Shown: positions 1 through 64,000 of the stretch, piece by piece | How positions within the stretch are numbered: position 1 is the stretch's first letter | Layout of the letters: every line of letters starts with the position of its first letter | From: Octopus sinensis | Lineage: Eukaryota | Reading direction: 5' to 3' | Assembly: GCF_006345805.1 (NCBI RefSeq) | Contig: NC_043010.1 | Location: 12,152,001 to 12,216,000, forward strand | Length of the DNA stretch: 64,000 bases | The notes under the pieces: model-generated | What the model was told of the DNA's origin: nothing | Databases searched by the model: none | The model's input: only the letters and a program-made list of their open reading frames with translations | Program-made: the position numbers and the translations under genes

Positions 1-59
1 TTTGGGAACCACTGGCTTAAAATATCTGGTGAAATGGGTTATGGTCTCATCACCTGTAC

Positions 60-335
60 TATAAATCAAGTGGCACACGAAGAAGTCATAGTCGTAGCCA
101 ATGATTGGTTTAGCTGCACCATAGTCATGGTGATGTTCATGATGGTTTCCCAGGCTCTGTTATCAAGGCTGTCAATCCTTTTTGCCAGGGTCTTTGTGAG
201 GGGCCACATTTCTGCTACAAAGAATGAAAAATGGAAGGACCAAGGCATTGTAGATGCAGAGCTTCAATTCCAGGAAATAGAGCAGTGGCACCAAAGGCGC
301 TTCGAAAAGGAAGTGCATGACCCCAGCAACCAGTC
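60..335 (-). pseudogene. Degraded RTE-type LINE ORF2 C-terminal fragment
   Basis: Frameshifted LKLCIYNALVLP...EMWPLTKTLAKRIDSLDNRAW resembles the RTE motif KLRLYNALVLPVLLYGAETWTL. Confidence 0.6.
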
Positions 336-349
336 CAATTCTCATTCTA

Positions 350-1770
350 ACATTTTCTCTGTTCATTCTTGTAATCCTCTACCAGATATTCCATTCTTGT
401 AATCCTCTACCAGATAGTCCATTCTTACAATTCTCTACCAGATATTCCATTCTTACAATCCTCTACCAGATAGTCCATTCTTACAATCCTCTACCAGATA
501 TTCCATTCTTACAATCCTCTACCAGATATTCCATTCTTACAATCCTCTACCAGATAGTCCATTCTTATATTCTTAAGTCTGATTGTATATTCTTATATTT
601 AAATAATCATTAACTCTTCATTCTTACACTCCCTTATGCTAGATAGTCCACTTTAGCATTTCCCTTCAAAAATGGTCCATTCCTACATTCCTCTACAAGA
701 TAGTCCATCATTACATTCTTATATCAGTTAATCCACTCTTCATTCTAACAACCCCCTATGCCAGGTAGTTCGTTTTTACATTTCTCTGCCAGATAGAGCA
801 TTCTTATATTCTTCTATCACATAGTCCATTCTTCAGTCTTACATTTCTTACATAGACTTTTGCACAATTGAAAATATTTTAATACTTTTTACTCCAACAA
901 CATAAAAAAAAAAGTAACAGCTAATAATGCACAAATACTTGCTACCACATACAAAATCAATTCATTCTCACATTCTGCTTCCAAATAGCCCATTCTTACC
1001 TTCCCCTACCAGATAGTCCATTCTTACATTCTTATGCCTGATAGTCCATCCTTACATTCTAATATCACTACAAACTTCATTCTTACATTCCCTTATGGCA
1101 AGTAGTCCATGCCTACATTCTACTTCAAAAATGGTCTATTCCTACATTCCTCTACAAGATAGTTAATCATTACATTCTTATGTCAATTATTTCACTCTTT
1201 GTTATTCATTCTTACAATCCCTTACACCAGATAGTTCATTTTTACATTTCTCTGCCAGATAGTACATTCTTATATTCTTCTGCAACATAGTCCATTCTTC
1301 AGTCTTACATTTCTTTACTGGATAGTCCATTTGCACATTCTCACATTCCACTTCCAAGTAGCCCATTCTTACATTTCCCTACCAGATAGTTAATATTTAC
1401 ATTCTTACACTAGATAGACCATCTCTCTAGATCAGTGCTTTTCAACCAGGGTTCCGCAGAACCTTAGGGTTCCGCCAGTACAGTCCAGGGGTTCCGTAGA
1501 ACCTTAGGGTTACACCAGTACAGTCCAGGGGTTCCGCAGAACTTTAGGGTTACGCCAGTACAGTCCAGGGGTTCCGCAAGAAGTTACAAAACTGCTAAAA
1601 TCAGCAGTAATTTTTAATTCTCCTGTGCAGATATGTGTGCAAAAGACTATTAAATTATTGCACAGGGGTTCCTCGAGCCAGTGGAATGTTTCCTTGGGGT
1701 TCCACTCCAGCAAAAATGTTGAAAAGCACTGCTCTAGATAGTCCACTCTCCCATCAGATAGTTTCTTCTT
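350..1770. repeat. 28-bp minisatellite (ccattcttacaatcctctaccagatagt), decaying rightwards
   Basis: Homogeneous units at ~364-570, then diverged units with longer-period duplication; interrupted by a hAT MITE. Confidence 0.85.
1433..1731. mobile_element. hAT (Charlie-like) MITE
   Basis: TIR CAGTGCTTTTCAAC / GTTGAAAAGCACTG; perfect 8-bp TSD CTCTAGAT; internal ~39-bp tandem repeats. Confidence 0.9.
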
Positions 1771-2253
1771 CTTTCTTAATTTGCTCTACAACAATTACCA
1801 AATTACCTTATTTTCTCTACTCACAATTACCACAAGGCATTTTACCAATGCTTAAACGGCTCCACCATTTCACCACCTTGTCTTATTTCCAGTGTGTCGT
1901 TAAAATCTAAAAGACCGAGAGCTAACGATTTAATCAAATATGTTTTTATCTGTAGCAAACTGAGTTAATATATTCATTTGCCTTTATAAAGTGAACTAAA
2001 TTAAAAACACATCAGATATTTTGACACTTCCATGACCTTTAGGAAAGGAATGACTTCATATTGACTCTTTTTCAAAATCAAATAATGTACGTTAGTAACA
2101 AATAGAAGAGGGAAAATACTTGGATACTATTAGTATTGGAGTGAAGAATTATCAAATAGTGGCTCAATAAATAGAAATATGGGTTGTTGTTGCGGTTTTT
2201 GCTGTTGTTTCTGCTGTTGTTGCTGTTGTTTAAGAATCTGTCTGTATGTTATA

Positions 2254-2651
2254 CTAGCAGTATCACCCGGCGTTGCTCGGGTTTGTAAGGGAAATAACTA
2301 TATAAGCATTTTTAGAGTTATAGCCAAAAAATAGCAAAGAAATGCATTAAAAATGGAAAAAAATGATGGTAAATTTTTTTTTAAATCGTTGACTCAGCGT
2401 AGACATTTTTAGAGAGTTACTTCCCTTATATAATAGCGAAAAAATGCATTAAAATGGAAAAAAATGATGGTAAATTATTTTTAAAATCGTAGACTCATCG
2501 TAGACGCACGCTAATACCCAGAAGGGCTCGATATGAATCACGACTATAAGATACCCGCTTTTGGTTAAACTGCATCGCAAAATGTGGGAGTAGTTAGGAA
2601 TCTAAATCGTAGGAGACAGACAGCACACAACTTGACTTTTATATATAAAGA
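2254..2651 (-). mobile_element. Non-autonomous Helitron
   Basis: 5' TC, 3' CTAG, subterminal hairpin CCCGAGCAACGCCGGG, inserted at A^T; same family at 19368 and 55821. Confidence 0.85.
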
Positions 2652-2769
2652 TGTACTTTCTTTTTCTCATTGCTTTTCTTTCATCTCTGTCTTATCTCTC
2701 TCTCCTTCTCTAACAACAATGATAACTATAATGGCAATGGTGATGTCGATAATGATGGTCGATAATGAA

Positions 2770-2991
2770 GGCAGCGAGCTGGCAGAATCGTTAGCATGCC
2801 GGGCGAAATGCGTAGCCGTATTTCGTCTGCCGTAACGTTCTGGGTTCAAATCCCGCCGAGGTCGACTTTGCCTTTCATCCTTTCGGGGTCGATAAATTAA
2901 GTACCAGTTATGCACTGAGGGTCGATGTAATCGACTTAATACCTATGTCTGTCCTCTCTGCATTTAGCCCCTTGTGGGTAGTAAAGAAATA
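2770..2991 (+). mobile_element. Octopus SINE, family 1 (GGCGGCGAGCTGGCAGAA head; OK-like)
   Basis: Matches many copies in the window. Confidence 0.85.
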
Positions 2992-3540
2992 GATAATGAT
3001 GGTGATGAGGAGGGGATGGTGAAGATGATGATGAAGACGACAGCAAAAGTGATGAGGATTAGGAAAAGGAGGAAGAGAAAGATGATGATGATGATGACGA
3101 CGACTATGACCATGACAACAATAATGATGATAATGTGATCATGGAAGTGATGACAATGAAGATGACGACAATGATGGGGATGATGACAGCAACAACGATG
3201 CTGATGACAGTGGTGTTGCTGATGCTGGTGCTGGTGCTGGTAACAACAATGCTGCTGCTGCTGGTGATGATGATGATGATGAGGAGGAGGAGGAGGAGGA
3301 GGGGGAGGAAGAGGAGGAGGATGGTGATGTTGATGATGATGAAGATGAAGATAGAATAAGTACCAGTCATACACTGGATTTGATGCAATCAACTACCTCC
3401 AGCCACCATAACCACCACCACCACCACTGCCACCACCACCAAAAAATGAAAGATATTTTAGGGCTTGTGCCTATAGTAGAAAGAATTGTTGCTGTTGTTG
3501 TTGTTGTTGTTGTTGTTGTTGTAGTTGTTGTTGTTTTTAA
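2992..3540. repeat. Mixed trinucleotide microsatellites (GAT/GAG/CAC/GTT)
   Basis: Seen directly. Confidence 0.9.
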
Positions 3541-4032
3541 GCACTTCAAGGCAAAACGATCCAATATATTCTTTCTAAAACACTTTAAGGTGATAGGATG
3601 TAGTTTGAAGGTAATTTGGCTTCTAATTCTAGCAAGTCAAAGTACTCTATGGGAACACACCAATAATCAGTGCGAGTGGAGTTTTTTTTCATGTTGATAC
3701 ATTACATCAGAGTAAAGCTGTCATTTGGCAAGGCTGCATTTTAAAACAAATCTTATACTGCTAAACCTTATTTTGTAATAAGACACAATTATTCATAACT
3801 AAAAAAAAAAAGTTTTAAACAAGGCAGAGTTTAAAAAAAAAAAAAACTTTATTGTAACTTTTTTGAAATATTAAAAAAAAAATTTTTTTTTCGATTTTCT
3901 ACATTTTAGACACTTTCAATGAATAATTACAAATGAAGATAAAGAAATACAATTAGGTATTTCCAAAAGTCACAGTTTCATTGGAAAGATAGGTTCTATT
4001 TTTTTTTAATAGAATTAAAAAGCAATAAATAG

Positions 4033-4290
4033 GTGGAGGTGCGTGGCTTAGTGGTTAGAGTGTCAGCATCATGATCGTAAGATTGTGGTTTCGATTCCTG
4101 GACCGGGCAATGCGTTATGTTCTTGAGCAAAACACTTCATTTCATGTTGCTCCAGTCCACTCAGCTGGCAAAAATGAGTAACGCTGCGATGGACTGGTGT
4201 CCTGTCCAGCTGGGGAACACATATGCCATTAAAACTGGGAAACCGGGCCCATGAGCCTAGCTAGGCTTTAAAAGGGCGCGTTTATTTCTA
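4033..4290 (+). mobile_element. tRNA-headed SINE, family 3
   Basis: A/B-box-like head (TGGCTTAGTGG...GGTTTCGATTCC) followed by a non-tRNA body. Confidence 0.7.
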
Positions 4291-4599
4291 TTTTAAAAAG
4301 CAATAAAAATATATTCTAGTTTCTTTTATTTTTTTTGTCTTCCATTTGTTTCAGTCATTAGACTATGGCCATGCTAGAGCACCACCTTGAAGAATTCTTA
4401 GTTGAATGAATTGATCCTAGTACTTTTTTTTCAGCTCTGTACTTATTCTAATGGACTTTTTTTGCCAAACCACTAAGTTATAAGGAATCAAACACACCAA
4501 CATACCAATACTGGCTGTCAAGTGGTGGTGGGGGATATAAACACACACACACAGTCACACACTCACACACGCACACACACATATTTATATCTATATTAA

Positions 4600-4714
4600 G
4601 AGAAATGGTAAGACAACAAAAGAATGAAAGAGACCTTGATATTATGTAAAAAGAGGAATTTATCTGTAAATGTAATATGGCTACCGAATAATTGTCACAT
4701 ATTACATTTACAGA

Positions 4715-4758
<44 letters not shown>

Positions 4759-5105
4759 CCTGTACTCTATCTTTTCGTTGTTTAAGAAAACTGTTCAGTT
4801 CCTTGGTTTTGTGCTAATGTTTTCATTTCTCATTGTGTTCGACGTTTTTTTTGGTGTCCTGTACCCATATATGCATGCATATATACATGTAGAGGTAGGT
4901 ACATACATATATGTATGTATATATGGATATGTTTTATTTATCAATTTATCATATATATATTAGATCGTTAGCCACTACACACATTTTTTTCTCTCCTTGT
5001 TTCTCTCCTTATTTTTTCTGTGTCCATTTCTGTAGAAGAGCGTAGGCTCGAAAAAAGACTTTTTCTATTCCTGAGCATTATACTAATACACCTGTCTTCA
5101 TCTTT
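4600..5105. mobile_element. Penelope-like terminal fragment
   Basis: gaagagcgtaggctcgaaa motif typical of Penelope pseudo-LTR ends; related piece at 58205-58385. Family assignment is inferred. Confidence 0.45.
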
Positions 5106-5131
5106 TGTTGTTTTTTTTTGTAAACTCTCCC

Positions 5132-5175
<44 letters not shown>

Positions 5176-5536
5176 ACAGCAACTGAAAAAATCCTCTCTA
5201 CCAAATTCCACTTACAAGGCTTTGGTCAGCCTAAGGGCAATAGAAGACGTTTGTCCAAAGTGTCACATCATGGCACTAAACCACGTAGTTGGGAAGCAAG
5301 CTTCTTATCACACAGTCCTGGCTTTGTGCTGCGTCTGGTGGGATAAAAGACACACAGAGACATTTTAAACACACTCTAAATTCAGCAGTACATTTTCAGG
5401 AAAAAAAAATGTTTGAGTGCATTAAAGCTTATTGGAGCTGCAACTTTGCATGTAAGACGTAGAGTGATTCATTTTTGACATATTTTTTGAAAAGAAAACA
5501 CTGTGTATTTTATAAGCTATCAAATACAGTATTTAA

Positions 5537-5756
5537 CTCTTTAGTAATCAAATTACTCTGTCAAATGTAATGCTTATTTAACCATTTTGTTTTGAGTTTA
5601 CTAAGCATTTTCACACAGTTTTGAGGCTGCAATGATGTGATTATTTACTTTTAGAATAATGCTGTAGGGTTGATGTGAGAGGCTGAATCTGGCTGGGTTT
5701 AACATAAAACAGGTAGAATATTTTAGCTGGATAGAGTTTGTTTAAATGCTAAAGAG
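5537..5756. mobile_element. piggyBac-like MITE
   Basis: TTAA|CTCTTTAG ... CTAAAGAG|TTAA. Confidence 0.7.
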
Positions 5757-5907
5757 TTAAATGTTCTATATTAGCAATGATTCACAAAAATAAATAGTTA
5801 CAAATAGTTAGAATAGTACAAATAGTTAGAAGGGGAAAAAAAAAGGACATTAGTAAATAAATAATCGACACAGAAGCATATATACATTCCATCAATTATT
5901 CATCATA

Positions 5908-6109
5908 CTCTTTACTCTTCTACTTGTTTCAGTCATTTGACTGCGGCCATGCTGGAGCACCACCTTTAGTCGAGCAAATCGACCCCAGGACTTATTCTTT
6001 GTAAGCCCAGTTATCGGTCTCTTTTGCCGAACCGCTAAGTGACAGGGACATAAACACACCAGCATCGGTTGTCAAGCAATGCTAGGGGGGGACAAACACA
6101 GACACACAA

Positions 6110-6162
<53 letters not shown>

Positions 6163-6325
6163 CGACAGGCTTCTTTCAGTTTCCATCTACCAAATCCACT
6201 CACAAGGCATTGGTCGGCCCGGGGCTATAGTAGAAGACACTTGCCCAAGATGCCACGCAGTGGGACTGAACCCGGAACCATGTGGTTGGTTAGCAAGCTA
6301 CTTACCACACAGCCACTCCTGCGCC
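5908..6325 (-). mobile_element. Octopus SINE, family 2 (GGCGCAGGAGTGGCTGTGTGG head, central TA/TG microsatellite; OR/CORE-like)
   Basis: Matches >20 copies in the window. Confidence 0.9.
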
Positions 6326-6624
6326 TAAGTCCGTCTGGAATTAAACAACAACAATGACAATAACAAAAACAACAACTGATGCACATTAAGTAAGATATTC
6401 TACCATTCTACCATTCTACCCGAAGTACTCAATAGTAAGTATCAGCAAGGTATTGTTTTCTAGGAAACAGGAGTTTAATATTCCATCCTCTACCGTTACT
6501 TCAATCCTACTAAATAAAATTGAGACTAAAAAAATGTAGCCTCGTTAATTTACTAATAAAAAACCAAACTATTCTCTAATGCCATTTGTGTACAAATGTA
6601 GTTATTAAATATAGTAGAAAGCAT

Positions 6625-6723
6625 TAATATTATTATTATTATTATTATTATTATCATTATTATTATTATTATTATTATTATATTATTATTACTATTATTA
6701 TTATTATATTATTATTATTATAA

Positions 6724-6762
<39 letters not shown>

Positions 6763-7058
6763 TATTATTATATTATTATTATAATATTATTATTATTATC
6801 ATTATTATTATTATCATTATTATTATTATTATTATCATTATTATTATTATCATTATTATTATCATTATCATTATTATCATTATCATTATTATTTTTATTA
6901 TTATTATTATCATTATTGTTATTTTCATTATTATTATTATTATCATTATTATTATTATTATTCTTATTATTATGTTCATTATTATTATTATTATTATTAT
7001 TACAATCATTATTATTATTATTATTATTATTAGTATCATCACTTTCATTATTATTATC

Positions 7059-7090
<32 letters not shown>

Positions 7091-7114
7091 CATTATTATT
7101 ATTATTATTATTAT

Positions 7115-7157
<43 letters not shown>

Positions 7158-7170
7158 GCTATTATTATTA
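6625..7170. repeat. Long (ATT)n/(ATC)n microsatellite
   Basis: Seen directly. Confidence 0.95.
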
Positions 7171-7878
7171 CGGTGTTCTGATGATAATTATATTAATGCC
7201 AAAACTGTGTTACAAAGAGCAATCGCGGATCAAAGCTGGTTAAAATGTCAACTTATTCGTTAACTACAAATGAAATATCAAATGGAAACACCCATTTATA
7301 AATAATGTATTTAAGTTAGCCATGAGTTTTCTCCCTTACATTCACTTTGCTGTTTGACGGTCAGCGAAATTTAGCTAAGTTGAGTGTACAAAACTGATGT
7401 TGTTTGTCAAATACCGGGCACTTATTATTGGGCCATTATTCTTAAAGAACTTGTACATTTTCTTCTTAAGGCATTCTAATGACCTATTAGAAGTAATTTT
7501 ACATTCAGTAAAATGAAGTACTGAACCCCTAACCCCTGAATCAAATAACCACATAACATTTCTAAAACACTTGAATAGACTATATAAATAAGTAAAAAAA
7601 ATTTTTTTATAATACAATAATTTATATGAAATAAATATACTAAATTGTAGTCTTCCAATACTGAAACACGTGTAGTTTCTTCATATTGAATAAATATAAG
7701 TATTAACTAAAGTAGGATATAATTAACGATCCTTTAAATATTATTTCGTGATGTGCAAACTGATACCATGAGTTTACTCTCATATATACTTATTAGGTTA
7801 TTTTTGTATTATCTGAAATAGAATACCCGCATATCGATTAATCCCTAAAAACCGAATTATATATATATATATATATAT

Positions 7879-8115
7879 ATTTATATTATATTTAGGGTAC
7901 TACTATTCATAGATACCGCACTGATGAACATAGAATGCATATTCTGCATTAATTGCGAAATCACAGGTGATATGTAACTAAATTCTTTTCTTAAATGACT
8001 TGCTTTGAAGTTTTGCATTCGGTAAAATTTTGTTTATTTTAGTAGTTTTGACCGCTTTGGTCCCTCTTAGCATGCGGTATCTATGAATAGTAGTACCCTC
8101 AATATAATATAAATA
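7879..8115. mobile_element. MITE with GGGTACTACT-core TIR
   Basis: Perfect 26-bp inverted repeat GGGTACTACTATTCATAGATACCGCA (7895-7920 / 8073-8098), extended by AT-rich inverted arms. Confidence 0.8.
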
Positions 8116-8774
8116 AATATTTTCAAAGTGGAAAAATTTACGGACTTTTCTCTTACAAGGTTTTTCACGCTAACTACTGATAATTTCTTATAAAGATTTT
8201 ATCCTTAATTGTAAATATATATATATATATATTGTTGGAGATTTGATACATAGGTGAGAATAATTAGCTGTTAGAAGATAAATAAATTTTGTTTTCTTGG
8301 TTCAATCCCCATGCCTAGTTGCAAGAAAACAAAATAAAATATAAAATATAATCACTGTAGTCTAACCACAAAACCTAACTTCACAGAGTTGAAACACATT
8401 AAGATATGACTTTGTATACATATTGATTCATAACCTGAATTATATTGGTTCTCTAGTAATTAAAATTGAGCAGTCAACCTTGTAACATTATGTTAACTTT
8501 AAAAGAAGAAAAACCCAGACATGGGATTCAGAGTCCAATCTATCAATTACAGAGTAAATATATTAATATTTACTCGTGTGATTGCTAGGGTGATGCTTAT
8601 TTCTTGTTTTATAGTCTTAGTTTTATAGTCAAAGCGTTTTATAGTCAAAACGGTAGAGGAGTAGGGGTGGAAACCAGACGTGGTTCCTCCTGATGATGTC
8701 TTGAGCTAACTGGATCCTATAAAGGAGCTGTTGTGGCAGCAGACCACGAAACACGGTTGTAATTCCTCAAGTAT

Positions 8775-9000
8775 AGTCATGTGATGTATATGGATAAAGA
8801 CAGCTGCTTAAAGAAGTGCCGATCCCTAATTGTGAAGGGAAGATGCGGAAGGGTAAACCCAGGAAGACATGAGAAAAGTGGTGAGAAAAGATCTTCAGAC
8901 AGCTGGGCCTTGCTGAGGACATGACAGGGAATCTTGACTTGTAGCAATTTGCTTTACTTGAGAAGACATATCAAACTAAGTAAATTCACAGCCATCCGTA
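8775..9000 (+). pseudogene. Degraded RTE LINE 3' fragment
   Basis: Similar to 14870-15070 (GHV-RMD---CVKKC---VEG--GRGRPRKTW). Confidence 0.6.
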
Positions 9001-9076
9001 TGTACAGGCATATCTTTTATTTTCATACCCCGCACCTACTCTTTCTCCCAGCTGAGAAGTCTTTGTCTTCCAGGCG

Positions 9077-9297
9077 CTAGCACTATGTAAAGTGCACTTG
9101 TGCTGGTACAAGTGCATTTTATGTGGCACCAGCACGAGTGCATTTTACACATGACTTGATACGCCAATTGAATGCCAGCTAGCTGTATGTGATTGGTCGG
9201 AGATTTGGACAGTACTCGTGTGTATGTGCACACACACGCAGCTGTATATGCATGCACTAGCACTATGACCCGGCGTTGCTGGGTCATAGTGCTAGTG
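9077..9297. mobile_element. Helitron/Helentron-like small element with terminal palindrome
   Basis: CTAGCACTATG at 9077 and 9257, inverted at 9285-9295; 17-bp perfect stem whose loop matches the Helitron hairpin. Confidence 0.55.
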
Positions 9298-9394
9298 TAT
9301 CATAATTTCGTTCACTTGAGCATACTTTATAAAGGTATTGGTTTCAAATATTGGCATAAAGCCAGCAATTTTGGGGAAGCAGGTAAGTCATTTA

Positions 9395-9533
9395 CCTCAA
9401 CCCTGGTTTATCAATCCCTAAATGGTGAAAAGCAAAGTCGACTTCAGTGGGAATTTGAACTCAGAACATAAAGACGGATACAATGTCACTATGCATTTTA
9501 CCTGGCATGCTAACGATTCTGCCAGCTCACCAC
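9395..9533 (-). mobile_element. SINE family 1, degenerate
   Basis: Similarity to other copies. Confidence 0.65.
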
Positions 9534-9719
9534 TTTACTATATATAAATATCAAACTGACCAGGCACTCTTGACTGTTGCATGTTTTTAACAGCAATGGC
9601 TGCATGATGGATACCCTCAGTAAGATTTGAACTCAGATTCAAAGAACCATTACTAAATACAGCAGGCATTTAGTCAGATACCTTAAAGATTCTGCCAGGG
9701 ATAGATTGAGTACATATTT

Positions 9720-10110
9720 ACTCTCTTTTACTTGTTTCAGTCATTTGACTGCGGCCGTGCTGGAGCACCGCCTTCAGTCGAGCAAATTGACCCCAGGACT
9801 TATTTTTTGTAAGCCTAGTACTTATTCTATCAGTCTCTTTTGCCAAACCGCTAAGTTACGGGGACGTAAGCACACCAGCATCGGTTGTCAAGCAATGTTG
9901 GGGTGATAAACAGAGACACACAAACACACACACACACATATATATATACACATATACATATATACGACGGGATTTCAACCAAATCCACTCACAAGGCTTT
10001 ATTCGGCCCGGGGCTATAGTAGAAGACACTTGCCCAAGGTACCACGCAGTGGGACTGAACCTGGAACCATGTGGTTGGGAAGCAAGCTACTTACCACACA
10101 GCTACTCCTG
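9720..10110 (-). mobile_element. SINE family 2
   Basis: Similarity to other copies. Confidence 0.85.
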
Positions 10111-10384
10111 TGACTTTATTTGTTAATTTTTTTACATCTGCTTTTTCCATGCTAGCATGGGTTAGGTGAGTATGCATTGAGATTTTATTTTATAAGGTGA
10201 TGGTCTTCCTGTTACTAACACTTCAATTAAGTGAAATTCTGCTTTACGCAGGGCATGTAACCCCTCATTTTGAGGAATTTTCAGAAAATTTCAGAGAATT
10301 TGTTTTCTACGCATATGAATTCATATGACTATTAAAAAAATTTTAACTTTCTGAAATTTTACAAAAAGTTTTTTTTTTTAAATA

Positions 10385-10785
10385 TGAGTGACTGTGTGGT
10401 AAGTAGCTTGCTAACCAACCACATGGTTCCGGGTTCAGTCCCACTGCGTAGCATCTTGGGCAAGTGTCTTCTGCTATAGCCCCGGGCCGACCAATGCCTT
10501 GTGAGTGGATTTGTTAGACGGAAACTGAAAGAAGCCCGTCGTATATATGTATATATATGTATGCGTGTGTGTGTTTGTGTGTCTGTGTTTGTCCCCCTAG
10601 CATTGCTTGACAACTGATGCTGGTGTGTTTATGTCCCCATTACTTAGCGGTTTGGCAAAAGAGACCGATAGAATAAATACTGGGCTTACAAAAGAATAAG
10701 TCCTGGGGTCGAGTTGCTCGATTAAAGGTGGTGCTCCAGCATGGCCGCAGTCAAATGACTGAAACAAGTAAAAGAGTAAAGAGTA
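10385..10785 (+). mobile_element. SINE family 2
   Basis: Similarity to other copies. Confidence 0.85.
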
Positions 10786-10798
10786 TATATATATATAT

Positions 10799-11103
10799 TG
10801 TGGAAGCAAATGGCTTAGTGGTTAGAGCAGTGGACTCACAGTCAAAGGATCGCGGGTTCAAATCTCAGACCGGGCAATGTGTGTGTTCATGAGTGAAACA
10901 CCTAAGCTCCACGCAGCTCCGGCAGAAGGTAATGGTGAACTTCTGCTGACTCTTTCGCCACAACTTTCTCTCACTCTTTCCTCCTGCATCTTGCAGCTCA
11001 CCTGCGACGGACTGGTGTCCCAGCCAGGTGGGGAACCCATAAATCAAGGAAACCAGGAAACTGGCCCTTATGAGCCAGGCATGGCTCAAAAAGGAACAAA
11101 CAA
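10799..11103 (+). mobile_element. tRNA-headed SINE, family 3
   Basis: Similar to 32260 and 50351. Confidence 0.8.
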
Positions 11104-11490
11104 TATATATATATAGTGGGTCATCCCATAAATAATGCAGTTTTTTCAATTGCATGAACTAAAAATTGGAGGGAGACAGGATAAACTACCTGCATCAACT
11201 TGCTATAAAAGCAGATAGTAATTTTACCTTGTGCTTATTCTTAGTGCATGTTTTGAAGAGTGCAGTTCGATTTTAACAGTTTTTTCAAAGCTATAATGGA
11301 AGTGACAAAGGAATATATTTGGCATAATATGCTTTATGATTTCAATAAAAGTATCATCATGGACAAGTGAATTTTGGAAGAGGTGCCTTGCAAGTCTACC
11401 GGATAATGGAAGAGCATCGTAGAAAATGAAAGAGAATATATTTTAGATTTAGAAAGAGCTTTGTTTATCTTAATTTTGAAAAGTAAAAGA

Positions 11491-11682
11491 AGCAGGAGTG
11501 GTTGTGTGGTAAGTAGCTTGCTTACAAACCACATGGTTCTGGGTTCAGTCCCACTGTGTGGCATCTTGGGCAAGTGTCTTCTACTATAGCCTTGGGCCGA
11601 CCAAAGCCTTGTGAGTGGATTTGGTAGACAGAAACTGAAAGAAGCCCGTCGTATATATGTATATATATATATATATATATAT
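11491..11682 (+). mobile_element. SINE family 2, 5' half (split by the RTE LINE)
   Basis: Ends in the central (TA)n; the 3' half resumes at 15408. Confidence 0.85.
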
Positions 11683-14600
11683 TACGAACCTACACCAACC
11701 CTTCCTGCCATCGTTCCTCCTTACCCCAACCTTCCCCACTGGTGCTCCCCTATATTACCCGCATCCCCTCTACTATCTCTCCCTCTCTTTTCACTGGTGA
11801 AACCTTTCTCAGCTGGACCCCCCCCAACTCAACTCTAGAATATCTGTATTTTTCCTCCTTACTACGCTACCTAATTACGTTACTCAGTGACGATAACGAA
11901 TGTCCACTGCTAACACCAGCTCCTGTCCACGGCGTGGACAGGTCGGAAGAGAGATCAAAAGAAAAATGCCACGAAAACTATCACCACCACAACAACCCTC
12001 CTCTTCTCAGGCGCTGAATTCCCCCCCTCCCCCCACATCTCCTTCCCAGTTTTCAGAGTTGGCACTATCAATGTTGGTACATTGACAGGCAAGTCTAGTG
12101 AGATTGTAGAGATGCTAGAGAGAAGACAGGTTGATGTATGCTGCATACAAGAGATAAGATGGAGAGGTGCTTTGGCTAGGGTTCTCACGGGCAAGGCACT
12201 TAGGTACAAACTCTTCTGGCAAGGTAACGTGGAAGGTGTAGGGGGTGTAGGCATTCTCCTTGCGGAGAAATGGGTGGATAAGGTCATAGAGGTTGTCAGG
12301 GTTTGCGATAGAGTGCTTAAGCTCAGGTTGGTCCTACAGAGTGGCACAGCTATGATTATCTCCGCCTATGCCCCACAAGCGGGACTACCAAATGATCAGA
12401 AGGACAACTTTTATGATACCCTTCTGCAGGCTACTTCAAAGACTAGTAGCAAGGACCTCATCTTTGTAGGTGGAGATTTTAATGGGCATGTTGGGCGGGA
12501 ATCGGGTATCTTCACTGGGGTACATGGTGGCTATGGTATTGGCACCAGAAATGATGAGGGAACTAGACTGCTGGAATTCTGTGATGCATGTATCCTTTCA
12601 ATCTGCAACATTAACTTCAAGAAGCCAGTCTGCCACCTTATAACTTATCAGTCAGGAGACTCCGCTAGCCAAATAGACTTCATCCTCACCAGACAGCGGG
12701 ATGCAGGGTTGCTCTTGAATACAAAGACCCTCCCGGGTGAAGAATGTATCCCTCAGCATAGACTAATCATCAGTGACTTTAAGCTTGAGGCCAGAAGGAC
12801 TCCAAGAAACAAACCAATCCAGAAAAGAAGGATTTGGAGGCTAAAGAACCCTTCACATGGTCAGAAATTTAGGGACATACTCATCAAGAAATTTGATGAG
12901 AGGGAGGAGGAGCTTCAGACGTCAGACATAGAAGGTAGCTGGGAATTCCTACGGGACAGCTTGCTGAGTGCCACAGACCGAGTCTGTGGATGGTGCAAAG
13001 TCCCTTCCAGACCTAGAATTACATGGTGGTGGAATTGTGCAGTAGATAAAGCCATCTGTGAAAAGAGACGGGCCTGGAAAGCCTGGAAGGATGGGGGCAG
13101 CAGGGAACTGTACCAGATAGCCAAAAGGGAGGCTGGGCGGCAGGTATACATAGCCAAAGATGTAGCAGAAAAGAAGAAGTTTGCCAATGTCCAGCGACAC
13201 GAGGATCAAAGAGCTGAAGTATTTCGGATTGCCAGACAGTGTGTCAGAGAAAATAGTGATGTTATAGGAGAGAAATGTGTCCGCATGGATGATGGGGCAC
13301 TTGCTTTTACTGCTAGTGAAAAGAAAGAGGCTTGGAGAAGCCATTATGAAAGACTGCTGAATGAGGAGAATGAATGGGAGGAGGAGAGCCTGCCAAATGT
13401 TGACCCAGTAGAGGGACCAGCTACCCGAATAGAAAGCTCCCTTGTAGATAAGGCAATTAAGGATATGAAACCAGGCAAAGCCCCTGGCCTATCAGGAATC
13501 ACTGCTGAGATGCTTAAAACAGCTGGCTATGTGGGCTATACCATAGTCACCCGCATTGTAAACCAGGTAGTTCACAATGGAGTCATACCCAATGACTGGT
13601 GCAGCAGCACCATAGTCAACTGCTACAAGGGTAAGGGTGATGCTCTAGATAGAAATAACTACAGAGGTATCAAACTGTTGGACCAGGTGATGAAGGTCTC
13701 AGAGAAGGTCATAACCCATCTCATTAGGGAGAGAATTTGTTTTGATGAAATGCAGTTCGGTTTTGTACCAGGTAGAAGCACCACTGATGCTATATTCCTG
13801 GTCCGACAACTGCAGGAGAAGTACCTAGCTAAAGATAAACCCCTCTACATAGCTTTTGTAGACTTGGAGAAAGCCTTTGACAGGGTTCCCCGTTCCCTTA
13901 TCTGGTGGTCGATGCGGAAACTGGAGATTGAAGAAGGCTAATAAGGGCTGTACAGGCTCTATACAGAGAGGCTGTCAGCAAGGTTAGGATTGGCAACGAA
14001 TATAGTGAAGAATTCCGGGTAGAAGTAGGTGTGCACCAGGGCTCAGCCCTCAGTCCCCTTTTATTCATCATAGTCCTTCAGGCAATAACAGAGGAATTCA
14101 AAACGGATGCCCCTGGGAGCTCCTCTATGCCGATGACCTAGCTCTCATAGCAGAATCACTACCGGAACTAGAAGAGAAATTTCGGGTGTGGAAGCAAGGG
14201 TTGGAATCAAAGGGCCTTAGAATAAATGTAGCAAAGACCAAAGTATTAGTAAGCAGCAAGAGGTACTCAGCACACACCCCCTCGGGTAGGTGGCCCTGCT
14301 CAATCTGTAGGAAAGGAACAGGTAGAAACTCCATAAGATGCACCCAATGTAAGTTATGGACACATAAGAGGTGCAGCAACATTAAGGGAAATTAACAGAT
14401 AAGATAGCTTTCATGTGCGGCAGATGCACAGGGACAATAGACACAACAGACACTCAGAAAACAGATTCCATCACACTCCAGGGAGAGAAACTAGAATAGT
14501 TGATAGTTTCCGCTATCTGGGTGACCAAGTTAGTAGCGGAGGTGGATGCACAGAGAGTATCACCACTAGAATACGAATAGCCTGGGCAAAGTTCAGAAAG

Positions 14601-15407
14601 CTCCTACCCCTACTGGCAACAAAAGGTCTCTCCCTCAGAGCGAAAGGTAGATTGTATGATGCATGTGTGCAAACTGCCATGCTTCACGGTAATGAAACAT
14701 GGGCTGTGACTGCAGAGGACATGCGTAGACTTGAAAGAAATGAAGCTAGCATGATCCGCTGGATGTGTAATGTCAGTGTGCACGCAAAACAGAGTGTAAG
14801 CATCCTGAGAGAAATGCTGGATATAAGAAGCATCAGATGTGGTGTGCAAGAGCGACGCTTGCGATGGTATGGTCATGTGCTGCGGATGGATGAAGAGAGA
14901 TGTGTGAAGAAGTGCCACTCCCAAACAGTTGAAGGTATCAGGGGGAGAGGTAGACCCAGGAAGACATGGGATGAGGCAGTCAAGCATGACCTCAGAGCAT
15001 TGGGCCTCACTGAGGCAATGGCGAAGGACCGAGATCTCTGGAGATATGCTGTGACTGCAAAGACCCGGGCTGCTTTCTGCAGCAATTCCACATACCCGCT
15101 ACCCATTCAAAGTACCCCGGATCCCCAAAGTACCCCGGACCCCGTTGCCCCCGTGCCGCTGGCACGTTAAAAGCTCAAACCGATCGTGACCAATGCCGGA
15201 CCCCCCGGCCCCTGTGCAGGTGGCACGTAAAAAGCACCCACTCCACTCACGGAGTGGTTGGCATTAGGAAGGGCATCCAGCCATAGAAACTCTGCCAGAT
15301 CAGACTAGATCCTGGAGCGGCCCCTGACTTCCCAGACCCCGGTCGAACCGTCCAACCCGTGCTAGCGCGGAAAACGGACGTTAAACGATGATGATGATGA
15401 TGATGAT
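11683..15407 (+). mobile_element. Near full-length RTE-clade LINE (~3.7 kb)
   Basis: APE endonuclease, RT, PHD-like finger, 3' UTR and (GAT)n tail. Confidence 0.95.
12082..15070 (+). pseudogene. RTE LINE ORF2 (APE-RT) with about four frameshifts
   Basis: 619-aa open part carries APE motifs (IQE, SAYAP, GDFNGH, SQIDFI, HRL) and RT motifs (NYRGIKLL, QFGF, AFVDLEKAFD). QGSALSP and YADD (14126-14137) lie in shifted frames. Frameshifts near 13935, 14105, 14390 and 14490. Confidence 0.92.
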
Positions 15408-15640
15408 ATATGCGCGTGTGTGTTTGTGTGTCTGTGTTTGTCCCTCTAGCATTGCTTGACAACTGATGTTGGTGTGTTTATGTCCCCGTTACTTAGCGGG
15501 TCGGCAAAAGAGACCGATAGAATAAGTACTGGGCTTACAAAAGAATAAGTCCCGGGGTCGAGTTGCTCGATTAAAAGGCGGTGCTCCAGCATGGCCGCAG
15601 TCAAATGACTGAAACAAGTAAAAGAGTAAAAAAGAGTAAG
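15408..15640 (+). mobile_element. SINE family 2, 3' half
   Basis: Continues the copy at 11491. Confidence 0.85.
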
Positions 15641-16064
15641 AGAATATAAAAAGCGCATTATTCATGGGTTGCTGAAAAGTTCCTGGCTTTAAGGGAATCA
15701 CAAAAGGCCTGGTTGGAGGCCCAACCTTCCATGTTCTTTTACAGGGCTTAGAAAAACTGAACAACCTCTGCAATGTGCATGAATCTGAGAGAGGAATATG
15801 TTGGATAAAATCATGATTAACTGATCCTCCTGTATTTTCTTTTACCCAGAGCCAGGAACTTTTCAGCACCACTTCATGTGTGTGTGTGTGCATGCCTGTG
15901 TGCATACATGTGTGTCAGAGTAAATTTTACCACTTTTCAGACATATGACAATGGAGTGTCAAATAGAATTTAGAAATGAGCATTTTCAACATTTGCTGCT
16001 CCTTATTTTAAATCGCAGTTCCATCCAAACCTGCTGAAGCCACTCAAGACATCAGCTAAATAAT

Positions 16065-16541
16065 AATAATACTAATTAATTCTTTTATTGGCCACAAGGG
16101 CTGACAAAAATTAATTATAACAAAAACGGGACAAAACAGGATGAAAGGTTACAAAGGGTTTTGTCTGTTTGTAAAAAACCGTGTAAAAACAGTGTAACAA
16201 CGAAAAACTCCCAGTAGGGGGAGGCATTTCGAAAGGTTCCTGGTGGAAAAACCCATAAAAGCTAGGGAGCCTGGTCAAAAGGGAAGTAGAGAGCCCTCTT
16301 CTCCTTTTGTAATACCTTTTTAATCAGAGGTGAATCCTCAGAATGGGTCCTTTCATACTGGCCATTCTTGCAACATTTATCCACCTTTCAGTAAACTTGC
16401 TATCGGACAGCACTTCCTTCTCTACTCTCATCTTCCTTTTCAAGTGAAACTTGAAAAAGTTGATGAGGCCTGGACCAAAGAGGAAAGTGTCTGACCTTAG
16501 CCCTTTCAAACGGGTCCACCATACCACCTCTTTCGCTACAG
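16065..16541 (-). mobile_element. 5'-truncated L1/Tx1-like LINE 3' end, copy 1
   Basis: VAKEVVWWTRLK...FHLKRKMRVEKEVLSDSKFTERW...* followed by a 3' UTR and (TAA)n tail. Clade is inferred. Confidence 0.6.
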
Positions 16542-17005
16542 AAATAATAATAATAATAAATTCTTTTATTGGCCACAAGGGCTGACAAAATCAATTATCA
16601 CATAAAAGGGACAAAACAGGACGAAAGGTTACAAAGGGTTTTGTCCGTTTGTAAAATCCAAGTAAAAAAGGCAGTTTAACAACGAAAATATAACAACGAA
16701 AAACTCCCAATAGGGGGAAGCATTACAAAAGGTTCCTGGTGGAAAAACCCATAAAAGCTACGGGAGCCTGGTCAGAAGGGGAGTAGAGAGCCCCTTTCTC
16801 CTTTTGTAATACCTTTTTAAATTACAGGTGAATCCTCAGAATGGCTCCTTTCATACTGGCCATTCTTGCGACATTTATCCACCTTTCAGTAAACTTGCTA
16901 TCAGACAGCACTTCCCTCTCTACTCTCACCTTCCTTTTCAAGTGAAACTTGAAAATGTTGATGAGGCTTTTCAAAAGGGTCCACCATACCACCTCTTTCG
17001 CTACA
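16542..17005 (-). mobile_element. 5'-truncated L1/Tx1-like LINE 3' end, copy 2 (tandem)
   Basis: Diverged direct repeat of copy 1 with the same 5' breakpoint and a ~34-bp internal deletion. Confidence 0.6.
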
Positions 17006-17028
17006 GGAATAATAATAATAATTATTAT

Positions 17029-17060
<32 letters not shown>

Positions 17061-17732
17061 CACACACACACACATACATGTGAGAGAATGAAAGAAAATA
17101 GCAATCAGTACACATAGTTGAAGTTTCCTCTACATGAGAAACAGGTGAGGCTGAGGCCTTTCAGCCATAGAATATCACCTGCCTCAAAGAAATTTATCTG
17201 ACATTTACAAACCTGGAAACGTGAACGTCAAAATGTTCACTGCTGCTGTTGCTGATGATGATGATGATGATGACAACGTGTTTCTATTCATTTCTTTTAA
17301 ATATCCAAAAAATTTGGAGGGAGTCAGTGAAATAGCTCTTGTAAACGGATGATTTGTAACAACATAAAATGTTCTTCCATGCAGTTACCATGGGAGGATT
17401 AAATTTAGATGTGAGCACTTTAAAATAAGAATTTTTGCATCCTAGGAAATCAGAGACAATCTCGAGTACCCTTGTATCAAAAGCATTAAATGCGTCCTCG
17501 GGTCCTCAGGAATTGATACACTTCACGTTGTTAAGAGAGATAAATGTAAGGGAGGCAACTGCGTTAGGGCAGAATGATGATAGCAGTAAAAGTAACGTTG
17601 GTTGCTCTTCGCGATTGAATTTCTGTATAAATTCTGTTGTTTCTTAATAAATTTCATGAATTTATAATATATACAGAAATTTATAAATTTCTGTATATAT
17701 TATAAATATACAAAAATATAAATTTCAGTATA

Positions 17733-18117
17733 GGCGCAGGAGTGGCTGTGTGGTAAGTAGCTTGCTAACCAACCACATGGTTCCGGGTTCAGTCTCACTG
17801 CGTGGCATCTTGGGCAGGTGTCTTCTACTATAGCCTCGGGCCGACCAATGCCTTGTGAGTGGATTTGGTAGACGGAAACTGAAAGAAGCCTGTCGTATAT
17901 ATGTATATGTATATATATGTGTGTGTGTGTGTGTGTTTGTGTGTCTGTGCTGGTGTGTTTATGTCCCCATTACTTAGCGGTTTGGCAAAAGAGACCGATA
18001 GAATAAGTACTGGGCTTACAAAAGAATAAGTCCCGGGGTCGAGTTGCTCGATTAAAGGCGGTGCTCCAGCATGGCTGCAGTCAAATGACTGAAACAAGTA
18101 AAAGAGTAAAAGAGAGT
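17733..18117 (+). mobile_element. SINE family 2
   Basis: Similarity to other copies. Confidence 0.85.
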
Positions 18118-18540
18118 ATACAGAAATTATTAAATTTCAGTATATACAGAAATTTATGAATTTCTGTATAAATTCTGTTGTTTCACCGAATCTCTATTAA
18201 AAGATTTTCCAGATCCTGAAATAAACGCTGAAATTCAGTATTTGTCATCTAATGATACAGTGGTAGAGACTATTTCAATTTTACAGAATATCTTAGTCCA
18301 ATGACACACAGCTGTCTCTATGACTTAGAATTCACAGATTTAGTGTCCCAGTTTGCCTAACTGAAAACCATACCGCATACTCAAATATTCAATGATAAAT
18401 TTTTTAAAAGGGTCAATGTAATAGTCTGGACATATGCCATTCTCTATATTGTTTAGTCTATTTTTGTATCTGTTGCTTTTCTTGCCCCATGTCAGCCGTT
18501 ATTGAGTTGACCAATTATCACAGACATTTCAGCTACCCTA

Positions 18541-18950
18541 ACTCTTTTTTACTCTTTTATTTGTTTCAGTCATTTGACTGCAGCCATGCTGGAGCACCAC
18601 CTTTAGTCGAGCAAATCGACCCCCAGGACTTATTCCTTGTAAGCCTAGTACTTATTCTATCGGTCCCTTTTGCCGAACCACTAAGTGATGGGGACGTAAA
18701 CACACCAGCATCGGTTGTTGTCAAGTGATGTTGGGGGAACAAACACAGACACACAAACATACATACATATAAATATATACACACATATACAAGCTTCTTA
18801 AAGTTTCTGTTTACCAAATCCACTCACAAGGCATTGGTCGGCCCAAGGCTATAGTAGAAGACACTTGCCCAAGGTGCCACGCGGTGGGACTGAACCCGGA
18901 ACCATGTGGTTGGTAAGCAAGCTACTTACCACACAGCCACTCCTGCACCT
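18541..18950 (-). mobile_element. SINE family 2
   Basis: Similarity to other copies. Confidence 0.85.
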
Positions 18951-19367
18951 AGGATAATTTTTTTTGTTTTATATTTTATCACTATATATGTCAAGATTAG
19001 CAGCTTCAATAAATGTAATATTTTGCATCAGTCTAGATAAATTTTTTATCTTTTACTTGTTTCAGTCATTAGACAGCAGGCCATGCTGGGGCACCACCTT
19101 GAGGAATTTTAGTTGAAGGAATTGATCCCAGTACTTACTTTTTTCAAGTCTGGTATTTATTCAATCATACCAACACCATCTGTCGAGCGGTTGAGGGGTG
19201 GGGCACAGACACAGACACAAAGACACACACAAACCGAAAAGATCCAACTGTTGTTATATTCTTCAAATGAGTCTTTCTTAATTGTAATAATTTCCCTTCT
19301 GTGGCTCTAAATCAATATTTCTCAGATTTAACCCAATCCGTTAATTCTAATCAGTTTTTAAGCTTAA

Positions 19368-19758
19368 TCTTTATATATAAAAGTCAAGTTGTGTGTCTGT
19401 CTCCTACGATTTAGATTCCTAACTACTCCCACATTTTGCGGTGCAGTGTAACCAAAGCCGGGTATCTTATAGTTGTGATTCATATCAAGCCCTTCTGGGT
19501 ATTAGCGCGCGTCTACGATGAGTCTACGATTTAAAAAAAAATTTACCATCATTTCTTTCCATTTTAATGCATTTTTTCGCTATTATATAAGGGAAGTAAC
19601 TCTCTAAAAATGTCTACGATGAGTCAACAATTTAAAAAAAAATTTACCATCATTTTTTTCCGATTTTTTTTTGCTATAAATCTCTCTAAAAATGCTTAAT
19701 AATATAAGCATTCCTTATTTCCCTTACAAGCCCGAGCAACGCCAGGCGATACTGCTAG
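19368..19758 (+). mobile_element. Non-autonomous Helitron
   Basis: A|TC...hairpin...CTAG|T. Confidence 0.85.
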
Positions 19759-20056
19759 TAGTATAATAAAATTACGTATTTGTTTTGCAAGATTCTTGAT
19801 GTGAAATCGTGTGTTGAAACAAATATTGTTATTCTTGGGGGATGGACGTATTTTACCAATTATCGGTAGATAGGGATACATACTACTGAAAGACAAAATG
19901 GAATAAGCAGAACAACAGGAAACATGGGGGATAGAGAGTTGTTTAAGGTCACAGGAAACTAAAATAATAATAATAATAAAGCTGAACTGAACACCAAATA
20001 TAAAGTGCATGTCATTAATTGGCAAAATATGGCCATCCCCAAATATAACAACAGTT

Positions 20057-20430
20057 GGATCTTTTCCGTTTGAACAGCAGTTTTTTCTAGCGGTGTCATA
20101 TGAAATTGTCACCCATAATTATGACCCTAGTATCGATCTATTGCATTTCAATCTGTTTTAGGGTTAGGGTTAGGGCCCAATCTGTTTCTTAAACGAGGGA
20201 CATATTCATACGGCACAGAATGTTTTTTTACCTCAATAGACATCAGTGATTGGTTGAAATTGCAGAAATTGAAGAAAAAACAACAACAAATATCTTACAA
20301 ACCATAGAATTTTCTCAATAAAGCCAAGAGAAAAAGATGTTTTATAAACACATTCTACCAGAATACGAAGTTTAAAATTTTTTTAGTTACCTAGAAATTA
20401 TGTTAAAAACTGCAGTTCAAGCCGAAAATT
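20057..20430. mobile_element. GGATCTTTTCGG-family MITE (right TIR degenerate)
   Basis: Homologous to 20894-21311. Confidence 0.75.
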
Positions 20431-20476
20431 ATGATAGAAAAACAACATAATTAGTTACAAAAATATAGGATCAATT

Positions 20477-20775
20477 TTATTCAACTTTATACAAATGTTT
20501 GATACAGTAAATAAGGGCAGCAAATTTATCATTATTTCTGAAGTGAGATCTCCATGTAAATTCTGTTAAATAGGAGTTAAATAATGCTTTGTTATTACTC
20601 GAATGTTTACGTTGCAATTGTTTCTTAACTCTTGGCCACATCCTGTCAATATTTTTAGTGTGGCTTTCTGAATCATTTGGGTTTTCGTAGTCTATATATT
20701 CATGAGTGTATATGCCTTGTTCAATCTGGTCAATTTGAAGATATTCAGCCCATATGTCTGATACGATATGAGTGC
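20477..20775 (-). CDS. Merlin-derived gene A, exon 2
   Basis: Acceptor cattacag|GC. Hand translation is open: (G)THIVSDIWAEYLQIDQIEQGIYTHEYIDYENPNDSESHTKNIDRMWPRVKKQLQRKHSSNNKALFNSYLTEFTWRSHFRNNDKFAALIYCIKHLYKVE*. This completes the Merlin PGT-I-SD-W...HT-NI(E)-W...YL-EF-WR C-terminus in phase. Confidence 0.88.
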
Positions 20776-20893
20776 CTGTAATGAAAGTAATGACATTTAA
20801 TACAGAAATGAAAACTCACATCAACAGAATAACAGATGAAGTGAAAATAGTTTCAATGGAAAAGCAAAAGCAAATCGTACACCAAGAATAAAT

Positions 20894-21311
20894 GGATCTT
20901 TTCGGTTTGAACAGCAGTTTTTTTCTAGCGGTGTCATATGAAATTGTCACCAATAATTATGACCCTACTATCGATCTATTGCATTTCAATCTATTTTAGG
21001 GTTAGGGTTAGGAGTGGGGGGAAGGGTATCTTTTTTTCTACACAAATGTAAATAAACCCAATCTGTTTCTTAAACGAGGGACATATTCATATGGCACAGA
21101 ATGCTGTTTACCTCAATGGACGTCATTGATTGGTTGAAATTGCAGAAATTGAAGAAAAAAAACAACAAATATCTTACAAACTGTGGAATTTTCTCAATAA
21201 AGCCAAGAGAAAAAGATGTTTTATAAACACATTCTACCAGTATAGGAAGTTTAAAATTTTTTAGTTACCTAGAAATTATGTTAAAAACTGCCGTTCAAAC
21301 CCAAAAGATCC
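20894..21311. mobile_element. GGATCTTTTCGG-family MITE, Merlin-like
   Basis: TIR GGATCTTTTCGGTTTGAAC; 8-bp TSD gaataaat/gaatatat; internal TTAGGG repeats. Lies in the intron of gene A. Confidence 0.85.
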
Positions 21312-21589
21312 GAATATATTGTTGTATCTTAGTGGCAACACCTGTTATTAAAAATTTAATCATCACCTATAGAAGCAGTAGCTCATCTTGAAGGAAGGTA
21401 TCTCTAAGTGCCGAGTATAGTGTCAACAAACATATGCAAGTATTACATCATTTTGTACAGTTGCTTCACCTTTGGGAGTAAAAATTGGTGAGCATAGTCG
21501 TTGTTGAGAGAGTTTGCGACATACGCGACAGGTAACACCAGTTATAATTTTTTAAAGGGGATTTTCAAATTTGTCTTTCACTCTTTATT

Positions 21590-21976
21590 CTTTACTCATT
21601 TACTTGCTTCAGTCATTTGACTGCGGCCTTGCTGGAGCACCGCCTTTAGTCGAGCAAATCGACCCCAAGACTTATTCTTTGTAAGCCTAGTATTTATTCT
21701 ATCAGCCTCTTTTGCCGAACAGTTAAGTGACGGGGACATAAACACACCAGCATCAGTTGTCAAGCAATGTTGGGGGGGGGGGACAAACACATATATATAC
21801 ATATACATATATACGACGGGCTCTTTTCAGTTTCCATCTACCAAATCCACTCACAAGGCTTTTGGTCGGCCCGAGGCTATAGTAGAAGACACTTGCCCAA
21901 GGTGCCACGCAGTGGGACTGAACCCGGGACCATGTGGTTGGTAAGCAAGCTACTTACCACACAGCCACTCCTGCAC
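21590..21976 (-). mobile_element. SINE family 2
   Basis: Similarity to other copies. Confidence 0.85.
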
Positions 21977-22353
21977 ACTATTCAATTTTTACTGACAAAC
22001 TTTACTTCCTCCAAAGCAATTGTCAACACCATCTTAGAAATATATTTCTATCTTTACTTGCTACACTATGACAGAAAACACAGGTATCTATTTATTTTCC
22101 TTCTTCACGGTTTGTTGATTCAACATTACAATTTTACAATCCTGTTAAGAATGTTAGAGTTACCTCTCTTAGATACTTAAATGAAAAATATTACCGTAAA
22201 TCCTCGAGTATAGTCCGCCCTTGAGTATAATACGCAGGGGATTTTTAGGGGGCTGTACCTCTGAAAAACCTAAACCTTGTGTATAATACGCACCCCTTCT
22301 CTAACTTGAGTCAAGGAGGTCTATATAACGTCCTTGGTTTGTAAAAATGTATA

Positions 22354-22755
22354 GGCGCAGGAGTGGCTGTGTGGTAAGTAGCTTGCTTACCAACCACATG
22401 GTTCCGGGTTCAGTCCCACTGCGTGGCACCTTGGGCAAGTATCTTCTGCTATAGCCTCAGGCCGACCAAAGCCTTGTGAGTGGATTTGGTAGACGGAAAC
22501 TGAAAGAAGCCCGTCGTATATATGTATGTATATATATATGTGTGTATGTTTGTGTGTCTGTGTTTGTCCCCCTAGCATTGCTTGACAACCGATGCTGGTG
22601 TGTTTATGTCCCCATTACTTAGCAGTTCGGCAAAAGAGACCGATAGAATAAGTACTGGGCTTACAAAGAATAAGTCCTGGGGTCGATTTGCTCGACTAAA
22701 GGCGGTGCTCCAGCATGGCTGCAGTCAAATGACTGAAACAAGTAAAAGAGTAAAG
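22354..22755 (+). mobile_element. SINE family 2 (nested)
   Basis: Similarity to other copies. Confidence 0.85.
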
Positions 22756-23170
22756 ATAGGTAACGTCCTTTATTATTATTGTATATATAGTATAATGCAA
22801 ACGTGTAGGTTTTTTTTCATGCATTTTGTTTGGGGGAAATAAAGAAATAACAGTAATAACGTCAGTGAAAAATAAATATTAAGTAAATTGCCTTTATATA
22901 TTTATCACTATCAGTTACAAAAGCAAAAAACATTTATTCAAATCCTTCAAATTCAACATCACTTTCAGCATCAAATAATTGTTTCATTTGTTCTTCCGTA
23001 AACATGTCAGCATCATTGTAGTATATAAATCTCCGTCGTCGTCAGATTCATAGTCAACATCAGAAGATTCACTTTCATTTATTTCTGAATACTTTTATTT
23101 TAATAAATGTTGCTTACTGCAAGTTATGGATGATTCTTTTATGACTTCATTGCTTTCAGGCTTAGCTTAA

Positions 23171-23391
23171 CCCTTTCGTTACTGTATTTATTTTGAGATG
23201 CTCTGTGTTTCTTTCAATTACTTTGAATATAACAAAGAATTTAGTAAAATAACTTAGTTATCATTCAGCTAATGCTAGGAACATAAATTGTGACTCAGGA
23301 TTGGTAGAAGATTCTAATTCAAGACTTATGAAAACAAGACTTTTGTACTACAGAACCAGAGCCGGTTTCAGCCGGGTTGGTAACAAAAGGG
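23171..23391. mobile_element. piggyBac-like MITE
   Basis: TTAA|CCCTTTCGTTAC ... GTAACAAAAGGG|TTAA; second copy at 32833-33053. Confidence 0.85.
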
Positions 23392-23992
23392 TTAAGATAT
23401 TTTCACACCAGACATCACAAAATGCGTCTGAATAAACATTGTCGGACAGCAAATAGACACTGCTTAGAAAATATTTTTCATTTTTAACCTCGTATATAGT
23501 ACGCACTAGGGATTTTGACCTTTAAATTTCGGGGGAAAAAATGCGGATTATACTCGAAGATTTACGGTACCTAATGAAATATACTGCCTTTTCCTATGTT
23601 CCATTGTTTAGTGAGTCAAGTGAACGATCACTTTTATATAATGTTAAGCTTAATACCCTTGCAATAGATCCTAAAGAGACAACTAGTTCTAGAGCCACAG
23701 TTAAGGCAATCCATTTACAAGCTGGGCCAAGCTGATAAGAAAATAACCTATTTGCGTTGGTGCCATTACACATAGTGACTAACTTTGGTATGGTGTACAA
23801 AACATGCTGCCTGTTTTAAACCATCGTCTACACCTTGGATGCTTTTAAAAAAATTGGTTTTGTTACTAGCAATCCTTTCTCTTATTGCCCTATCAGTCAG
23901 TATATATTCCAACATTCTGTTCATAGCTTGTAGATCTCTCCAACAAGAATGGGATTTGGAGGTAACCCAGTGAAACTACAGAAGTAATAACT

Positions 23993-24379
23993 GGATGGAA
24001 GCACTCCGTCGGTTATGACGATGAGGGTTCCGGTTGATCCGAATCAACGGAACAGCCTGCTCGTGAAATTAACGTGTAAATGGCTGAGCACTCCACAGAC
24101 ACGTGTACCCTTAACGTAGTTCTCTGGGATATTCGGCGTGACACAGAGAGTGACAAGGCCGGCCCTTTGAAATACAGGTACAACAGAAACAGGAAGTAAG
24201 AGTGAGAGAAAGTTGTGGTGAAAGAGTACAGCAGGGATCACCACCCCCTGCCGGAGCCTCGTGGAGCTTTTAGGTGTTTTCGCTCAATAAACACTCACAA
24301 CGCCCGGTCTGGGAATCGAAACCGCGATCCTATGACCGCGAGTCCGCTGCCCTAACCACTGGGCCATTGCGCCTCCACT
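23993..24379 (-). mobile_element. tRNA-headed SINE (long subtype of family 3)
   Basis: TSD agaagtaataact; homolog at 49558. Confidence 0.85.
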
Positions 24380-24560
24380 AGAAGTAATAACTAAAGCACT
24401 TCGGAATTTGAAAAGCAATATCCCTGGTTTCTTTCTCCATTTCACTCAACAAGTTTTTCTTCTAAACATTATAAAACATCTAAGAATCTATCAGTTCGAT
24501 AAAGTTATATCATCTTTCTCTCCACTACTAAATACTAACATAATTTGAATAAAGTGAATA

Positions 24561-24980
24561 GGCACAGGAGTGGCTGTGTGGTAAGTAGCTTGCTTACCAA
24601 CCACATGGTTTTGGAATCAGTCCCACAGCGTGGCACCTTGGGCAAGTGTCTTCTTCTATTGCCTCAGCCCAACCAAAGCCTTGTGAGTGGATTTGGTAGA
24701 CGGAAACTCAAAAGAAGCCTGTAGTATATATATGTATATATATGTGTGTGTGTGTGCATGTTTGTGTGTCTGTGTTTGTCCCCCTAGCATCGCTTGACAA
24801 CCAATGCTGGTGTGTTTATATCCCCATCACTTAGCGGTTCGGCAAGAGAGACCAATAGAATAAGTACTAGGCTTACAAAGAATAAGTCCTGGGGTCGATT
24901 TGCTCGACTAAAAGTGGTGCGCCAGCATGGCCACATTCAAATGACTGAAACAGGTAAAAGAGTAAAAATGAGTAAAGGAG
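24561..24980 (+). mobile_element. SINE family 2
   Basis: Similarity to other copies. Confidence 0.85.
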
Positions 24981-25050
24981 TATGTGTATATATATAATCT
25001 CCCTTTTCTTTTCTTCTTTTAAATGGATATAAATAATATATATATATATA

Positions 25051-25410
25051 CAAATATGAGAGAGAATCCACTATGTCGACGCTCTTACGCTAGATATAGA
25101 TCCGCAAAGGGACTGAAACACTAAGAATTGTTCTCGTGTTAATATATAGCGTGCAGTTCAACAAATTATATTTTATGACATACTCCACCGATGATCTGAG
25201 GATAATTATGTAAGTAAAATTGCATAATTTATTAACAGTGAAACAATTGTATGGGGTTAATCTATATTTTTGTTATTTTTCATTTGTCCTGCTCACTTAC
25301 GTTCTTGGTGTATTGAATTTTTCTCGAGAACAATTCTTAGTGGTTCAGTCCCTTTGCAGATTTATATCTAGCGTAAGAGCGTCCACATAGTGGATTCTCT
25401 CTCATATTTG
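25051..25410. mobile_element. Foldback MITE with ~90-bp TIRs
   Basis: caaatatgagagagaatccactatg...gaattgttctcg is mirrored at the right end. Confidence 0.8.
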
Positions 25411-25530
25411 TGTATTAATAATATTTACTGAATCTCAGTCTTTTATGCGCTAAACCACAGGTGTTAAATTGATGTTATTAAATTAATATCCAATTTTTTC
25501 ACCCTCATTTTGACTTATATGTATATATGT

Positions 25531-25927
25531 GTAGGAGTGGCTGTGTGGTAAGTAGCTTGCTAACCAACCACATGGTTCCGGGTTCAGTCCATCTTGGGCA
25601 GGTGTCTTCTGCTATAGCCCCGGGCCGACCAATGCCTTGTGAGTGGATTTGGTAGACGGAAACTGAAAGAAGCCTGTCATATATATGTATATATATGTAT
25701 ATATGTGTATGTGTATGTGTTTGTGCGTGTGTGTGTTTGTCCCCCTAGCATTGCTTGACAACCGATGCTGGTGTGCTTACGTCCCCGTCACTTAGCGGTC
25801 CGGCAAAAGAGACCGATAGAATAAGTACTGAGCTTACAAAAAGAATAAGTCCTGGGGTCGAGTTGCTCGACTAAAGGCGGTGCTCCAGCATGGCCGCAGT
25901 CAAATGACTGAAACAAGTAAAAGAGTA
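25531..25927 (+). mobile_element. SINE family 2
   Basis: Similarity to other copies. Confidence 0.85.
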
Positions 25928-26138
25928 TATATATATATATATATATATTGAATGAAACAAGTATAGGGACTTACATGCTGGACTTAAAGTTTTCGTGTAA
26001 ACAATATGATAATAGTTGCACACTGCTATTGTAAGTCTGATGCCCATCTCTTTCACTCTTATCTTTATTGTAGCTAGGCCACAGCTTGGATTTGCAACAA
26101 TGTCACATTAAGCAATCATTCTTTTAGCATCTCAATCA

Positions 26139-26450
26139 TCATCATCATCATCATCATTTAGCGTCCGTTTTCCATGCTAGCATGGGTTGGACGGTTCAAC
26201 TGGGGTCTGGGGAGCCCGAAGGCTGCACCAGGCCAGTCAGATCTGGCAGTGTTTCTACAGCTGGATGCCCTTCCTAACGCCAACCACTCCGAGAGTGTAG
26301 TGGGTGATTTTATGTGCCACCGACACAGGTGCCAGACGAGGCTGGCGAACGGCCACGCTCGGATGGTGTTTTTATGTGCCACCGACACAGGTGCCAGACG
26401 AGGCTGGCAGACGGCCACGCTCGGATGGTGTTTTTATGTGCCACCGACAA
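26139..26450 (-). mobile_element. RTE 3'-tail-derived short element
   Basis: Shares the 3' end and (GAT)n tail with the LINE at 15200-15407. Confidence 0.8.
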
Positions 26451-26818
26451 TGGTTTGTGATATTGCTTGCAACAATAATTTCTGTTGTTTAATGAAATTT
26501 GATCAAGATCCTATCAAAAATTGTGATAAACGGTTTGTAAAATAATAATGATCTTTCGATAAGTATTTTAAATGGCCAACAAAAGTTTAAGTTGGCTTCC
26601 TGTCAACAAACAATATATTTGACATTTAGTTCTTCGATTATATATTGCCACTAAACTATGCAATCAGTTACTTTCAATTTTGAGACTTATGCACAAAAAT
26701 TTTAAGATGAATCACTAAATTTGTGTGAAAAATCAGGTAATGTGTATATAGTTTATGATACACACACATCTATGGGAATGTGTGTATACTGACACATACA
26801 CAATATTTTCTAATATGA

Positions 26819-27240
26819 AGGTGGTGAGCTGGAAGAAACATTTGCACGCTGGGCTGAATGCTTAGCGGTATTTCGTCTGCCGCTACGTTCTGAGTGCAAA
26901 TTCCGCCAAGGTTAACATTGCCTTTCAACCTTTCGGGGTCAATTAAATAAGTACCAGTTACCTAATTCTTCTTCAAATGAGTCTTTCTTAATTGTAATAA
27001 TTTCCCTTCTTCATGTAATCGACTTAATCCGTTTGTCTGTCCTTGTTTGTCCCCTCTATGTTTAGCCCCTTGTTGGTAGTAAAGGTATTTCATCTGTCTT
27101 TACGTTCTGAGTTCAAATTCCGCTGAGGGTGACTTCGCCTTTCATCCTTTTGGGCTCAATAAATTAATTACCAGTTACATACTGGAGTCGATCTAACAGA
27201 CACGCCCCCTCTCCCAAAATTTCGGGCCTTGTGCCTAGGA
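26819..27240 (+). mobile_element. SINE family 1 (tandem, rearranged)
   Basis: Similarity to other copies. Confidence 0.75.
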
Positions 27241-27405
27241 TAGAAAAGAATATTTTCAAATGTGATCTCAGCTGAAATCATAGCTAATTTGTATTATAAC
27301 CGTAGTCTTTAGAAAGATATCAAAATATTTGTAACACTGATTTGGTGCTTCCAGCAAATGATTCACGATTACCATTTTCTCCTCTGTAGGTTAATTTTGT
27401 ACTTT

Positions 27406-28056
27406 GGTACTACTAGCGAACAGTGGTCCCGGCGCGCGCACGCGCTTACTCGCGCTAGCTAGTCATGACTAGTCGATCCTTACGTTGTGCTTTCGTGTGT
27501 TATTTACTTTGTTTAACAAAAATATTTACTTTGTCTTTTACTTACTTTGTTTAACAAAAATTATGGCAATCTTTCGTCTCTAGTAGACCTTTCCGTCGAT
27601 TTCCGTAAAAAAAAATTTTTTTTTTTTACATATGGGCTTGCGGGAACTTTTGAAGTAATGAGAGCGAAAGAGACTAAGAGAAAGCGATTGTATGACGAGG
27701 GAAGTTCTTTTGAAGTTACCGTGCATGGGAGCATTGATGTACATGTGTGTGTATGTGTGTGTGTGTGTGTGTGTGTTTGATGGGGTGTAGGAGACAGACA
27801 GTATGTTGTGTAAGTGAAGTGCTTCTGTTAGTGTGTGCGAAGAGACAGAGAGAGTAATGTGTCTCTTTCGCTCTCATTACTTCAAAAGTTCCCGCAAGCC
27901 CATATGTAAAAAAAAAAAAAATTTTTACGTAAATCAACGGAAAGTTCTACTAGAGACGAAAGATCCCCAAAATTATTTATTTTGTGTTTTATTTACTTTG
28001 CTACGTAGTCGTTGTAGGATCGACTAGTCACGACTAGCTAGTTCGCTAGTAGTACC
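27406..28056. mobile_element. GGTACTACTAGCGAA-family MITE, Merlin-like
   Basis: TIR GGTACTACTAGCGAA / TTCGCTAGTAGTACC; 9-bp TSD ttgtacttt/ttgtactta. Confidence 0.85.
27565..27968. mobile_element. GGCGATCTTTCG-family foldback MITE nested in the previous element
   Basis: ~100-bp TIRs; perfect 8-bp TSD aaaattat. Confidence 0.85.
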
Positions 28057-28443
28057 TTGTACTTATTCCGAAAGATGATCACATTATGATTAGTAATTAG
28101 CTTCAGTAATTTTTTAAAATTAAAAATCGCTTTCTTTTGTTGTTGTTTTACCACGAAATGTATATTCGATAGTTTGGACGGCGATCTCACGGTATAATTT
28201 ACAGCTTTTGCTTTCTAAAACATAGGCTTTCTTTTCAAGAAATAGTCATTAAAAGATATGCATCACAAAGGAAAGTTAACGGGAGCTAAATTCAGAGGCG
28301 GAGCATCAAACTGTAATTATGCCTGACATCGTTTTGATTATTGTTCGACAATTTCTGGTACATTTGTAATTTATGTCTCACGATTCTAGCAGTTCTATAG
28401 CATATAGAGATAGAGGCAAAAGCCAGCAATAATGAAAACTACT

Positions 28444-28803
28444 AGAGTGGCTGTGTGGTAAGTAGCTTGTTTACCAACCACATGGTTCCGGGTTCAGTCC
28501 CACTGCGTGGCACCTTGGGCAAGTGTCTTCTACTATAGCCTCGGGCCGATTAATGCCTTGTGAGTGGATTTGGTAGACGGAAACTGAAAGAAGCCCGTCG
28601 TATATATATATATATATATATATATGCGTGCCTGTGTTTGTCCCCCTAGCATTGCTTGACAACCGATGCTGGTGTGTTTACGTCCCAGTAACTTAGCGGT
28701 TCGGCAAAAGAGACCGATAGAATAAGTCCCGGGGTCGAGTTGCTCGATTAAAGGCGGTGCTCCAGCATCGCCGCAATCAAATGACTGAAACAAGTAAAAG
28801 AGT
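28444..28803 (+). mobile_element. SINE family 2
   Basis: Similarity to other copies. Confidence 0.85.
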
Positions 28804-29186
28804 ACTGATAGAAAAGATCCCCGAGGAATTAAAAGTTGAAGTGGTACGTTATACGCCAAGATCGCCATTTTGACATATATTCGTGTTGACTTAATTGTTG
28901 AAATGTCAATTTCGCAAATTTTCCTCGGTGTTGTGGGCCGTATATCAACTGGAACTAAGTGTATTTTCACTTGGAAATTTAAATTAAAAGCTCTGTTGAT
29001 GATGTGATTTCACATGTGCCTGTTGTTTCATATAGATACAAGGCCATAATTATTCAGTGACAGTGCGATGGAAAGAAAACAGAACAAAAACGATAGGAAG
29101 AGAATTGGCAAAACAGTGTTTTAAGAATAGTCAAAGATCTGAAGACAATGCAGGTCAAAGAAAACCATAGATATTATTTATCATAC

Positions 29187-29877
29187 CTGGTAAAATCCAT
29201 CGGATAATTGCAGCTTCGAAAGCTTCTTTGTTTTCATGTTCAATGGGTACAAGGAAACATTTGTCGGTGCCACGTTCGATTCCACCAAAAACGCAAAATC
29301 CTTTCACATGTTTTTCATTAGGCTTAGATCTAGAAAATGTGGTTACATCTATTTCGACGACTTTTGGTTCACCTGTCTGTAAATCGAAGCCGCCAATTTC
29401 AGGTGGGTCGTCTAATTCTTTGGGGTGGTCTTCCAGGAACCGTTCTAGCAGTTCTCGGATGAGCCGGAACAGATCAATAGTCGACTTGGGACAGACGTTT
29501 GTTTCGTGGGTCATTTCAGTGTGTAGATAATCTCTCGACCACATATACATAAGCCATATGAATGTTGTCAGCGAGAGGTGGCTATTCTCGAAAAAGGACC
29601 CCTTCCGGATCGATCGGACGAAGTTATGCTTCCGACATCTCCACCGTTTTCCATCGATCCCTTTCTTGTAGCCGACGATCGAACAGGGTTTGCCACAGAT
29701 GAGGCACTGAAAGGAATTGCTTATGAGCTTGTATTTCGCCAACCAGGAAATTGCTACATCACTGGTGGAGGTTTGTTGGAAGAGATCGGAGAATGTCCAA
29801 GACTCCTGCCTAATTCTTTCATCGTCGACATCGTCAGTGCATAACATTTTATAGCTCGATCGTTTACCGCGTGACAT
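29187..29877 (-). CDS. Merlin/IS1595-transposase-derived gene A, exon 1 (691 nt; joins exon 2 at 20775-20477; 329 aa total)
   Basis: ATG at 29877. CxxC...WRC zinc ribbon, SIRKGSFF, IGG...VEID, VFGGIERGT and ILPG are Merlin transposase motifs. Donor CAG|GTATGA at 29187/29186 is conserved in all three paralogs, and sequence similarity stops right after it. Confidence 0.9.
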
Positions 29878-29921
29878 CGTATTTCAAATGAAATAACAAA
29901 AACATTGCAAACACAATCGTA

Positions 29922-29961
29922 ATACGAAACTATTACTCACAAGAAAATATCAGTTTCGTAT
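29922..29961. promoter_or_regulatory. Conserved dyad upstream of gene A
   Basis: Perfect inverted repeat ATACGAAACT-N20-AGTTTCGTAT, 45 bp upstream of the ATG; homologous dyads lie upstream of B and C. Function is inferred. Confidence 0.5.
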
Positions 29962-30168
29962 GAATTAATTTTAATTATCACAAGTAATTAATTCATTGCG
30001 ACAACAAAACAAAAAAGTTTTCATTCATTCTAAGTTTGAAATCTGGTTTTTCGAAAGTCCTCTGCCCCACCCACCCCAGGGTCGTCAGCGCGCACTTTTT
30101 TTTCATTCATATTCGTTTTCTACATACTTATAAACACTCACCAGGCTGGTTAATAATTGGGTTTTTTT

Positions 30169-30593
30169 GGCAATATTTCGTCTCTAGTAGACTTTTCCGT
30201 CGATTTCCGTAAAAAAATTTTTTTTTCCATATGGGCTTGCGGGAACTTTTGAAGTAATGAGAGCGAAAGAGACTAAGAGAAAGCGATTGTATGACGAGGG
30301 AAGTTCTTTTGAAGTTACCGTGCATGGGAAGCATTGATGTACATGTGTGTGTGTGTGTGTTTGATGGGGTGTGGGAGACAGACAGTATGTTGTGTAAGTG
30401 AAGTGCTTCTGTTAGTGTGTGTGAAGAGACAGAGTAATGTGTGAAAGAAAGAGATAACTGAAATTTTTTACTCGGTGTATATGTATATGTATATGTATGT
30501 ATATTACTTCAAAAGTTCCCGCAAGCCCATATGTAAAAAAAAAAAAATTTTACGGAAATCGACGGAAAGGTCTACTAGAGACGAAAGATCGCC
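30169..30593. mobile_element. GGCGATCTTTCG-family foldback MITE
   Basis: Homolog of 27565-27968; TSD gttttttt/tttttttt. Confidence 0.8.
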
Positions 30594-30796
30594 TTTTTTT
30601 TTGTTCCCCCCACCCTGGGTGGAGATGTTTATATCGACCGAAATTTCAACTTGTTAGTGCTTCTTCCTAAGTCCCACGTCCGCCGCATCTGGTTATAGAA
30701 AATCTGCCTCAGTAAACCCTAAGTGACCTATGCAAATATGGAAAAGCTGACGTTAAAATGATGATGATTATGATGTCCTGATCAAGGATGCACTTA

Positions 30797-30997
30797 CGGG
30801 CGAAATGCGTAGCCGTATTTCGTCTGCCGTTACGTTCCGAGTTCAAATTCCGCCGAGGTCGACTTTGCCTTTCATCCTTCCGGGGTCGATAAATTAAGTA
30901 CCAGTTACGCACTGGGGTCGATGTAATCGACTTAATCCGTTTGTCTGTCCTTGTTTGTCTCCTCTGTGTTTAGCCCCTTGTGGGCAGTAAAGAAATA
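30797..30997 (+). mobile_element. SINE family 1
   Basis: Similarity to other copies. Confidence 0.85.
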
Positions 30998-31606
30998 TAT
31001 ATCAATTTGCATTTTAATTTGCCAGAGTAAACCTTTGAATTAAAAATACTTAAATTAGGGCGAAAGATGGATACTTTCATACAAAAAAGAATATGAATCA
31101 AGAAAGTTTCAAGAAAATTACTTAAGTTCCGTATTTCTGAAGAAGTTAATTGAACTATTTTCAGTCTCGTTTTATGTTATTAAAAATTTTTTTCGAAAAT
31201 TTATGATTTTTATCAAACCTAAACCTTACTGGTCATGGGATATGCTAGAAACAACAGCCAAATCTCCCTTAAATCACACACCTTTTTATATGAATTATTT
31301 TTTTCTTTTTACCAAAAAGTCTTCTCCTAAAGCTTTTAATTGCGTTGTACACCAAAAAACTCATTATACATAGTGCCCACAAAATCGACCAAAATCAGTC
31401 CAGGAAAAAAAAATTTCCTTTTCTGCAATTTTTTTTTTTTTTTTTTTTGCTAAAATTATAGTCCAGAGCATTTGCAAAGGGCACCTTGAAAAAAAAGAAT
31501 CTGAAAATTCGCCATCAAAACAGAGAAATTTCAATATGCTGCTGCTTACTAAGTACGACATCAGCCCAAGATGCCCTTCCTGTCACCAATCCTTACCTGT
31601 TTCAAA

Positions 31607-31775
31607 GCAAGGAGTGGCTGTGTGTTAAGTAGCTTGCTAACCAACCACATGGTTCCGGGTTCAGTCCCACTGCATGGCATCTTGGGCAAGTGTCTTCTGC
31701 TATAGCCCCGGGCCGACCAATGCCTTGTGAGTGGATTTGGTAGACGGAAACTGAAAGAAGCCTGTCGTATATATG

Positions 31776-31806
<31 letters not shown>

Positions 31807-32005
31807 TTGTGTGTCTGTGTTTGTCCCCCTAGCATTGCTGGTGTGTTTACGTCCCCGTCACTTAGTGTTTCGGCAAAAGAGACTGATAGAATAAGTACTG
31901 GGCTTACAAAAGAATAAGTCCCGGGGTCGATTTGCTCGACTTAAGGCGGTGCTCCAGCATGGCTGCAGTCAAATGACTGAAACAAGTAAAAGAGAGTAAA
32001 GAGTA
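31607..32005 (+). mobile_element. SINE family 2
   Basis: Similarity to other copies. Confidence 0.85.
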
Positions 32006-32259
32006 AGGTAATATTTCTCAGAATATTGCAGATAAATGTCACTGCTTGTATAATAGTGACATTCAGTTGCAAATATCATTTGATGTCAAGACAAGGAGGT
32101 ACAAATACCCACACACAACAAGAATCCTAAGTATATAGATATGTGAATTCCACTATTTCTTCAGTCATTACTTACTTGAAGACACTTTTAACTCTCAGGC
32201 AAACCCAAAGAAGCAAGAGACTAGCTCAACAAAAATAAAATATTACTAACCTTTAACAT

Positions 32260-32562
32260 GTGGAGGCACATGGCCTAGTGGTTAGAGCAGCAGACTCATG
32301 GTTGAGGGATCGTGGGTTCGAATCTCAGACCAGGCGATGTGTGTGTTTATAAGCGAAACAGCTAAGCTCCACGTGGCTCCGGCAGAAGGTAATGGCAAAA
32401 CTTCTGCTGACTCTTTTACCACAAGTTTCTCTCACTCTTTCCTCCTGCATCTTGCAGCTCACCTGTGACAGACCGGCGTACCGTCCAGGTGGGGAACCTA
32501 TACGGCAAGGAGACAGGGAAACTGGCCTTTATGAGCCAGGCATGGCTCGAGAAGGAACAAAC
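32260..32562 (+). mobile_element. tRNA-headed SINE, family 3
   Basis: Similarity to other copies. Confidence 0.8.
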
Positions 32563-32832
32563 AATCTTTAATATGGTATCAGATATTCTGTTTTCCAGTA
32601 GTCTATACTACACAGGTATCCACTCTCAAGGCTTTCATTGGCCTAAGGCTATAATAGTAGGTGTCACACAGTGGGTCTGAACTCAGAATCCTGTGGTTGA
32701 TAAGCAAACTTTTTACCACACAACAACACCTTATTGTCATTTTTTTCTTATATTATATTTTTGAATCTATGGTTCTGTTTCAAACTGCTGTGATCAACTT
32801 GCTCTTAATGGAATAAGAAGCTGTTATCATAA

Positions 32833-33053
32833 CTCTTTCGTTACTGTATTTATTTTGAGATGCTCTGTGTTTCTTCCAATTATTTAAAATATAACGAAGA
32901 ATTTAGTAAAATAACATGTTTATCATTAAGCTAGTGTTAGGAACATAAACTGTGACTAAGTTTTGGTGGAAGATTTGAATTCAAAACTTATGAAAACAAG
33001 ACATTTATACTAAAGAGCCAGAGCCGGTTTCAGCCGGGTTGGTAACAAAAGGG
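32833..33053. mobile_element. piggyBac-like MITE
   Basis: Homolog of 23171-23391. Confidence 0.8.
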
Positions 33054-33592
33054 TTAGTAACCCTGATGTGATCTGAATACACAGCAATCTTCTGCACAGA
33101 CAGAAGTATAAAGTCACAAATATGAATTTCATGAAGAAAAGCCTTGATCTGGTTAAAATATTTTCCTGGTGTCAAAACGAAGGAAGATCACCAACCAGAT
33201 GTAAGCACAAATTACCCCAAACTATTTAATTTTATTCGTTAAGTCAGGACAAACACTTCTTTCATCAAAGCGTGAGCACTCAAATCATCGGCTGGCTATT
33301 TTGGTTGAAGATAAACAGCAACAAACAACACGGTGGGTGGAACGTGATCTTTCCAAAGGTCAGCACAAATTTTGCATTAGCCGCCAAGGGGTAAGGGAGA
33401 TAACTTTGATGTAAGATTATGAAATTGAGTTCCGAAGCAGAGAGGACTGAAAAAGTGTCCTGCATATGGTTAAGCAAACGTCATTATTAAATTTGTTCAT
33501 TCTAAAGGCTATGGTGATGTAGGTTCGAAATATCTGTGATAGCGGCAAGGTGGTGCACTAAAGTAAAATACCGTACGGTAATTATAAAACAA

Positions 33593-33792
33593 GGCGGCGA
33601 GCTGGCAGAAACGTTAGCACGCCGGATGAAATGCTTAGCGGTATTTCGTCTGTCGTTACGTTGTGAGTTCAAATTCCGCCGAGGTTGACTTTGCCTTTCA
33701 TCCTTTCGGGGTCGATAAATTAAGTACCAGTTCCGCACTGGGGTCGATGTAATCGACTTAATACCTATGTCTGTCCTTGTTTGTCCCCTCTG
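33593..33792 (+). mobile_element. SINE family 1
   Basis: Similarity to other copies. Confidence 0.85.
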
Positions 33793-34159
33793 TGGGATAA
33801 GCATGGTGATGTAAGGCCGTTGCATAGTTTCTGAAGTGAATGCCCTTCTAAGCACCAACCACTTTGCAGAGTGTACTGGGTGATTTGTATGTGGCACCTA
33901 CACCAGTGCTTTTTACATGGCACCATCATAGATGTAACTGAAGTGAATAGTTAAAAGGAATATTCTTCTGCTTACAGGTGTTAATAATAAATGAGTCAGT
34001 CAAATCACAAAGTGGCATAACTTCACTTTGGCACTCACCCAATCACCAACATTGTTTCCTTATAACTTCCTCAATAATGCATAATATATGTAAACACATA
34101 TATATAAATATTAAATTTCTAAATATCTCATAGAGATATGTACGGTGGTGGGGGTGATA

Positions 34160-34419
34160 GAGTGGTTGTATACTGTCAATTTAATGTGACAGTAGGGGAT
34201 TACACCACCACTGTTTAGCCCTAGGAAGCATCGACGCTTCCTGTCGGCTTCAACACATTTCCTGTGTCCAGCTGTTGGGGGTATTTGTCTCCTCTTCGTA
34301 AATATATAAGGACACAGGAAATGTGTCGACGCCATCAGGAGGCGTCGATGCTTCCTAGGGCTAAACAGCGGTGGTGTAATCCCTTACTGTCACATTAAAT
34401 TGACAGTATACAACCATTC
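34160..34419. mobile_element. Foldback MITE of unassigned superfamily
   Basis: ~85-bp near-perfect inverted arms plus inner acacatttcctgtgtcc/ggacacaggaaatgtgt arms. Confidence 0.75.
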
Positions 34420-34578
34420 CATATATATATATATTATGAAAATCTTTTTACATCATTTCACTTAGACTGTGGCCATGCTGGGATACCACCGTGAAGGATT
34501 TGGTTGAACAAATTTGACTCCAGAGCTTATTTTTCGCTCAAAGCATAAAAAAGAAAACAAAAATTCAAGCCTATAGAA

Positions 34579-34862
34579 CAGTGGTTCCTAATGTGGGCAG
34601 TATTGCCCAACCCCCTGGGGTCAGTGGAAAGTTCCAAATGGGGGTCATTAAAGAAAAGCGGGGCGATGATGGGGTAGCGATTCGTGTAAAAACAAACAAA
34701 ATAGTGGGTTCATTAGGTCAAATTCTATTTGTGAAATACAATTGCTTTGAATTTGCTTCAGAAAGAGGTCTATGCTTGTGATGGTTAGTTGGGGTGGGGG
34801 GCGCTATGAATGTGGCCTGGGTGTCAAGGGGGCGGCAACCTGAAAAAGTTTAGGAACCACTG
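34579..34862. mobile_element. hAT MITE
   Basis: CAGTGGTTCCTAA ... TTAGGAACCACTG; 8-bp TSD ctatagaa/ctacagaa. Confidence 0.8.
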
Positions 34863-35300
34863 CTACAGAAGAAAACACTTGCCCAAGGAGTTACCCAGTG
34901 GGACCAAACCCAGAACCATAAAGTTACAAAGTGAGCTTTTTAACCAACCTGTGCTTATATTATTGATTCCTTGCATCCATAGCTCAGTTCCTTGAATCCT
35001 TGGCTCAATTCCTTAAATTCACAGCTCAGCGAGCCAGTTACTATGCTTCATTTGCTAGGGTTGTGGGTTCAAGTACAGGTATATGAACGTCTTTCCAATG
35101 ATTCTTTATACACATCCAACCATCTTACAGTTTTTAAAAAATTACCATGGGATTTCCACGGGCATGGTTAGTCAAAAATAATAACATTTTATAAGCAACT
35201 TTTGCATATCTACCCGAGTGCACCCTGCTCTACACTGACATTGTTCCATGATAACTTTCAGAAAAATGTATATATTTTAATTAAATTTTCAACAAGCATA

Positions 35301-35701
35301 GGCGCAGGAGTGGCTGTGTGGTAAGTAGCTTGCTTACCAACCACAGGGTTCCGGGTTCAGTCCCACTGCGTGGCATCTTGGGCAAGTGTCTTCTGCTATA
35401 GCCCCGGGCCGACCAATGCCTTGTGAGTGGATTTGGTAGACGGAAACTGAAAGAAGCCTGTCGTATATATGTATATGTATGTGTGTGTGTGTTTGTGTGT
35501 CTGTGTTTGTCCCCCTAGCATTGCTTGACAACCGATGCTGGTGTGTTAACGTCCCCGTCACTTAGCGGTTCGGCAAAAGAGACCGATAGAATAAGTACTG
35601 GGCTTACAAAGAATAAGTCCCGGGGTCGATTTGCCCAACTAAAGGCGGTGCTCCAGCATGGCCGCAGTCAAATGACTGAAACAAGTAAGAGTAAGAGTAA
35701 G
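35301..35701 (+). mobile_element. SINE family 2
   Basis: Similarity to other copies. Confidence 0.85.
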
Positions 35702-35755
35702 TATCTTCCAGATGGTGTAGATTCTGATTACATTAGAATTTGTAGTAAAATATTT

Positions 35756-36145
35756 GGATCTTTTCGGTTTGAACAGCAGTTTTTTAAAATAATTTCCCCA
35801 TAACTAAACACTTTTAAACTTCATATACTGGTAGAATGTGATTATAAAACATCTTTTTCTCTTGGCTTTATTGAGAAAATTCTATAGTTTGTAAGATATT
35901 TGTTGTTTTTTTTCTTCAATTTCTGCAATTTCAACCAATCAATGACGTCTATTGAGGTGAAAACATTCAGAGCCGTATGAATATGTCCCTCGTTTAAGAA
36001 ACAGATTGGATTTATTTACATTTCTGAAGAACAAAAGGTACCCTTCCCCCTAACCCTAAAACAGATCGATACTAGGGTTATAATTAAAGGTGACAATTTC
36101 ATATGACACCGCTAGAAAAAACTGCCGTTCAAACCGAAAAGATCC
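35756..36145. mobile_element. GGATCTTTTCGG-family MITE, Merlin-like
   Basis: Intact TIRs; perfect 8-bp TSD aaatattt; opposite orientation to 20894. Confidence 0.9.
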
Positions 36146-36377
36146 AAATATTTTTTCGGTGGGGTGAGGAGAAGAGTCTTAAATAATTTACATGAACCAA
36201 CTTTGTTTTCCTCATAACTTTCAGAAGAATGAGTATAAATTTTTCTGTAAATACCTTTCAGATAGTGTAGATTACAATTATATCAGCAGTGTACACATAC
36301 AGGGTCATCGAAAAAGGTTTCTGTGATTTTAGTTGTCAATTGCACTAGCTGTAAGCAAACGATTTTTATAAAATCAA

Positions 36378-36757
36378 CGTAGGAGTGGCTGTGTGGTAAG
36401 TAGCTTGCTAACCAACCACATGGTTCCGGGTTCAGTCCCACTGCGTGACATCTTGGGCAAGTGTCTTCTGCTATAGCCTCGGGCCAACCAAAGCCTTGTG
36501 AGTGGATTTGGTAGACGGAAACTGAAAGAAGCCAGTCGTATATATGTATATATATCTATGCATGTGTGTGTTTGTGTGTCTGTGTTTGTCCCCCTAGCAT
36601 TGCTTGACAACCGATGCTGGTGTGTTTATGTCCCCGTTATTTAGCAGTTCGGCAAAAGAGACCGATAGAATAAGTACTGGGCTTACAAAAGAATAAGTCC
36701 CGGGGTCGAGCATGGCTGCAGTCAAATGACTGAAACAAGTAAAAAAGTAAAAGAGAG
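36378..36757 (+). mobile_element. SINE family 2
   Basis: Similarity to other copies. Confidence 0.85.
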
Positions 36758-36839
36758 TGGGACTGTATAACAGCTGTAGGAGTTCTGCTATTAGCCACCG
36801 TGTTGTACTCGAAATGAGTGGGCGCATGCGCGATTATGG

Positions 36840-37920
36840 TGGTTGTATGGCAGAAAGCACATGTTGTGTGTGGTACGCTGAGTTTAAGTCAGTTGTTTTT
36901 GTGCAATGTCATTTTTGGCGTACTTATGGACAAGATCCACCTGCAGACAAAACCATTGTTCGTCGGTTTAACCAGTTTGAAGAAACTGGAAATATAAACA
37001 TTAAACCTCCAGGCCAGCCACGCACATCGGAAGAGAATGTGGAGATCTTTTCCTTTTGATGGACGGAATTTTCTAGTAAACTAAACAATTTGAAACTTCG
37101 TATACTGGTAGAATGTGTCAAAAGAAAACATTATTGTAAACAAAATTGTAATTTGTAAGTTTAACGTAGTTTAATTCTTCGAATTTTAACCAATGAAATG
37201 CCAGCATTTGAGCTGAAGTCATTTGCTGCGTTATCGATATTGATAAACAAACATAGCAGACGCACATATATTCAGATACATACACACGTACACTTGCACA
37301 CACACACACACACTCTGTCACGCACTCTCTCTCTCTCTCTCTCTCTCAAACACATGCATATACATTTGCATGAGACTGTCATGTTTTGATACAACTAAGA
37401 AGTCCATCACTCGACGTAGTTTGGAACTTCGTATGCCTAAAACAGCAATTCAAAATGTGCAGCATAAACACCTAAGACTGCATGCTTACAAAATTCAAAT
37501 GAGACAAAATTAAGGAGACACATAGGCCTCAAATATAGGCGTTGAATTTGCTGTAACGATGCTGAGAGAAATTGATGAAGATGATAGTTATCTTAACAGA
37601 ATTGTATTTAGTGATGAAGCAGCATTCCACATAAATGGTTGTGTTAACCGACATAACAGTCGGATATGAGGGGGCTCAGTGACCCAAAGGAGTTTTCCAG
37701 TACGTCCGTGATTCGCCCAGGGTTAATGTGTGGTGTGGACTTCGGCATAATCGTGTTAGCTCTTTCATGTTAGCAGAAAACACGATTGCGGCGATAGTTA
37801 CTTGGACATGCTAGAAATTTATGTGTTCCGTCAAATTGCAGACATTGAAAGAGAAAATGGAATAAGTGAAATCTTCCAGCTGGACGGAGCGACGGTTCAC
37901 TACAGCCATAATGTGAAAAC
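36840..37920 (+). pseudogene. Tc1/mariner transposase pseudogene interrupted by a GGATC-family MITE fragment (~37043-37390)
   Basis: HTH-like N-terminus (SVVFVQ...DPPADKTIVRRFNQFEETG); LHAYKIQ, FSDEAAFH...VNRHN, SPRVNVWCG and FQLDGA motifs, with stops and frameshifts. Confidence 0.8.
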
Positions 37921-37934
37921 TCCTCAAACCAAAG

Positions 37935-38100
37935 AAAACTGTAGATTCTATTAATGATACCTGGTAAAATCTATCAGATAACTGCAGCTTCGAAAGTATC
38001 TTTATTTTCATACTCAGTAGGTGCCAAGAAACATGTCAACTCCACAAAGTGGTACAGGTCTTTTGCAGTATTGTATTGCATTTCACCTGTTGACATGGTC
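37935..38100 (-). pseudogene. Decayed fourth copy of the Merlin-derived gene (3' end of exon 1 plus donor)
   Basis: Minus strand reads CFLAPTEYENKDTFEAAVI**ILPG|GTATC, with two in-frame stops replacing RW. Adjacent intron sequence (gtagattctatt) matches gene B. Confidence 0.8.
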
Positions 38101-38646
38101 CACTGTCATCTACTATGGCTGTAGCATCTTAAAATTGTTCTTCATCATCTCATTCCAAGCCATTTTTTTGCTTTTTTTTTCACACAGGTACTATTTATTT
38201 TGAGTAGTCAGCTCATACTCATGCAGATGTCACTCTTTCTTGCATGCTACATCTGATACAGATACACACACACACGTGTACTGATTATGACTTCTCTAGC
38301 TTTCCATAGTTTGTTTCTATCATTTGATCCTGTCAAACCTACATACATTCACTATAGAAACAACAATTACAGCCACTACAAGAATTTTGAAATTTCAATT
38401 CATTGGTCAATTTCATCTAACGTTTTAATTTTCATTTGAAGATGAAATAATCTGACATAGTCAGTTCAATGCTTTCCATTGGTGAAAATTAGCCAATCAG
38501 TTTCACTCATCAAAATCTAAGCAAACTCCCATTGGGAAGCCTATCGCTCACTGTTTAAAACACCTAATCCACAAATTTAATCAGTGAGATACTAGTGGCC
38601 TTAGTAGCTAGGAAACCAGCCTATATTATTTTACTATTTTACGAAA

Positions 38647-38862
38647 GGCAGTGAGCTGGCAGAAACGTTAGCACGCCGGGCGAAATGCGTAGCCGTATTT
38701 CGTCTGCCGCTATGTTCTGAGTTCAAATTCCGCCGAGGTCGACTTTGCCTTTCATCCTTTCGGGGTCGATAAATTAAGTACCAGTTACGCACTGGGATCG
38801 ATGTAATCGACTTAACCCGTTTGTCTGTCCTTGTTTGTCCCCTTGTGGGTAGTAAAGAAATA
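38647..38862 (+). mobile_element. SINE family 1
   Basis: Similarity to other copies. Confidence 0.85.
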
Positions 38863-39229
38863 GATATTATTTTACGATTTGCAAACGCTCCCACAATCAT
38901 TACCATGATTGTTGCACAAACTTTCTATTTCATGCTCACTTATTCTCAGTGAAATTACACAAGAAAAATTCACACACATATTCTCATTTGAAAATACTCA
39001 GTAACACTCACACGTAGATAGGCAGATGGGCAGTGTTGTTATTTTCCTTTCTTTTCACCTCATACAACTCTTTACCAATTCTCTTTTACATCAAGGTAAA
39101 ACAAAGAGCTGTATGTCTTGAAACTCCCCCCCATCCAACTTTTACCACTGGTTCTTGGGCAGAATCAGCTGTTTCAATCAATTCAACATTTATCCAGGTT
39201 ATCATGAACTTGTGAAATGTATTCAGTTC

Positions 39230-39612
39230 TATTCTTTTACTTGTTTCAGTCATTTGACTGCGGCCATGCTGGAGCACCACCTTTAGTCGAGCAAATCGAC
39301 CCCGGGACTTATTCTTTGTAAGCCCAGTACTTATTCTATCGGTATCTTTTGCCGAACCGCTAAGTAACGGGGACGTAAACACACCAGCATCGGTTGTCAA
39401 GCAATGCTAGGGGGACAAGCACATACACATATATATATATACATATATATGACAGGCTTCTTTCAGTTTCCGTCTACCAAATCCACTCACAAGGCATTGG
39501 TCGGCCCGGGGCTATAGCAGAAGACACTTGCCCAAGGTGCCACGCAGTGGGACTGAACCCAGAACCATGTGGTTGGTAAGCAAGCTACTTACCACACAGC
39601 CACTCCTGCGCC
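39230..39612 (-). mobile_element. SINE family 2
   Basis: Similarity to other copies. Confidence 0.85.
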
Positions 39613-39829
39613 TATGTATGTTTCACAGTTCCTTTGGTACAATAAAAATTTGTTGGGATTCAAATAGATGTACAACTGGTTTTCTCAAAAAACGTCTTAT
39701 CAAAATATCTTGGAAAATAAAATCCTATCAGATAAGTTTGTGCTCTGTTAAATATCCAGTCATTTATTCTTTGATGAAAATGAACCTTCATGTGAAAATT
39801 GTAAAAGTGAATGGATCAGCCAACCTGCT

Positions 39830-40228
39830 AAAGAGTTGGCGGAATCATTAGCACGCCAGGCGAAATGCTTAGCAATATTTCGTTTGTGGTTACGTTCTGA
39901 GTTCAAATTCCGCCGAGGTCGACTTTGCTTTTCATCCTTCCGGGGTCGATAAATAAAGTACCAGTTACGCACTGGTGTCGATGTAATCGACTTAATCTGT
40001 TTGTCCCCTCTGTGTTTAGCCCCTTGTGGGCAATAAAGAAATAGGTATTTTGTCTGCCATTACGTTCTGAGTTCACATTCCACCGAGGTCGACTTTGCCT
40101 TTCATTCTTTCAGGGTCGATAAATTAAGTACCAGTAATGCACTGGGGTCGATGTAATCAACTTAATTCCTTTGTGTTCCCTTGTTTGTCCCCTCTACGTT
40201 TAACCCCTTGTGGGCAAGAAAGAAATAA
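39830..40228 (+). mobile_element. SINE family 1, tandem dimer
   Basis: Two consecutive bodies. Confidence 0.8.
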
Positions 40229-40834
40229 GAGAGGGTAGTGAAGCATCCTCCAAATCACAACCTAACATCTTACAGAAAAAGGACAGCTTGAGCAACGTGG
40301 TCTTGGTGCAATGTCTCGGAAAAAGGGAGAAGCTATGTAGCCACTTGACCCCATAGAGATACCTTACATAAACTCATTTTTACCCCTGGGAAGAAGTGAT
40401 TCACATCCATATGGCTTCTATCCTTTACACTGTCCAGCATGGGTGGTCCTACTTGGGATCTGCCAGTATAACTTTGAGGGTCATTGATGCACACAAGCTA
40501 CCACTTTTCTACAAGGACTAGACCCTGAGGAAGATTAGTTTGCTGTAGAATTTGAATAAATCCCTCAAAAATACAGAATGGTCGTGACTGGAATACCTTT
40601 GATCATGTTTGCACAATCAAGACAGACATGGAACTAAACTTTCTTTAATCATTATGAAATGAAATCATCATCATCATCATCGTTTAACATCCGCTGACAG
40701 CATATACAGAAGATATGACAATGCTTTTGAAGGATTGACAATTTCCCTAAAGAGATTACTGAGGGAAGTTTCATGGTGTAATAATGAACAGACATGGTCA
40801 GTAATTTATTCAGTTCAAAGATTTTCTTCAACAG

Positions 40835-41243
40835 CCGTAGGAGTGGCTGCGTGGTAAGTAGCTTGTTTACCAACCACATGGTTCCGGGTTCAGTCCCACT
40901 GCATGGCATCTTGGGCAAGTGTCTTCTACTATAGCCTCGGGCCGACCAAAGCCTTGTGAGTGGATTTGGTAGACGGAAACTGAAAGAAGCCCGTCGTATA
41001 TATGCATATATATGTGTGTGTGCGTGTGTGTTTGTGTGTCTGTGTTTGTCCCCCTAGCATTGCTTGACAACCGATGCTGGTGTGTTTATGTCCCCGTTAC
41101 TTAGCGGTTCGGCAAAAGAGACCGATAGAATAAGTACTGGGCTTACAAAGAACAAGTCCCGGGGTCGAGTTGCTCGATTAAAGGCGGTGCTCCAGCATGG
41201 CTGCAGTCAAATGACTGAAACAAGTAAAAGAGTAAAGAGAGTA
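40835..41243 (+). mobile_element. SINE family 2
   Basis: Similarity to other copies. Confidence 0.85.
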
Positions 41244-41451
41244 AGCCTGGAGATATAGTAGATGAGACTTACCCAAAGTGCCACGCAGTGGGATTGAACC
41301 AGAAGTCGTGTAGTTGCAATGTAACCTTCATAACCGCACAACTATGGCTGTGCCTGTAATTATTTTGGTCAATTTTTCTTAAGCACATGTTTAACAAAAA
41401 TTATGATGTGAAAATTACACGACTGGCTACAAAAATATAAAAGCAAATTTA

Positions 41452-41747
41452 TTAGACTTTATACAAATGTTTGATACAGTAAATTAGGGCAGCGAATTTA
41501 TCGTTATTCTTAAAATGAGATCTCCACATAAATTCTGTTAAATGAGAATAAAATAAGGCTTTGTTATTAATTGAATGTCTTCGTCGTAGCTGTTGCCTGA
41601 ATCTGAGCCACATTTTGCTGATATTTTGAATGTGGATCTCTGGGTCATTTGGGTTTTCATAGTCTATATATTCATGAGTGTATATGCCTTGTTCAATCTG
41701 GTCAATTTGAAGATATTCAGCCCATATATCTGATATAATATGAGTGC
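41452..41747 (-). CDS. Merlin-derived gene B, exon 2
   Basis: Acceptor cattacag|GC. Open frame: (G)THIISDIWAEYLQIDQIEQGIYTHEYIDYENPNDPEIHIQNISKMWLRFRQQLRRRHSINNKALFYSHLTEFMWRSHFKNNDKFAALIYCIKHLYKV*. Confidence 0.88.
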
Positions 41748-42299
41748 CTGTAATGAAAGTAATGAAGAGTTATTTATAAAAGATTTATACGTTTTTCCAA
41801 AGTTAAAAAACAAGTGAAACAGAGATTTAACATAGCAAAACTAAATCACAGACTTCACTCACCAAAAACATATTGATGTATCATAGTAATTTCAAAACTA
41901 AAATAATATAGTTACCATCTATATATGCAGTAATCTGTCTTGAAAGAAGGTATATCCAAGTGTGAATGACTACAGAGTCACATACTGTACTATATACTGA
42001 TGTAATCTCCAGGGATACAGGCATCCAGCAACAGGACCTTCATAATGCTATGATGGACCGTGAAGTCTGGCGTAGCATGGTAAATTCCATTGTCTTGACC
42101 ATGGTTAAACAATGATGGTGAGCAGTGAACAGAAATGTTAAACCATTTCATCTTCAAAGTTAATTTACAGATTCTGCCATTAAGATCTTACAATCCTGTT
42201 TTATGTGTTAGATTTCCCATGTTTAACATATTTAATCCCAAGAAGCTCAATTACTTCATGTAATATACTGCCTTTTGTTATAAGCTTCACTGTTTAGGA

Positions 42300-42655
42300 C
42301 CCCTTGGATGCCATGACCCCTGGACTGGTGGTACGTAAAAAGCACCATCCGAATTGTGGCCGAAGCCAGTGCCGCCTCGACTGGCTTCCGTGCCGGTGGC
42401 ACATAAAATGCACCAATCCGACCGTGGCCGTTGCCAGCCTCGCCTGGCAACTGTGCAGGTGGCACATAAAAAGCACCCACTACACTCACGGAGTGGTTGG
42501 CGTTAGGAAGGGCATCCAGCTGTAGAAACATTGCTAGATCAGACTGGGGCCTGGTGCAGCCTCCTGGCTTCCCAGATCCCCGGTCGAACCGTCCAACCCG
42601 TGCTAGCATGGAGAACGGACGTTAAACGACGATGATGATGATGATAATGATGTTT
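42300..42655 (+). mobile_element. RTE 3'-tail-derived element
   Basis: Shared 3' end and (GAT)n tail. Confidence 0.8.
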
Positions 42656-42769
42656 AATGAGTCTAAATTGACATGCACGACATTATGTAAAAGAAAAAAA
42701 AAGATGAACTGGCTGTCCAAGTATACAGGCATGTCCTCTATATACCCTCACTTTCAAGTGAGCTTAATC

Positions 42770-43330
42770 ATGCAGGCTCGTGGGTGCTGGGGCTACATAA
42801 AAGTACCCATGTTGGTGTCACATAAAAGTACCCGTGTTGGTGTCACATAAAAGTGCCTGTGTTGGTGCCATGTAAAAGCACCCGTGTTGGTATCCTGTAA
42901 AAGTACATATGCCAGTGTGATGTAAACGCATCCAGCACACTTTGAAAAGTGGTTGATGTTAGGAAGGGCATCCAGCTGTAGAAACCATGCCAAATCAGTC
43001 TGGAGTCCGGTGCAGCTCTCCAACTTGCTAGCTCTGGTCAAACCTATTTCTTTACTACCCACAAGGGGCTAAACACAGTAGGGGACAAACAAGGACAAAT
43101 GAATTAAGTCGATTACATTGACCCCAGTGTGTAACTGGTACTTAATTTATCGACCCCCGAAAGGATAAAAGGCAAAGTCGACCTTGACGGAATTTGAACT
43201 CAGAACATAACGGCAGGCGAAATACGGCTACGCATTTCTGCAGGTGTGCTAACGTTTCTGCCAGCTCGCCGCTCTGGTCAAACCATCCAACTCATGCCAG
43301 CATGGACAACAGACATCAAATGATGATGAC
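42770..43330 (+). mobile_element. RTE 3'-tail element with 25-bp tandem units, split by a family 1 SINE (43046-43272, minus strand)
   Basis: cataaaagtacccgtgttggtgtca about five times; SINE TSD ctctggtcaaacc. Confidence 0.7.
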
Positions 43331-43409
43331 ACATGGTTACAAATCAAAGTTCAAAATTGTCTTAAATTTCACTTGCTGTAAATTGGGCTAAGCTTGTCAT
43401 TCTGTAGAT

Positions 43410-43947
43410 TAGTGCTTCTCAAACTATCTGATGTGGCATACTAGCAGGTGCCTTTTTTTTTTCAATGTGCCAGGGACCAGTAATATTTCTTAGTAATATT
43501 AATTTATACCAGAAACATATATAATGAATAAAAAAAACTACTAATAATGAAATTATTGTATACAGTGCTCAGGTGCACCACAACTTGTCAAAAATGCGTA
43601 TAAAGCATATGCAGTAATGTACAAATGTCTGGAAAGTGAACAGTGTATGAGTCAGATACATGCCTGTGTGTTAATGGAGGGGAGAAAATCAGGTGTAGTG
43701 TTGGTGAATCTCAGGAAGCATGGAAGTTTTGAAGGATGCAGTGCTCCGACAACTAACAACTGATGCCGGCAGTTTGTTCCATGCTTCAGCAACTCTTAGC
43801 GTGAAAAAATATTTCCGAAAGTCATAGGAGCCGTGCTGTTTTCTGACTTTGTAAACATGTCTTGTGAGTGGATATGGTAGACGGAAACTGAAAGAAGCAT
43901 GGACCCCCAAAAATCTTATATGGCCCTCCAGAGGTTATGGACCACTG
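43410..43947. mobile_element. Degenerate hAT MITE containing a CR1 3' fragment (43560-43858, minus strand)
   Basis: TAGTG...CACTG ends; flanks ctgtagat/ctctagag; CR1 tail FTLRVAEAWNKLPASVV. Confidence 0.55.
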
Positions 43948-45286
43948 CTCTAGAGCCCTAGTGTTGATAGAGTTTACATTTATATATATTAGTTTATTAA
44001 ACGATACAGGTGTTAAAGGTATTTACAAAACCTAATACTATTATATTCATACTGATCTTTTTGTTACAGGTTTCGGACAGGTCTTGCACTATAAGAAGTG
44101 GGGATGTGCAGTTACATCGACGTTGCAAGGCCAGGTTGACATAATCAATCATTTTATTAACAACCAGATGTTGCAACTAAAGTCAGCTGTTGAGTGATTT
44201 CTGATCACAACAGAAACACAAGAATTAAACCGAATTCATTAATGTTTCGAATTAGATAAAAAAAACCATGAATAGAAAACCGTTGTAAAACAGGCCCAGA
44301 TCGTGAAATAAAACGATAGCTACATGTAACAAAGCTAAAGTGGTCCAATTACTATGTCAAGGGGTTATAAGTAAGTATCGGTGAAGCTAATTTTTTTAAA
44401 AAGATAGACTGTTTAATGACCTAAAAATAAACAATTTAATGACGTGAAGCCTAACAACATTTTTGTGCTAAACCTGATTCTGTTTCTTCATAACTTTTTT
44501 GGAAAATGCATATTTAAAAAAAAAATTAAATTTTGCAGTGATAAGTTTTCGAGAAGTATAGATTATGCTAGCAAAATTAATAAATGCTTTCTGTAACAAA
44601 CAAAAATCAGTAATAATAATAATGGTTTCAAATTTGGCACAGGGCCATCAAGTTCGAGAAGGGGTTAGGTCAATTACATCGACCCATTCCACCCCCAATA
44701 TCCAACCGCCACTTATTTTATCAACTCCAAAAGGATGAAAAGGCTAAGTCGACAGTGGCGGCATTTAAACACAGAACAGAACAGAACAGAGAAGGCGGGA
44801 GACATAGTGTTAAGTATTTTACCCGGCGTGCTAACGATTCAGTTAGCTCGGGGCACACTTGTGTAGGTATGCCTAATAATAAATGAATAAATTAAAATAT
44901 GGAAAAGTTTCAGATAATTTTCTTTTCACATCTTGAGCTCATTTCCTCAAAACCATTTTTTCTCCCTAAATCTTATCAACATAATCGTAATTTTCCCCAC
45001 CGGAAACGTATTTATGTCGAATTACATTTAAAATTATGCATTTTATGAAGAAACAAAAGTTGAATGAATGAAAGGAGAATTATCCGAAACACCTCCCAGA
45101 AAAGTTTCTAAATTATATTAATATAATTGTGGTATACACCTTCAAAAACCCAATAGTAAATATAATTTTAAAATATGCATTTTACAAAAAAAAGAAAAGA
45201 AAAAAACAGGTAACAAAATCGGAAGGAGTAGCGCCAAACTTTGCACTTACACCTGATTTGAAAATCGTAGATTCTATTACTCATAC

Positions 45287-45977
45287 CTGGTAAAATCCAC
45301 CGGATAATTGCAGCTTCGAATGCATCTTTATTTTCATGTTCAATGGGTACAAGGAAACATTTGTCGGTGCCACGTTCGATTCCACCAAAAACACGAAATC
45401 CTTTCAAATGCCTTTTATTGGATTTAGATCTGGAAAATGTAGTTATGTCTATTTCAACAACTTTCGGTTCACCTGTCTGTAAATCGAAGCCGCCTATCTC
45501 AGGTGCGTCATCTATTTCGGTGGGGTGGTCTTCCAGGAACCGTTCTAGTAGTTCTCGGATGAGCCTGAACAGGTCAATGCTTGATGTCGTGCAGATGTCT
45601 GTTTCAAAGGTGATTTCATTATGCAGGTAATTTCTCGACCACATGTACATGAACCATAGGAACGTTGTCAAGGAGAGGTGACTGTTTTCGAAAAAGGACC
45701 CTTTGCGGACAGATCGAACGAAGTTATGCTTCCGGCAGCTCCATCGTTTGCCGTCGCCTCCGCTGTTGCGAGTGACGAACGAACAAGGGTTACTACAAGT
45801 GGGACACAGGAAAGAATTGCTTATAAGCTTGTATTTAGCTAACCACATCATCGCTGTATCTTTCGTGGAGGTCTGTTGGAAGAGATCGGAGAACGTCCAG
45901 GTCTCTTGCCTAATTTCTTCATCGTCTATGATGTCCGTACTTATCATTTTGCGGCTGGGTTGCTTAGGGCGAGACAT
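45287..45977 (-). CDS. Merlin-derived gene B, exon 1 (691 nt; joins 41747-41452; 328 aa total)
   Basis: ATG at 45977 (MSRPK...) aligns with the A and C starts. Same motifs; donor CAG|GTATGA at 45287. Confidence 0.9.
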
Positions 45978-46029
45978 TCTGATACAAAACCAAACCACGA
46001 AAAGGAATCAGGGAAGAAAATTTCTCTAC

Positions 46030-46070
46030 AGGCGAAATCAAGATTCTTAAAGGAAATGTCAGTTTCGTAT
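46030..46070. promoter_or_regulatory. Conserved dyad upstream of gene B
   Basis: AGGCGAAATC-N21-AGTTTCGTAT, 53 bp upstream of the ATG. Confidence 0.45.
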
Positions 46071-46507
46071 CAATCAATTTGCATCACAAATGAATGAATT
46101 AATTAATAATAATTAACATAAAATTTCTTATTCAGAAATATAGGACTTAATTCTAATAAAGTAACTTATTTGAAGCATTGCCTCTTTTCGTTAACAGAAA
46201 GGAAAAGATGCAATTTAATCTTTTTATTTTGTTTTTTTCTTTTTTTTTTAATGTTGGTAAACTTAGATTTTTAAATGTCAGCCTCGTTGTGAAATGTAAA
46301 CAAATGTTGCATTTCAGATCCGAAAGGGGTGGAGTCCGGATCCAAAGCACCTTCATACATAAATAAACGGCGAGAACTTCTTTTGTTGTTGCTTCGCTTT
46401 TTTCAATAGTTTTCACGCATTTTTTATATGGTGTTCTATCGCCTCGACGAATTAAATGTTTTCAGTATGAAAGATTATGATTATGCTAAAAAAAAAAAAA
46501 AAAAATT

Positions 46508-46670
46508 CACAGGAGTGGCTGTGTGGTAGGTAGTTTGCCTACCAACCACATGGTTCTGGGTTCAGTCCCACTGCGTGGCATCTTGGGCAAGTGTCTTCTG
46601 CTATAGCCCCGGGCCGACCAATGCCTTGTGAGTGGATTTGGTAGACGGAAACTGAAAGAAGCCTGTCGTA

Positions 46671-46727
<57 letters not shown>

Positions 46728-46930
46728 GTCTGTGTTTGTCCCCCTAGCATTGCTTGACAACCGATGCTGGTGTGTTTACGTCCCCGTCACATAGCGGTTC
46801 GGCAAAAGAGACCGATAGAATAAGTACTGGGCTTACAAAGAATAACTCCCGGGGTCGATTTGCTCGACTAAAGGCAGTGCTCCAGCATGGCCGCAGTCAG
46901 ATGACTGAAACAAGTAAAAGAGTAAAAGAG
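46508..46930 (+). mobile_element. SINE family 2
   Basis: Similarity to other copies. Confidence 0.85.
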
Positions 46931-47584
46931 TAATATTTTGGTGAATTTTTCAGCGGAAATTTTTAACAGGTGATTGCAACCTCGTGGGAGAAGATAACTG
47001 ACATGTATCAAGGATTTTTTTTCTTTCCTTTATCTATTTTCTTTTTGGCGAGACTTCCTTTTGTACCCCACTCCACAAAAAACACCCCTTTTTTATTTTT
47101 TTTCCTAAACAAACCCCTGTTTTCGGCTGGGAAAAATACGAAAAAATTAGCATCTTGAAATCCCCCACTCCCAATTTCTTCATTTTTGACTCGTTTTTCA
47201 GAATTTTTTTTTTTTCAAAATATGCGGTAAAATACGGAGATTATGATTCTGAAAAAAATGTCCAAAAATTTTTGAAGTTAGGGTTAGGGTTTTAGGATTA
47301 CGGTTAAGGATAGGGTTAGGGAAAAAAGTGAAAAATTAAGAAATTGGGGGGAAGGGGGCCGAAATTTCAAAATGACGATTTTTTTCCTGGAATCTCCGTA
47401 TCCGAAAACAACGGTTTTTGGAAAAAATAATTGGGAGAAAGTCTTCCCTCTTTTTTTCCACACAGCAGAGATGCCACCACCCAACAAAATTTTAAATTTC
47501 TACAATTTTCATGCTCTTTTTTTTTTTTTTTTTCCTTCAAGAAACAGTGATAAGTCTTCCAGAACTACTGCATCCAAAACATCT

Positions 47585-47734
47585 GGTGCTACTTAAATAC
47601 AGGTGATACGTACACAACATTTTAAATATACGTTATGTGGACATGTAATGACACCCTAACCATAACCCTAAAACTAACCCTCCCCTTCATATCATTACAT
47701 TGATGCAGTGGGACCTCTGTATTTAAGTAGTGCC
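47585..47734. mobile_element. GGTACTACTTAAATACAG-type MITE
   Basis: TIR GGTGCTACTTAAATACAG / CTGTATTTAAGTAGTGCC; degenerate TSD; internal CCCTAA-like repeats. Confidence 0.7.
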
Positions 47735-47789
47735 AAATATCCTCCTTTTACATTTTTCAAATTCTTTTCCAGCTTGTTTCTCTTTCTCT

Positions 47790-48174
47790 CTTTCTCTTTT
47801 ACTTGTTTCAGTCATTTGACTGCGGCCATGCTGGAGCACCGCCTTTAATCGAGCAACTCGACCCCGGGACTTATTCTTTTGTAAGCCCAGTACTTATTCT
47901 ATCGGTCTTTTTTGCCGAACCGCTAAGTAACGGGGACATAAACACACCAGCATCGGTTGTCAAGCAATGCTAGGGGGACAAACACACACATGCATATATA
48001 TACATATATACGACGGGCTTCTTTCAGTTTCCGTCTACCAAATCCACTCACAAGGCTTTGGTTGGCCTGGGGCTATAGCAGAAGACACTTGCCCAAGGTG
48101 CCACGCAGTGGGACTGAACCCGGAACCATGTGGCTGGTAAACAAGCTACTTACCACACAGCCACTCCTGCGCCT
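47790..48174 (-). mobile_element. SINE family 2
   Basis: Similarity to other copies. Confidence 0.85.
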
Positions 48175-49249
48175 GTTTATTTATTTATTTTTGTATGTTT
48201 GGAAAGGTGGGCAGTATGATTCGAAAAACAAATTTTGTGATCTTTTGCACCTAAGAAAGCACTTTCAGAAATAGCAAAAGTTATGAATGATTCAAGGTCT
48301 CTGAGAAACAAGAGATAAACTACTGCAGCTTCTTTCATTTTGTGTATGTGTGTGCATGGTACCAATTGTAAAAGCTTCTTTGTGACTGAGTATACAAATT
48401 ATAAAAGTGTCTTGTATGTGTGCATGTGTGTGTGTCAGCACACGTGCTCAGATTATTCAAAAACGTCTTTTGTTTTGCATGTGTGCAGGAGAAAAATATA
48501 ATTATGAAAAAGGAACACAAAGATATTACATTGACATGGATCTAGTCTTTCTCACTTCTTAATCATATAATTATGAAAAAAGAACACAAAAATATTCTTT
48601 CTACACAAGTCCTAATTTTTCAGTTAGGCCTTGTTTAGAATTACATTGACCCGGATCTAATCTTTCTCACTTCTTCTTAATCATTCAGACATATTGTACC
48701 CATTTTGTAAGCTGTGACCAATGGTCATTGAGTTAACAATGACAATTTGTCTCTTGTTGATATCAATACTAAACCAGCTGCGGGTAGTAAGCTATGAAAT
48801 TTTTTAATTCTCTCACTTTTTTGTAATTCAGACCACCTCATAATCCCAGCAAACAAAATGGAAAACACATCGCTCTGGAGGATGGCAAGGGAGATGCTAT
48901 GGAACAGCCACTCTGACTCACAGGTCTCATACTTGCAGATAGCCATCATCTCTTTCTCCTTTATATATTCTCCATGCTCATAAGCTCTCTTAATAGTATA
49001 AGTTTATTTCAACATCAGTAACAGAAAGTGTGCAGTTATTCTTCATGACACGCCTCACACCTCTGAGTCTCACATCATAGAACGTACGCAAACCATTTTT
49101 TTTTTTTGCCTCTCCCTTTGCAAGCTATTTAACATTTTACTCAGCTGCTCCCTTCCTTCCTGGCTTCTTAAGTATGACTATATGATTTTAATACTCTATT
49201 TAGAGTGACGCTAGGAAGGGCACCCTGGCATTTGGAAGGGCATCCTTGG

Positions 49250-49395
49250 CGTTAGGAAGGGCATCCAGCTGTAGAAACTCTGCCAAATCAAGATTGGAGA
49301 CTGGTGCAGCCATCTGGTTCACCAGCCCTCAGTCAAAATCGTCCAATCCGTGCTAGCATGGAAAGCGGACATTAAATGATGATGATGATGATGAT
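49250..49395 (+). mobile_element. RTE 3'-tail fragment
   Basis: Shared 3' end. Confidence 0.75.
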
Positions 49396-49557
49396 TTACA
49401 GTACTATTCCACCACATTTTCAGCTTGTGTTGAACTGGAACCTTGCACCAACCACAGGCTTCATCTGCAGCCTGCAACAGATTGCTAATAACTTCCAGAT
49501 CTTCTGTGCTGAAAAGTCTCTATCTTGTCTTTCTTCCTGTCATAAGTATCAGCTAGA

Positions 49558-49935
49558 GTGGAGGCGCAATGGCCCAGGGGTTAGGGCAGCGGACTCGCGG
49601 TCATAAGATCGTGGTTTCGATTCCTAGACCGGGCGTTGTGAGTGTTTATTGAGCGAAAACACCTAAAAGCCCCACGAGGCTCCGGCAGGAGATGGTGGTG
49701 ATCCCTGCTGTACTCTTTCACCACAACTTTCTCTCACTCTTACTTCCTGTTTCTGTTGTACCTGTATTTCAAGGGGCTGGCCTTGTCACTCTCTGTGAAT
49801 ATTCCCGAGAACTACGTTAAGGGTGCACGTGTCTGTGGAGTGCTCAGCCACTTACACATTAATTTCACGAGCAGGCTGTTCCGTTGATTCGGATCAACCG
49901 GAACCCTCATCGTCGTAACCGACGGAGTGCTTCCA
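49558..49935 (+). mobile_element. tRNA-headed SINE (long subtype)
   Basis: TSD tatcagctaga. Confidence 0.85.
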
Positions 49936-50350
49936 CTATCAGCTAGAATCTCTCAGAATCTAGCTGGAGGTTCTTTTACCTTCCATGTCATCTTTCTCCA
50001 AATTGTACTCTGTCTCTGAGTCTATCAATCTCATACTCTAAAGTAACTAATCACTCATCTATGCTGGTGCTTTCTTCACTAGAGAAACACTTAGCTTTTA
50101 CAAGCATCTACCTGTCTTGTTTGCTCATGAGAATGAAGTCGGTGTTTGCCTAATATTTAGATGATAAGGTGGCTGGTCAACTACTTGAATTTCTGTTGTA
50201 AATGTTTGCACCATATAACTTGAGTTTTGATCACAAAACTATAAGCTATCATAATATTGTTTCATTATGCTAAAGGTTTTTATGATAATAAGCTAGACAA
50301 CAATTGAGGTTATTGAAAAATTTATATTTAGGTAACTTATATTGTTAGAA

Positions 50351-50655
50351 GTGGAGGCACATGGCCTAGAGGTTAGAACAGCGGACTTGCGGTTGAGGGA
50401 TCGTGGGTTCGAATCTCAGACAGGGCAATGTGTGTGTTTATGAGCAAAACACCTAAGTTCCATGTGGCTCCAGCAGAAAGTAATGGCAAACTTCTGCTGA
50501 CTCTTTCGCCACAATTTTCTCTCACTCTTTCCTCCTATATCTAGCAGCTCACCTGCAATGGACCAGCGTCCATCCAGGTGGGAAACCTATACGCCAATGG
50601 AACTGGAGAAACTGGTCCATTATGAGCCAGGCATGGCTTGAGAAGGAACAAACAT
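50351..50655 (+). mobile_element. tRNA-headed SINE, family 3
   Basis: Similarity to other copies. Confidence 0.8.
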
Positions 50656-50847
50656 ATTGTTAGAAACAATGCCAAATATTTAGCACAGCTCAGCAGGTGT
50701 AAATTTCATAGTATCACATTATTCAGATAAGAACCTCTCTGTACACAATATGTTTTGTAACATAACTGAACACAGGCTTAAATGTTGGACAAGAATTATG
50801 AGAGAAAAAAAAACTAAATTAAGTAGAAAAATATAAAATCAAATTTA

Positions 50848-51143
50848 TTAGACTTTATACAAATGTTTGATACAATAAATGAGAGCAGCAAATTTATCAT
50901 TATTCCTAAAATGAGATCTCCACATAAATTCGGTTAAATAAGAGTGAAATAAGGCTTTATTATTTATTGAATGTTTACGTTGCAATTTTTGTTTAACTCT
51001 CAGCCACATCCCATCAATATTTTGGGTGTGGATCTCCGGATCATTTGGATTTTCATAGTCTATATATTCATGAGTGTATATGCCTTGTTCAATCTGGTCA
51101 ATTTGAAGATATTCAGCCCATATATCTGATATAATATGAGTGC
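50848..51143 (-). CDS. Merlin-derived gene C, exon 2
   Basis: Acceptor cattacag|GC. Open frame: (G)THIISDIWAEYLQIDQIEQGIYTHEYIDYENPNDPEIHTQNIDGMWLRVKQKLQRKHSINNKALFHSYLTEFMWRSHFRNNDKFAALIYCIKHLYKV*. Confidence 0.88.
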
Positions 51144-51256
51144 CTGTAATGAAGATGATAGTTTATACAGAAATGATGACTTATTTGTAGAACTAAAATG
51201 AGGTGTTTCATTAATACATTTTCCAAAGGACAAAATGAGCAAAAAGATTTAATCAA

Positions 51257-51705
51257 GTGGACCAGGGGCAAATTGGCTGTGCATCAGGACCCCTACTTTC
51301 GGTGACCACAGCCACCTCCCCAGAACCTGATTCCAATGTCTTTCCTTGGGCATGGATACATTGAAACTCTGACGTCCGGCAGCTGACTTGGCAGACACCC
51401 ATAAAATTATTAACCATTTTACAAACTAACTCTGAGCACCTTTTCAAACTCCACCTGTCTAACACCCGTGGACATATTTACAAAGTCAGAAAACAGCACA
51501 ACTCCCATGACTTTAGGAAACATTTTTTCACGCTGAGAGTTGCTGAAGCATGGAACAAACTGCCGGCATCAGTTGTTAGTTGTCAGAGCACTGCATCCTT
51601 CAAAACTTCCATGCTTCCTGAGATTCGCCAACACTACACCTGATTTCCCCCCCTCCATACACACGCAAGCATGTATCTGACTCATACACTGTTCACTTTC
51701 CAGAT
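51257..51705 (+). mobile_element. CR1-type LINE 3' fragment
   Basis: TRGHIYKVRKQH...FFTLRVAEAWNKLPASVV. Lies in the intron of gene C. Confidence 0.8.
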
Positions 51706-51840
51706 ATTTCCCATTTTTGTAACTTTTTCTAACAAGTAAACATCATTTTCTTGGAGAGTTGCGCTTCTAAATTGTTAGTGCGATAGGGAAAAAGAAAAAA
51801 ATTTAGCCAAGGATTGTGACCTTTGAATATCAGGCTCTGC

Positions 51841-52268
51841 GGTACTACTTAAGAAGAGTGGTCCCGGTGCGCGCACTCGCGCATCCGCACTAGTTAGTCG
51901 TGACTAGTCGATCCTACAACGACTACCTAGCAAAGTAAATAAAACACAAAATAAATCATTTTTTTACACAAAGTAAATAATTTTTTGGATCTTTTCTAAA
52001 AGAAGGCCAGATTTTTCTAGTTAACTAAATAATTTGAAACTTCGTATACTGGTAGAATGTGTCAAAAGAAAACATTAATTTCAACTAGTTTTTTTGAGAA
52101 AAATGTATTTTATAAGTTTAAACGTAGTTTAAATCTGCAATTTTAACCAATTGTATTGTCTGTTTTGTTAAAACAAAGTACATAAAACGCAAAAACACAA
52201 AGTAAGGATCGACTAGTTAGCGCGGATGCGCGAGTACGCGCACCGGGATCACTCTTCTAAGTAGTACC
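51841..52268. mobile_element. GGTACTACT-family MITE, Merlin-like
   Basis: Long TIR GGTACTACTTAAGAAGAGTGGTCCCGGTGCGCG; perfect 9-bp TSD aggctctgc. Confidence 0.9.
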
Positions 52269-52404
52269 AGGCTCTGCTTTCATTTTTCAAACTACAGCTG
52301 GTATAATTTTGTTTAATCCGGTCTCCTGAAGTTAAACTACAATATATACATATCTTTAAAAGACCCTTCCGTTTGTGTGTGTGTTTCAAATTCGAAGAGT
52401 CCAG

Positions 52405-52620
52405 ATATATATATGCGTGTGTGTCTGTGTTTGTCCCCCTAGCATTGCTTGACAACCGATGCTGGTGTGTTTATGTCCCCGTTACTTAGCGATTCGGCAA
52501 AAAGAGACCGATAGAATAAGTACTGGGCTTACAAAAGAATAAGTCCCGGGGTCGAGTTGATCGATTAAAGGCGGTGCCCCAGCATGGCCGCAGTCAAATG
52601 ACTGAAACAAGTAAAAGAAT
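52405..52620 (+). mobile_element. SINE family 2, 3' half
   Basis: Similarity to other copies. Confidence 0.8.
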
Positions 52621-52877
52621 AAACTATTCATTTTAAGTATTGTTAAATATTAACCGTTGTTTAGTCCTAGGTCGCTGGCCGTCAAAAGAAATTGTAGAAG
52701 AAGCAGTTTGACAACGTGCCCCCTTTATCTAAGAATCCCCAACAGGGAGAACGAAAGAAAAGTAAAGGCAAAGCTGGATTTTAGGAATAGTATATCGAAA
52801 CGACGACCACACAAACCAAAGGAAGGCGAAAGTAAAGAATACGAACACCCGGTGTTTAGGGTTAGGGTTAAGGTTAC

Positions 52878-53102
52878 GGCGAGGTGGCAGAAACGTTAGC
52901 ACGCCGGCCGAAATGCTTAGCGGGATTTCGTCTGCCGCTACGTTCTGAGTTCAAATTCCGCCGAGGTCGACTTTGCCTTTCATCCTTTCGGGGTCGATTA
53001 AATAAGTACCAGTTACGCACTGGGGTCGATATAATCGATTTAATCCGTTTGTCCTTGTTTATCTCCTCTGTGTTTAGCCCCTTGTGGGTAGTAAAGAAAT
53101 AG
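52878..53102 (+). mobile_element. SINE family 1
   Basis: TSD ggttaaggttacg. Confidence 0.85.
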
Positions 53103-53177
53103 GTTAAGGTTACGCCGAAAATGGGTGATGTGCGTATTCTTTACCTCCGCTCCAAAGGAAACTTGATTTTGTCATAC

Positions 53178-53868
53178 CTGGTAAAATCCATCGGATAATT
53201 GCAGCTTCGAACGCGTCTTTATTTTCATGTTCAATAGGTACAAGGAAACATTTGTCAGTGCCACGTTCGATCCCACCAAAAACACGAAATCCTTTCAAAT
53301 GCCTTTTATTGGATTTAGATCTGGAAAATGTAGTTATATCTATTTCGACGACTTTTGGTTCACCTGTCTGTAAATCGAAGCCGCCTATCTCAGGTGCGTC
53401 ATCTATTTCAGTGGGATGGTCTTCCAGAAACCGTTCTAGTAGTTCTCGGATGAGCCTGAACAGGTCAATAGTTGACTTTGCACAAACATTTGTCTCATGA
53501 GTGATTTCATTATGTAGATAATCTCTTGACCACATATACATAAGCCATATGAATGTTGTCAGCGAGAGGTGACTATTCTCGAAAAAGGACCCCTTCCGGA
53601 TCGATCGGACGAAGTTATGCTTCCGACATCTCCACCGTTTTCCATCGATAATATCTTTCTGGTTTATAAATGTACATTGTTTGTCACAAACGAGACACCT
53701 AAAAGAATTGCTTATGAGTTTATATCTTGCTAACCATGTAACTGCTACATCTTTTGTGGAAGTTTGTTGAAAGAGATCAGAAAATGTCCAAGACTCTTGC
53801 CTAATGTTTTCGTCATCGACGATGTCGGTGCAAATCACTTTCCGAATTGGGCGATTACCGCGGGACAT
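53178..53868 (-). CDS. Merlin-derived gene C, exon 1 (691 nt; joins 51143-50848; 328 aa total)
   Basis: ATG at 53868 (MSRGN...). Same motifs; donor CAG|GTATGA at 53178. Confidence 0.9.
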
Positions 53869-53899
53869 GGCAAAGAACGTAAACAATAATATTGGCTTT

Positions 53900-53939
53900 A
53901 TGCGAAACTAATGCTATGAAAAAATTACTAATTTCGTAT
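53900..53939. promoter_or_regulatory. Conserved dyad upstream of gene C
   Basis: ATGCGAAACT-N20-AATTTCGTAT, 32 bp upstream of the ATG. Confidence 0.45.
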
Positions 53940-53968
53940 AAATTGCTTTACGTTACGGAAAATGTTCG

Positions 53969-54294
53969 GGCACTACTGAACTATAGAGGTCCCGATGCAT
54001 CTACGTAACGATATGTTTATACAGCAGTGGTTTTCAACCAGGGTTCCCCCCAGTACAGTCCAGGGGTTCCGCAAGAAGTTACAAAACTGCTAAAATCGGC
54101 AGTAATTTTTAATTCTCCTGTGCAGATATTTGTGCATAAAACCATTAAATTATTGCACAGGGGTTCCTCGAGCCAGTGAAATGTTTCCTTGGGGTTCCGC
54201 TCCAGCAAAAAGTTTGAAAAGCACTGTTTTAGGGGGTTAGGATTAGAGTTAGGTTTATGTAGATGCGTTGGGGCCTCTGTATTTAAGTAGTACC
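53969..54294. mobile_element. GGTACTACTTAAATACAG-type MITE with nested hAT MITE (54025-54226)
   Basis: GGCACTACTGAACTATAGAGGTCCC / GGGCCTCTGTATTTAAGTAGTACC; the nested element is homologous to 1433-1731. Confidence 0.75.
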
Positions 54295-54388
54295 AAAATT
54301 CGTTGTTAATACACAAAATAATTAATCTGAATTTCCCTTAGTTCCATAAATAATTTGTTTGAAGTATTACAAAAGTAATGTGATCTGA

Positions 54389-54894
54389 GGTACTACTAGC
54401 GAATAGTGGTCCCAGTGCGCGCGCTCGCGTATTCACGCTAGCTAGTCGTGACAAGTCGATCCTTACTTTGTGTGTTATTTACTTTGTTTAAAAAATTACT
54501 TACTTTGCGTTTTTGTGTTTTATTTATTTTGTTTAACAAAACTTATTTACTTTGGGTAAAAAAATTATTTATTTTGTGTTTTATTTACTTCGCTAGGTAG
54601 TCGTTGTAGGATCGACTATTTACGACTAGCTAGTGCGGATGCGCAACTGCGTGTTCGCTAGTAGTACCTATTTCTTTACTATCCACAAGGGGCTAAACAT
54701 AGAGAGGACAAACAAGGACAGACATAGGTATTTAGTCGATTACATCGAATCCAGTGCGTAACTGGTACTTAATTTATCGACCCCGAAAGGATGAAAGGTA
54801 AAGTCGACCTCGGTGGAATTTGAACTCACAACGTAACGGCAGACGAAATACTGCTAAGCATTTCGCCCGGCGTGTTAACGATTCTGCCAGTACC
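54389..54894. mobile_element. GGTACTACTAGCGAA-family MITE with a family 1 SINE (54669-54888, minus strand) in its right TIR
   Basis: Perfect 9-bp TSD gtgatctga (54380-54388 / 54895-54903); SINE TSD agtacc. Confidence 0.85.
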
Positions 54895-55086
54895 GTGATC
54901 TGATATATTGGCGATATACTTAATATTTTGAGGTTATAAGCTTCGCTGTGTAATATAAACAAACCTTTATGCATCTCCGCGGCGTGCAAAATATTGGAAT
55001 TGCCCTGACTATTTGTAGATTTATTGAGAACACGTGACTTCGTTTTATGGCCCAGAGAAATTTATAGGGTATAGCTATAGTTTATA

Positions 55087-55375
55087 GGCACAGGCATGGT
55101 TGTGTCGTAAGAAATTTGCTTCCTAACCACATGGTTCTGGGTTCAATCCCACTGCGTAGCATCTTGGGCAAATGTCTTCTACTAGAGCCTCGGGTCAGCC
55201 AAAGCCTTGTGAGTGGATTTGATAGACGAAAACATATATATATATATGTATGTGTGAGTGTGTGTGTGTGTCCTGCCACGCTTGACAACCGATGCTAGTG
55301 TGTTGATGACCCCCGTAACTTAGCGTTTCGGCAAAGAGACCGGCAGAATAACTACTAGGTTTATAAAGATAAGTC
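55087..55375 (+). mobile_element. SINE family 2, older copy
   Basis: Similarity to other copies. Confidence 0.75.
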
Positions 55376-55820
55376 TGAGAGGGGGAAAAATCGTTAGTCC
55401 GGCAAAATGTTTCTGTTTCTCGGACAAACGATTGTGGATTAAACGTTTTAAAAAATACAACTATTTATATCAAGCACGTGGTCGTTCGAAATAACATTGT
55501 CATGCGTTGGTCGACAGTTTCATATTTCCAAACAGAACTCGCTACCAAAACGACCGAATATTTCGTTGCCCGTGGATACATATAAACATTTCACAACGAG
55601 GCTTACAATTCAACCGTCCCAAGTACACCTACTTTTAAAAAGAATTTAGATTAACCTGTTCACACTGTGATGAGCGTCTTTAACTCAGGTCGTGACTTTT
55701 CCTTTTCGAGGATATGTGCCCCCCCCCCCTCCTCCATCACTTCTCCACCACCGCCTTCCGCTTCTTTGCCCCCACCCCCTCATTTTCTTTTCTTTTATAG
55801 TCATCTTTTTTATGTGTAAA

Positions 55821-56218
55821 TCTTTATATATAAAAGTGAGGTTGTGTGGTGTCTGTCTCCTACGTTTTAGATTCCTAAACTACTCCCACATTTTGCGGTG
55901 CAGTTTAACCAAAACCGGGTATCTTATAGTCGTGATTCATATCGAGCCCTTCTGGGTATTAGCGCGCGTCTACGATGAGTCTACGATTTTTAAAAAAATT
56001 TACCATAATTTTTTCCCATTTTAATGTATTTTTCGCTATTATATAAGGGAAGTAACTCTCTAAAAATGTCTACGATGAGTCAACGATTTAAAAAATTTAC
56101 CATAATTTTTTTCCCATTTTTAATGTATTTTTTTGCTAATTTTTGGCTATAACTCTCTAAAAATGCTTATATAGTTATTTCCCTTACAAACCCGAGCAAC
56201 GCCGGGCGATACTGCTAG
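55821..56218 (+). mobile_element. Non-autonomous Helitron
   Basis: A|TC...CCCGAGCAACGCCGGG...CTAG|T. Confidence 0.85.
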
Positions 56219-56449
56219 TTAGTTAATAAAAGTATTATGCATATAGAAAAAAAAATTTACTTTAAAATTATTCTTATCCATTAACCTTTTATTTTCCCTT
56301 CATGGGGATCTTGTTAAATTTTTTCCAATTTCTTGAAGTATTGAAAATTTTTGGAATATCACTAGTCTTTCAGGAATTAATGTTCCGTGATTAAACAGAG
56401 ACAACTGAGTTTTAAGATATTAGAATACTGATTCATAAGTTTCCATTTA

Positions 56450-57013
56450 CAGGGTAGGGCAGAGAGGACAGCTGTTTTTGAAATGGCTATTGCTCAGCCC
56501 CAGGGAGAGGGACATATGTCCAACAGGTGCCATTTCATCCATGGTGTCTTAGCATTTTGTTTTTTCAAGTGAAGCCCTAGCACTGTGGACGATAGAGCAT
56601 CGTGTGTTTGCCTACAACAGTTATGCATCAGACAAGCTTTGATACGGAGTCCAAATAGCTCTGCTCGGAGGCATTCCTTGGAACTTGTCATCGGTAATCG
56701 ATCAGTAAAGCATATTTTGCATGAAGACCTGCATTTCCACCCGTACAAATTGGTCATTGGGCAACAGTTGAAACCATGGGACTATGCATAGAGTAATGCT
56801 GGAGAGAGTGAGGCCAACTTCCAAGAACACCTTCAGATATGCATCAATGAAAACGGACACCACATGACGGATGCTGTTTTCCACACTAAATTTTGCTAAT
56901 TCAATTGAATGCAAATTCAATACGAACACATTGATGTCAATAAAATTTGTTTGCAGCTAAAATTAGTGATTTTGTGAATTTTTCAAAATGTCCATCCTCT
57001 CTGCCCCACCCGA
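56450..57013 (+). mobile_element. Internally deleted Tc1/mariner element
   Basis: TA-flanked TIR CAGGGTRGGGCAGAGAGGA; transposase remnant RSPNSSARRHSLEL...ILHEDLHFHPYKL. Confidence 0.75.
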
Positions 57014-57361
57014 TACAAAGTAAAATCATAATTGCTATTCTGTTTCAGGTCCAGCTCAAGCTCCATCTTTTTTGCTTCCTACAATGCACCTGAAATTAAA
57101 TTGCTTCCTACAGTGCACCTGAAAATAAATTTTATTTTATTTATTTAATGCTAAAATTTAACAGGAGACAATTTATTCGTAATTGTCTCCCTTCTGTGTG
57201 ATGACAACGAAAAGGGAATAGTGTTGGGTCTTGTAGATCGCTCGTCGATTGTCATATGAACAAAGTGTCCCTGTCAAAAGCTGTTTAAACATTTTCATAT
57301 TTAATAATGGATACATGTTTGTATGTAAATGCACACACAACATACATATATGAGCATATAC

Positions 57362-57745
57362 TGTTTTACTTGTTTCAGTCATTTGACTGTGGCCATGCTG
57401 GGGCACCACTTTTAGTCGAGCAAATCGACTCCAGGACTTATTCTTTGTAAACCTAGTACTTATTCTATCGGTCTCTTTTGCCGAACCGGGGATGTAAACA
57501 CACCGGCATCGGTTGTCAAGCGATATTGGGGGTACAAACACACACACACATATATATAAATAAATATATATATATATATATATATATAGATGATGGGCTT
57601 CTTTCAGTTTCCGTCTACCAAATCCACTCACAAGGCTTTGGTCGGCCCGAGGCTATAGCAGAAGACACTTGCCCAAGGTGCCACACAGTGGGACTGAACC
57701 CGAAACCATGTGGTTCGTAAGCAAGCTACTTACCACACAGCCACA
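57362..57745 (-). mobile_element. SINE family 2
   Basis: Similarity to other copies. Confidence 0.85.
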
Positions 57746-58916
57746 TATATATAATATGCATATTCATATATGTATAGATCATCATCTACATATTCACACA
57801 CACACACACAGACAATGTTGCATACAACATGCTATATGGGACCCTTCTGTTGATAGAAGCAATACTGTTGGACATTGCTGAAAACTGTCATCTCCAGTAA
57901 ACAGTTGATAAAGGAAGACAATGTCCAGGTTACTTTAGCCTATACTGTAGCACACTTATTTTTCATCCATGCAACCACCCCACCAAAATATATGTATGTA
58001 TGTCATTGTCCTGTTATATTTCAAAATTTTGCGCAAATAGAGAAAGAGCCAGATTATAACCTAGATCCAAGGCTCCTTCATCGGAATTTCATCATCAACA
58101 ACAGGATATTTTTGTTTGTTTGTATACATGCAGTTTTGTACGCTTTGTTTTATGTATGTCTTCTCATCCATATACTTGCATATACAGTTAATCCAAACAA
58201 GAAAGCACAATAAAACACAACAACATGAGGATGTGGAACAAATATAGTATTATTGGACGCTAAGGAAAGTAGGAGGGTTTAACGTTTCGAGCAGAGCTCT
58301 TCGTCAGAAACATAGGAGAAGGAATGATCCAGAGAAGGGAAGACAGAGGGAAATAAAATCGCCAACGGTACACACGAGGTCACATATCTAGACATGCTCA
58401 TATATACTTAAATGACAAACTTCTGGAAAGTTTTGCTGATTACGTATATATGTATGTATGTATGTAAGTACGTATGTACGTATGTATGTATGTATGTATA
58501 TTTTCCTATGTATGTGTATGAATGTAAATGCATACAGATTTATATAACAAGGTACTAATAGAGCTGATACTGTTACATTTTGTTTTTCTTTGCGGGGCGG
58601 GGTCGACATTTCAAGACAGCATAGTGTGATTTGAGGGAAATGTTACTTCTATTTCTAGCAGGCCACATGATTATATCGAGGCTCCCCCTTTAGCTCGATT
58701 TGGTATTCTTATATAGCAAAGTGATTCCTATTCTGAACGTTGCAATCGCCCAATAAACAGGGGAGATAACAAAATTCATAATTCAATCTACAGCATTATT
58801 TTTTTCCCTAGGTTGTTCCCCCTTGCAGTAATTAACTTGAACGTAAAAAAACCATTAAAAAGGGGGGGGGGGGCAAAACATATCTTGTCAAATACATTTC
58901 TGTATTTGTATATATA

Positions 58917-59205
58917 GTGGAGGCGCAATGACTCAGTGGTTAGAGCAGCGGAGTCGCGATCGGAGAATCGTGTATTTATTGAGCGAAAACACCTAAATCT
59001 CCACGAGGGTCCAGTAGGTGATGGTGGTGACCCCTGTTGTACTCTTTCACCCCAAATTTCTCTCACTCTTTCGTCCTGTTTCTTGAGTAACGCTGCGATG
59101 GACTGGCATCCCGTCCAGCTGGGGGGAGGGGACACATACGCCATAGAAACCAGGAAACCGGGCTCATGAGACTGGCTAGGCTTGAAAAGGGGACATAAAT
59201 AAATT
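58917..59205 (+). mobile_element. tRNA-headed SINE, family 3
   Basis: Similarity to other copies. Confidence 0.8.
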
Positions 59206-59588
59206 TGTATAGATGCACACTAGTTGAACAGGGGAAACGATGTGATCGACTTATTTTCGCACCCAACATCACAAAATGCGTCTGAATGAACATTGCCGGA
59301 CAGCAAATAGAAACTCGGACATTGCTTAGAAAATAATTTTCATTTTTAACCTCGTATGTAGTACGCACTTGAGATTTTGACCTTTAAATTTTGTGGGAAA
59401 AGTGCGGATTTTACACGAGGATTTACGGTACAAAGCCCTCTTCATTTTTGTAATAGTAAAGTCTGAGATCAAATATAGACTACTTAATTATTATAAAAAT
59501 TGGAAACTGGAAGATTTCCTTATAGTTCTTAAATGTGCTGTTCATTGATCATATATTAGGACATTCTATATGGATTTCTGTATTTAAA

Positions 59589-59910
59589 TCATCATCATCA
59601 TCATCGTCGGTTAAGGTCCACTTTCCATGTTAGCATGGGTTGGACGGTTCAACTGGGGTCTGGGAAGCCAGAAGGCTGCACCAGGCCCAGTCTGATCTGG
59701 CAGTGTTTCTACAGCTGGATGCCCTTCCTAACACCAACCACTCCGTGAGTGTAATGGGTGCTTTTTACGTGTCACCGGCACAGGTGCCAGATGAGGCTGG
59801 CAAACATCCACGATCAGATGGTGCTTTTTACGTGCCACCGGCACGGAGATCAGACGAAGCTGGCAACGGCCACGGTCGGATGGTGCTTTTTACGTGCCAC
59901 CGGCACGGAA
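59589..59910 (-). mobile_element. RTE 3'-tail-derived element
   Basis: Shared 3' end. Confidence 0.8.
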
Positions 59911-60297
59911 GCCAGTGGGACTGAACCCGGAACCATGTGGTTGGTAAACAAGCTACTTACCACACAGCCACTCCTGCGCATTTTCTACTATCAAAATGTA
60001 CTAATTTTGTCAATGACAACCAATCTTACAGAAATTTCTTGAGTCAGCTTATTTTACGATTTGATGGTACACATTCCAGAGATCATAACTTGCTCATACT
60101 TCACATGTGTACACATCATACCTGAACCTAATATCTGTATTTATTCACCATCGAGTAATTCATTTCTTTTTACAGGATTTATAAGCCTGCCTTTTGCATG
60201 AAAACAGGAATCTTTTTTTTGTAAATAACTTCAGTAATAACTTCCTAACTGTCTTCAAAATTCTTCCTTTCTTTAATTAATTAAAATGTCTTCTTTA

Positions 60298-60575
60298 CAG
60301 CCAAAGTCAGAAAACAGCACAGCTCCCATGACTTTAGGAAACATTTTTTCACGCTGAGAGTTGCTGAAGCATGGAACAAACTGCCGGCATCAGTTGTTAG
60401 TTGTCGGAGCACTGCATCCTTCAAAACTTCCATGCTTTCTGAGATTCGCCAACACTACACCTGATCTTCTCCCCTCCATACACACACAAGCATACACTGT
60501 TCGCTTTCCAGACATTTGTACATTACTGCAAATGCTCTGACAAGTTGTGGTGCACCTGAGCACTGTATACAATAA
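60298..60575 (+). mobile_element. CR1-type LINE 3' fragment
   Basis: Homolog of 51490-51705. Confidence 0.8.
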
Positions 60576-60639
60576 TTTCATTATTATTATCATTATTATT
60601 ATTATTATTGTTATTATTATTATTATTATAATAATCCTT

Positions 60640-60846
60640 TTTATTCTTGGCACAAGGACTGAAAATTTGGGGGAGGGGAATAGTTGATTTCATCAACCCC
60701 AGTGCCCAAATGGTACTTATTTTATTGACCCCGAAAAGCTGAAAGGCAATGTTGGTCTCGGTGGAGTTTAAACTCGGAACATAAAGATGGACAGAATGCC
60801 ACTAAGTATTTTGTCTGACATTCTAATGATTCTGCCAGCTCACCTC
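60640..60846 (-). mobile_element. SINE family 1, degenerate
   Basis: Similarity to other copies. Confidence 0.65.
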
Positions 60847-60879
60847 CTTGTTAGCAGTACTAATAATGGCATCCATATA

Positions 60880-61195
60880 TCATCATCATCATCGTTTAAC
60901 GTTCGTTTTCCATGCTAGCATGGGTTGGACGGTTCAACTGGGGTCTGGGAAGCCAGGAGGCTGCACCAGGCTCCAGTCTGACCTGGCAGTGTTTCTACAG
61001 CTGGATGCCCTTCCTAACACCAACCACTCCATGAGTGTAGTGGGTGCTTTTTACATGCCACTGGCACAGATGCCAGGCGAGGCTGGCAAATGGTCACGAT
61101 CGGATGGTGCTTTTTACGTGCCACTAGCACGGAAGCCAGTCGGGGCGGCACTGGCGATGGCCACGTTCGGATGATTCTCTTATGTGCCACTGGTT
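60880..61195 (-). mobile_element. RTE 3'-tail-derived element
   Basis: Shared 3' end. Confidence 0.8.
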
Positions 61196-61844
61196 GATGA
61201 TAGGAAAGGGTAGCCAGCCTTAAAAACTTTATCAAAACTAAAACATATGAAAGAGACCATGGTCTTCTGATCTGTTTTTGAGAGCAGGGGCTCCAAAGAA
61301 GTGACTCGGACTGTGATAACCTGATCAGTCCATGCTAGCATGGAAAGCAAACATAAAAGGATATAATGGATGGCAAGGTTTATGATATTGGGAGAATATC
61401 CCCTTCTTCCATTATCTCTTTTTGTTCTTCATGTAGTTTAGGCTTCGGCAGGTGAAGAGAGAAGACTTCAAGTACAAATGCAATTTACACCTGGTTTTAT
61501 TTACAGGGTTCACAGAACAGGTGAAGTGTGCTGCTCTCAGCAACCATCTTTAGCTGTGTGCATTGTGTAGTAGCTCTGTTAGTGCGGGCACATTGTCTCT
61601 GGAGGTGCAACATACAGACTGGCCCAGCCAGTGAAGTGTGCTCAGCAAGCGCTGCTGCTAAGAGGCAGCAAAAGAGGAGGAATCTCAATCTGTTTTGCCC
61701 TTATATACAGTTTGCCATCGCGAGCCTCGTTGTGATCTCACGTACGGCAAATGGATGCAGGTGAAGTCTCGCTCCAGTCTTGGAGATGGCAATGGGTGCC
61801 GCGAGATCTCATCTAATACAGCACTGACTGCTTGTGCCGCTAAA

Positions 61845-61960
61845 ATGACAATGATGACAGTAGCAGCAGCAGCGATGATGATGATGATGATGATGGTGAT
61901 GGTGATGGTGGTGGTGGTGTTGGTGATGATGATGATGATGATGGCAGTGGTGATGAAGTG
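61845..61960. repeat. (GAT/GGT)n microsatellite
   Basis: Seen directly. Confidence 0.9.
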
Positions 61961-62709
61961 AAAGTATTCTGTATTTAATTATCATTTTTAATTTATAAAT
62001 ATTTCTGTTTTAATTAATAATTTAATTTTAATTTTAATTAATTATCAGTAAAGCTCTAAAAAAATACACAGCATTGTTCAGTTGAGATTCAGTTGTATTA
62101 AAAAGAAAAATGTCAAAAAGATTTTATTTTAATTAATATTTCAATTTTCATTAACTTTAAAATCATTTACTTATTACTGTAGATTCAAGTCAATCTTTTT
62201 AAAACCTATTATTAGTAGGATTTTTAAAATCCATTTCTATGACGATAAAATAAAAATAACTTATTGTTTACCAAAAATTTTAATGAAGTAGTTTAGAGAA
62301 TGCATTGCAAGGGCAACAACTTAGTGTTTTGAAAGAAGCAAAACAAGATGGAATTTTGTAATAAATTGAAAATTAAAACAAACGTTATTTAGAAGAGAAA
62401 TGGAGCATTTAATAAGCCAAAAATTTAGTAAATGGTCAAACAGTAACTAGGTTAAAGGTTAGACTAGATATATTATTCATTTATTCTTTTGCTTGTTTCA
62501 GTCATTTGACTTGCGGCCATGCTGGAGCATTGCCTTCAAGGGTTTCAGCCAGACAAATTAACCTGTAGACTCATTTTTTTTTACTTATTCTATCAGTAAC
62601 TTTTGCTGAACTACCAAGTTACAGAGATGTAAACACACCAACACCAGTTGCCAAGCTGTGATGGGGATGGGGACAAACAGAGACAAAGACAGACAGACAC
62701 ATAAATATA

Positions 62710-62746
<37 letters not shown>

Positions 62747-63275
62747 ATGGAAACAGTAGTTGTGATACCTGTGCCGGTGACACATAAAAAGCACCATCCG
62801 AACGTGGCCGTTGCCAGTGCAGCCTCCACTGGCTTCTGTGCCGGTGGCACATAAAAAGCACCATCCGAACGTGACCGATGCCAACCCCGCCTCGAATGGC
62901 TTCTGTGCCGGTGGCACATAAAAAGCAACATCCGAACGTGGCCGATGCCAGCACCACCTTGACTGGCTTCTGTGCCGGTGGCACATAAAAAAAAAAAGCA
63001 CCACGAACGTGGCCGATGCCAGACCGCTCTGGCACTGTACAGGTGGCACAAAAAAGCACCAACTGACCGTGGCCGTTGCCAGCCCGCTGGCACCTTACAG
63101 GTGGCACGTAAAAAGCACCCACACTCGCGAGTGGTGGCCGTTGAAGCCATCCTCTGTACCTGCCAGATCAGCTGGAGCCTGGGGCAGCCCCTGGCTCCCC
63201 AGACCCTGGTCGAACGTCCAACCCGTGCTAGCACGAAACGGACGTTAACATGAGATGAATGATGATATGATATAT
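62747..63275 (+). mobile_element. RTE 3'-tail element with expanded ~50-60-bp tandem subunits, inserted in the microsatellite of an older family 2 SINE (62480-63475, minus strand)
   Basis: Repeated gtgccggtggcacataaaaagcaccatccgaacgtggccg units, then the RTE 3' end. Confidence 0.75.
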
Positions 63276-63842
63276 ATATATATATATATATATAAGTATA
63301 TATACACACACACACATACATGATAGGCTTCTTTCAGTTTCTGTATACTAAATTCACTCATAAGGGTTTCAGTGGCCTGAGGCTAAAGTAGAGGACACTT
63401 GTCCGAGGTGCCACACAGTTGGACTATACCCAGAATCATGTGGTTAGGAAGCAAGCTTCTTACCACACATCCACATTAAATGATATTCAAGTCTAAGTTC
63501 TGAATTTATCAGATGGTACGGTACGTGTTCTAAGAAAGAGCTTTGCCAATATATGGAATATAATTTATCAAAAGAAGCCATTACTGTTAGTTAAAATGAA
63601 TTTTATGTTAAAAGTATTTTCTATAGTTAGAAGAAATTGAAGATTAGTTGAAATTTATTTGTGACTAGATGTGGGGATGAAAAAGTGTCCGTAAATTATT
63701 TGCAATTTAGTAATATATTTCATTTGAAAATTCTTGTTATTCTAAAACTTTTGTGTCTGCTGGACTTGGTTACTTGATTGTAACAGTATCAGAGGTGCAA
63801 AGCTGAAAATGCTTTACATATGTGTATGTGCGTGTATAGACA

Positions 63843-64000
63843 TAGGCATGTCTGTGTGGTAAGAAGCTTGCTTCCCAACCACATGGTTCCAGGCTTCAGT
63901 CCCACTGCATGGCAACTTGGGGCAAGTGTCTTCTACTATAGCCTCAGGCTGACCAAAGCATTGTGACCAAAGCATTGTAACACAAACTGAAAGAAGCCCA
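63843..64000 (+). mobile_element. SINE family 2, 5' part (runs off the window)
   Basis: Similarity to other copies. Confidence 0.75.

What the first reader, a model, noticed from the sequence alone, without database searches (positions are those of the whole stretch)
20477..53868. Tandem cluster of three intact, intron-containing genes derived from Merlin (IS1595-family) transposase: a candidate domesticated gene family in octopus
Seen: three minus-strand paralogs, each with a 691-nt exon 1 ending ILP-G|GTATGA and a 296-299-nt exon 2 starting TTACAG|GC. Splicing gives uninterrupted 329, 328 and 328 aa proteins. The introns (8411, 3539 and 2034 nt) are full of unrelated SINEs, MITEs and LINE pieces, while no exon carries an insertion, frameshift or stop. 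I found no TIR or TSD bracketing any gene. Established: the motif order (Zn ribbon, SIR-GSFF, IGG--VEID, VFGG-ERG, PGT-I-SD-W, HT-NI-W, YL-EF-WR) is that of Merlin/IS1016/IS1595 DDE transposases, which normally travel as compact TIR-flanked units. Inference: these are immobilised host genes that were then tandemly duplicated. Domestication is well known for hAT, piggyBac, pogo, Harbinger and Transib, but I do not know of a described cephalopod Merlin-derived family. Novelty needs a literature and database check.
Basis: partly seen in the sequence, partly recalled or inferred. Interest (0 to 1): 0.95.

Follow-up and report, generated by a model that had tools for sequence, protein, structure and literature searches.

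The report
Octopus gene family from Merlin transposase
Three neighbouring two-exon octopus genes are former Merlin "jumping gene" enzymes that the host has kept, fixed in place and conserved by selection, as part of an eight-member gene family that no paper I could find describes.

Summary
Three minus-strand genes each have a 691-nt exon 1 and a 296-299-nt exon 2. They share one phase-1 GT-AG intron and encode 329, 328 and 328 aa proteins with a Pfam DDE_Tnp_IS1595 domain.

The window is Octopus sinensis. RefSeq already predicts the three genes as "uncharacterized" (LOC115219239, LOC115218985).

The domestication reading is supported:
- The genome holds 150 or more scored intronless Merlin transposase-domain matches. 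One checked copy is a complete 1.6-kb element with 53-nt TIRs and an 8-bp TSD.
- Only eight loci carry the intron-bearing type, and they form one 100/100 clade.
- O. bimaculoides has the same three genes in the same order, inside collinear flanks.
- Codon positions 1+2 diverge 0.014-0.050 between the species, against 0.089 for neighbouring non-coding DNA. Family-wide ML omega is 0.18.
- No TIR or TSD brackets any of the three genes.

New findings:
- The catalytic triad is D-D-D (D-D-S/N in gene B) where transposon relatives have D-D-E. Two paralogs have lost a catalytic Asp.
- Gene conversion between paralogs inflates synonymous divergence.
- A rare palindrome is conserved upstream of the genes.
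- Some RefSeq isoforms join exons of different paralogs.

Function and expression were not tested. The likeliest role is a DNA-binding nuclear factor.

The parts
29187..29877 (-). Gene A exon 1 (691 nt, ATG at 29877). Encodes the N-terminal helices, the CxxC...CxxH zinc motif and the first half of the RNase H-like core with D177.
20776..29186 (-). Gene A intron (8411 nt, phase 1, GT-AG). Contains four copies of a ~405-nt dispersed repeat. The orthologous intron in O. bimaculoides is 4135 nt.
20477..20775 (-). Gene A exon 2 (299 nt with stop). Carries D237 (SDIW) and D274 (NID). Also used as the second exon of RefSeq isoform X2, which starts with exon 1 of gene B.
45287..45977 (-). Gene B exon 1 (691 nt).
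41748..45286 (-). Gene B intron (3539 nt; 2639 nt in O. bimaculoides).
41452..41747 (-). Gene B exon 2 (296 nt with stop). The third catalytic position is S here and N in O. vulgaris and O. bimaculoides.
53178..53868 (-). Gene C exon 1 (691 nt).
51144..53177 (-). Gene C intron (2034 nt; 2672 nt in O. bimaculoides).
50848..51143 (-). Gene C exon 2 (296 nt with stop).
29922..29961 (-). Upstream palindrome of gene A, ATACGAAACT-N20-AGTTTCGTAT, 45-84 nt upstream of the ATG. The arms are identical in O. bimaculoides; the spacer is not.
53900..53939 (-). Upstream palindrome of gene C, ATACGAAATTA...TTAGTTTCGCAT. It is a perfect palindrome in O. bimaculoides.
46030..46070 (-). Weaker copy of the same palindrome upstream of gene B (GATACGAAACTGA...TGATTTCGCC). 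Coordinates are approximate.

Best explanation
SHOWN. The three genes are immobile host genes descended from one Merlin (IS1595-type) DDE transposase.
- One ancestral copy lost its terminal repeats and gained a spliceosomal intron in the codon just before the second catalytic Asp.
- It then multiplied by duplication into eight loci, including this tandem trio, before O. sinensis and O. bimaculoides split.
- All copies have since been kept under purifying selection. The tandem copies exchange sequence by gene conversion.

INFERRED. The proteins no longer move DNA. They work as nuclear, sequence-specific DNA-binding factors.
- The N-terminal helices and zinc motif would read DNA. The intact RNase H-like core would serve mainly as a dimerising scaffold.
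- Catalysis looks dispensable. Two paralogs carry Gly at a catalytic Asp, gene B has Ser or Asn at the third site, and every member has replaced the transposon's Glu.

GUESS. A likely target is the rare two-armed palindrome kept 40-90 nt upstream of the family's own start codons, which would make the family self-regulating.

The confidence of 0.8 is for 'domesticated, immobile, selected host genes'. I put the DNA-binding regulator mechanism at about 0.4 and the self-regulation idea at about 0.15.
For: Identity
- Pfam DDE_Tnp_IS1595 is hit in all three proteins.
- The AlphaFold2 model has pLDDT 87.6 and pTM 0.85. It shows the beta1-beta2-beta3-alpha-beta4-alpha-beta5-alpha order, with D177 on beta1, D237 just after beta4 and D274 on the following helix.
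- The best Foldseek matches are retroviral integrase N-terminal plus catalytic-core fragments (probability 1.0).

Not mobile
- There are eight loci only, with no fragments and no bracketing TIR.
- A real Merlin element in the same genome is a 1615-bp unit with 53-nt TIRs, an 8-bp TSD and no intron, in copies 90-97% alike.
- At least 150 PF12762 matches over the cut-off were scored out of 672 candidates.

One origin
- The intron-bearing genes form a 100/100 clade on a long stem of 0.92.
- The intron has the same position and phase in all seven intact O. sinensis members and in contig L034.

Fixed loci
- O. bimaculoides carries the same trio inside collinear DNA.
- All eight orthogroups are present in O. 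bimaculoides.

Selection
- Codon positions 1+2 diverge p = 0.021, 0.014 and 0.050, against 0.089 over 10.2 kb of orthologous non-coding blocks.
- dN/dS is 0.04-0.15 for orthologs and 0.11-0.22 for paralogs.
- ML omega is 0.18 on a tree of 4.9 substitutions per codon.

Catalysis relaxed
- Triad table.

Palindrome
- It occurs at 8 sites in 2.7 Gb, three of them family promoters. The arms are conserved and the spacer is not.
Against: - No transcript, protein or binding data were seen. Expression rests on RefSeq (Gnomon) models only.
- A, C and three other orthogroups keep three acidic residues (D-D-D) with the Merlin 36-residue spacing, so residual nuclease activity is not excluded.
- Gene conversion means that ortholog dN/dS is not a clean measure of selection since the species split.
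- The non-coding yardstick comes from BLAST-alignable blocks and may understate the neutral rate.
- Outside the genus Octopus the family is seen only in unnamed sequencing runs.
- The palindrome could be bound by an unrelated factor.
Confidence: 0.8

Rival explanations
1. The genes are domesticated but still work as enzymes. The D-D-D members (A, C and others) would cut or join DNA at specific sites, such as palindromes derived from transposon ends. The catalytically dead paralogs would act as regulators or partners.
For: - Five of the eight orthogroups keep three acidic residues at the canonical positions with Merlin's 59/36 spacing.
- The RNase H-like core is predicted with high confidence.
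- The family's upstream palindrome has its two arms oriented like transposon ends. It shares ATACGA with the TIR terminus of the closest transposon-like relative, L035.
Against: - The transposons' Glu is replaced in every member.
- The motifs next to the catalytic residues have changed (DESK to DVTT, SDGW to SDIW).
- Two paralogs with Gly at a catalytic Asp are conserved just as well.
- The TIR resemblance is only 6-7 bases in a single element.
Confidence: 0.13
2. This is an active or recently active Merlin transposon that carries an intron, and the three copies arose by local transposition.
For: Intact reading frames and a complete transposase-like domain. The genome is rich in Merlin elements.
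Against: - Only eight loci exist, 56-86% identical, with no near-identical copies.
- There are no TIRs or TSDs.
- The same three copies sit at the same place in O. bimaculoides.
- Introns differ in length by kilobases through later repeat insertions.
- Paralog DNA similarity ends about 100 nt upstream of the ATG and about 50 nt past the stop.
Confidence: 0.02
3. These are dead transposon relics drifting neutrally. Their frames would be open by chance, or be kept open only by gene conversion among copies.
For: Gene conversion among the three copies is evident. One family member, at C7:107529111-107534738, has become a pseudogene in O. sinensis.
Against: - Seven of seven other loci are open in O. 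sinensis and eight of eight in O. bimaculoides, although paralog dS is 0.6 to above 1.
- Differences pile up at third codon positions: 62, 68 and 54, against 14, 9 and 33 at positions 1+2.
- Omega is 0.18.
- Conversion alone cannot produce this bias.
Confidence: 0.03

Closest known systems
Merlin / IS1016 / IS1595 DDE transposons (Pfam PF12762; survey of eukaryotes in PMC8101967)
   Same: - Same domain, fold and motif order.
- Same D(59)D(36)X spacing and an N-terminal Cys-rich motif.
- 38-45% identity to intact transposon-like proteins.
   Different: - No TIRs and no TSD.
- Eight fixed loci instead of many copies.
- A conserved intron.
- The third catalytic residue is D, S or N instead of E.
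- New invariant stretches appear (FLEDHPTEL..PPEIGGFD and KFAALIYCIKHLYKV).
- Purifying selection acts at orthologous loci.
Merlin-related conserved ORFs without TIRs in protists (Perkinsela, Perkinsus and others), proposed as domesticated in PMC8101967. Papers on ciliate genomes also mention DDE_Tnp_IS1595; these were listed but not read.
   Same: Same superfamily and the same argument: an intact ORF, no ends, conserved neighbours.
   Different: - Those cases are in protists and are not a spliced multigene family.
- PMC8101967 counts 191 Merlin sequences in O. bimaculoides but does not analyse them or mention these genes.
Classical domesticated DDE transposases of animals (mariner-derived SETMAR, piggyBac-derived PGBD genes, Harbinger-derived HARBI1, pogo-derived CENP-B, Transib-derived RAG1). 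Named from general knowledge, not tested here.
   Same: The same route: loss of ends, fixation, purifying selection, retained DNA-binding domain, and a variably retained catalytic triad.
   Different: - A different superfamily.
- Here the product is a lineage-restricted family of eight members with tandem clusters, gene conversion and mixed-paralog splice isoforms, not a single conserved gene.
C. elegans MAB-31, a nuclear factor in the Sma/Mab TGF-beta pathway (PMC2921377)
   Same: RefSeq names a Hydra Merlin-like protein with PF12762 (P0092) 'male abnormal protein mab-31'. This hints that MAB-31 is itself Merlin-derived and nuclear.
   Different: - This is only a lead from a database name.
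- The MAB-31 paper says the protein resembles nothing outside nematodes.
- I could not obtain MAB-31 to compare it, and no paper links it to transposases.

Membership tests
Merlin/IS1595 transposase superfamily (by descent) | DDE_Tnp_IS1595 catalytic domain recognised by a profile | tested here: met
   PF12762 scores 49.2, 32.7 and 41.5 bits against a cut-off of 27. NCBIfam NF033547 aligns over 1-214 of 215 positions but scores 60 bits, below its cut-off of 75.
Merlin/IS1595 transposase superfamily (by descent) | RNase H-like fold with three catalytic positions in canonical places and about 36 residues between the second and third | tested here: met
   AF2 topology and positions D177, D237 and D274, with spacings of 59 and 36. 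Foldseek matches integrase cores.
Merlin/IS1595 transposase superfamily (by descent) | Groups with Merlin transposases in a tree | tested here: met
   The family nests among intact D-D-E transposon-like proteins at 38-45% identity. Its sister lineage is unresolved.
Merlin transposable element (as a mobile unit) | Terminal inverted repeats bracketing the ORF | tested here: not met
   No bracketing inverted repeat around A, B or C. Paralog similarity stops near the CDS. Positive control: L024 has 53-nt TIRs.
Merlin transposable element (as a mobile unit) | 8-9 bp target-site duplication | tested here: not met
   Without ends there is nothing to flank. The control element L024 has AGCAGA[C/T]A on both sides.
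Merlin transposable element (as a mobile unit) | Canonical D-D-E triad | tested here: not met
   A and C have D-D-D and B has D-D-S (N in other species). Two paralogs have G-D-D and D-G-D. Of the 34 non-octopus relatives aligned, 25 have D-D-E.
Merlin transposable element (as a mobile unit) | Multiple dispersed, similar copies, with insertion sites differing between species | tested here: not met
   Eight loci at 56-86% identity. The loci are orthologous and collinear in O. bimaculoides.
Domesticated transposase gene | Orthologs at the same locus in different species | tested here: met
   O. sinensis, O. vulgaris and O. bimaculoides. Deeper taxa are not resolved; contig L034 comes from an unnamed run.
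Domesticated transposase gene | Purifying selection after immobilisation | tested here: met
   Caveat: gene conversion between paralogs.
Domesticated transposase gene | Transcribed, spliced and translated, with a host function | not testable with these tools
   Only RefSeq models with isoforms are available. The Logan contigs found read into the intron and so are genomic. No paper mentions the LOC identifiers.

The most novel reading that the evidence does not exclude
The family is a cephalopod-specific set of domesticated Merlin recombinases or nucleases that still cut DNA, using a D-D-D site. Their targets would be palindromes derived from transposon ends, including the one in their own promoters. 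Catalytically dead paralogs and mixed-paralog splice isoforms would act as modulators. This would be a small programmed DNA-processing or self-regulating system, not a set of passive DNA binders.
Probability: 0.12. Interest if true: 0.85.

Novelty: new member of a known kind. Interest (0 to 1): 0.55.

Why it matters
Merlin is one of the few eukaryotic cut-and-paste superfamilies with no well-documented host gene derived from it in animals. In the papers I could search, the only proposals concern protists.

This case meets the usual criteria apart from expression:
- the transposon ends are lost;
- the loci are fixed and syntenic in three species;
- purifying selection is strong;
- the family has one origin, marked by a gained intron.

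It is also a family, not a single gene. It has tandem clusters, gene conversion between paralogs, lineage-specific loss of one copy, graded loss of catalytic residues, and a conserved promoter palindrome.

That gives a natural series for asking which transposase activities a host keeps: DNA binding, dimerisation or cleavage. It also adds a lineage-restricted candidate regulator family to octopus genomes, which are noted for lineage-specific gene family expansions and for their transposon load.

Tried and rejected
- Pfam zinc-ribbon families on the N-terminus at E <= 10: nothing. Only a chance WRC hit appeared.
- tRNA and Rfam scans of the window, to type the SINE-like repeats: no hits.
- PDB search by sequence with a 41-member profile: no relative has a solved structure.
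- TIR search around each gene: only opposed copies of dispersed repeats. An 88-nt, 73% pair near gene B adjoins or overlaps SINE-like repeat copies and has no counterpart at A or C.
- Transcript evidence from Logan contigs: every partial family member found reads through the donor into the intron, so these are genomic DNA.
- Literature searches for the six LOC identifiers, 'IS1595 + octopus', 'Merlin + domestication + octopus', 'mab-31 + Merlin' and 'mab-31 + transposase': nothing relevant apart from PMC8101967.
- Ortholog dN/dS taken as a clean post-split measure: rejected. Four-fold sites diverge 0.24-0.29 against 0.095 for non-coding DNA, and gene conversion explains the excess.
- Link between the palindrome and transposon ends: only ATACGA is shared with the TIR of L035. 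The second close element (L052) is cut off inside its TIR, and two others show no clear TIR. I kept this as a weak lead only.
- L014-L016 as a control transposon: their ORF lies inside a repeat of more than 8 kb at 99.5% identity, so I used L024 instead.
- The identity of the organisms behind SRR11869391, SRR25343836 and DRR639055 could not be established.

Full report
**1. What is in the sequence**

- Three minus-strand genes each have a 691-nt first exon ending CCAG|GTATGA and a second exon starting TTACAG|GC.
- The introns are 8411, 3539 and 2034 nt, all in phase 1 inside the Gly codon of ILP-G.
- The spliced products are 329, 328 and 328 aa.
- An exact look-up shows they are RefSeq proteins of Octopus sinensis. 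A is LOC115219239 isoform X1, and is identical in O. vulgaris. B is isoform X3 of the same 'gene'. C is LOC115218985.
- The window is G000:C14:12152001-12216000 of a 2.72-Gb assembly.

**2. What the proteins are**

- All three pass the Pfam gathering score for DDE_Tnp_IS1595.
- An AlphaFold2 model of A, built on a 41-sequence alignment, is confident (pLDDT 87.6, pTM 0.85).
  - It shows N-terminal helices, a three-stranded Cys-rich element (C58, C61, C65, C81, H84), a helical linker and a canonical RNase H-like core.
  - D177 lies on beta1, D237 directly after beta4 and D274 on the following helix.
- The best Foldseek matches are two-domain retroviral integrase fragments.
- No relative with a solved structure is found by sequence.

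**3. Transposon or gene?**

The octopus genome offers its own control.
- A protein search of the whole assembly finds more than 100 intronless Merlin copies at 29-34% identity. A profile search scores 150 matches over the cut-off out of 672 candidates.
- One such element (L024) is a compact 1615-bp unit. It has 53-nt TIRs beginning GGCACTG, an 8-bp TSD and a single ORF that in sibling copies is an intact ~301 aa with D-D-E (in L024 itself a stop cuts it to 168 aa), and those sibling copies are 90-97% alike.

The intron-bearing type is different.
- It exists at eight loci only: the three here, three at C7:107.49-107.535 Mb, one on C15 and one at C7:89.7 Mb.
- All have the intron at the same codon and phase, with lengths of 2.0-9.3 kb.
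- In a maximum-likelihood tree they form one clade (100/100) on a long stem. Each paralog pairs with its O. bimaculoides ortholog. The checked in-genome transposon copies fall in a separate clade; intronless L010 is unresolved in the same large clade as the family.
- No inverted repeat brackets A, B or C.
- DNA similarity between paralogs ends about 100 nt upstream of the ATG, about 50 nt past the stop and about 20 nt into the intron.

**4. Synteny**

- O. bimaculoides carries LOC106868236, LOC106868237 and LOC106868238 in the same order and orientation, with identical splice sites and introns of 2672, 2639 and 4135 nt.
- About 35 kb of that region is collinear with window positions 62,442 to 1,727.
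- The intron-length differences map to lineage-specific blocks that hold the ~405-nt dispersed repeat.
- O. vulgaris has consecutive annotated orthologs.

**5. Selection, and a complication**

- Between the two species, 10.2 kb of orthologous non-coding blocks differ by p = 0.089 (K80 0.095).
- Codon positions 1+2 differ by 0.021 (A), 0.014 (B) and 0.050 (C). The binomial P values are 6e-13, 2e-16 and 1e-4.
- Ortholog dN/dS is 0.05, 0.04 and 0.15. Paralog dN/dS is 0.11-0.22, with dS from 0.6 to saturation.
- A codon model over ten family sequences gives omega = 0.18.
- Unexpectedly, third positions and four-fold sites diverge 2-3 times faster than the non-coding flanks (0.24-0.29). The cause appears to be gene conversion among the paralogs.
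  - Of 76-87 ortholog differences per gene, only 0-2 involve a base absent from the other paralogs. At 27-41 sites both states are present among the paralogs.
  - In sliding windows, nt 241-360 of A is closest to C within each species.
  - At nt 401-640, C of O. sinensis is nearly identical to B, while C of O. bimaculoides is far from everything.
- Ortholog dN/dS is therefore not a pure post-split measure. Conversion only shuffles existing variation and cannot create the strong bias toward third positions, so the conclusion of purifying selection stands.

**6. Catalytic residues**

- Most transposon-like relatives (25 of the 34 aligned) have D-D-E, with the motifs EIDESK, SDGW and NxE.
- Every octopus family member has replaced the Glu.
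  - A, C and three other orthogroups have D.
  - B has S in O. sinensis and N in O. vulgaris and O. bimaculoides.
- One paralog has Gly at the first Asp (EVGMF) and another has Gly at the second (VSGVW). Both are conserved between species.
- The family has also acquired invariant stretches that the transposons lack (FLEDHPTEL..PPEIGGFD and KFAALIYCIKHLYKV).
- This pattern argues that catalysis is not what selection preserves, at least in some members. The fold and the N-terminal DNA-binding part are what is kept.

**7. Other features**

- *Palindrome.* ATACGAAAnT-N18-20-AnTTTCG[T/C]AT lies 40-90 nt upstream of the ATG of A, B (weaker), C and C7a_g1, and upstream of the A, B and C orthologs in O. 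bimaculoides.
  - Its left arm is present in C7b and in the divergent contig L034.
  - The arms are conserved while the spacer varies, and there are no compensatory changes. It therefore looks like a two-half-site DNA element and not an RNA hairpin.
  - The whole genome holds 8 such sites, three of them at these promoters.
- *Mixed isoforms.* RefSeq isoform X2 joins exon 1 of B to exon 2 of A. Isoforms of the C7 cluster mix exons in the same way. All introns share one phase, so such chimeras stay in frame.
- *A lost copy.* One C7 copy is a pseudogene in O. sinensis, with a frameshift and two TGA stops. It is intact in O. bimaculoides.
- *Closest transposon-like relative.* P0011 (45% identity) sits in a 1192-bp contig whose two ends are 35-nt TIRs and which has no intron. 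The intron was therefore most likely gained in the octopus lineage. The TIR terminus shares only ATACGA with the palindrome half-site, which is a weak lead.

**8. How it most likely works**

- Shown: this is an immobile, selected, multi-copy host gene family of Merlin origin.
- Inferred: the proteins are nuclear DNA-binding factors. They would use the transposase's DNA-binding module and its dimer-forming core, with catalysis reduced or lost. They may bind the family's own upstream palindrome.
- An active-enzyme version (D-D-D) is not excluded.
- Neither expression nor function could be tested here.

**9. Novelty**

- The genes are already in RefSeq and UniProt as uncharacterized or 'ISXO2-like transposase domain-containing' proteins.
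- In the searchable literature, the only paper that joins Merlin and octopus counts 191 Merlin sequences in O. bimaculoides. It proposes domestication only for protists.
- A survey of transposon-derived transcription factors that includes Octopus does not mention Merlin.
- None of the LOC identifiers appears in any paper.
- A RefSeq name hints that C. elegans MAB-31 may be a Merlin derivative, but I could not test this.
- I class the finding as a new member of a known kind (domesticated DDE transposases). It is notable for its superfamily and for its family-level dynamics.

Noticed in passing
window 29922-29961, 53900-53939, ~46030-46070; also G000:C7:107514199-107514236: A rare two-armed palindrome (ATACGAAAnT-N18-20-AnTTTCGYAT) is conserved 40-90 nt upstream of the start codons of family members in both species. 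The 2.7-Gb genome holds only 8 such sites, three of them here or at a paralog.
   Followed up: partly
window 45287 (donor of B) to 20775 (acceptor of A): RefSeq isoform X2 of LOC115219239 (XP_036364523.1) is exon 1 of gene B spliced to exon 2 of gene A, which implies a 24.5-kb intron. Isoforms in the C7 cluster mix paralog exons in the same way. RNA support was not checked.
   Followed up: partly
CDS of A, B and C (nt 241-360 and 401-640 of the coding sequence): Gene conversion occurs between the paralogs. Four-fold sites diverge 0.24-0.29 between species, against 0.095 for flanking non-coding DNA. Within a species, some segments of A match C and some of B match C.
   Followed up: yes
G000:C7:107529111-107534738 (L038, L046): The eighth family member is a pseudogene in O. 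sinensis, with an N-terminal frameshift and a TGA in each exon. It is intact in O. bimaculoides (LOC106879049). Its exon 2 is still used in RefSeq isoform X4 of the neighbouring gene.
   Followed up: partly
G000:C7:25422972-25423919 (L010, L041): A single-copy, intronless 321-aa Merlin-like ORF, 38% identical to C. It has ELGES in place of EIDES, so the first catalytic Asp is lost, and it has no detectable TIRs. It may be a second, independent domestication.
   Followed up: partly
P0094, P0095, P0098 (Biomphalaria glabrata proteins): These snail Merlin-like proteins have N at the first catalytic position and N, R or H at the second. At least two of the genes are close neighbours by locus tag. 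They may be a parallel Merlin domestication in a gastropod.
   Followed up: no
P0092 (Hydra vulgaris): RefSeq names a Hydra protein with an intact Merlin D-D-E domain 'male abnormal protein mab-31'. This suggests that C. elegans MAB-31, described as a nuclear factor with no homologs outside nematodes, is Merlin-derived.
   Followed up: partly
L034 (Logan SRR11869391, 1040 nt): A divergent family member, 60-68% identical to every Octopus paralog. It has the same donor site (TTACCAG|GTATGG) and the left palindrome arm upstream. It is either a ninth paralog lineage or an ortholog from a distant cephalopod; the organism is unknown.
   Followed up: partly
window 11914-15170 (+): A non-LTR retrotransposon fragment. 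One 675-aa open frame holds an endonuclease/exonuclease/phosphatase domain and the start of a reverse transcriptase. It accounts for the G+C-rich stretch at 12-16 kb.
   Followed up: yes
window 22353-22759, 24563-24975, 25531-25927, 28445-28804, 40833-41241, 46510-46926 and others: A ~405-nt dispersed repeat with at least 1665 candidate copies in the genome; the 40 scored are 93-97% identical. It has no tRNA or Rfam match. It has inserted repeatedly into the introns and spacers of the cluster.
   Followed up: partly
G000:C2:154556001-154566000, C3:69470001-69480000, C6:47081001-47091000 (L042-L044): A 305-aa Merlin-like ORF, 34% identical to C, lies inside a repeat unit longer than 8 kb. The unit is shared at 99.4-99.7% identity by three chromosomes and its upstream end was not reached. 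This is much larger than a normal Merlin element.
   Followed up: no

What the first reader, a model, noticed from the sequence alone, without database searches (positions are those of the whole stretch)
29922..53939. Conserved CGAAA-N-TTTCG dyad just upstream of all three start codons
Seen: A has ATACGAAACT-N20-AGTTTCGTAT (29922-29961, a perfect inverted repeat), B has AGGCGAAATC-N21-AGTTTCGTAT (46030-46070) and C has ATGCGAAACT-N20-AATTTCGTAT (53900-53939). They lie 32-53 bp from the ATG, in upstream DNA that is otherwise poorly alignable. Both the half-site and the spacing are conserved. The TTTCG half-site also occurs in the TIRs of two local MITE families (GGATCTTTTCGG, GGCGATCTTTCG). Inference: a binding site for a dimeric protein, possibly the encoded proteins themselves (autoregulation, or a relic transposase site), or a 5'-UTR hairpin.
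Basis: partly seen in the sequence, partly recalled or inferred. Interest (0 to 1): 0.7.

Follow-up and report, generated by a model that had tools for sequence, protein, structure and literature searches.

The report
Octopus transposase-derived genes share promoter palindrome
Three neighbouring octopus genes descended from a "Merlin" jumping-gene enzyme each carry the same short palindromic DNA motif just upstream of their start codon; the motif is kept across most of the gene family, so it is most likely an ordinary but previously undescribed gene-control site, not an RNA hairpin or a transposon end.

Summary
The genes match Octopus sinensis proteins residue for residue. They are two-exon, Merlin/IS1595-type transposase-derived genes under purifying selection. 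I collected 15 family promoters from O. sinensis, O. bimaculoides and one unidentified relative. In gene orientation the element reads TTTATACGAAACTAAC-N-TTAGTTTCGTATAAA. The gene-distal arm ATACGAAACT is present with at most one mismatch in 8 of 9 paralog lineages, 52-99 bp before the ATG (221 bp in one). Synonymous sites between these paralogs differ at 38-76% of positions, and the surrounding DNA does not align. The gene-proximal arm decays in about half the lineages. Arm spacing varies from N17 to N21. There is no covariation, and four of the eight elements folded do not form the hairpin. The motif is absent from 80 distant relatives. Its likeness to local Merlin-type MITE ends is at chance level. 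Best reading: a selected protein-binding cis-regulatory element in the proximal promoter, ancestrally palindromic, with the distal half-site essential. The binding factor is unknown; an IRF-like factor or the family's own proteins are leads only. No transcription start data were available, so a linear 5'UTR element is not excluded. Moderate interest.

The parts
29952..29961 (-). Gene A, gene-distal arm ATACGAAACT (read on the minus strand), starting 84 bp before the ATG
   Evidence: exact match to the family-wide 10-mer
29922..29931 (-). Gene A, gene-proximal arm AGTTTCGTAT (minus strand); perfect complement of the distal arm, spacer N20
46061..46070 (-). Gene B, gene-distal arm ATACGAAACT, starting 93 bp before the ATG
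46030..46039 (-). Gene B, degenerate gene-proximal arm GATTTCGCCT, spacer N21; the element does not fold as a hairpin
53930..53939 (-). Gene C, gene-distal arm ATACGAAATT (one mismatch; exact in the O. bimaculoides ortholog), starting 71 bp before the ATG
53900..53909 (-). Gene C, gene-proximal arm AGTTTCGCAT followed by AAAG (CATAAAG; TATAAAG in O. bimaculoides), spacer N20
29187..29877 (-). Gene A exon 1 (691 nt, GT donor): N-terminal helices, zinc-ribbon-like region and first part of the DDE/RNase H domain
   Evidence: Exon 1 plus exon 2 translate exactly to P0001
20477..20775 (-). Gene A exon 2, stop codon included; intron of 8411 bp
45287..45977 (-). Gene B exon 1
   Evidence: Exact to O. 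sinensis XP_029645244 (P0002)
41452..41747 (-). Gene B exon 2, stop codon included; intron of 3539 bp
53178..53868 (-). Gene C exon 1
   Evidence: Exact to O. sinensis XP_029644884 (P0044)
50848..51143 (-). Gene C exon 2, stop codon included; intron of 2034 bp

Best explanation
The dyad is a promoter-proximal cis-regulatory DNA element. It was inherited from the common ancestor of a cephalopod family of domesticated Merlin/IS1595-type transposase genes and has been kept by purifying selection through repeated gene duplication.

The ancestral form was an imperfect palindrome of about 45 bp: two inverted copies of TTTATACGAAACTAA whose 10-bp cores lie 27-31 bp apart, start to start. The gene-distal copy, with core ATACGAAACT followed by a conserved A-A/T-C-A-C-T-T-T, is the essential site for a sequence-specific DNA-binding protein. 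The gene-proximal copy is an auxiliary second site that several lineages have lost or, in one lineage, replaced with a direct repeat.

Shown: the sequence, its position, its retention, the asymmetry between the arms, and the lack of structural covariation. Inferred: that it acts as DNA in the promoter, and that a protein binds it. Unknown: which protein. Two leads remain untested. One is an IRF-type factor, because CGAAACT equals the core of the published high-affinity IRF monomer probe. The other is the family's own N-terminal helix and zinc-ribbon region, which would mean auto- or cross-regulation.
For: The 10-mer is exact in 6 of 9 paralog lineages and within one mismatch in 8 of 9, always in the same orientation, 52-99 bp before the ATG and 221 bp in one lineage. 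Shuffled promoters never share a 10-mer in more than 3 lineages.

Paralogs differ at 38-76% of synonymous sites, with dN/dS of 0.03-0.2 between orthologs, so neutral DNA of this age should be scrambled. The flanks are: 0.35-0.42 bits per position against 1.78 in the arm.

The motif is found on different chromosomes (CM046607, CM046614, CM016865) and in an unidentified relative with 62% protein identity (L008).

In about 250 kb of octopus DNA, every other hit within one mismatch lacks a partner arm, and their number (13) is about what a hand estimate gives for chance.

The CGAAA/TTTCG core is well above its background density of 0.49 per 250 bp in most family promoters, typically 2-4 copies. 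This includes the one lineage that lacks the 10-mer, which has three TTTCG between -117 and -142.

The arrangement is flexible: N17-N21 spacers, a degenerate second arm, and a direct duplicate in LOC115214311. That is typical of clustered binding sites and not of a folded RNA.

There is no covariation, several members do not fold, and there is no Rfam match.
Against: No transcription start site, chromatin or binding data were available, so whether the element lies in the promoter or in the 5'UTR is inferred, not shown.

In A, C and LOC106879047 the arms are perfect over 10-15 bp and the RNA would fold well (-15.4, -9.9 and -20.2 kcal/mol; z -3.6, -3.5 and -6.9).

A 15-bp half-site is long for a single transcription-factor domain.

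One lineage (LOC106877799/LOC115219899) lacks the 10-mer altogether.

Between orthologs, arm conservation (3 changes in 60 positions) is not significantly better than the neutral level of about 10%.
Confidence: 0.6

Rival explanations
1. It is a 5'UTR RNA element. Transcription starts upstream of the dyad, and the element acts in the mRNA, either as a hairpin that controls translation or stability, or as a linear AUACGAAACU site for an RNA-binding protein.
For: It lies close to the ATG. In A, C and LOC106879047 it forms strong hairpins well beyond shuffled sequences. Variation in loop length (N17-N21) is easy for a hairpin to tolerate. The fixed orientation relative to the gene fits an RNA element as well as it fits a DNA site.
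Against: There is no covariation: pairing equals the shuffled controls and only one pair changes on both sides. B, LOC115214311, LOC106879048 and L008 do not form the hairpin (z between +1.05 and -1.4). Changes in the arms are uncompensated, for example C.A and A.C mismatches in LOC106879049 and C. There is no Rfam match. The linear-RNA version is not excluded.
Confidence: 0.15
2. It is a relic of the ancestral Merlin transposon's end, a TIR or subterminal transposase-binding site, still bound by the family's own proteins as auto- or cross-regulation. This concerns origin and binding factor, so it is compatible with the best explanation as to function.
For: The genes derive from a transposase and keep N-terminal helices and a zinc-ribbon-like region. 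The element sits where a 5' transposon end would lie. A long (15-bp) half-site is typical of transposase binding sites. Merlin-type MITEs with GG ends and 8-bp target-site duplications are present in the window, and Merlin is abundant in Octopus (PMC8101967).
Against: All described Merlin ends start with GG (PMC8101967), and the arms do not. Both arms lie upstream, and no copy follows any stop codon in 15 genes. No target-site duplication flanks the palindrome. The motif is at chance level and never upstream in 80 distant relatives covering 243 kb. Its similarity to the local MITE ends is at chance level. The motif stays invariant while the proteins diverge to 56% identity.
Confidence: 0.12
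3. It is the core promoter itself. The proximal arm supplies a TATA box (GTATAAAG), or the pair supplies a TATA-like TTTATAC about 30 bp upstream of an initiator-like TTAGTTT. On this reading the palindrome is a symmetric, possibly bidirectional, core promoter.
For: TATAAA ends the proximal arm in four lineages (C in O. bimaculoides, LOC106879047, LOC106879049, LOC115214311). The distance from TTTATA to the A of TTAGTTT is about 29 bp in LOC106879047, which is the canonical TATA-to-initiator distance (own knowledge of that spacing).
Against: The invariant bases are ATACG-AA-T, not a TATA box. A, B, LOC115214311, LOC106879048 and L008 lack TTTATA before the distal arm, and A, B, LOC106879048 and L008 lack TATAAA after the proximal arm. 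In C, a proximal-arm TATA would put the start site about 4 nt before the conserved ATG.
Confidence: 0.08
4. It is the 3' end of a 5'UTR intron. The end of the distal arm (ACTAAC or ACTGAY) would be the branch point, the T-rich spacer the polypyrimidine tract, and an AG in the spacer or proximal arm the acceptor.
For: CTRAY-like sequence, then a T-rich run, then AG is seen in A, B, C, LOC106879047, LOC106879048 and L008. Annotated isoforms join exons of neighbouring paralogs.
Against: LOC106879049 and LOC115214311 have no AG in the spacer. A branch point does not explain an invariant ATACGAAA upstream of it. AG and T-runs are common in DNA with 38% G+C. No upstream exon is known.
Confidence: 0.05

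Closest known systems
Family-specific conserved promoter elements of clustered paralogs, such as the conserved sequence element upstream of each clustered-protocadherin variable exon (own knowledge)
   Same: A short motif at a similar distance upstream of each first exon in a tandem array is retained while the surrounding promoter DNA diverges. Annotated transcripts join the first exon of one paralog to the last exon of the next (P0024).
   Different: Here every gene has its own second exon. The motif is also present at unlinked family members. The sequence is unrelated. No binding factor and no role in promoter choice has been shown.
IRF half-site / ISRE (5'-AANNGAAA-3'; high-affinity monomer probe AACCGAAACT; PMC5861432)
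   Same: The core CGAAACT of both arms is identical to the core of the published IRF monomer probe. The CGAAA core recurs in family promoters.
   Different: The second A of AANN is T here. ISREs are direct repeats with a 2-3 bp spacer, whereas these are single half-sites inverted 27-31 bp apart. Conservation extends well beyond an IRF footprint (TTTAT... and ...TAACACTTT). No IRF binding was tested.
Merlin/IS1595 transposon terminal inverted repeats (PMC8101967)
   Same: An inverted repeat associated with a Merlin-type transposase gene, lying just 5' of the ORF.
   Different: [quoted passage not shown]
Domesticated DDE transposase genes that keep binding sites derived from their transposon, such as SETMAR with Hsmar1 ends (own knowledge)
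   Same: A transposase-derived host gene family under purifying selection, with the DNA-binding region kept and catalytic residues partly lost.
   Different: No genome-wide set of cognate sites is known, and binding of the proteins to the dyad is untested.

Membership tests
Merlin transposon TIR | Terminus begins with GG (all Merlin families, PMC8101967) | tested here: not met
   The arms read (TTT)ATACGAAACT, and no GG is found at either outer edge in 13 elements. The true Merlin-type MITEs in the window do start with GG.
Merlin transposon TIR | One inverted copy at each end of the element, flanking the transposase ORF | tested here: not met
   Both arms are upstream of the ATG. No copy within one mismatch lies near any of the stop codons examined.
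Merlin transposon TIR | 8-9 bp target-site duplication | tested here: not met
   The flanks of the palindrome (for example AACAA ... GCC) are not duplicated. The MITEs at 35756-36145 and 27565-27968 do have 8-bp duplications.
Structured RNA element (hairpin) | Base pairing kept through compensatory changes | tested here: not met
   73.8% of cells pair against 74.7% in shuffles, and 1 of 15 pairs changes on both sides.
Structured RNA element (hairpin) | Stable fold in all members | tested here: not met
   A, C and LOC106879047 fold well beyond shuffles and LOC106879049 weakly (z -2.26). B, LOC115214311, LOC106879048 and L008 do not fold.
Structured RNA element (hairpin) | The element is transcribed (lies downstream of the start site) | not testable with these tools
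   No start-site or RNA-seq data were available, and the annotations obtained start at the ATG.
Known Rfam family | Match at the gathering score | tested here: not met
   No match anywhere in the window.
IRF site / ISRE | Half-site AANNGAAA | tested here: inconclusive
   ATACGAAA matches 5 of the 6 specified positions, and CGAAACT equals the core of the monomer probe.
IRF site / ISRE | Two direct GAAA repeats with a 2-3 bp spacer | tested here: not met
   These are single half-sites, inverted, 27-31 bp apart.
IRF site / ISRE | Bound by an IRF protein | not testable with these tools
   Needs EMSA, DAP-seq or ChIP.
Palindromic site of a dimeric DNA-binding protein | Two inverted half-sites | tested here: met
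   Perfect arms of 10 bp (A), 14 bp (O. bimaculoides C) and 15 bp (LOC106879047).
Palindromic site of a dimeric DNA-binding protein | Both half-sites and their spacing conserved across members | tested here: not met
   The distal arm is conserved in 8 of 9 lineages. The proximal arm has at most one mismatch in about 3 of 9. Spacing is N17-N21.
TATA box core promoter | TATAAA 25-35 bp upstream of the start site in all members | tested here: inconclusive
   TATAAA is present in only 4 of 9 lineages. In C it would leave a leader of about 4 nt. The start site is unknown.
Domesticated Merlin/IS1595 transposase gene (the genes, not the dyad) | DDE_Tnp_IS1595 domain and RNase H/integrase-like fold | tested here: met
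   PF12762 at E 7e-13. AlphaFold model with pLDDT 80, and best fold matches to retroviral integrase cores.
Domesticated Merlin/IS1595 transposase gene (the genes, not the dyad) | Immobile: orthologs at syntenic positions, conserved intron, no TIRs, purifying selection | tested here: met
   The same three-gene array is present in O. bimaculoides. The same GT-AG intron follows codon 231. dN/dS is 0.03-0.2. The third catalytic residue E is D or S in Octopus, the first D is lost in P0010 and the second D in P0008.

The most novel reading that the evidence does not exclude
The palindrome is the cognate site of the family's own transposase-derived DNA-binding region. On this reading at least eight Merlin-derived paralogs in four or more loci form an auto- and cross-regulatory network. 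In the tandem arrays, where annotated transcripts already join exons of neighbouring paralogs, the element could act as a promoter-choice signal. This would be the first functionally anchored case of Merlin transposase domestication in animals.
Probability: 0.12. Interest if true: 0.7.

Novelty: new member of a known kind. Interest (0 to 1): 0.4.

Why it matters
Cephalopod gene regulation is almost unmapped, and I am not aware of a functionally characterised Merlin-derived host gene in animals. My literature searches found nothing on this family. A 10-bp motif held fixed across paralogs whose synonymous sites are largely saturated gives a concrete, testable handle. It defines the promoter of a family of domesticated transposases confined to Octopus and one unidentified relative in the data examined, and it offers a bait for identifying the regulator. 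It also provides a simple test of whether domesticated transposases still recognise a site next to their own genes. If the binding factor proves to be an ordinary transcription factor, the finding is a routine promoter motif.

Tried and rejected
1. RNA hairpin. Alignment A2 with the 15-pair dyad structure showed no covariation. Single-sequence folds fail in four members. Rfam gave no match.

2. Ortholog footprinting between O. sinensis and O. bimaculoides. The whole 170-450 bp upstream is about 90% identical, which equals the neutral level of 85-94%, so the comparison is uninformative. Counted by hand, the arms show 3 changes in 60 positions and the spacers 10 in 61, which is not significant.

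3. Link to the MITE ends. The MITEs are real and of Merlin type, but the longest word they share with the dyad is 6 nt, and 39% of shuffles reach that.

4. Deep conservation. In 80 relatives from metagenomes (243 kb) the motif is at chance level with no positional pattern. L010-L013 turned out to be one locus, so they gave no transposon ends. L009 has its own, unrelated AACTGAAAT repeats on both sides of its ORF.

5. Proximal-arm TATA box as the core promoter. Rejected as a general explanation (see rivals).

6. Literature on this gene family or its LOC identifiers. Nothing was found. The octopus haemocyte paper mentions IRF only in pathway legends, so I do not cite it as evidence that octopus has IRFs.

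7. Sequence search against PDB. No relative was found.

8. P0002, P0005 and P0007 could not be located in the contig index. Cluster members were used in their place.


Full report
**What is in the window**

The window is eukaryotic, about 39% G+C, and full of interspersed repeats. The three 'start codons' belong to three tandem genes on the minus strand. Each has two exons joined by a GT-AG intron after codon 231:
- A: 29877-29187 and 20775-20477.
- B: 45977-45287 and 41747-41452.
- C: 53868-53178 and 51143-50848.

Spliced this way, they translate exactly to XP_029644883 (which is also CAI9732498), XP_029645244 and XP_029644884 of Octopus sinensis. B and C differ from the O. vulgaris proteins, so the window is most likely O. 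sinensis.

**What the genes are**

The proteins carry the ISXO2-like/IS1595 DDE domain, PF12762 at E 7e-13. This is the transposase type of the eukaryotic Merlin superfamily (PMC8101967). An AlphaFold model (pLDDT 80, pTM 0.75) shows N-terminal helices, a beta-rich cysteine region and an RNase H-like core. Its best structural matches are retroviral integrase cores.

The genes are host genes, not transposons:
- The same three-gene array exists in O. bimaculoides (L004).
- The intron position is shared by all paralogs.
- dN/dS between orthologs is 0.03-0.17.
- The third catalytic residue (E in distant relatives) is D or S in Octopus. The first D is lost in P0010 and the second D in P0008.

**The observation**

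All three dyads are as described. They end 31-52 bp before the ATGs. CGAAA-N20-32-TTTCG occurs four times in the window against 0.59 expected.

**The element in gene orientation and across the family**

I collected 15 family promoters:
- the three in the window;
- their three O. bimaculoides orthologs (L004);
- LOC106879047, LOC106879048 and LOC106879049 of O. bimaculoides (L003, L001);
- LOC115214512 and its neighbour in O. sinensis (L007);
- LOC115214311 (L002);
- LOC106877799 and LOC115219899 (L005, L006);
- a 62%-identical relative from a Logan assembly of SRR11869391 (L008).

Read in the direction of the gene, the element is (AA)TTTATACGAAACTAACACTTT...TATTAGTTTCGTATAAAG. In LOC106879047 the arms are a perfect 15 bp (TTTATACGAAACTAA / TTAGTTTCGTATAAA), in O. 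bimaculoides C 14 bp, and in A 10 bp.

The gene-distal arm ATACGAAACT is exact in 6 of 9 paralog lineages and within one mismatch in 8 of 9. It is always in the same orientation and starts 52-99 bp before the ATG, or 221 bp in LOC106879048.

An unbiased count of shared 10-mers in the 250 bp upstream ranks it first, and 300 dinucleotide shuffles never exceed 3 of 9 lineages. Information content is 1.78 bits per position in the arm, 1.04 in the next eight bases, and 0.35-0.42 in the flanks.

The paralogs differ at 38-76% of synonymous sites, so neutral DNA of this age would not keep a 10-mer. This is purifying selection on the sequence.

In about 250 kb of octopus DNA, the other 13 hits within one mismatch have no partner arm. 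Their number is about what a hand estimate gives for chance.

**Asymmetry and flexibility**

The gene-proximal arm is intact or nearly so only in A, C and the LOC106879047/LOC115214512 lineage. It has two, three or more mismatches in B, LOC106879049, LOC115214311 and LOC106879048, and is unrecognisable in L008.

The spacer is N20, N21 and N20 in the window but N17-N21 across the family. LOC115214311 has two direct copies of the distal element 55 bp apart.

The one lineage without the 10-mer (LOC106877799/LOC115219899) still has three TTTCG cores between -117 and -142. The background density is 0.49 per 250 bp.

**Is it an RNA hairpin?**

On alignment A2 with the 15-pair dyad, 73.8% of cells pair against 74.7% in column-preserving shuffles. 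Only one pair changes on both sides, and the covariation score is below the shuffled mean. Pairing therefore only reflects the conservation of each arm.

A, C and LOC106879047 would fold well (z -3.5 to -6.9) and LOC106879049 weakly (z -2.26). B, LOC115214311, LOC106879048 and L008 do not. Rfam has no match.

A conserved hairpin is not supported. A linear RNA motif cannot be excluded, because no start-site data were available.

**Is it a transposon relic?**

All described Merlin ends start with GG and are flanked by 8-9 bp duplications (PMC8101967). The window does contain two such MITE families:
- GGATCTTTTCGG..., for example 35756-36145 with target-site duplication AAATATTT.
- GGCRATCTTTCG..., for example 27565-27968 with target-site duplication AAAATTAT.

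The dyad arms have no GG and no duplication. Both arms lie upstream, and there is no copy beyond any stop codon.

The longest word shared by the dyad and the MITE ends is TTTCGT, and 39% of shuffled ends do as well. In 80 distant relatives from metagenomes (243 kb), the motif is at chance level and never in an upstream position. The element was found only in Octopus and the one unidentified close relative.

**Orthologs**

Between O. sinensis and O. bimaculoides, the 170-450 bp upstream of A, B and C are about 90% identical throughout. This is the same level as introns and intergenic DNA, 85-94%. By hand count, the arms show 3 changes in 60 positions and the spacers 10 in 61.

**Mechanism**

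The most economical reading is a promoter-proximal binding element. It was ancestrally a long palindrome, its distal half-site is indispensable, and its proximal half-site is auxiliary.

The identity of the binding factor is open. The core CGAAACT equals the core of the high-affinity IRF monomer probe AACCGAAACT, and the IRF half-site is AANNGAAA (PMC5861432). However, ISREs are direct repeats 2-3 bp apart, and conservation here extends beyond an IRF footprint, so this is only a lead.

Binding by the family's own N-terminal region is possible but untested.

A TATA-box reading of the proximal arm (TATAAAG in four lineages) fails for C, where it would leave a leader of about 4 nt. It also does not explain the invariant bases.

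A 3' splice-site reading (ACTAAC, T-run, AG) fits six lineages but not two, and it does not explain ATACGAAA.

**Verdict**

It is a new example of a known kind of feature, a family-specific conserved promoter element. Its interest is moderate because of the genes it serves.

Noticed in passing
window 20477-53868 (genes A, B, C): The window matches Octopus sinensis, not O. vulgaris. The spliced models of B and C are identical to XP_029645244 and XP_029644884 and differ from the O. vulgaris proteins CAI9732499 and CAI9732500.
   Followed up: yes
window 29187-29877, 45287-45977, 53178-53868 versus L004 19191, 10001, 3870: Exon 1 of the three tandem genes has dS of 0.36-0.54 between O. sinensis and O. 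bimaculoides. Unlinked family members have 0.07-0.15, and flanking non-coding DNA diverges by about 0.1. O. bimaculoides A is as close to O. sinensis C as to A. This suggests gene conversion between the tandem paralogs that stops short of the promoters.
   Followed up: partly
window genes B and A; proteins P0024, P0029, P0033, P0036: Annotated isoforms join exons of neighbouring genes. P0024 is B exon 1 plus A exon 2. P0029 and P0033 join two family paralogs, and P0033 runs on into ribosomal protein S10. P0036 runs into a C2H2 zinc-finger gene. These are either read-through transcription in the arrays or annotation chimeras.
   Followed up: partly
window 20894-21311, 35756-36145, 27565-27968, 30165-30593: Two MITE families have GG termini and 8-bp target-site duplications (AAATATTT, AAAATTAT), which is the Merlin signature. 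One copy lies about 200 bp upstream of gene A's dyad.
   Followed up: partly
window 54040-54226 (copy of 1546-1731): An unrelated MITE (CAGTGGTTTTCAACC... ends) is inserted about 100 bp upstream of gene C's dyad in this genome and is absent from the O. bimaculoides ortholog. The essential promoter of C is therefore short.
   Followed up: partly
window 37923-38033 (-): An isolated fragment of a family gene (residues about 207-241, 57% identity) lies in the A-B intergenic region. It is probably a pseudogene remnant.
   Followed up: no
window 12082-15170 (+): Long ORFs of a LINE-type retrotransposon (endonuclease/reverse-transcriptase-like) account for the local rise in G+C to 0.47. I did not run a family search on them.
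   Followed up: no
window, e.g. 5906-6327, 10386-10783, 22353-22763 and more than 20 others: A repeat of about 400 bp (85-95% identity between copies) occurs more than 25 times in 64 kb, in both orientations, including within the introns of A, B and C.
   Followed up: no
L002 9847-9856 and 9902-9911: The LOC115214311 promoter carries two direct copies of the distal element (ATACGAAGCTAACAG and ATACGAAACTAACAC) 55 bp apart, in place of an inverted pair.
   Followed up: partly
L009 3703-3798, 4436-4475, 5752-5777: An intronless 39%-identical relative in a metagenome contig is flanked on both sides by repeated AACTGAAAT motifs in inverted orientation, with a 65-bp-arm palindrome just upstream of its ORF. 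It may be a still-mobile Merlin element with subterminal repeats.
   Followed up: no
alignment A3, columns around residues 81-84 of P0001: The fourth cysteine of the CxxC...CxxC zinc ribbon of distant relatives is H in most Octopus paralogs and D in P0008 and P0010. The DNA-binding region has therefore changed along with the loss of catalytic residues.
   Followed up: no

What the first reader, a model, noticed from the sequence alone, without database searches (positions are those of the whole stretch)
45287..45580. Purifying selection: 98 identical amino acids in genes B and C despite about 13 silent substitutions
Seen: from IDLFRLIRE to ILPG, B (45287-45580) and C (53178-53471) encode identical protein. 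My hand alignment finds about 13 nucleotide differences, all synonymous (e.g. CGG/CGA, GAT GCA/GAC GCG, CCC/CCT, GTT GTT/GTC GTC, TTC/TTT, CAC/CAT). A neutrally decaying transposon copy would accumulate mostly non-synonymous changes. Inference: the catalytic-domain fold is maintained for a host function.
Basis: partly seen in the sequence, partly recalled or inferred. Interest (0 to 1): 0.82.

Follow-up and report, generated by a model that had tools for sequence, protein, structure and literature searches.

The report
Octopus transposase-derived gene trio under selection
Three neighbouring octopus genes descended from a bacterial-type "jumping gene" enzyme have stayed intact in the same place for about 34 million years under strong protein-level selection, and the perfect 98-residue match between two of them also owes much to the copies overwriting each other (gene conversion).

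Summary
With coordinates shifted by 2 nt (45285-45578 vs 53176-53469, minus strand), B and C encode 98 identical residues with 13 differences. All 13 are third-position synonymous transitions (P about 8e-7).

The window is Octopus sinensis. A, B and C are three tandem two-exon genes (328-329 aa) of the ISXO2-like/IS1595 (Merlin-related) DDE transposase family.

- The C-B-A array lies at the orthologous position in O. vulgaris and O. bimaculoides (split about 34 My ago), and all nine genes are intact.
- Orthologue dN/dS is 0.05-0.18.
- No terminal inverted repeats were found, and paralogue homology is confined to the coding exons.
- A phase-1 intron is shared, also by a distant paralogue on another chromosome.
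- A decayed fourth copy between B and A shows what neutral decay looks like.
- The family-invariant catalytic Glu is Asp in A and C and Asn/Ser in B.

One caveat. The perfect identity is specific to O. sinensis: the same 98 codons differ at 5 residues in O. vulgaris and 13 in O. bimaculoides. It reflects short-tract B-to-C gene conversion, shown by incongruent trees and a runs test (P about 2e-4). B versus C therefore does not measure divergence since duplication.

The protein's function is unknown. This is a new member of a known kind.

The parts
45285..45578 (-). The finding in B: codons 134-231 (IDLFRLIRE...ILPG). The last two bases (45285-45286) are the GT of the splice donor.
53176..53469 (-). 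The matching stretch in C: the same 98 residues with 13 silent transitions.
45287..45977 (-). Gene B coding exon 1 (codons 1-230 plus the first base of Gly231). The B protein is XP_029645244.1, LOC115219239 isoform X3.
41452..41747 (-). Gene B coding exon 2 with its stop codon. AATAAA overlaps the stop.
53178..53868 (-). Gene C coding exon 1 (LOC115218985, XP_029644884.1).
50848..51143 (-). Gene C coding exon 2 with its stop codon. AATAAA overlaps the stop.
29187..29877 (-). Gene A coding exon 1. NCBI annotates it as LOC115219239 isoform X1. The protein is identical to O. vulgaris CAI9732498.1.
20477..20775 (-). Gene A coding exon 2 with its stop codon. AATAAA overlaps the stop.
53273..53337 (-). 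Older B-to-C conversion tract in C (codons 178-199), 65 nt identical to B 45382-45446. It is shared with O. vulgaris C and absent from O. bimaculoides C.
53357..53409 (-). A 53-nt run in C identical to B 45466-45518 (codons 154-171). It contains the O. sinensis-only B-like states at codons 155-161 (TEIDDAP), where O. vulgaris C keeps the ancestral/A-like KELDDPP.
37923..38033 (-). Pseudogene remnant of a fourth copy (end of exon 1 plus the start of the intron) with two in-frame stops. The orthologous remnant in O. vulgaris is longer (L003 17884-18385) and carries stops, an insertion and a frameshift.

Best explanation
The segment is the 3' part of coding exon 1 of gene B. B lies in a head-to-tail array of three paralogous two-exon genes (C, B, A; minus strand) of Octopus sinensis. 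They encode 328-329-aa proteins descended from an IS1595/Merlin-type (ISXO2-like, PF12762) DDE transposase. These are immobile host genes, not transposon copies. The array has stayed intact at one chromosomal site since before O. bimaculoides split from O. vulgaris/O. sinensis. It has no terminal inverted repeats, shares a phase-1 intron, has a polyadenylation signal overlapping each stop codon, and evolves under strong purifying selection on the protein. Two processes together produce the perfect B-C match. (i) Selection removes replacement changes, most strictly in codons 134-269, the first four strands and helices of the RNase H-like core. (ii) Short-tract interlocus gene conversion, possible because this stretch stays similar at the DNA level, copied B sequence into C. 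This happened once in the sinensis/vulgaris ancestor (about codons 172-199) and again in O. sinensis only (codons 155-161, 195, 271). The 13 silent differences lie between identical runs of 41, 53 and 65 nt. Protein mechanism (inferred, not shown): the protein keeps an N-terminal CxxC...CxxH zinc ribbon, a helical region and the RNase H-like fold with the first two catalytic Asp. The whole octopus clade has changed residues at or next to all three catalytic positions: DE[ST] to D[VI]T, SDGW to SD[IV]W, and Glu274 to Asp, then to Asn/Ser in B. B has no acidic third residue, yet is the most constrained copy. The conserved job is therefore most likely DNA binding or protein assembly on DNA rather than cut-and-paste transposition. 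A and C (DDD) might still cleave DNA.
For: - Identity and structure: B is 100% identical to the O. sinensis protein LOC115219239 X3. All three genes have two exons, CAG|gtatga donors and ttcattacag| acceptors. PF12762 is matched above its cutoff.
- Positional orthology: the same C-B-A order and orientation is found in O. bimaculoides (L002, L004) and O. vulgaris (L003, L005). All nine coding sequences are intact and gapless. The splits are dated about 34 My and 2.5 My (PMC10700109).
- Selection: ML dN/dS is 0.054-0.18 between orthologues. B codons 1-133, sinensis vs bimaculoides, have 43 third-position changes against 2 at positions 1+2. The pseudogene control shows differences spread 19/14/28 over codon positions, against 7/2/24 for functional paralogues.
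- Immobility: colinear homology among A, B and C starts at the ATG and ends about 60 nt after the stop. Introns of 8.4, 3.5 and 2.0 kb are unalignable between paralogues. No inverted repeats lie near the gene ends.
- Intron: a paralogue on another chromosome at about 61% identity to A has the same phase-1 intron, whereas a 38%-identical outgroup is intronless.
- Conversion: the middle-region tree places sinensis and vulgaris C with the B clade (84%), while the flanking regions give clean orthologue clades. A runs test gives P about 2e-4 for B-C in sinensis and vulgaris and 0.26 in bimaculoides. B-C differences fall from 13 aa to 5 aa to 0 aa across bimaculoides, vulgaris and sinensis.
- Active site: in 207 non-octopus domains the counts are D177 169/184, E178 159/184, D237 138/167, E274 139/156 and K281 148/154. 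All 16 octopus-clade domains aligned at position 274 have D, N or S there.
- Fold: the AF2 model has pLDDT 80.8 with a beta-beta-beta-alpha-beta core. Foldseek matches retroviral integrase cores and ISCth4 transposase at E about 1e-4.
Against: - No expression, binding or phenotype data were available; 'host function' rests on evolutionary signatures only.
- Asp at the third catalytic position is compatible with catalysis in other transposase superfamilies (mariner and piggyBac are DDD; own knowledge), so loss of activity in A and C is not shown.
- Gene conversion blurs orthology, so per-branch dN/dS values are approximate.
- Synonymous divergence between orthologues (ML dS 0.26-0.30) exceeds orthologous intron divergence (0.075-0.10). 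Neither selection nor conversion with the sampled copies fully explains this.
- Only three closely related Octopus species were compared.
Confidence: 0.8

Rival explanations
1. A, B and C are copies of an active or recently active Merlin/IS1595-type transposon. The excess of silent changes reflects selection for transposase function during rounds of transposition, not a host function.
For: The proteins match PF12762. Two Merlin families with 11 recent insertions are listed in the O. vulgaris repeat annotation (PMC13282606). The first two catalytic Asp are kept.
Against: - The same three genes, in the same order and orientation, sit at the orthologous site in three species separated by up to about 34 My.
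- dN/dS of 0.05-0.18 applies to branches on which the genes did not move.
- There are no inverted repeats at the gene ends, and paralogue homology starts exactly at the ATG.
- The catalytic Glu is replaced.
Confidence: 0.04
2. The identity comes from gene conversion alone. B and C are homogenised repeatedly and no selection on the protein is needed.
For: Conversion tracts are real. Most sinensis-vs-vulgaris differences in C match a state present in A or B.
Against: - Conversion removes silent and replacement differences alike, so it cannot make 13/13 (16/16) remaining differences silent (P about 8e-7).
- Orthologue comparisons outside the converted stretch also give strong constraint; B codons 1-133 show 43 third-position changes against 2 at positions 1+2.
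- The unconstrained fourth copy in the same array decayed with stops and indels.
Confidence: 0.03
3. The low synonymous divergence of codons 134-269 between paralogues reflects selection on the RNA or DNA itself (splicing enhancers around the exon junction, or double-stranded RNA structure for A-to-I editing as described in coleoids), not conversion.
For: The low-dS stretch straddles the single splice junction. dS between paralogues there is 0.16-0.49, against 0.45 to saturation in codons 1-133. All 16 silent B-C differences are transitions.
Against: - Between orthologues, third positions of this stretch are not slow: 15-19% differ, against 7.5-10% for orthologous introns.
- Silent variants are shared among paralogues within a lineage (codons 147, 174, 204).
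- Tree topology changes between regions. Synonymous constraint does not predict either pattern.
Confidence: 0.06
4. The genes are immobilised but still catalytically active transposase sources. They mobilise non-autonomous elements elsewhere in the genome, so they persist as selfish rather than host-beneficial genes.
For: A and C keep an all-acidic D-D-D triad and the Lys seven residues after the third position. The window is dense in short interspersed repeats.
Against: - B has Asn/Ser at the third position and Arg at +7, yet is the most constrained copy, with omega 0.054.
- An immobile transposase source gains no transmission advantage, so about 34 My of purifying selection on all three copies is hard to explain.
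- The repeats seen around the genes are SINE-like and carry no matching inverted termini near the genes.
Confidence: 0.07

Closest known systems
Merlin / IS1016-IS1595 family DNA transposons (PF12762, ISXO2-like transposase domain)
   Same: The sequence matches above Pfam's threshold. The proteins are about 320-330 aa, like most of the 150 best relatives. The core is RNase H-like, with conserved blocks VVEID, FGGIER.KCFLV, ILPG..I.SD.W and W.R.K.
   Different: No terminal inverted repeats were found and target-site duplications were not looked for. The genes sit at a fixed orthologous locus and carry a phase-1 intron. The catalytic Glu is replaced, and the neighbouring Glu178 and Gly238 are lost. 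Described eukaryotic Merlin and IS1016 elements lack the N-terminal zinc finger (PMC8101967), whereas these proteins have a CxxC...CxxH ribbon.
Merlin-related genes without termini in protists, proposed as domesticated (Stentor, Perkinsus and Symbiodinium in PMC8101967). Papers on ciliate macronuclear genomes (Oxytricha, Blepharisma) also mention DDE_Tnp_IS1595 (not read).
   Same: Both are transposase-derived open reading frames kept intact without terminal repeats or target duplications. Synteny between species was used as the argument for domestication.
   Different: The lineage is different (an animal, Octopus). Here domestication is supported by orthologue dN/dS, an internal pseudogene control, a shared intron and a remodelled active site. 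No paper in the held library mentions such genes in cephalopods.
Other domesticated DDE transposase genes of animals (for example SETMAR, PGBD5, pogo-derived CENP-B and POGZ; own knowledge)
   Same: Immobile, intron-containing host genes that retain a transposase DNA-binding domain and RNase H-like core under purifying selection, often with altered catalytic residues.
   Different: The source superfamily is different. Here the genes form a tandem, concertedly evolving multigene array rather than a single-copy gene, and the function is unknown.
Concerted evolution of tandem paralogues by interlocus gene conversion (classic examples are globin and histone clusters; own knowledge)
   Same: Mosaic similarity, region-dependent tree topology, and lineage-specific silent variants shared by paralogues.
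   Different: Tracts are short (tens of bases) and limited to the best-conserved part of the exons. The introns between them are not homologous.

Membership tests
IS1595/Merlin-type DDE transposase (protein family PF12762) | Significant match to DDE_Tnp_IS1595 above the gathering score | tested here: met
   A scores 49.2 bits, B 32.7 and C 41.5, against a cutoff of 27. A profile search found 17,558 relatives at E<=0.001.
IS1595/Merlin-type DDE transposase (protein family PF12762) | Complete catalytic D-D-E triad with Lys/Arg seven residues after the Glu | tested here: not met
   D177 and D237 are kept. Position 274 is E in 139/156 non-octopus domains, but D in A and C, N in O. vulgaris and O. 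bimaculoides B, and S in O. sinensis B. K281 is kept in A and C and is R in B.
Mobile Merlin/IS1595 element (transposon) | Terminal inverted repeats flanking the transposase gene | tested here: not met
   No inverted repeat lies near the ATG or stop in A or C. The one 47-nt pair around B lies within or next to SINE-like repeat copies. Paralogue homology begins at the ATG.
Mobile Merlin/IS1595 element (transposon) | 8-9-bp target-site duplications | not tested
   Without identifiable element ends there is nothing to test them on.
Mobile Merlin/IS1595 element (transposon) | Copies at different, non-orthologous sites in related genomes | tested here: not met
   The C-B-A array has the same order and orientation in O. 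sinensis, O. vulgaris and O. bimaculoides. Flanking and intronic DNA aligns between orthologues at 90-96% identity.
IS1595 family proper (as opposed to IS1016/Merlin) | N-terminal Zn_Tnp_IS1595 zinc-ribbon domain | tested here: inconclusive
   Pfam gives no hit, even at E<=10. C58, C61 and C81 are invariant, a fourth ligand is present (His84 in A-C, Cys in outgroups), and the model has a beta-ribbon at residues 56-89.
Domesticated (host-co-opted) transposase gene | Orthologues at syntenic positions in species separated by long times | tested here: met
   The splits are dated about 34 My and 2.5 My (PMC10700109).
Domesticated (host-co-opted) transposase gene | Intact reading frames and dN/dS well below 1 between orthologues | tested here: met
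   Nine of nine coding sequences are intact. ML omega is 0.054-0.18.
Domesticated (host-co-opted) transposase gene | Expression and a cellular or organismal function | not testable with these tools
   The only evidence is NCBI gene models with isoforms X1-X3 and AATAAA at each stop.
Concertedly evolving tandem gene family (interlocus gene conversion) | Region-specific phylogenetic incongruence and significant runs of identity between paralogues | tested here: met
   The middle-region tree groups sinensis and vulgaris C with B at 84% bootstrap, while the flanking regions support orthologue clades at 92-100%. The runs test gives P about 2e-4.

The most novel reading that the evidence does not exclude
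The array works as a combinatorial cassette. The shared phase-1 intron and the conversion-maintained identical stretch on both sides of the splice junction (codons 134-269) would let exon 1 of one gene be spliced to exon 2 of the next by read-through transcription. NCBI isoform X2 is exactly B exon 1 plus A exon 2. The locus would then yield a set of chimeric transposase-derived DNA-binding proteins with variable N-terminal (DNA-recognition) and C-terminal parts around a constant core. This would be an octopus-specific host system built from the first Merlin/IS1595-type transposase known to be domesticated in an animal.
Probability: 0.12. Interest if true: 0.6.

Novelty: new member of a known kind. 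Interest (0 to 1): 0.42.

Why it matters
Domesticated transposases are a recurrent source of new DNA-binding and DNA-cutting host proteins. None derived from the Merlin/IS1595 group turned up for animals in the literature I could search. These octopus genes are annotated only as 'uncharacterized'.

The locus gives a clean case in one 35-kb stretch: three constrained copies, one decayed copy as an internal control, a remodelled active site, and ongoing gene conversion.

It also carries a methodological warning. In tandem families, paralogue-vs-paralogue silent/replacement counts mix selection with concerted evolution. Orthologue comparisons are needed before dating or quantifying constraint.

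Tried and rejected
- A Pfam scan of exon 1 alone found nothing. Only the spliced proteins match PF12762.
- The P0002 look-up returned only the O. sinensis locus. O. vulgaris and O. bimaculoides loci were reached through cluster members.
- An apparent intronless stretch upstream of O. bimaculoides B exon 2 was a spurious tblastn extension through stop codons.
- A search for terminal inverted repeats around the intronless outgroup ORF (L007) gave only weak 15-nt candidates. It could not serve as a positive control.
- A Pfam search for the N-terminal zinc-ribbon domain was negative.
- RNA-editing 'hard-wiring' as the cause of the GC3 rise was rejected, because sense-strand T>C changes outnumber A>G (23 vs 10 in B).
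- A regional GC-biased recombination hotspot was rejected, because flanking upstream and intron DNA shows balanced AT>GC and GC>AT changes.
- Synonymous constraint as the cause of low paralogue dS was rejected, because orthologue third positions there evolve faster than introns.
- Literature searches for octopus or animal Merlin/ISXO2 domestication found nothing specific.

Full report
**1. Observation**

Translating the minus strand shows long open frames at 45168-45998 and 53110-53886. The peptide IDLFRLIRE...RWILPG (98 aa) is encoded identically at 45285-45578 and 53176-53469. There are exactly 13 nucleotide differences, all at third positions, all synonymous and all transitions. Only 34% of possible transitions in this stretch are synonymous, so 13 of 13 has P = 8e-7.

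**2. What the sequences are**

- The B exon-1 protein is 100% identical to Octopus sinensis LOC115219239 isoform X3, so the window is O. sinensis. One search places A's locus, which overlaps the window, on CM016872.1 at about 12.16-12.19 Mb.
- tblastn finds three copies, all on the minus strand, each with two coding exons and a phase-1 intron after ILP|G. The donor is CAG|gtatga and the acceptor ttcattacag|GC.
- Coordinates: A is 29187-29877 plus 20477-20775 (329 aa). B is 45287-45977 plus 41452-41747 (328 aa). C is 53178-53868 plus 50848-51143 (328 aa).
- All three are intact. AATAAA overlaps the stop codon in each.
- The spliced proteins match PF12762 (ISXO2-like/IS1595 DDE transposase domain) above its cutoff.
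- An AlphaFold model of A has pLDDT 80.8. It shows N-terminal helices, a beta-ribbon at residues 56-89 bearing C58, C61, C81 and H84, a helical region at 103-150, and an RNase H-like beta-beta-beta-alpha-beta-(alpha)-beta-alpha core from residue 173.
- Foldseek matches retroviral integrase cores and the ISCth4 transposase at E about 1e-4.

**3. Transposon copies or host genes?**

- Within the window, colinear homology among A, B and C is confined to the two coding exons. It starts exactly at the ATG, ends about 50-65 nt after the stop, and reaches only 10-35 nt into the intron at the splice sites.
- The introns (8.4, 3.5 and 2.0 kb) and the flanks share only interspersed repeats.
- No inverted repeats lie near the gene ends.
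- The cluster look-up shows that each of A, B and C has a counterpart in O. vulgaris and O. bimaculoides encoded by consecutive genes.
- The fetched loci show the same C-B-A order and orientation in both species. All nine coding sequences are intact, gapless and have the same intron.
- O. bimaculoides split from the vulgaris/sinensis clade about 34 My ago, and O. sinensis from O. vulgaris about 2.5 My ago (PMC10700109).
- Trees of codons 1-133 and 272-328 give three orthologue clades at 92-100% bootstrap. The triplication therefore predates the 34-My split, and the copies have not moved since.
- A family member on another chromosome at about 61% identity to A has the same phase-1 intron. A 38%-identical outgroup ORF is intronless.

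**4. Selection**

- Between orthologues (O. sinensis vs O. bimaculoides), ML dN/dS is 0.07 for A, 0.054 for B and 0.18 for C. On the short sinensis-vulgaris branches it is 0, 0.05 and 0.15. NG86, LWL85 and YN00 agree.
- The most striking case is B codons 1-133: 43 third-position changes against 2 at positions 1+2.
- An internal control exists. Between B and A lies the remnant of a fourth copy, at window 37923-38033 and, in longer form, at O. vulgaris L003 17884-18385. It has stops, an insertion and a frameshift, and its differences are spread 19/14/28 over codon positions. Functional paralogues show 7/2/24.

**5. Why B and C are perfectly identical here**

- Synonymous divergence is very uneven along the gene. 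For B vs C, dS is saturated in codons 1-133, 0.22 in codons 134-271 and 1.3 in codons 272-328. The A-B and A-C pairs show the same dip.
- In the middle stretch, paralogue dS (0.16-0.49) is no larger than orthologue dS (0.25-0.37).
- The middle-region tree places sinensis and vulgaris C with the B clade at 84% bootstrap.
- Site patterns show B-type states in codons about 177-197 of sinensis and vulgaris C that O. bimaculoides C lacks. Further B-type states at codons 155-161, 195 and 271 occur in O. sinensis C only, where O. vulgaris C keeps the ancestral or A-like states.
- A runs test on variable sites gives P about 2e-4 for B-C in sinensis (codons 178-197) and vulgaris (172-194), but 0.26 in bimaculoides.
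- In the window, the 13 silent differences separate perfectly identical runs of 41, 53 and 65 nt.
- The perfect identity is thus the joint product of purifying selection and short-tract B-to-C gene conversion. It extends across the splice junction to codon 269, giving 136 aa with 16 silent differences.
- Conversion cannot by itself make all remaining differences silent, so the inference of selection stands. The 13 differences do not, however, measure time since duplication.
- Constraint on synonymous sites is not the cause. Orthologue third positions in this stretch differ by 15-19%, more than orthologous introns at 7.5-10%.

**6. Active site and likely mode of action**

- A profile search found 17,558 relatives.
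- Among 207 non-octopus domains from the best hits, the conserved positions are D177 (169/184), E178 (159/184), D237 (138/167), E274 (139/156) and K281 (148/154). This is a D-D-E triad with Lys at +7.
- Every octopus-clade protein (61% or more identical to A) instead has D-[V/I]-T, SD[I/V]W, and Asp at position 274. The three B orthologues have Asn, Asn and Ser there, with Arg at 281. The nearest relatives outside the clade (51% identity or less) are canonical.
- B lacks a third acidic residue, yet is the most constrained copy.
- I infer that the maintained function is not cut-and-paste transposition. More likely it is DNA binding or assembly on DNA through the zinc ribbon, helical region and RNase H-like core. 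Residual nuclease activity is possible for A and C. This step is inference; nothing here tests expression or activity.

**7. Comparison with what is known**

- The proteins belong to the PF12762 family by sequence, but they fail the tests for a mobile Merlin/IS1595 element (termini, mobility, complete triad).
- They also differ from described eukaryotic Merlin and IS1016 elements, which lack an N-terminal zinc finger (PMC8101967).
- Merlin-related genes without termini have been proposed as domesticated in protists (Stentor, Perkinsus, Symbiodinium). Papers on ciliate macronuclear genomes also mention the domain (not read).
- I found no report for cephalopods or other animals in the held library.
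- The O. vulgaris repeat annotation lists only 11 recent Merlin insertions.
- This is a new member of a known kind (a domesticated transposase gene family), with concerted evolution as an added feature.

**8. Unexplained residue**

- In the sinensis/vulgaris lineage, codons 1-133 of A and B show a strongly AT-to-GC-biased burst of silent changes: 35 vs 2 in B and 34 vs 6 in A. GC3 rises from 0.35-0.41 to about 0.59.
- The burst is confined to the exon. The upstream 400 nt and the first 400 nt of the intron are balanced.
- Overall orthologue dS (0.26-0.30 by ML) is about three times the intron divergence.
- All ten fourfold-site B-C differences in the middle stretch are transitions, against 63% transitions in introns (P about 0.01).
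- GC-biased repair during interparalogue conversion, or selection on codon usage, are possible causes. Neither was established.

**Verdict**

Interest is moderate.

Noticed in passing
window 45579-45977 (B codons 1-133) and 29479-29877 (A codons 1-133); orthologues in L002 and L004: There is an exon-confined burst of silent AT-to-GC changes in the O. sinensis/O. vulgaris lineage. Against O. bimaculoides, AT>GC vs GC>AT is 35 vs 2 in B and 34 vs 6 in A, and GC3 rises from 0.35-0.41 to about 0.59. Flanking upstream and intron DNA is balanced. The cause is unknown, and the direction rests on parsimony with paralogues as outgroups.
   Followed up: partly
A, B and C coding exons vs their introns (window, L002-L005): Synonymous divergence between orthologues (ML dS 0.26-0.30, sinensis vs bimaculoides) is about three times the divergence of orthologous introns (0.075-0.10). 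Most sinensis-vs-vulgaris differences in C match a state present in A or B, which suggests that conversion rather than point mutation supplies many of the 'substitutions'.
   Followed up: partly
window 37923-38033 (-); O. vulgaris L003 17884-18385: A decayed fourth family copy lies between B and A. Two stops remain in the O. sinensis remnant. The longer O. vulgaris remnant has several stops, an insertion of about 100 nt and a frameshift. It keeps similarity into the start of B's intron, so it arose by DNA-level duplication. No trace was detected in the O. bimaculoides B-A spacer.
   Followed up: partly
genes B and A (window 20477-45977): NCBI merges A and B into one locus (LOC115219239). Its isoform X2 is exactly B exon 1 spliced to A exon 2, a read-through chimera made possible by the shared phase-1 intron. 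Whether transcripts support it could not be checked.
   Followed up: partly
window 20477-20482, 41449-41454, 50845-50850 (around the stop codons): A canonical AATAAA polyadenylation signal overlaps the stop codon in all three genes (GAATAAAAT in A, TAATAAATT in B and C). This implies very short 3' UTRs and explains why paralogue homology ends about 60 nt after the stop.
   Followed up: yes
window 45285-45578 vs 53176-53469, and exon 2 codons 232-269: All 16 silent B-C differences are transitions. All 10 of those at fourfold-degenerate sites are transitions, against 63% transitions in orthologous introns (P about 0.01).
   Followed up: partly
window 12082-15170 (+): A non-LTR retrotransposon (LINE) is inserted downstream of gene A. 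A 619-aa ORF carries AP-endonuclease and reverse-transcriptase Pfam domains, followed by a second 251-aa ORF. The local GC content is 0.47 in a window that is otherwise about 0.38.
   Followed up: partly
window, e.g. 5905-6327, 22353-22759, 35300-35701, 40833-41245, 46510-46933, 47788-48174; and 2768-2995, 33591-33796, 38645-38866, 52877-53104: Two abundant interspersed repeat families, about 400 nt and about 220 nt (SINE-like), occur in both orientations with more than 20 and more than 10 copies at 80-96% identity. They fill the introns and spacers of the gene array.
   Followed up: no
window 359-1423; 6619-7197 and 60566-60649; 2964-3392: There are tandem-repeat or satellite blocks (359-1423; 6619-7197, related to 60566-60649) and a low-complexity His/Pro/Gln-rich ORF (2964-3392). 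None was examined.
   Followed up: no
proteins P0033 (1611 aa) and P0034 (1750 aa): The two best profile hits outside the window carry 14 and 11 separate matches to the family profile. They may be gene models that fuse tandem arrays of family members in some other genome. The source organism is unknown.
   Followed up: no
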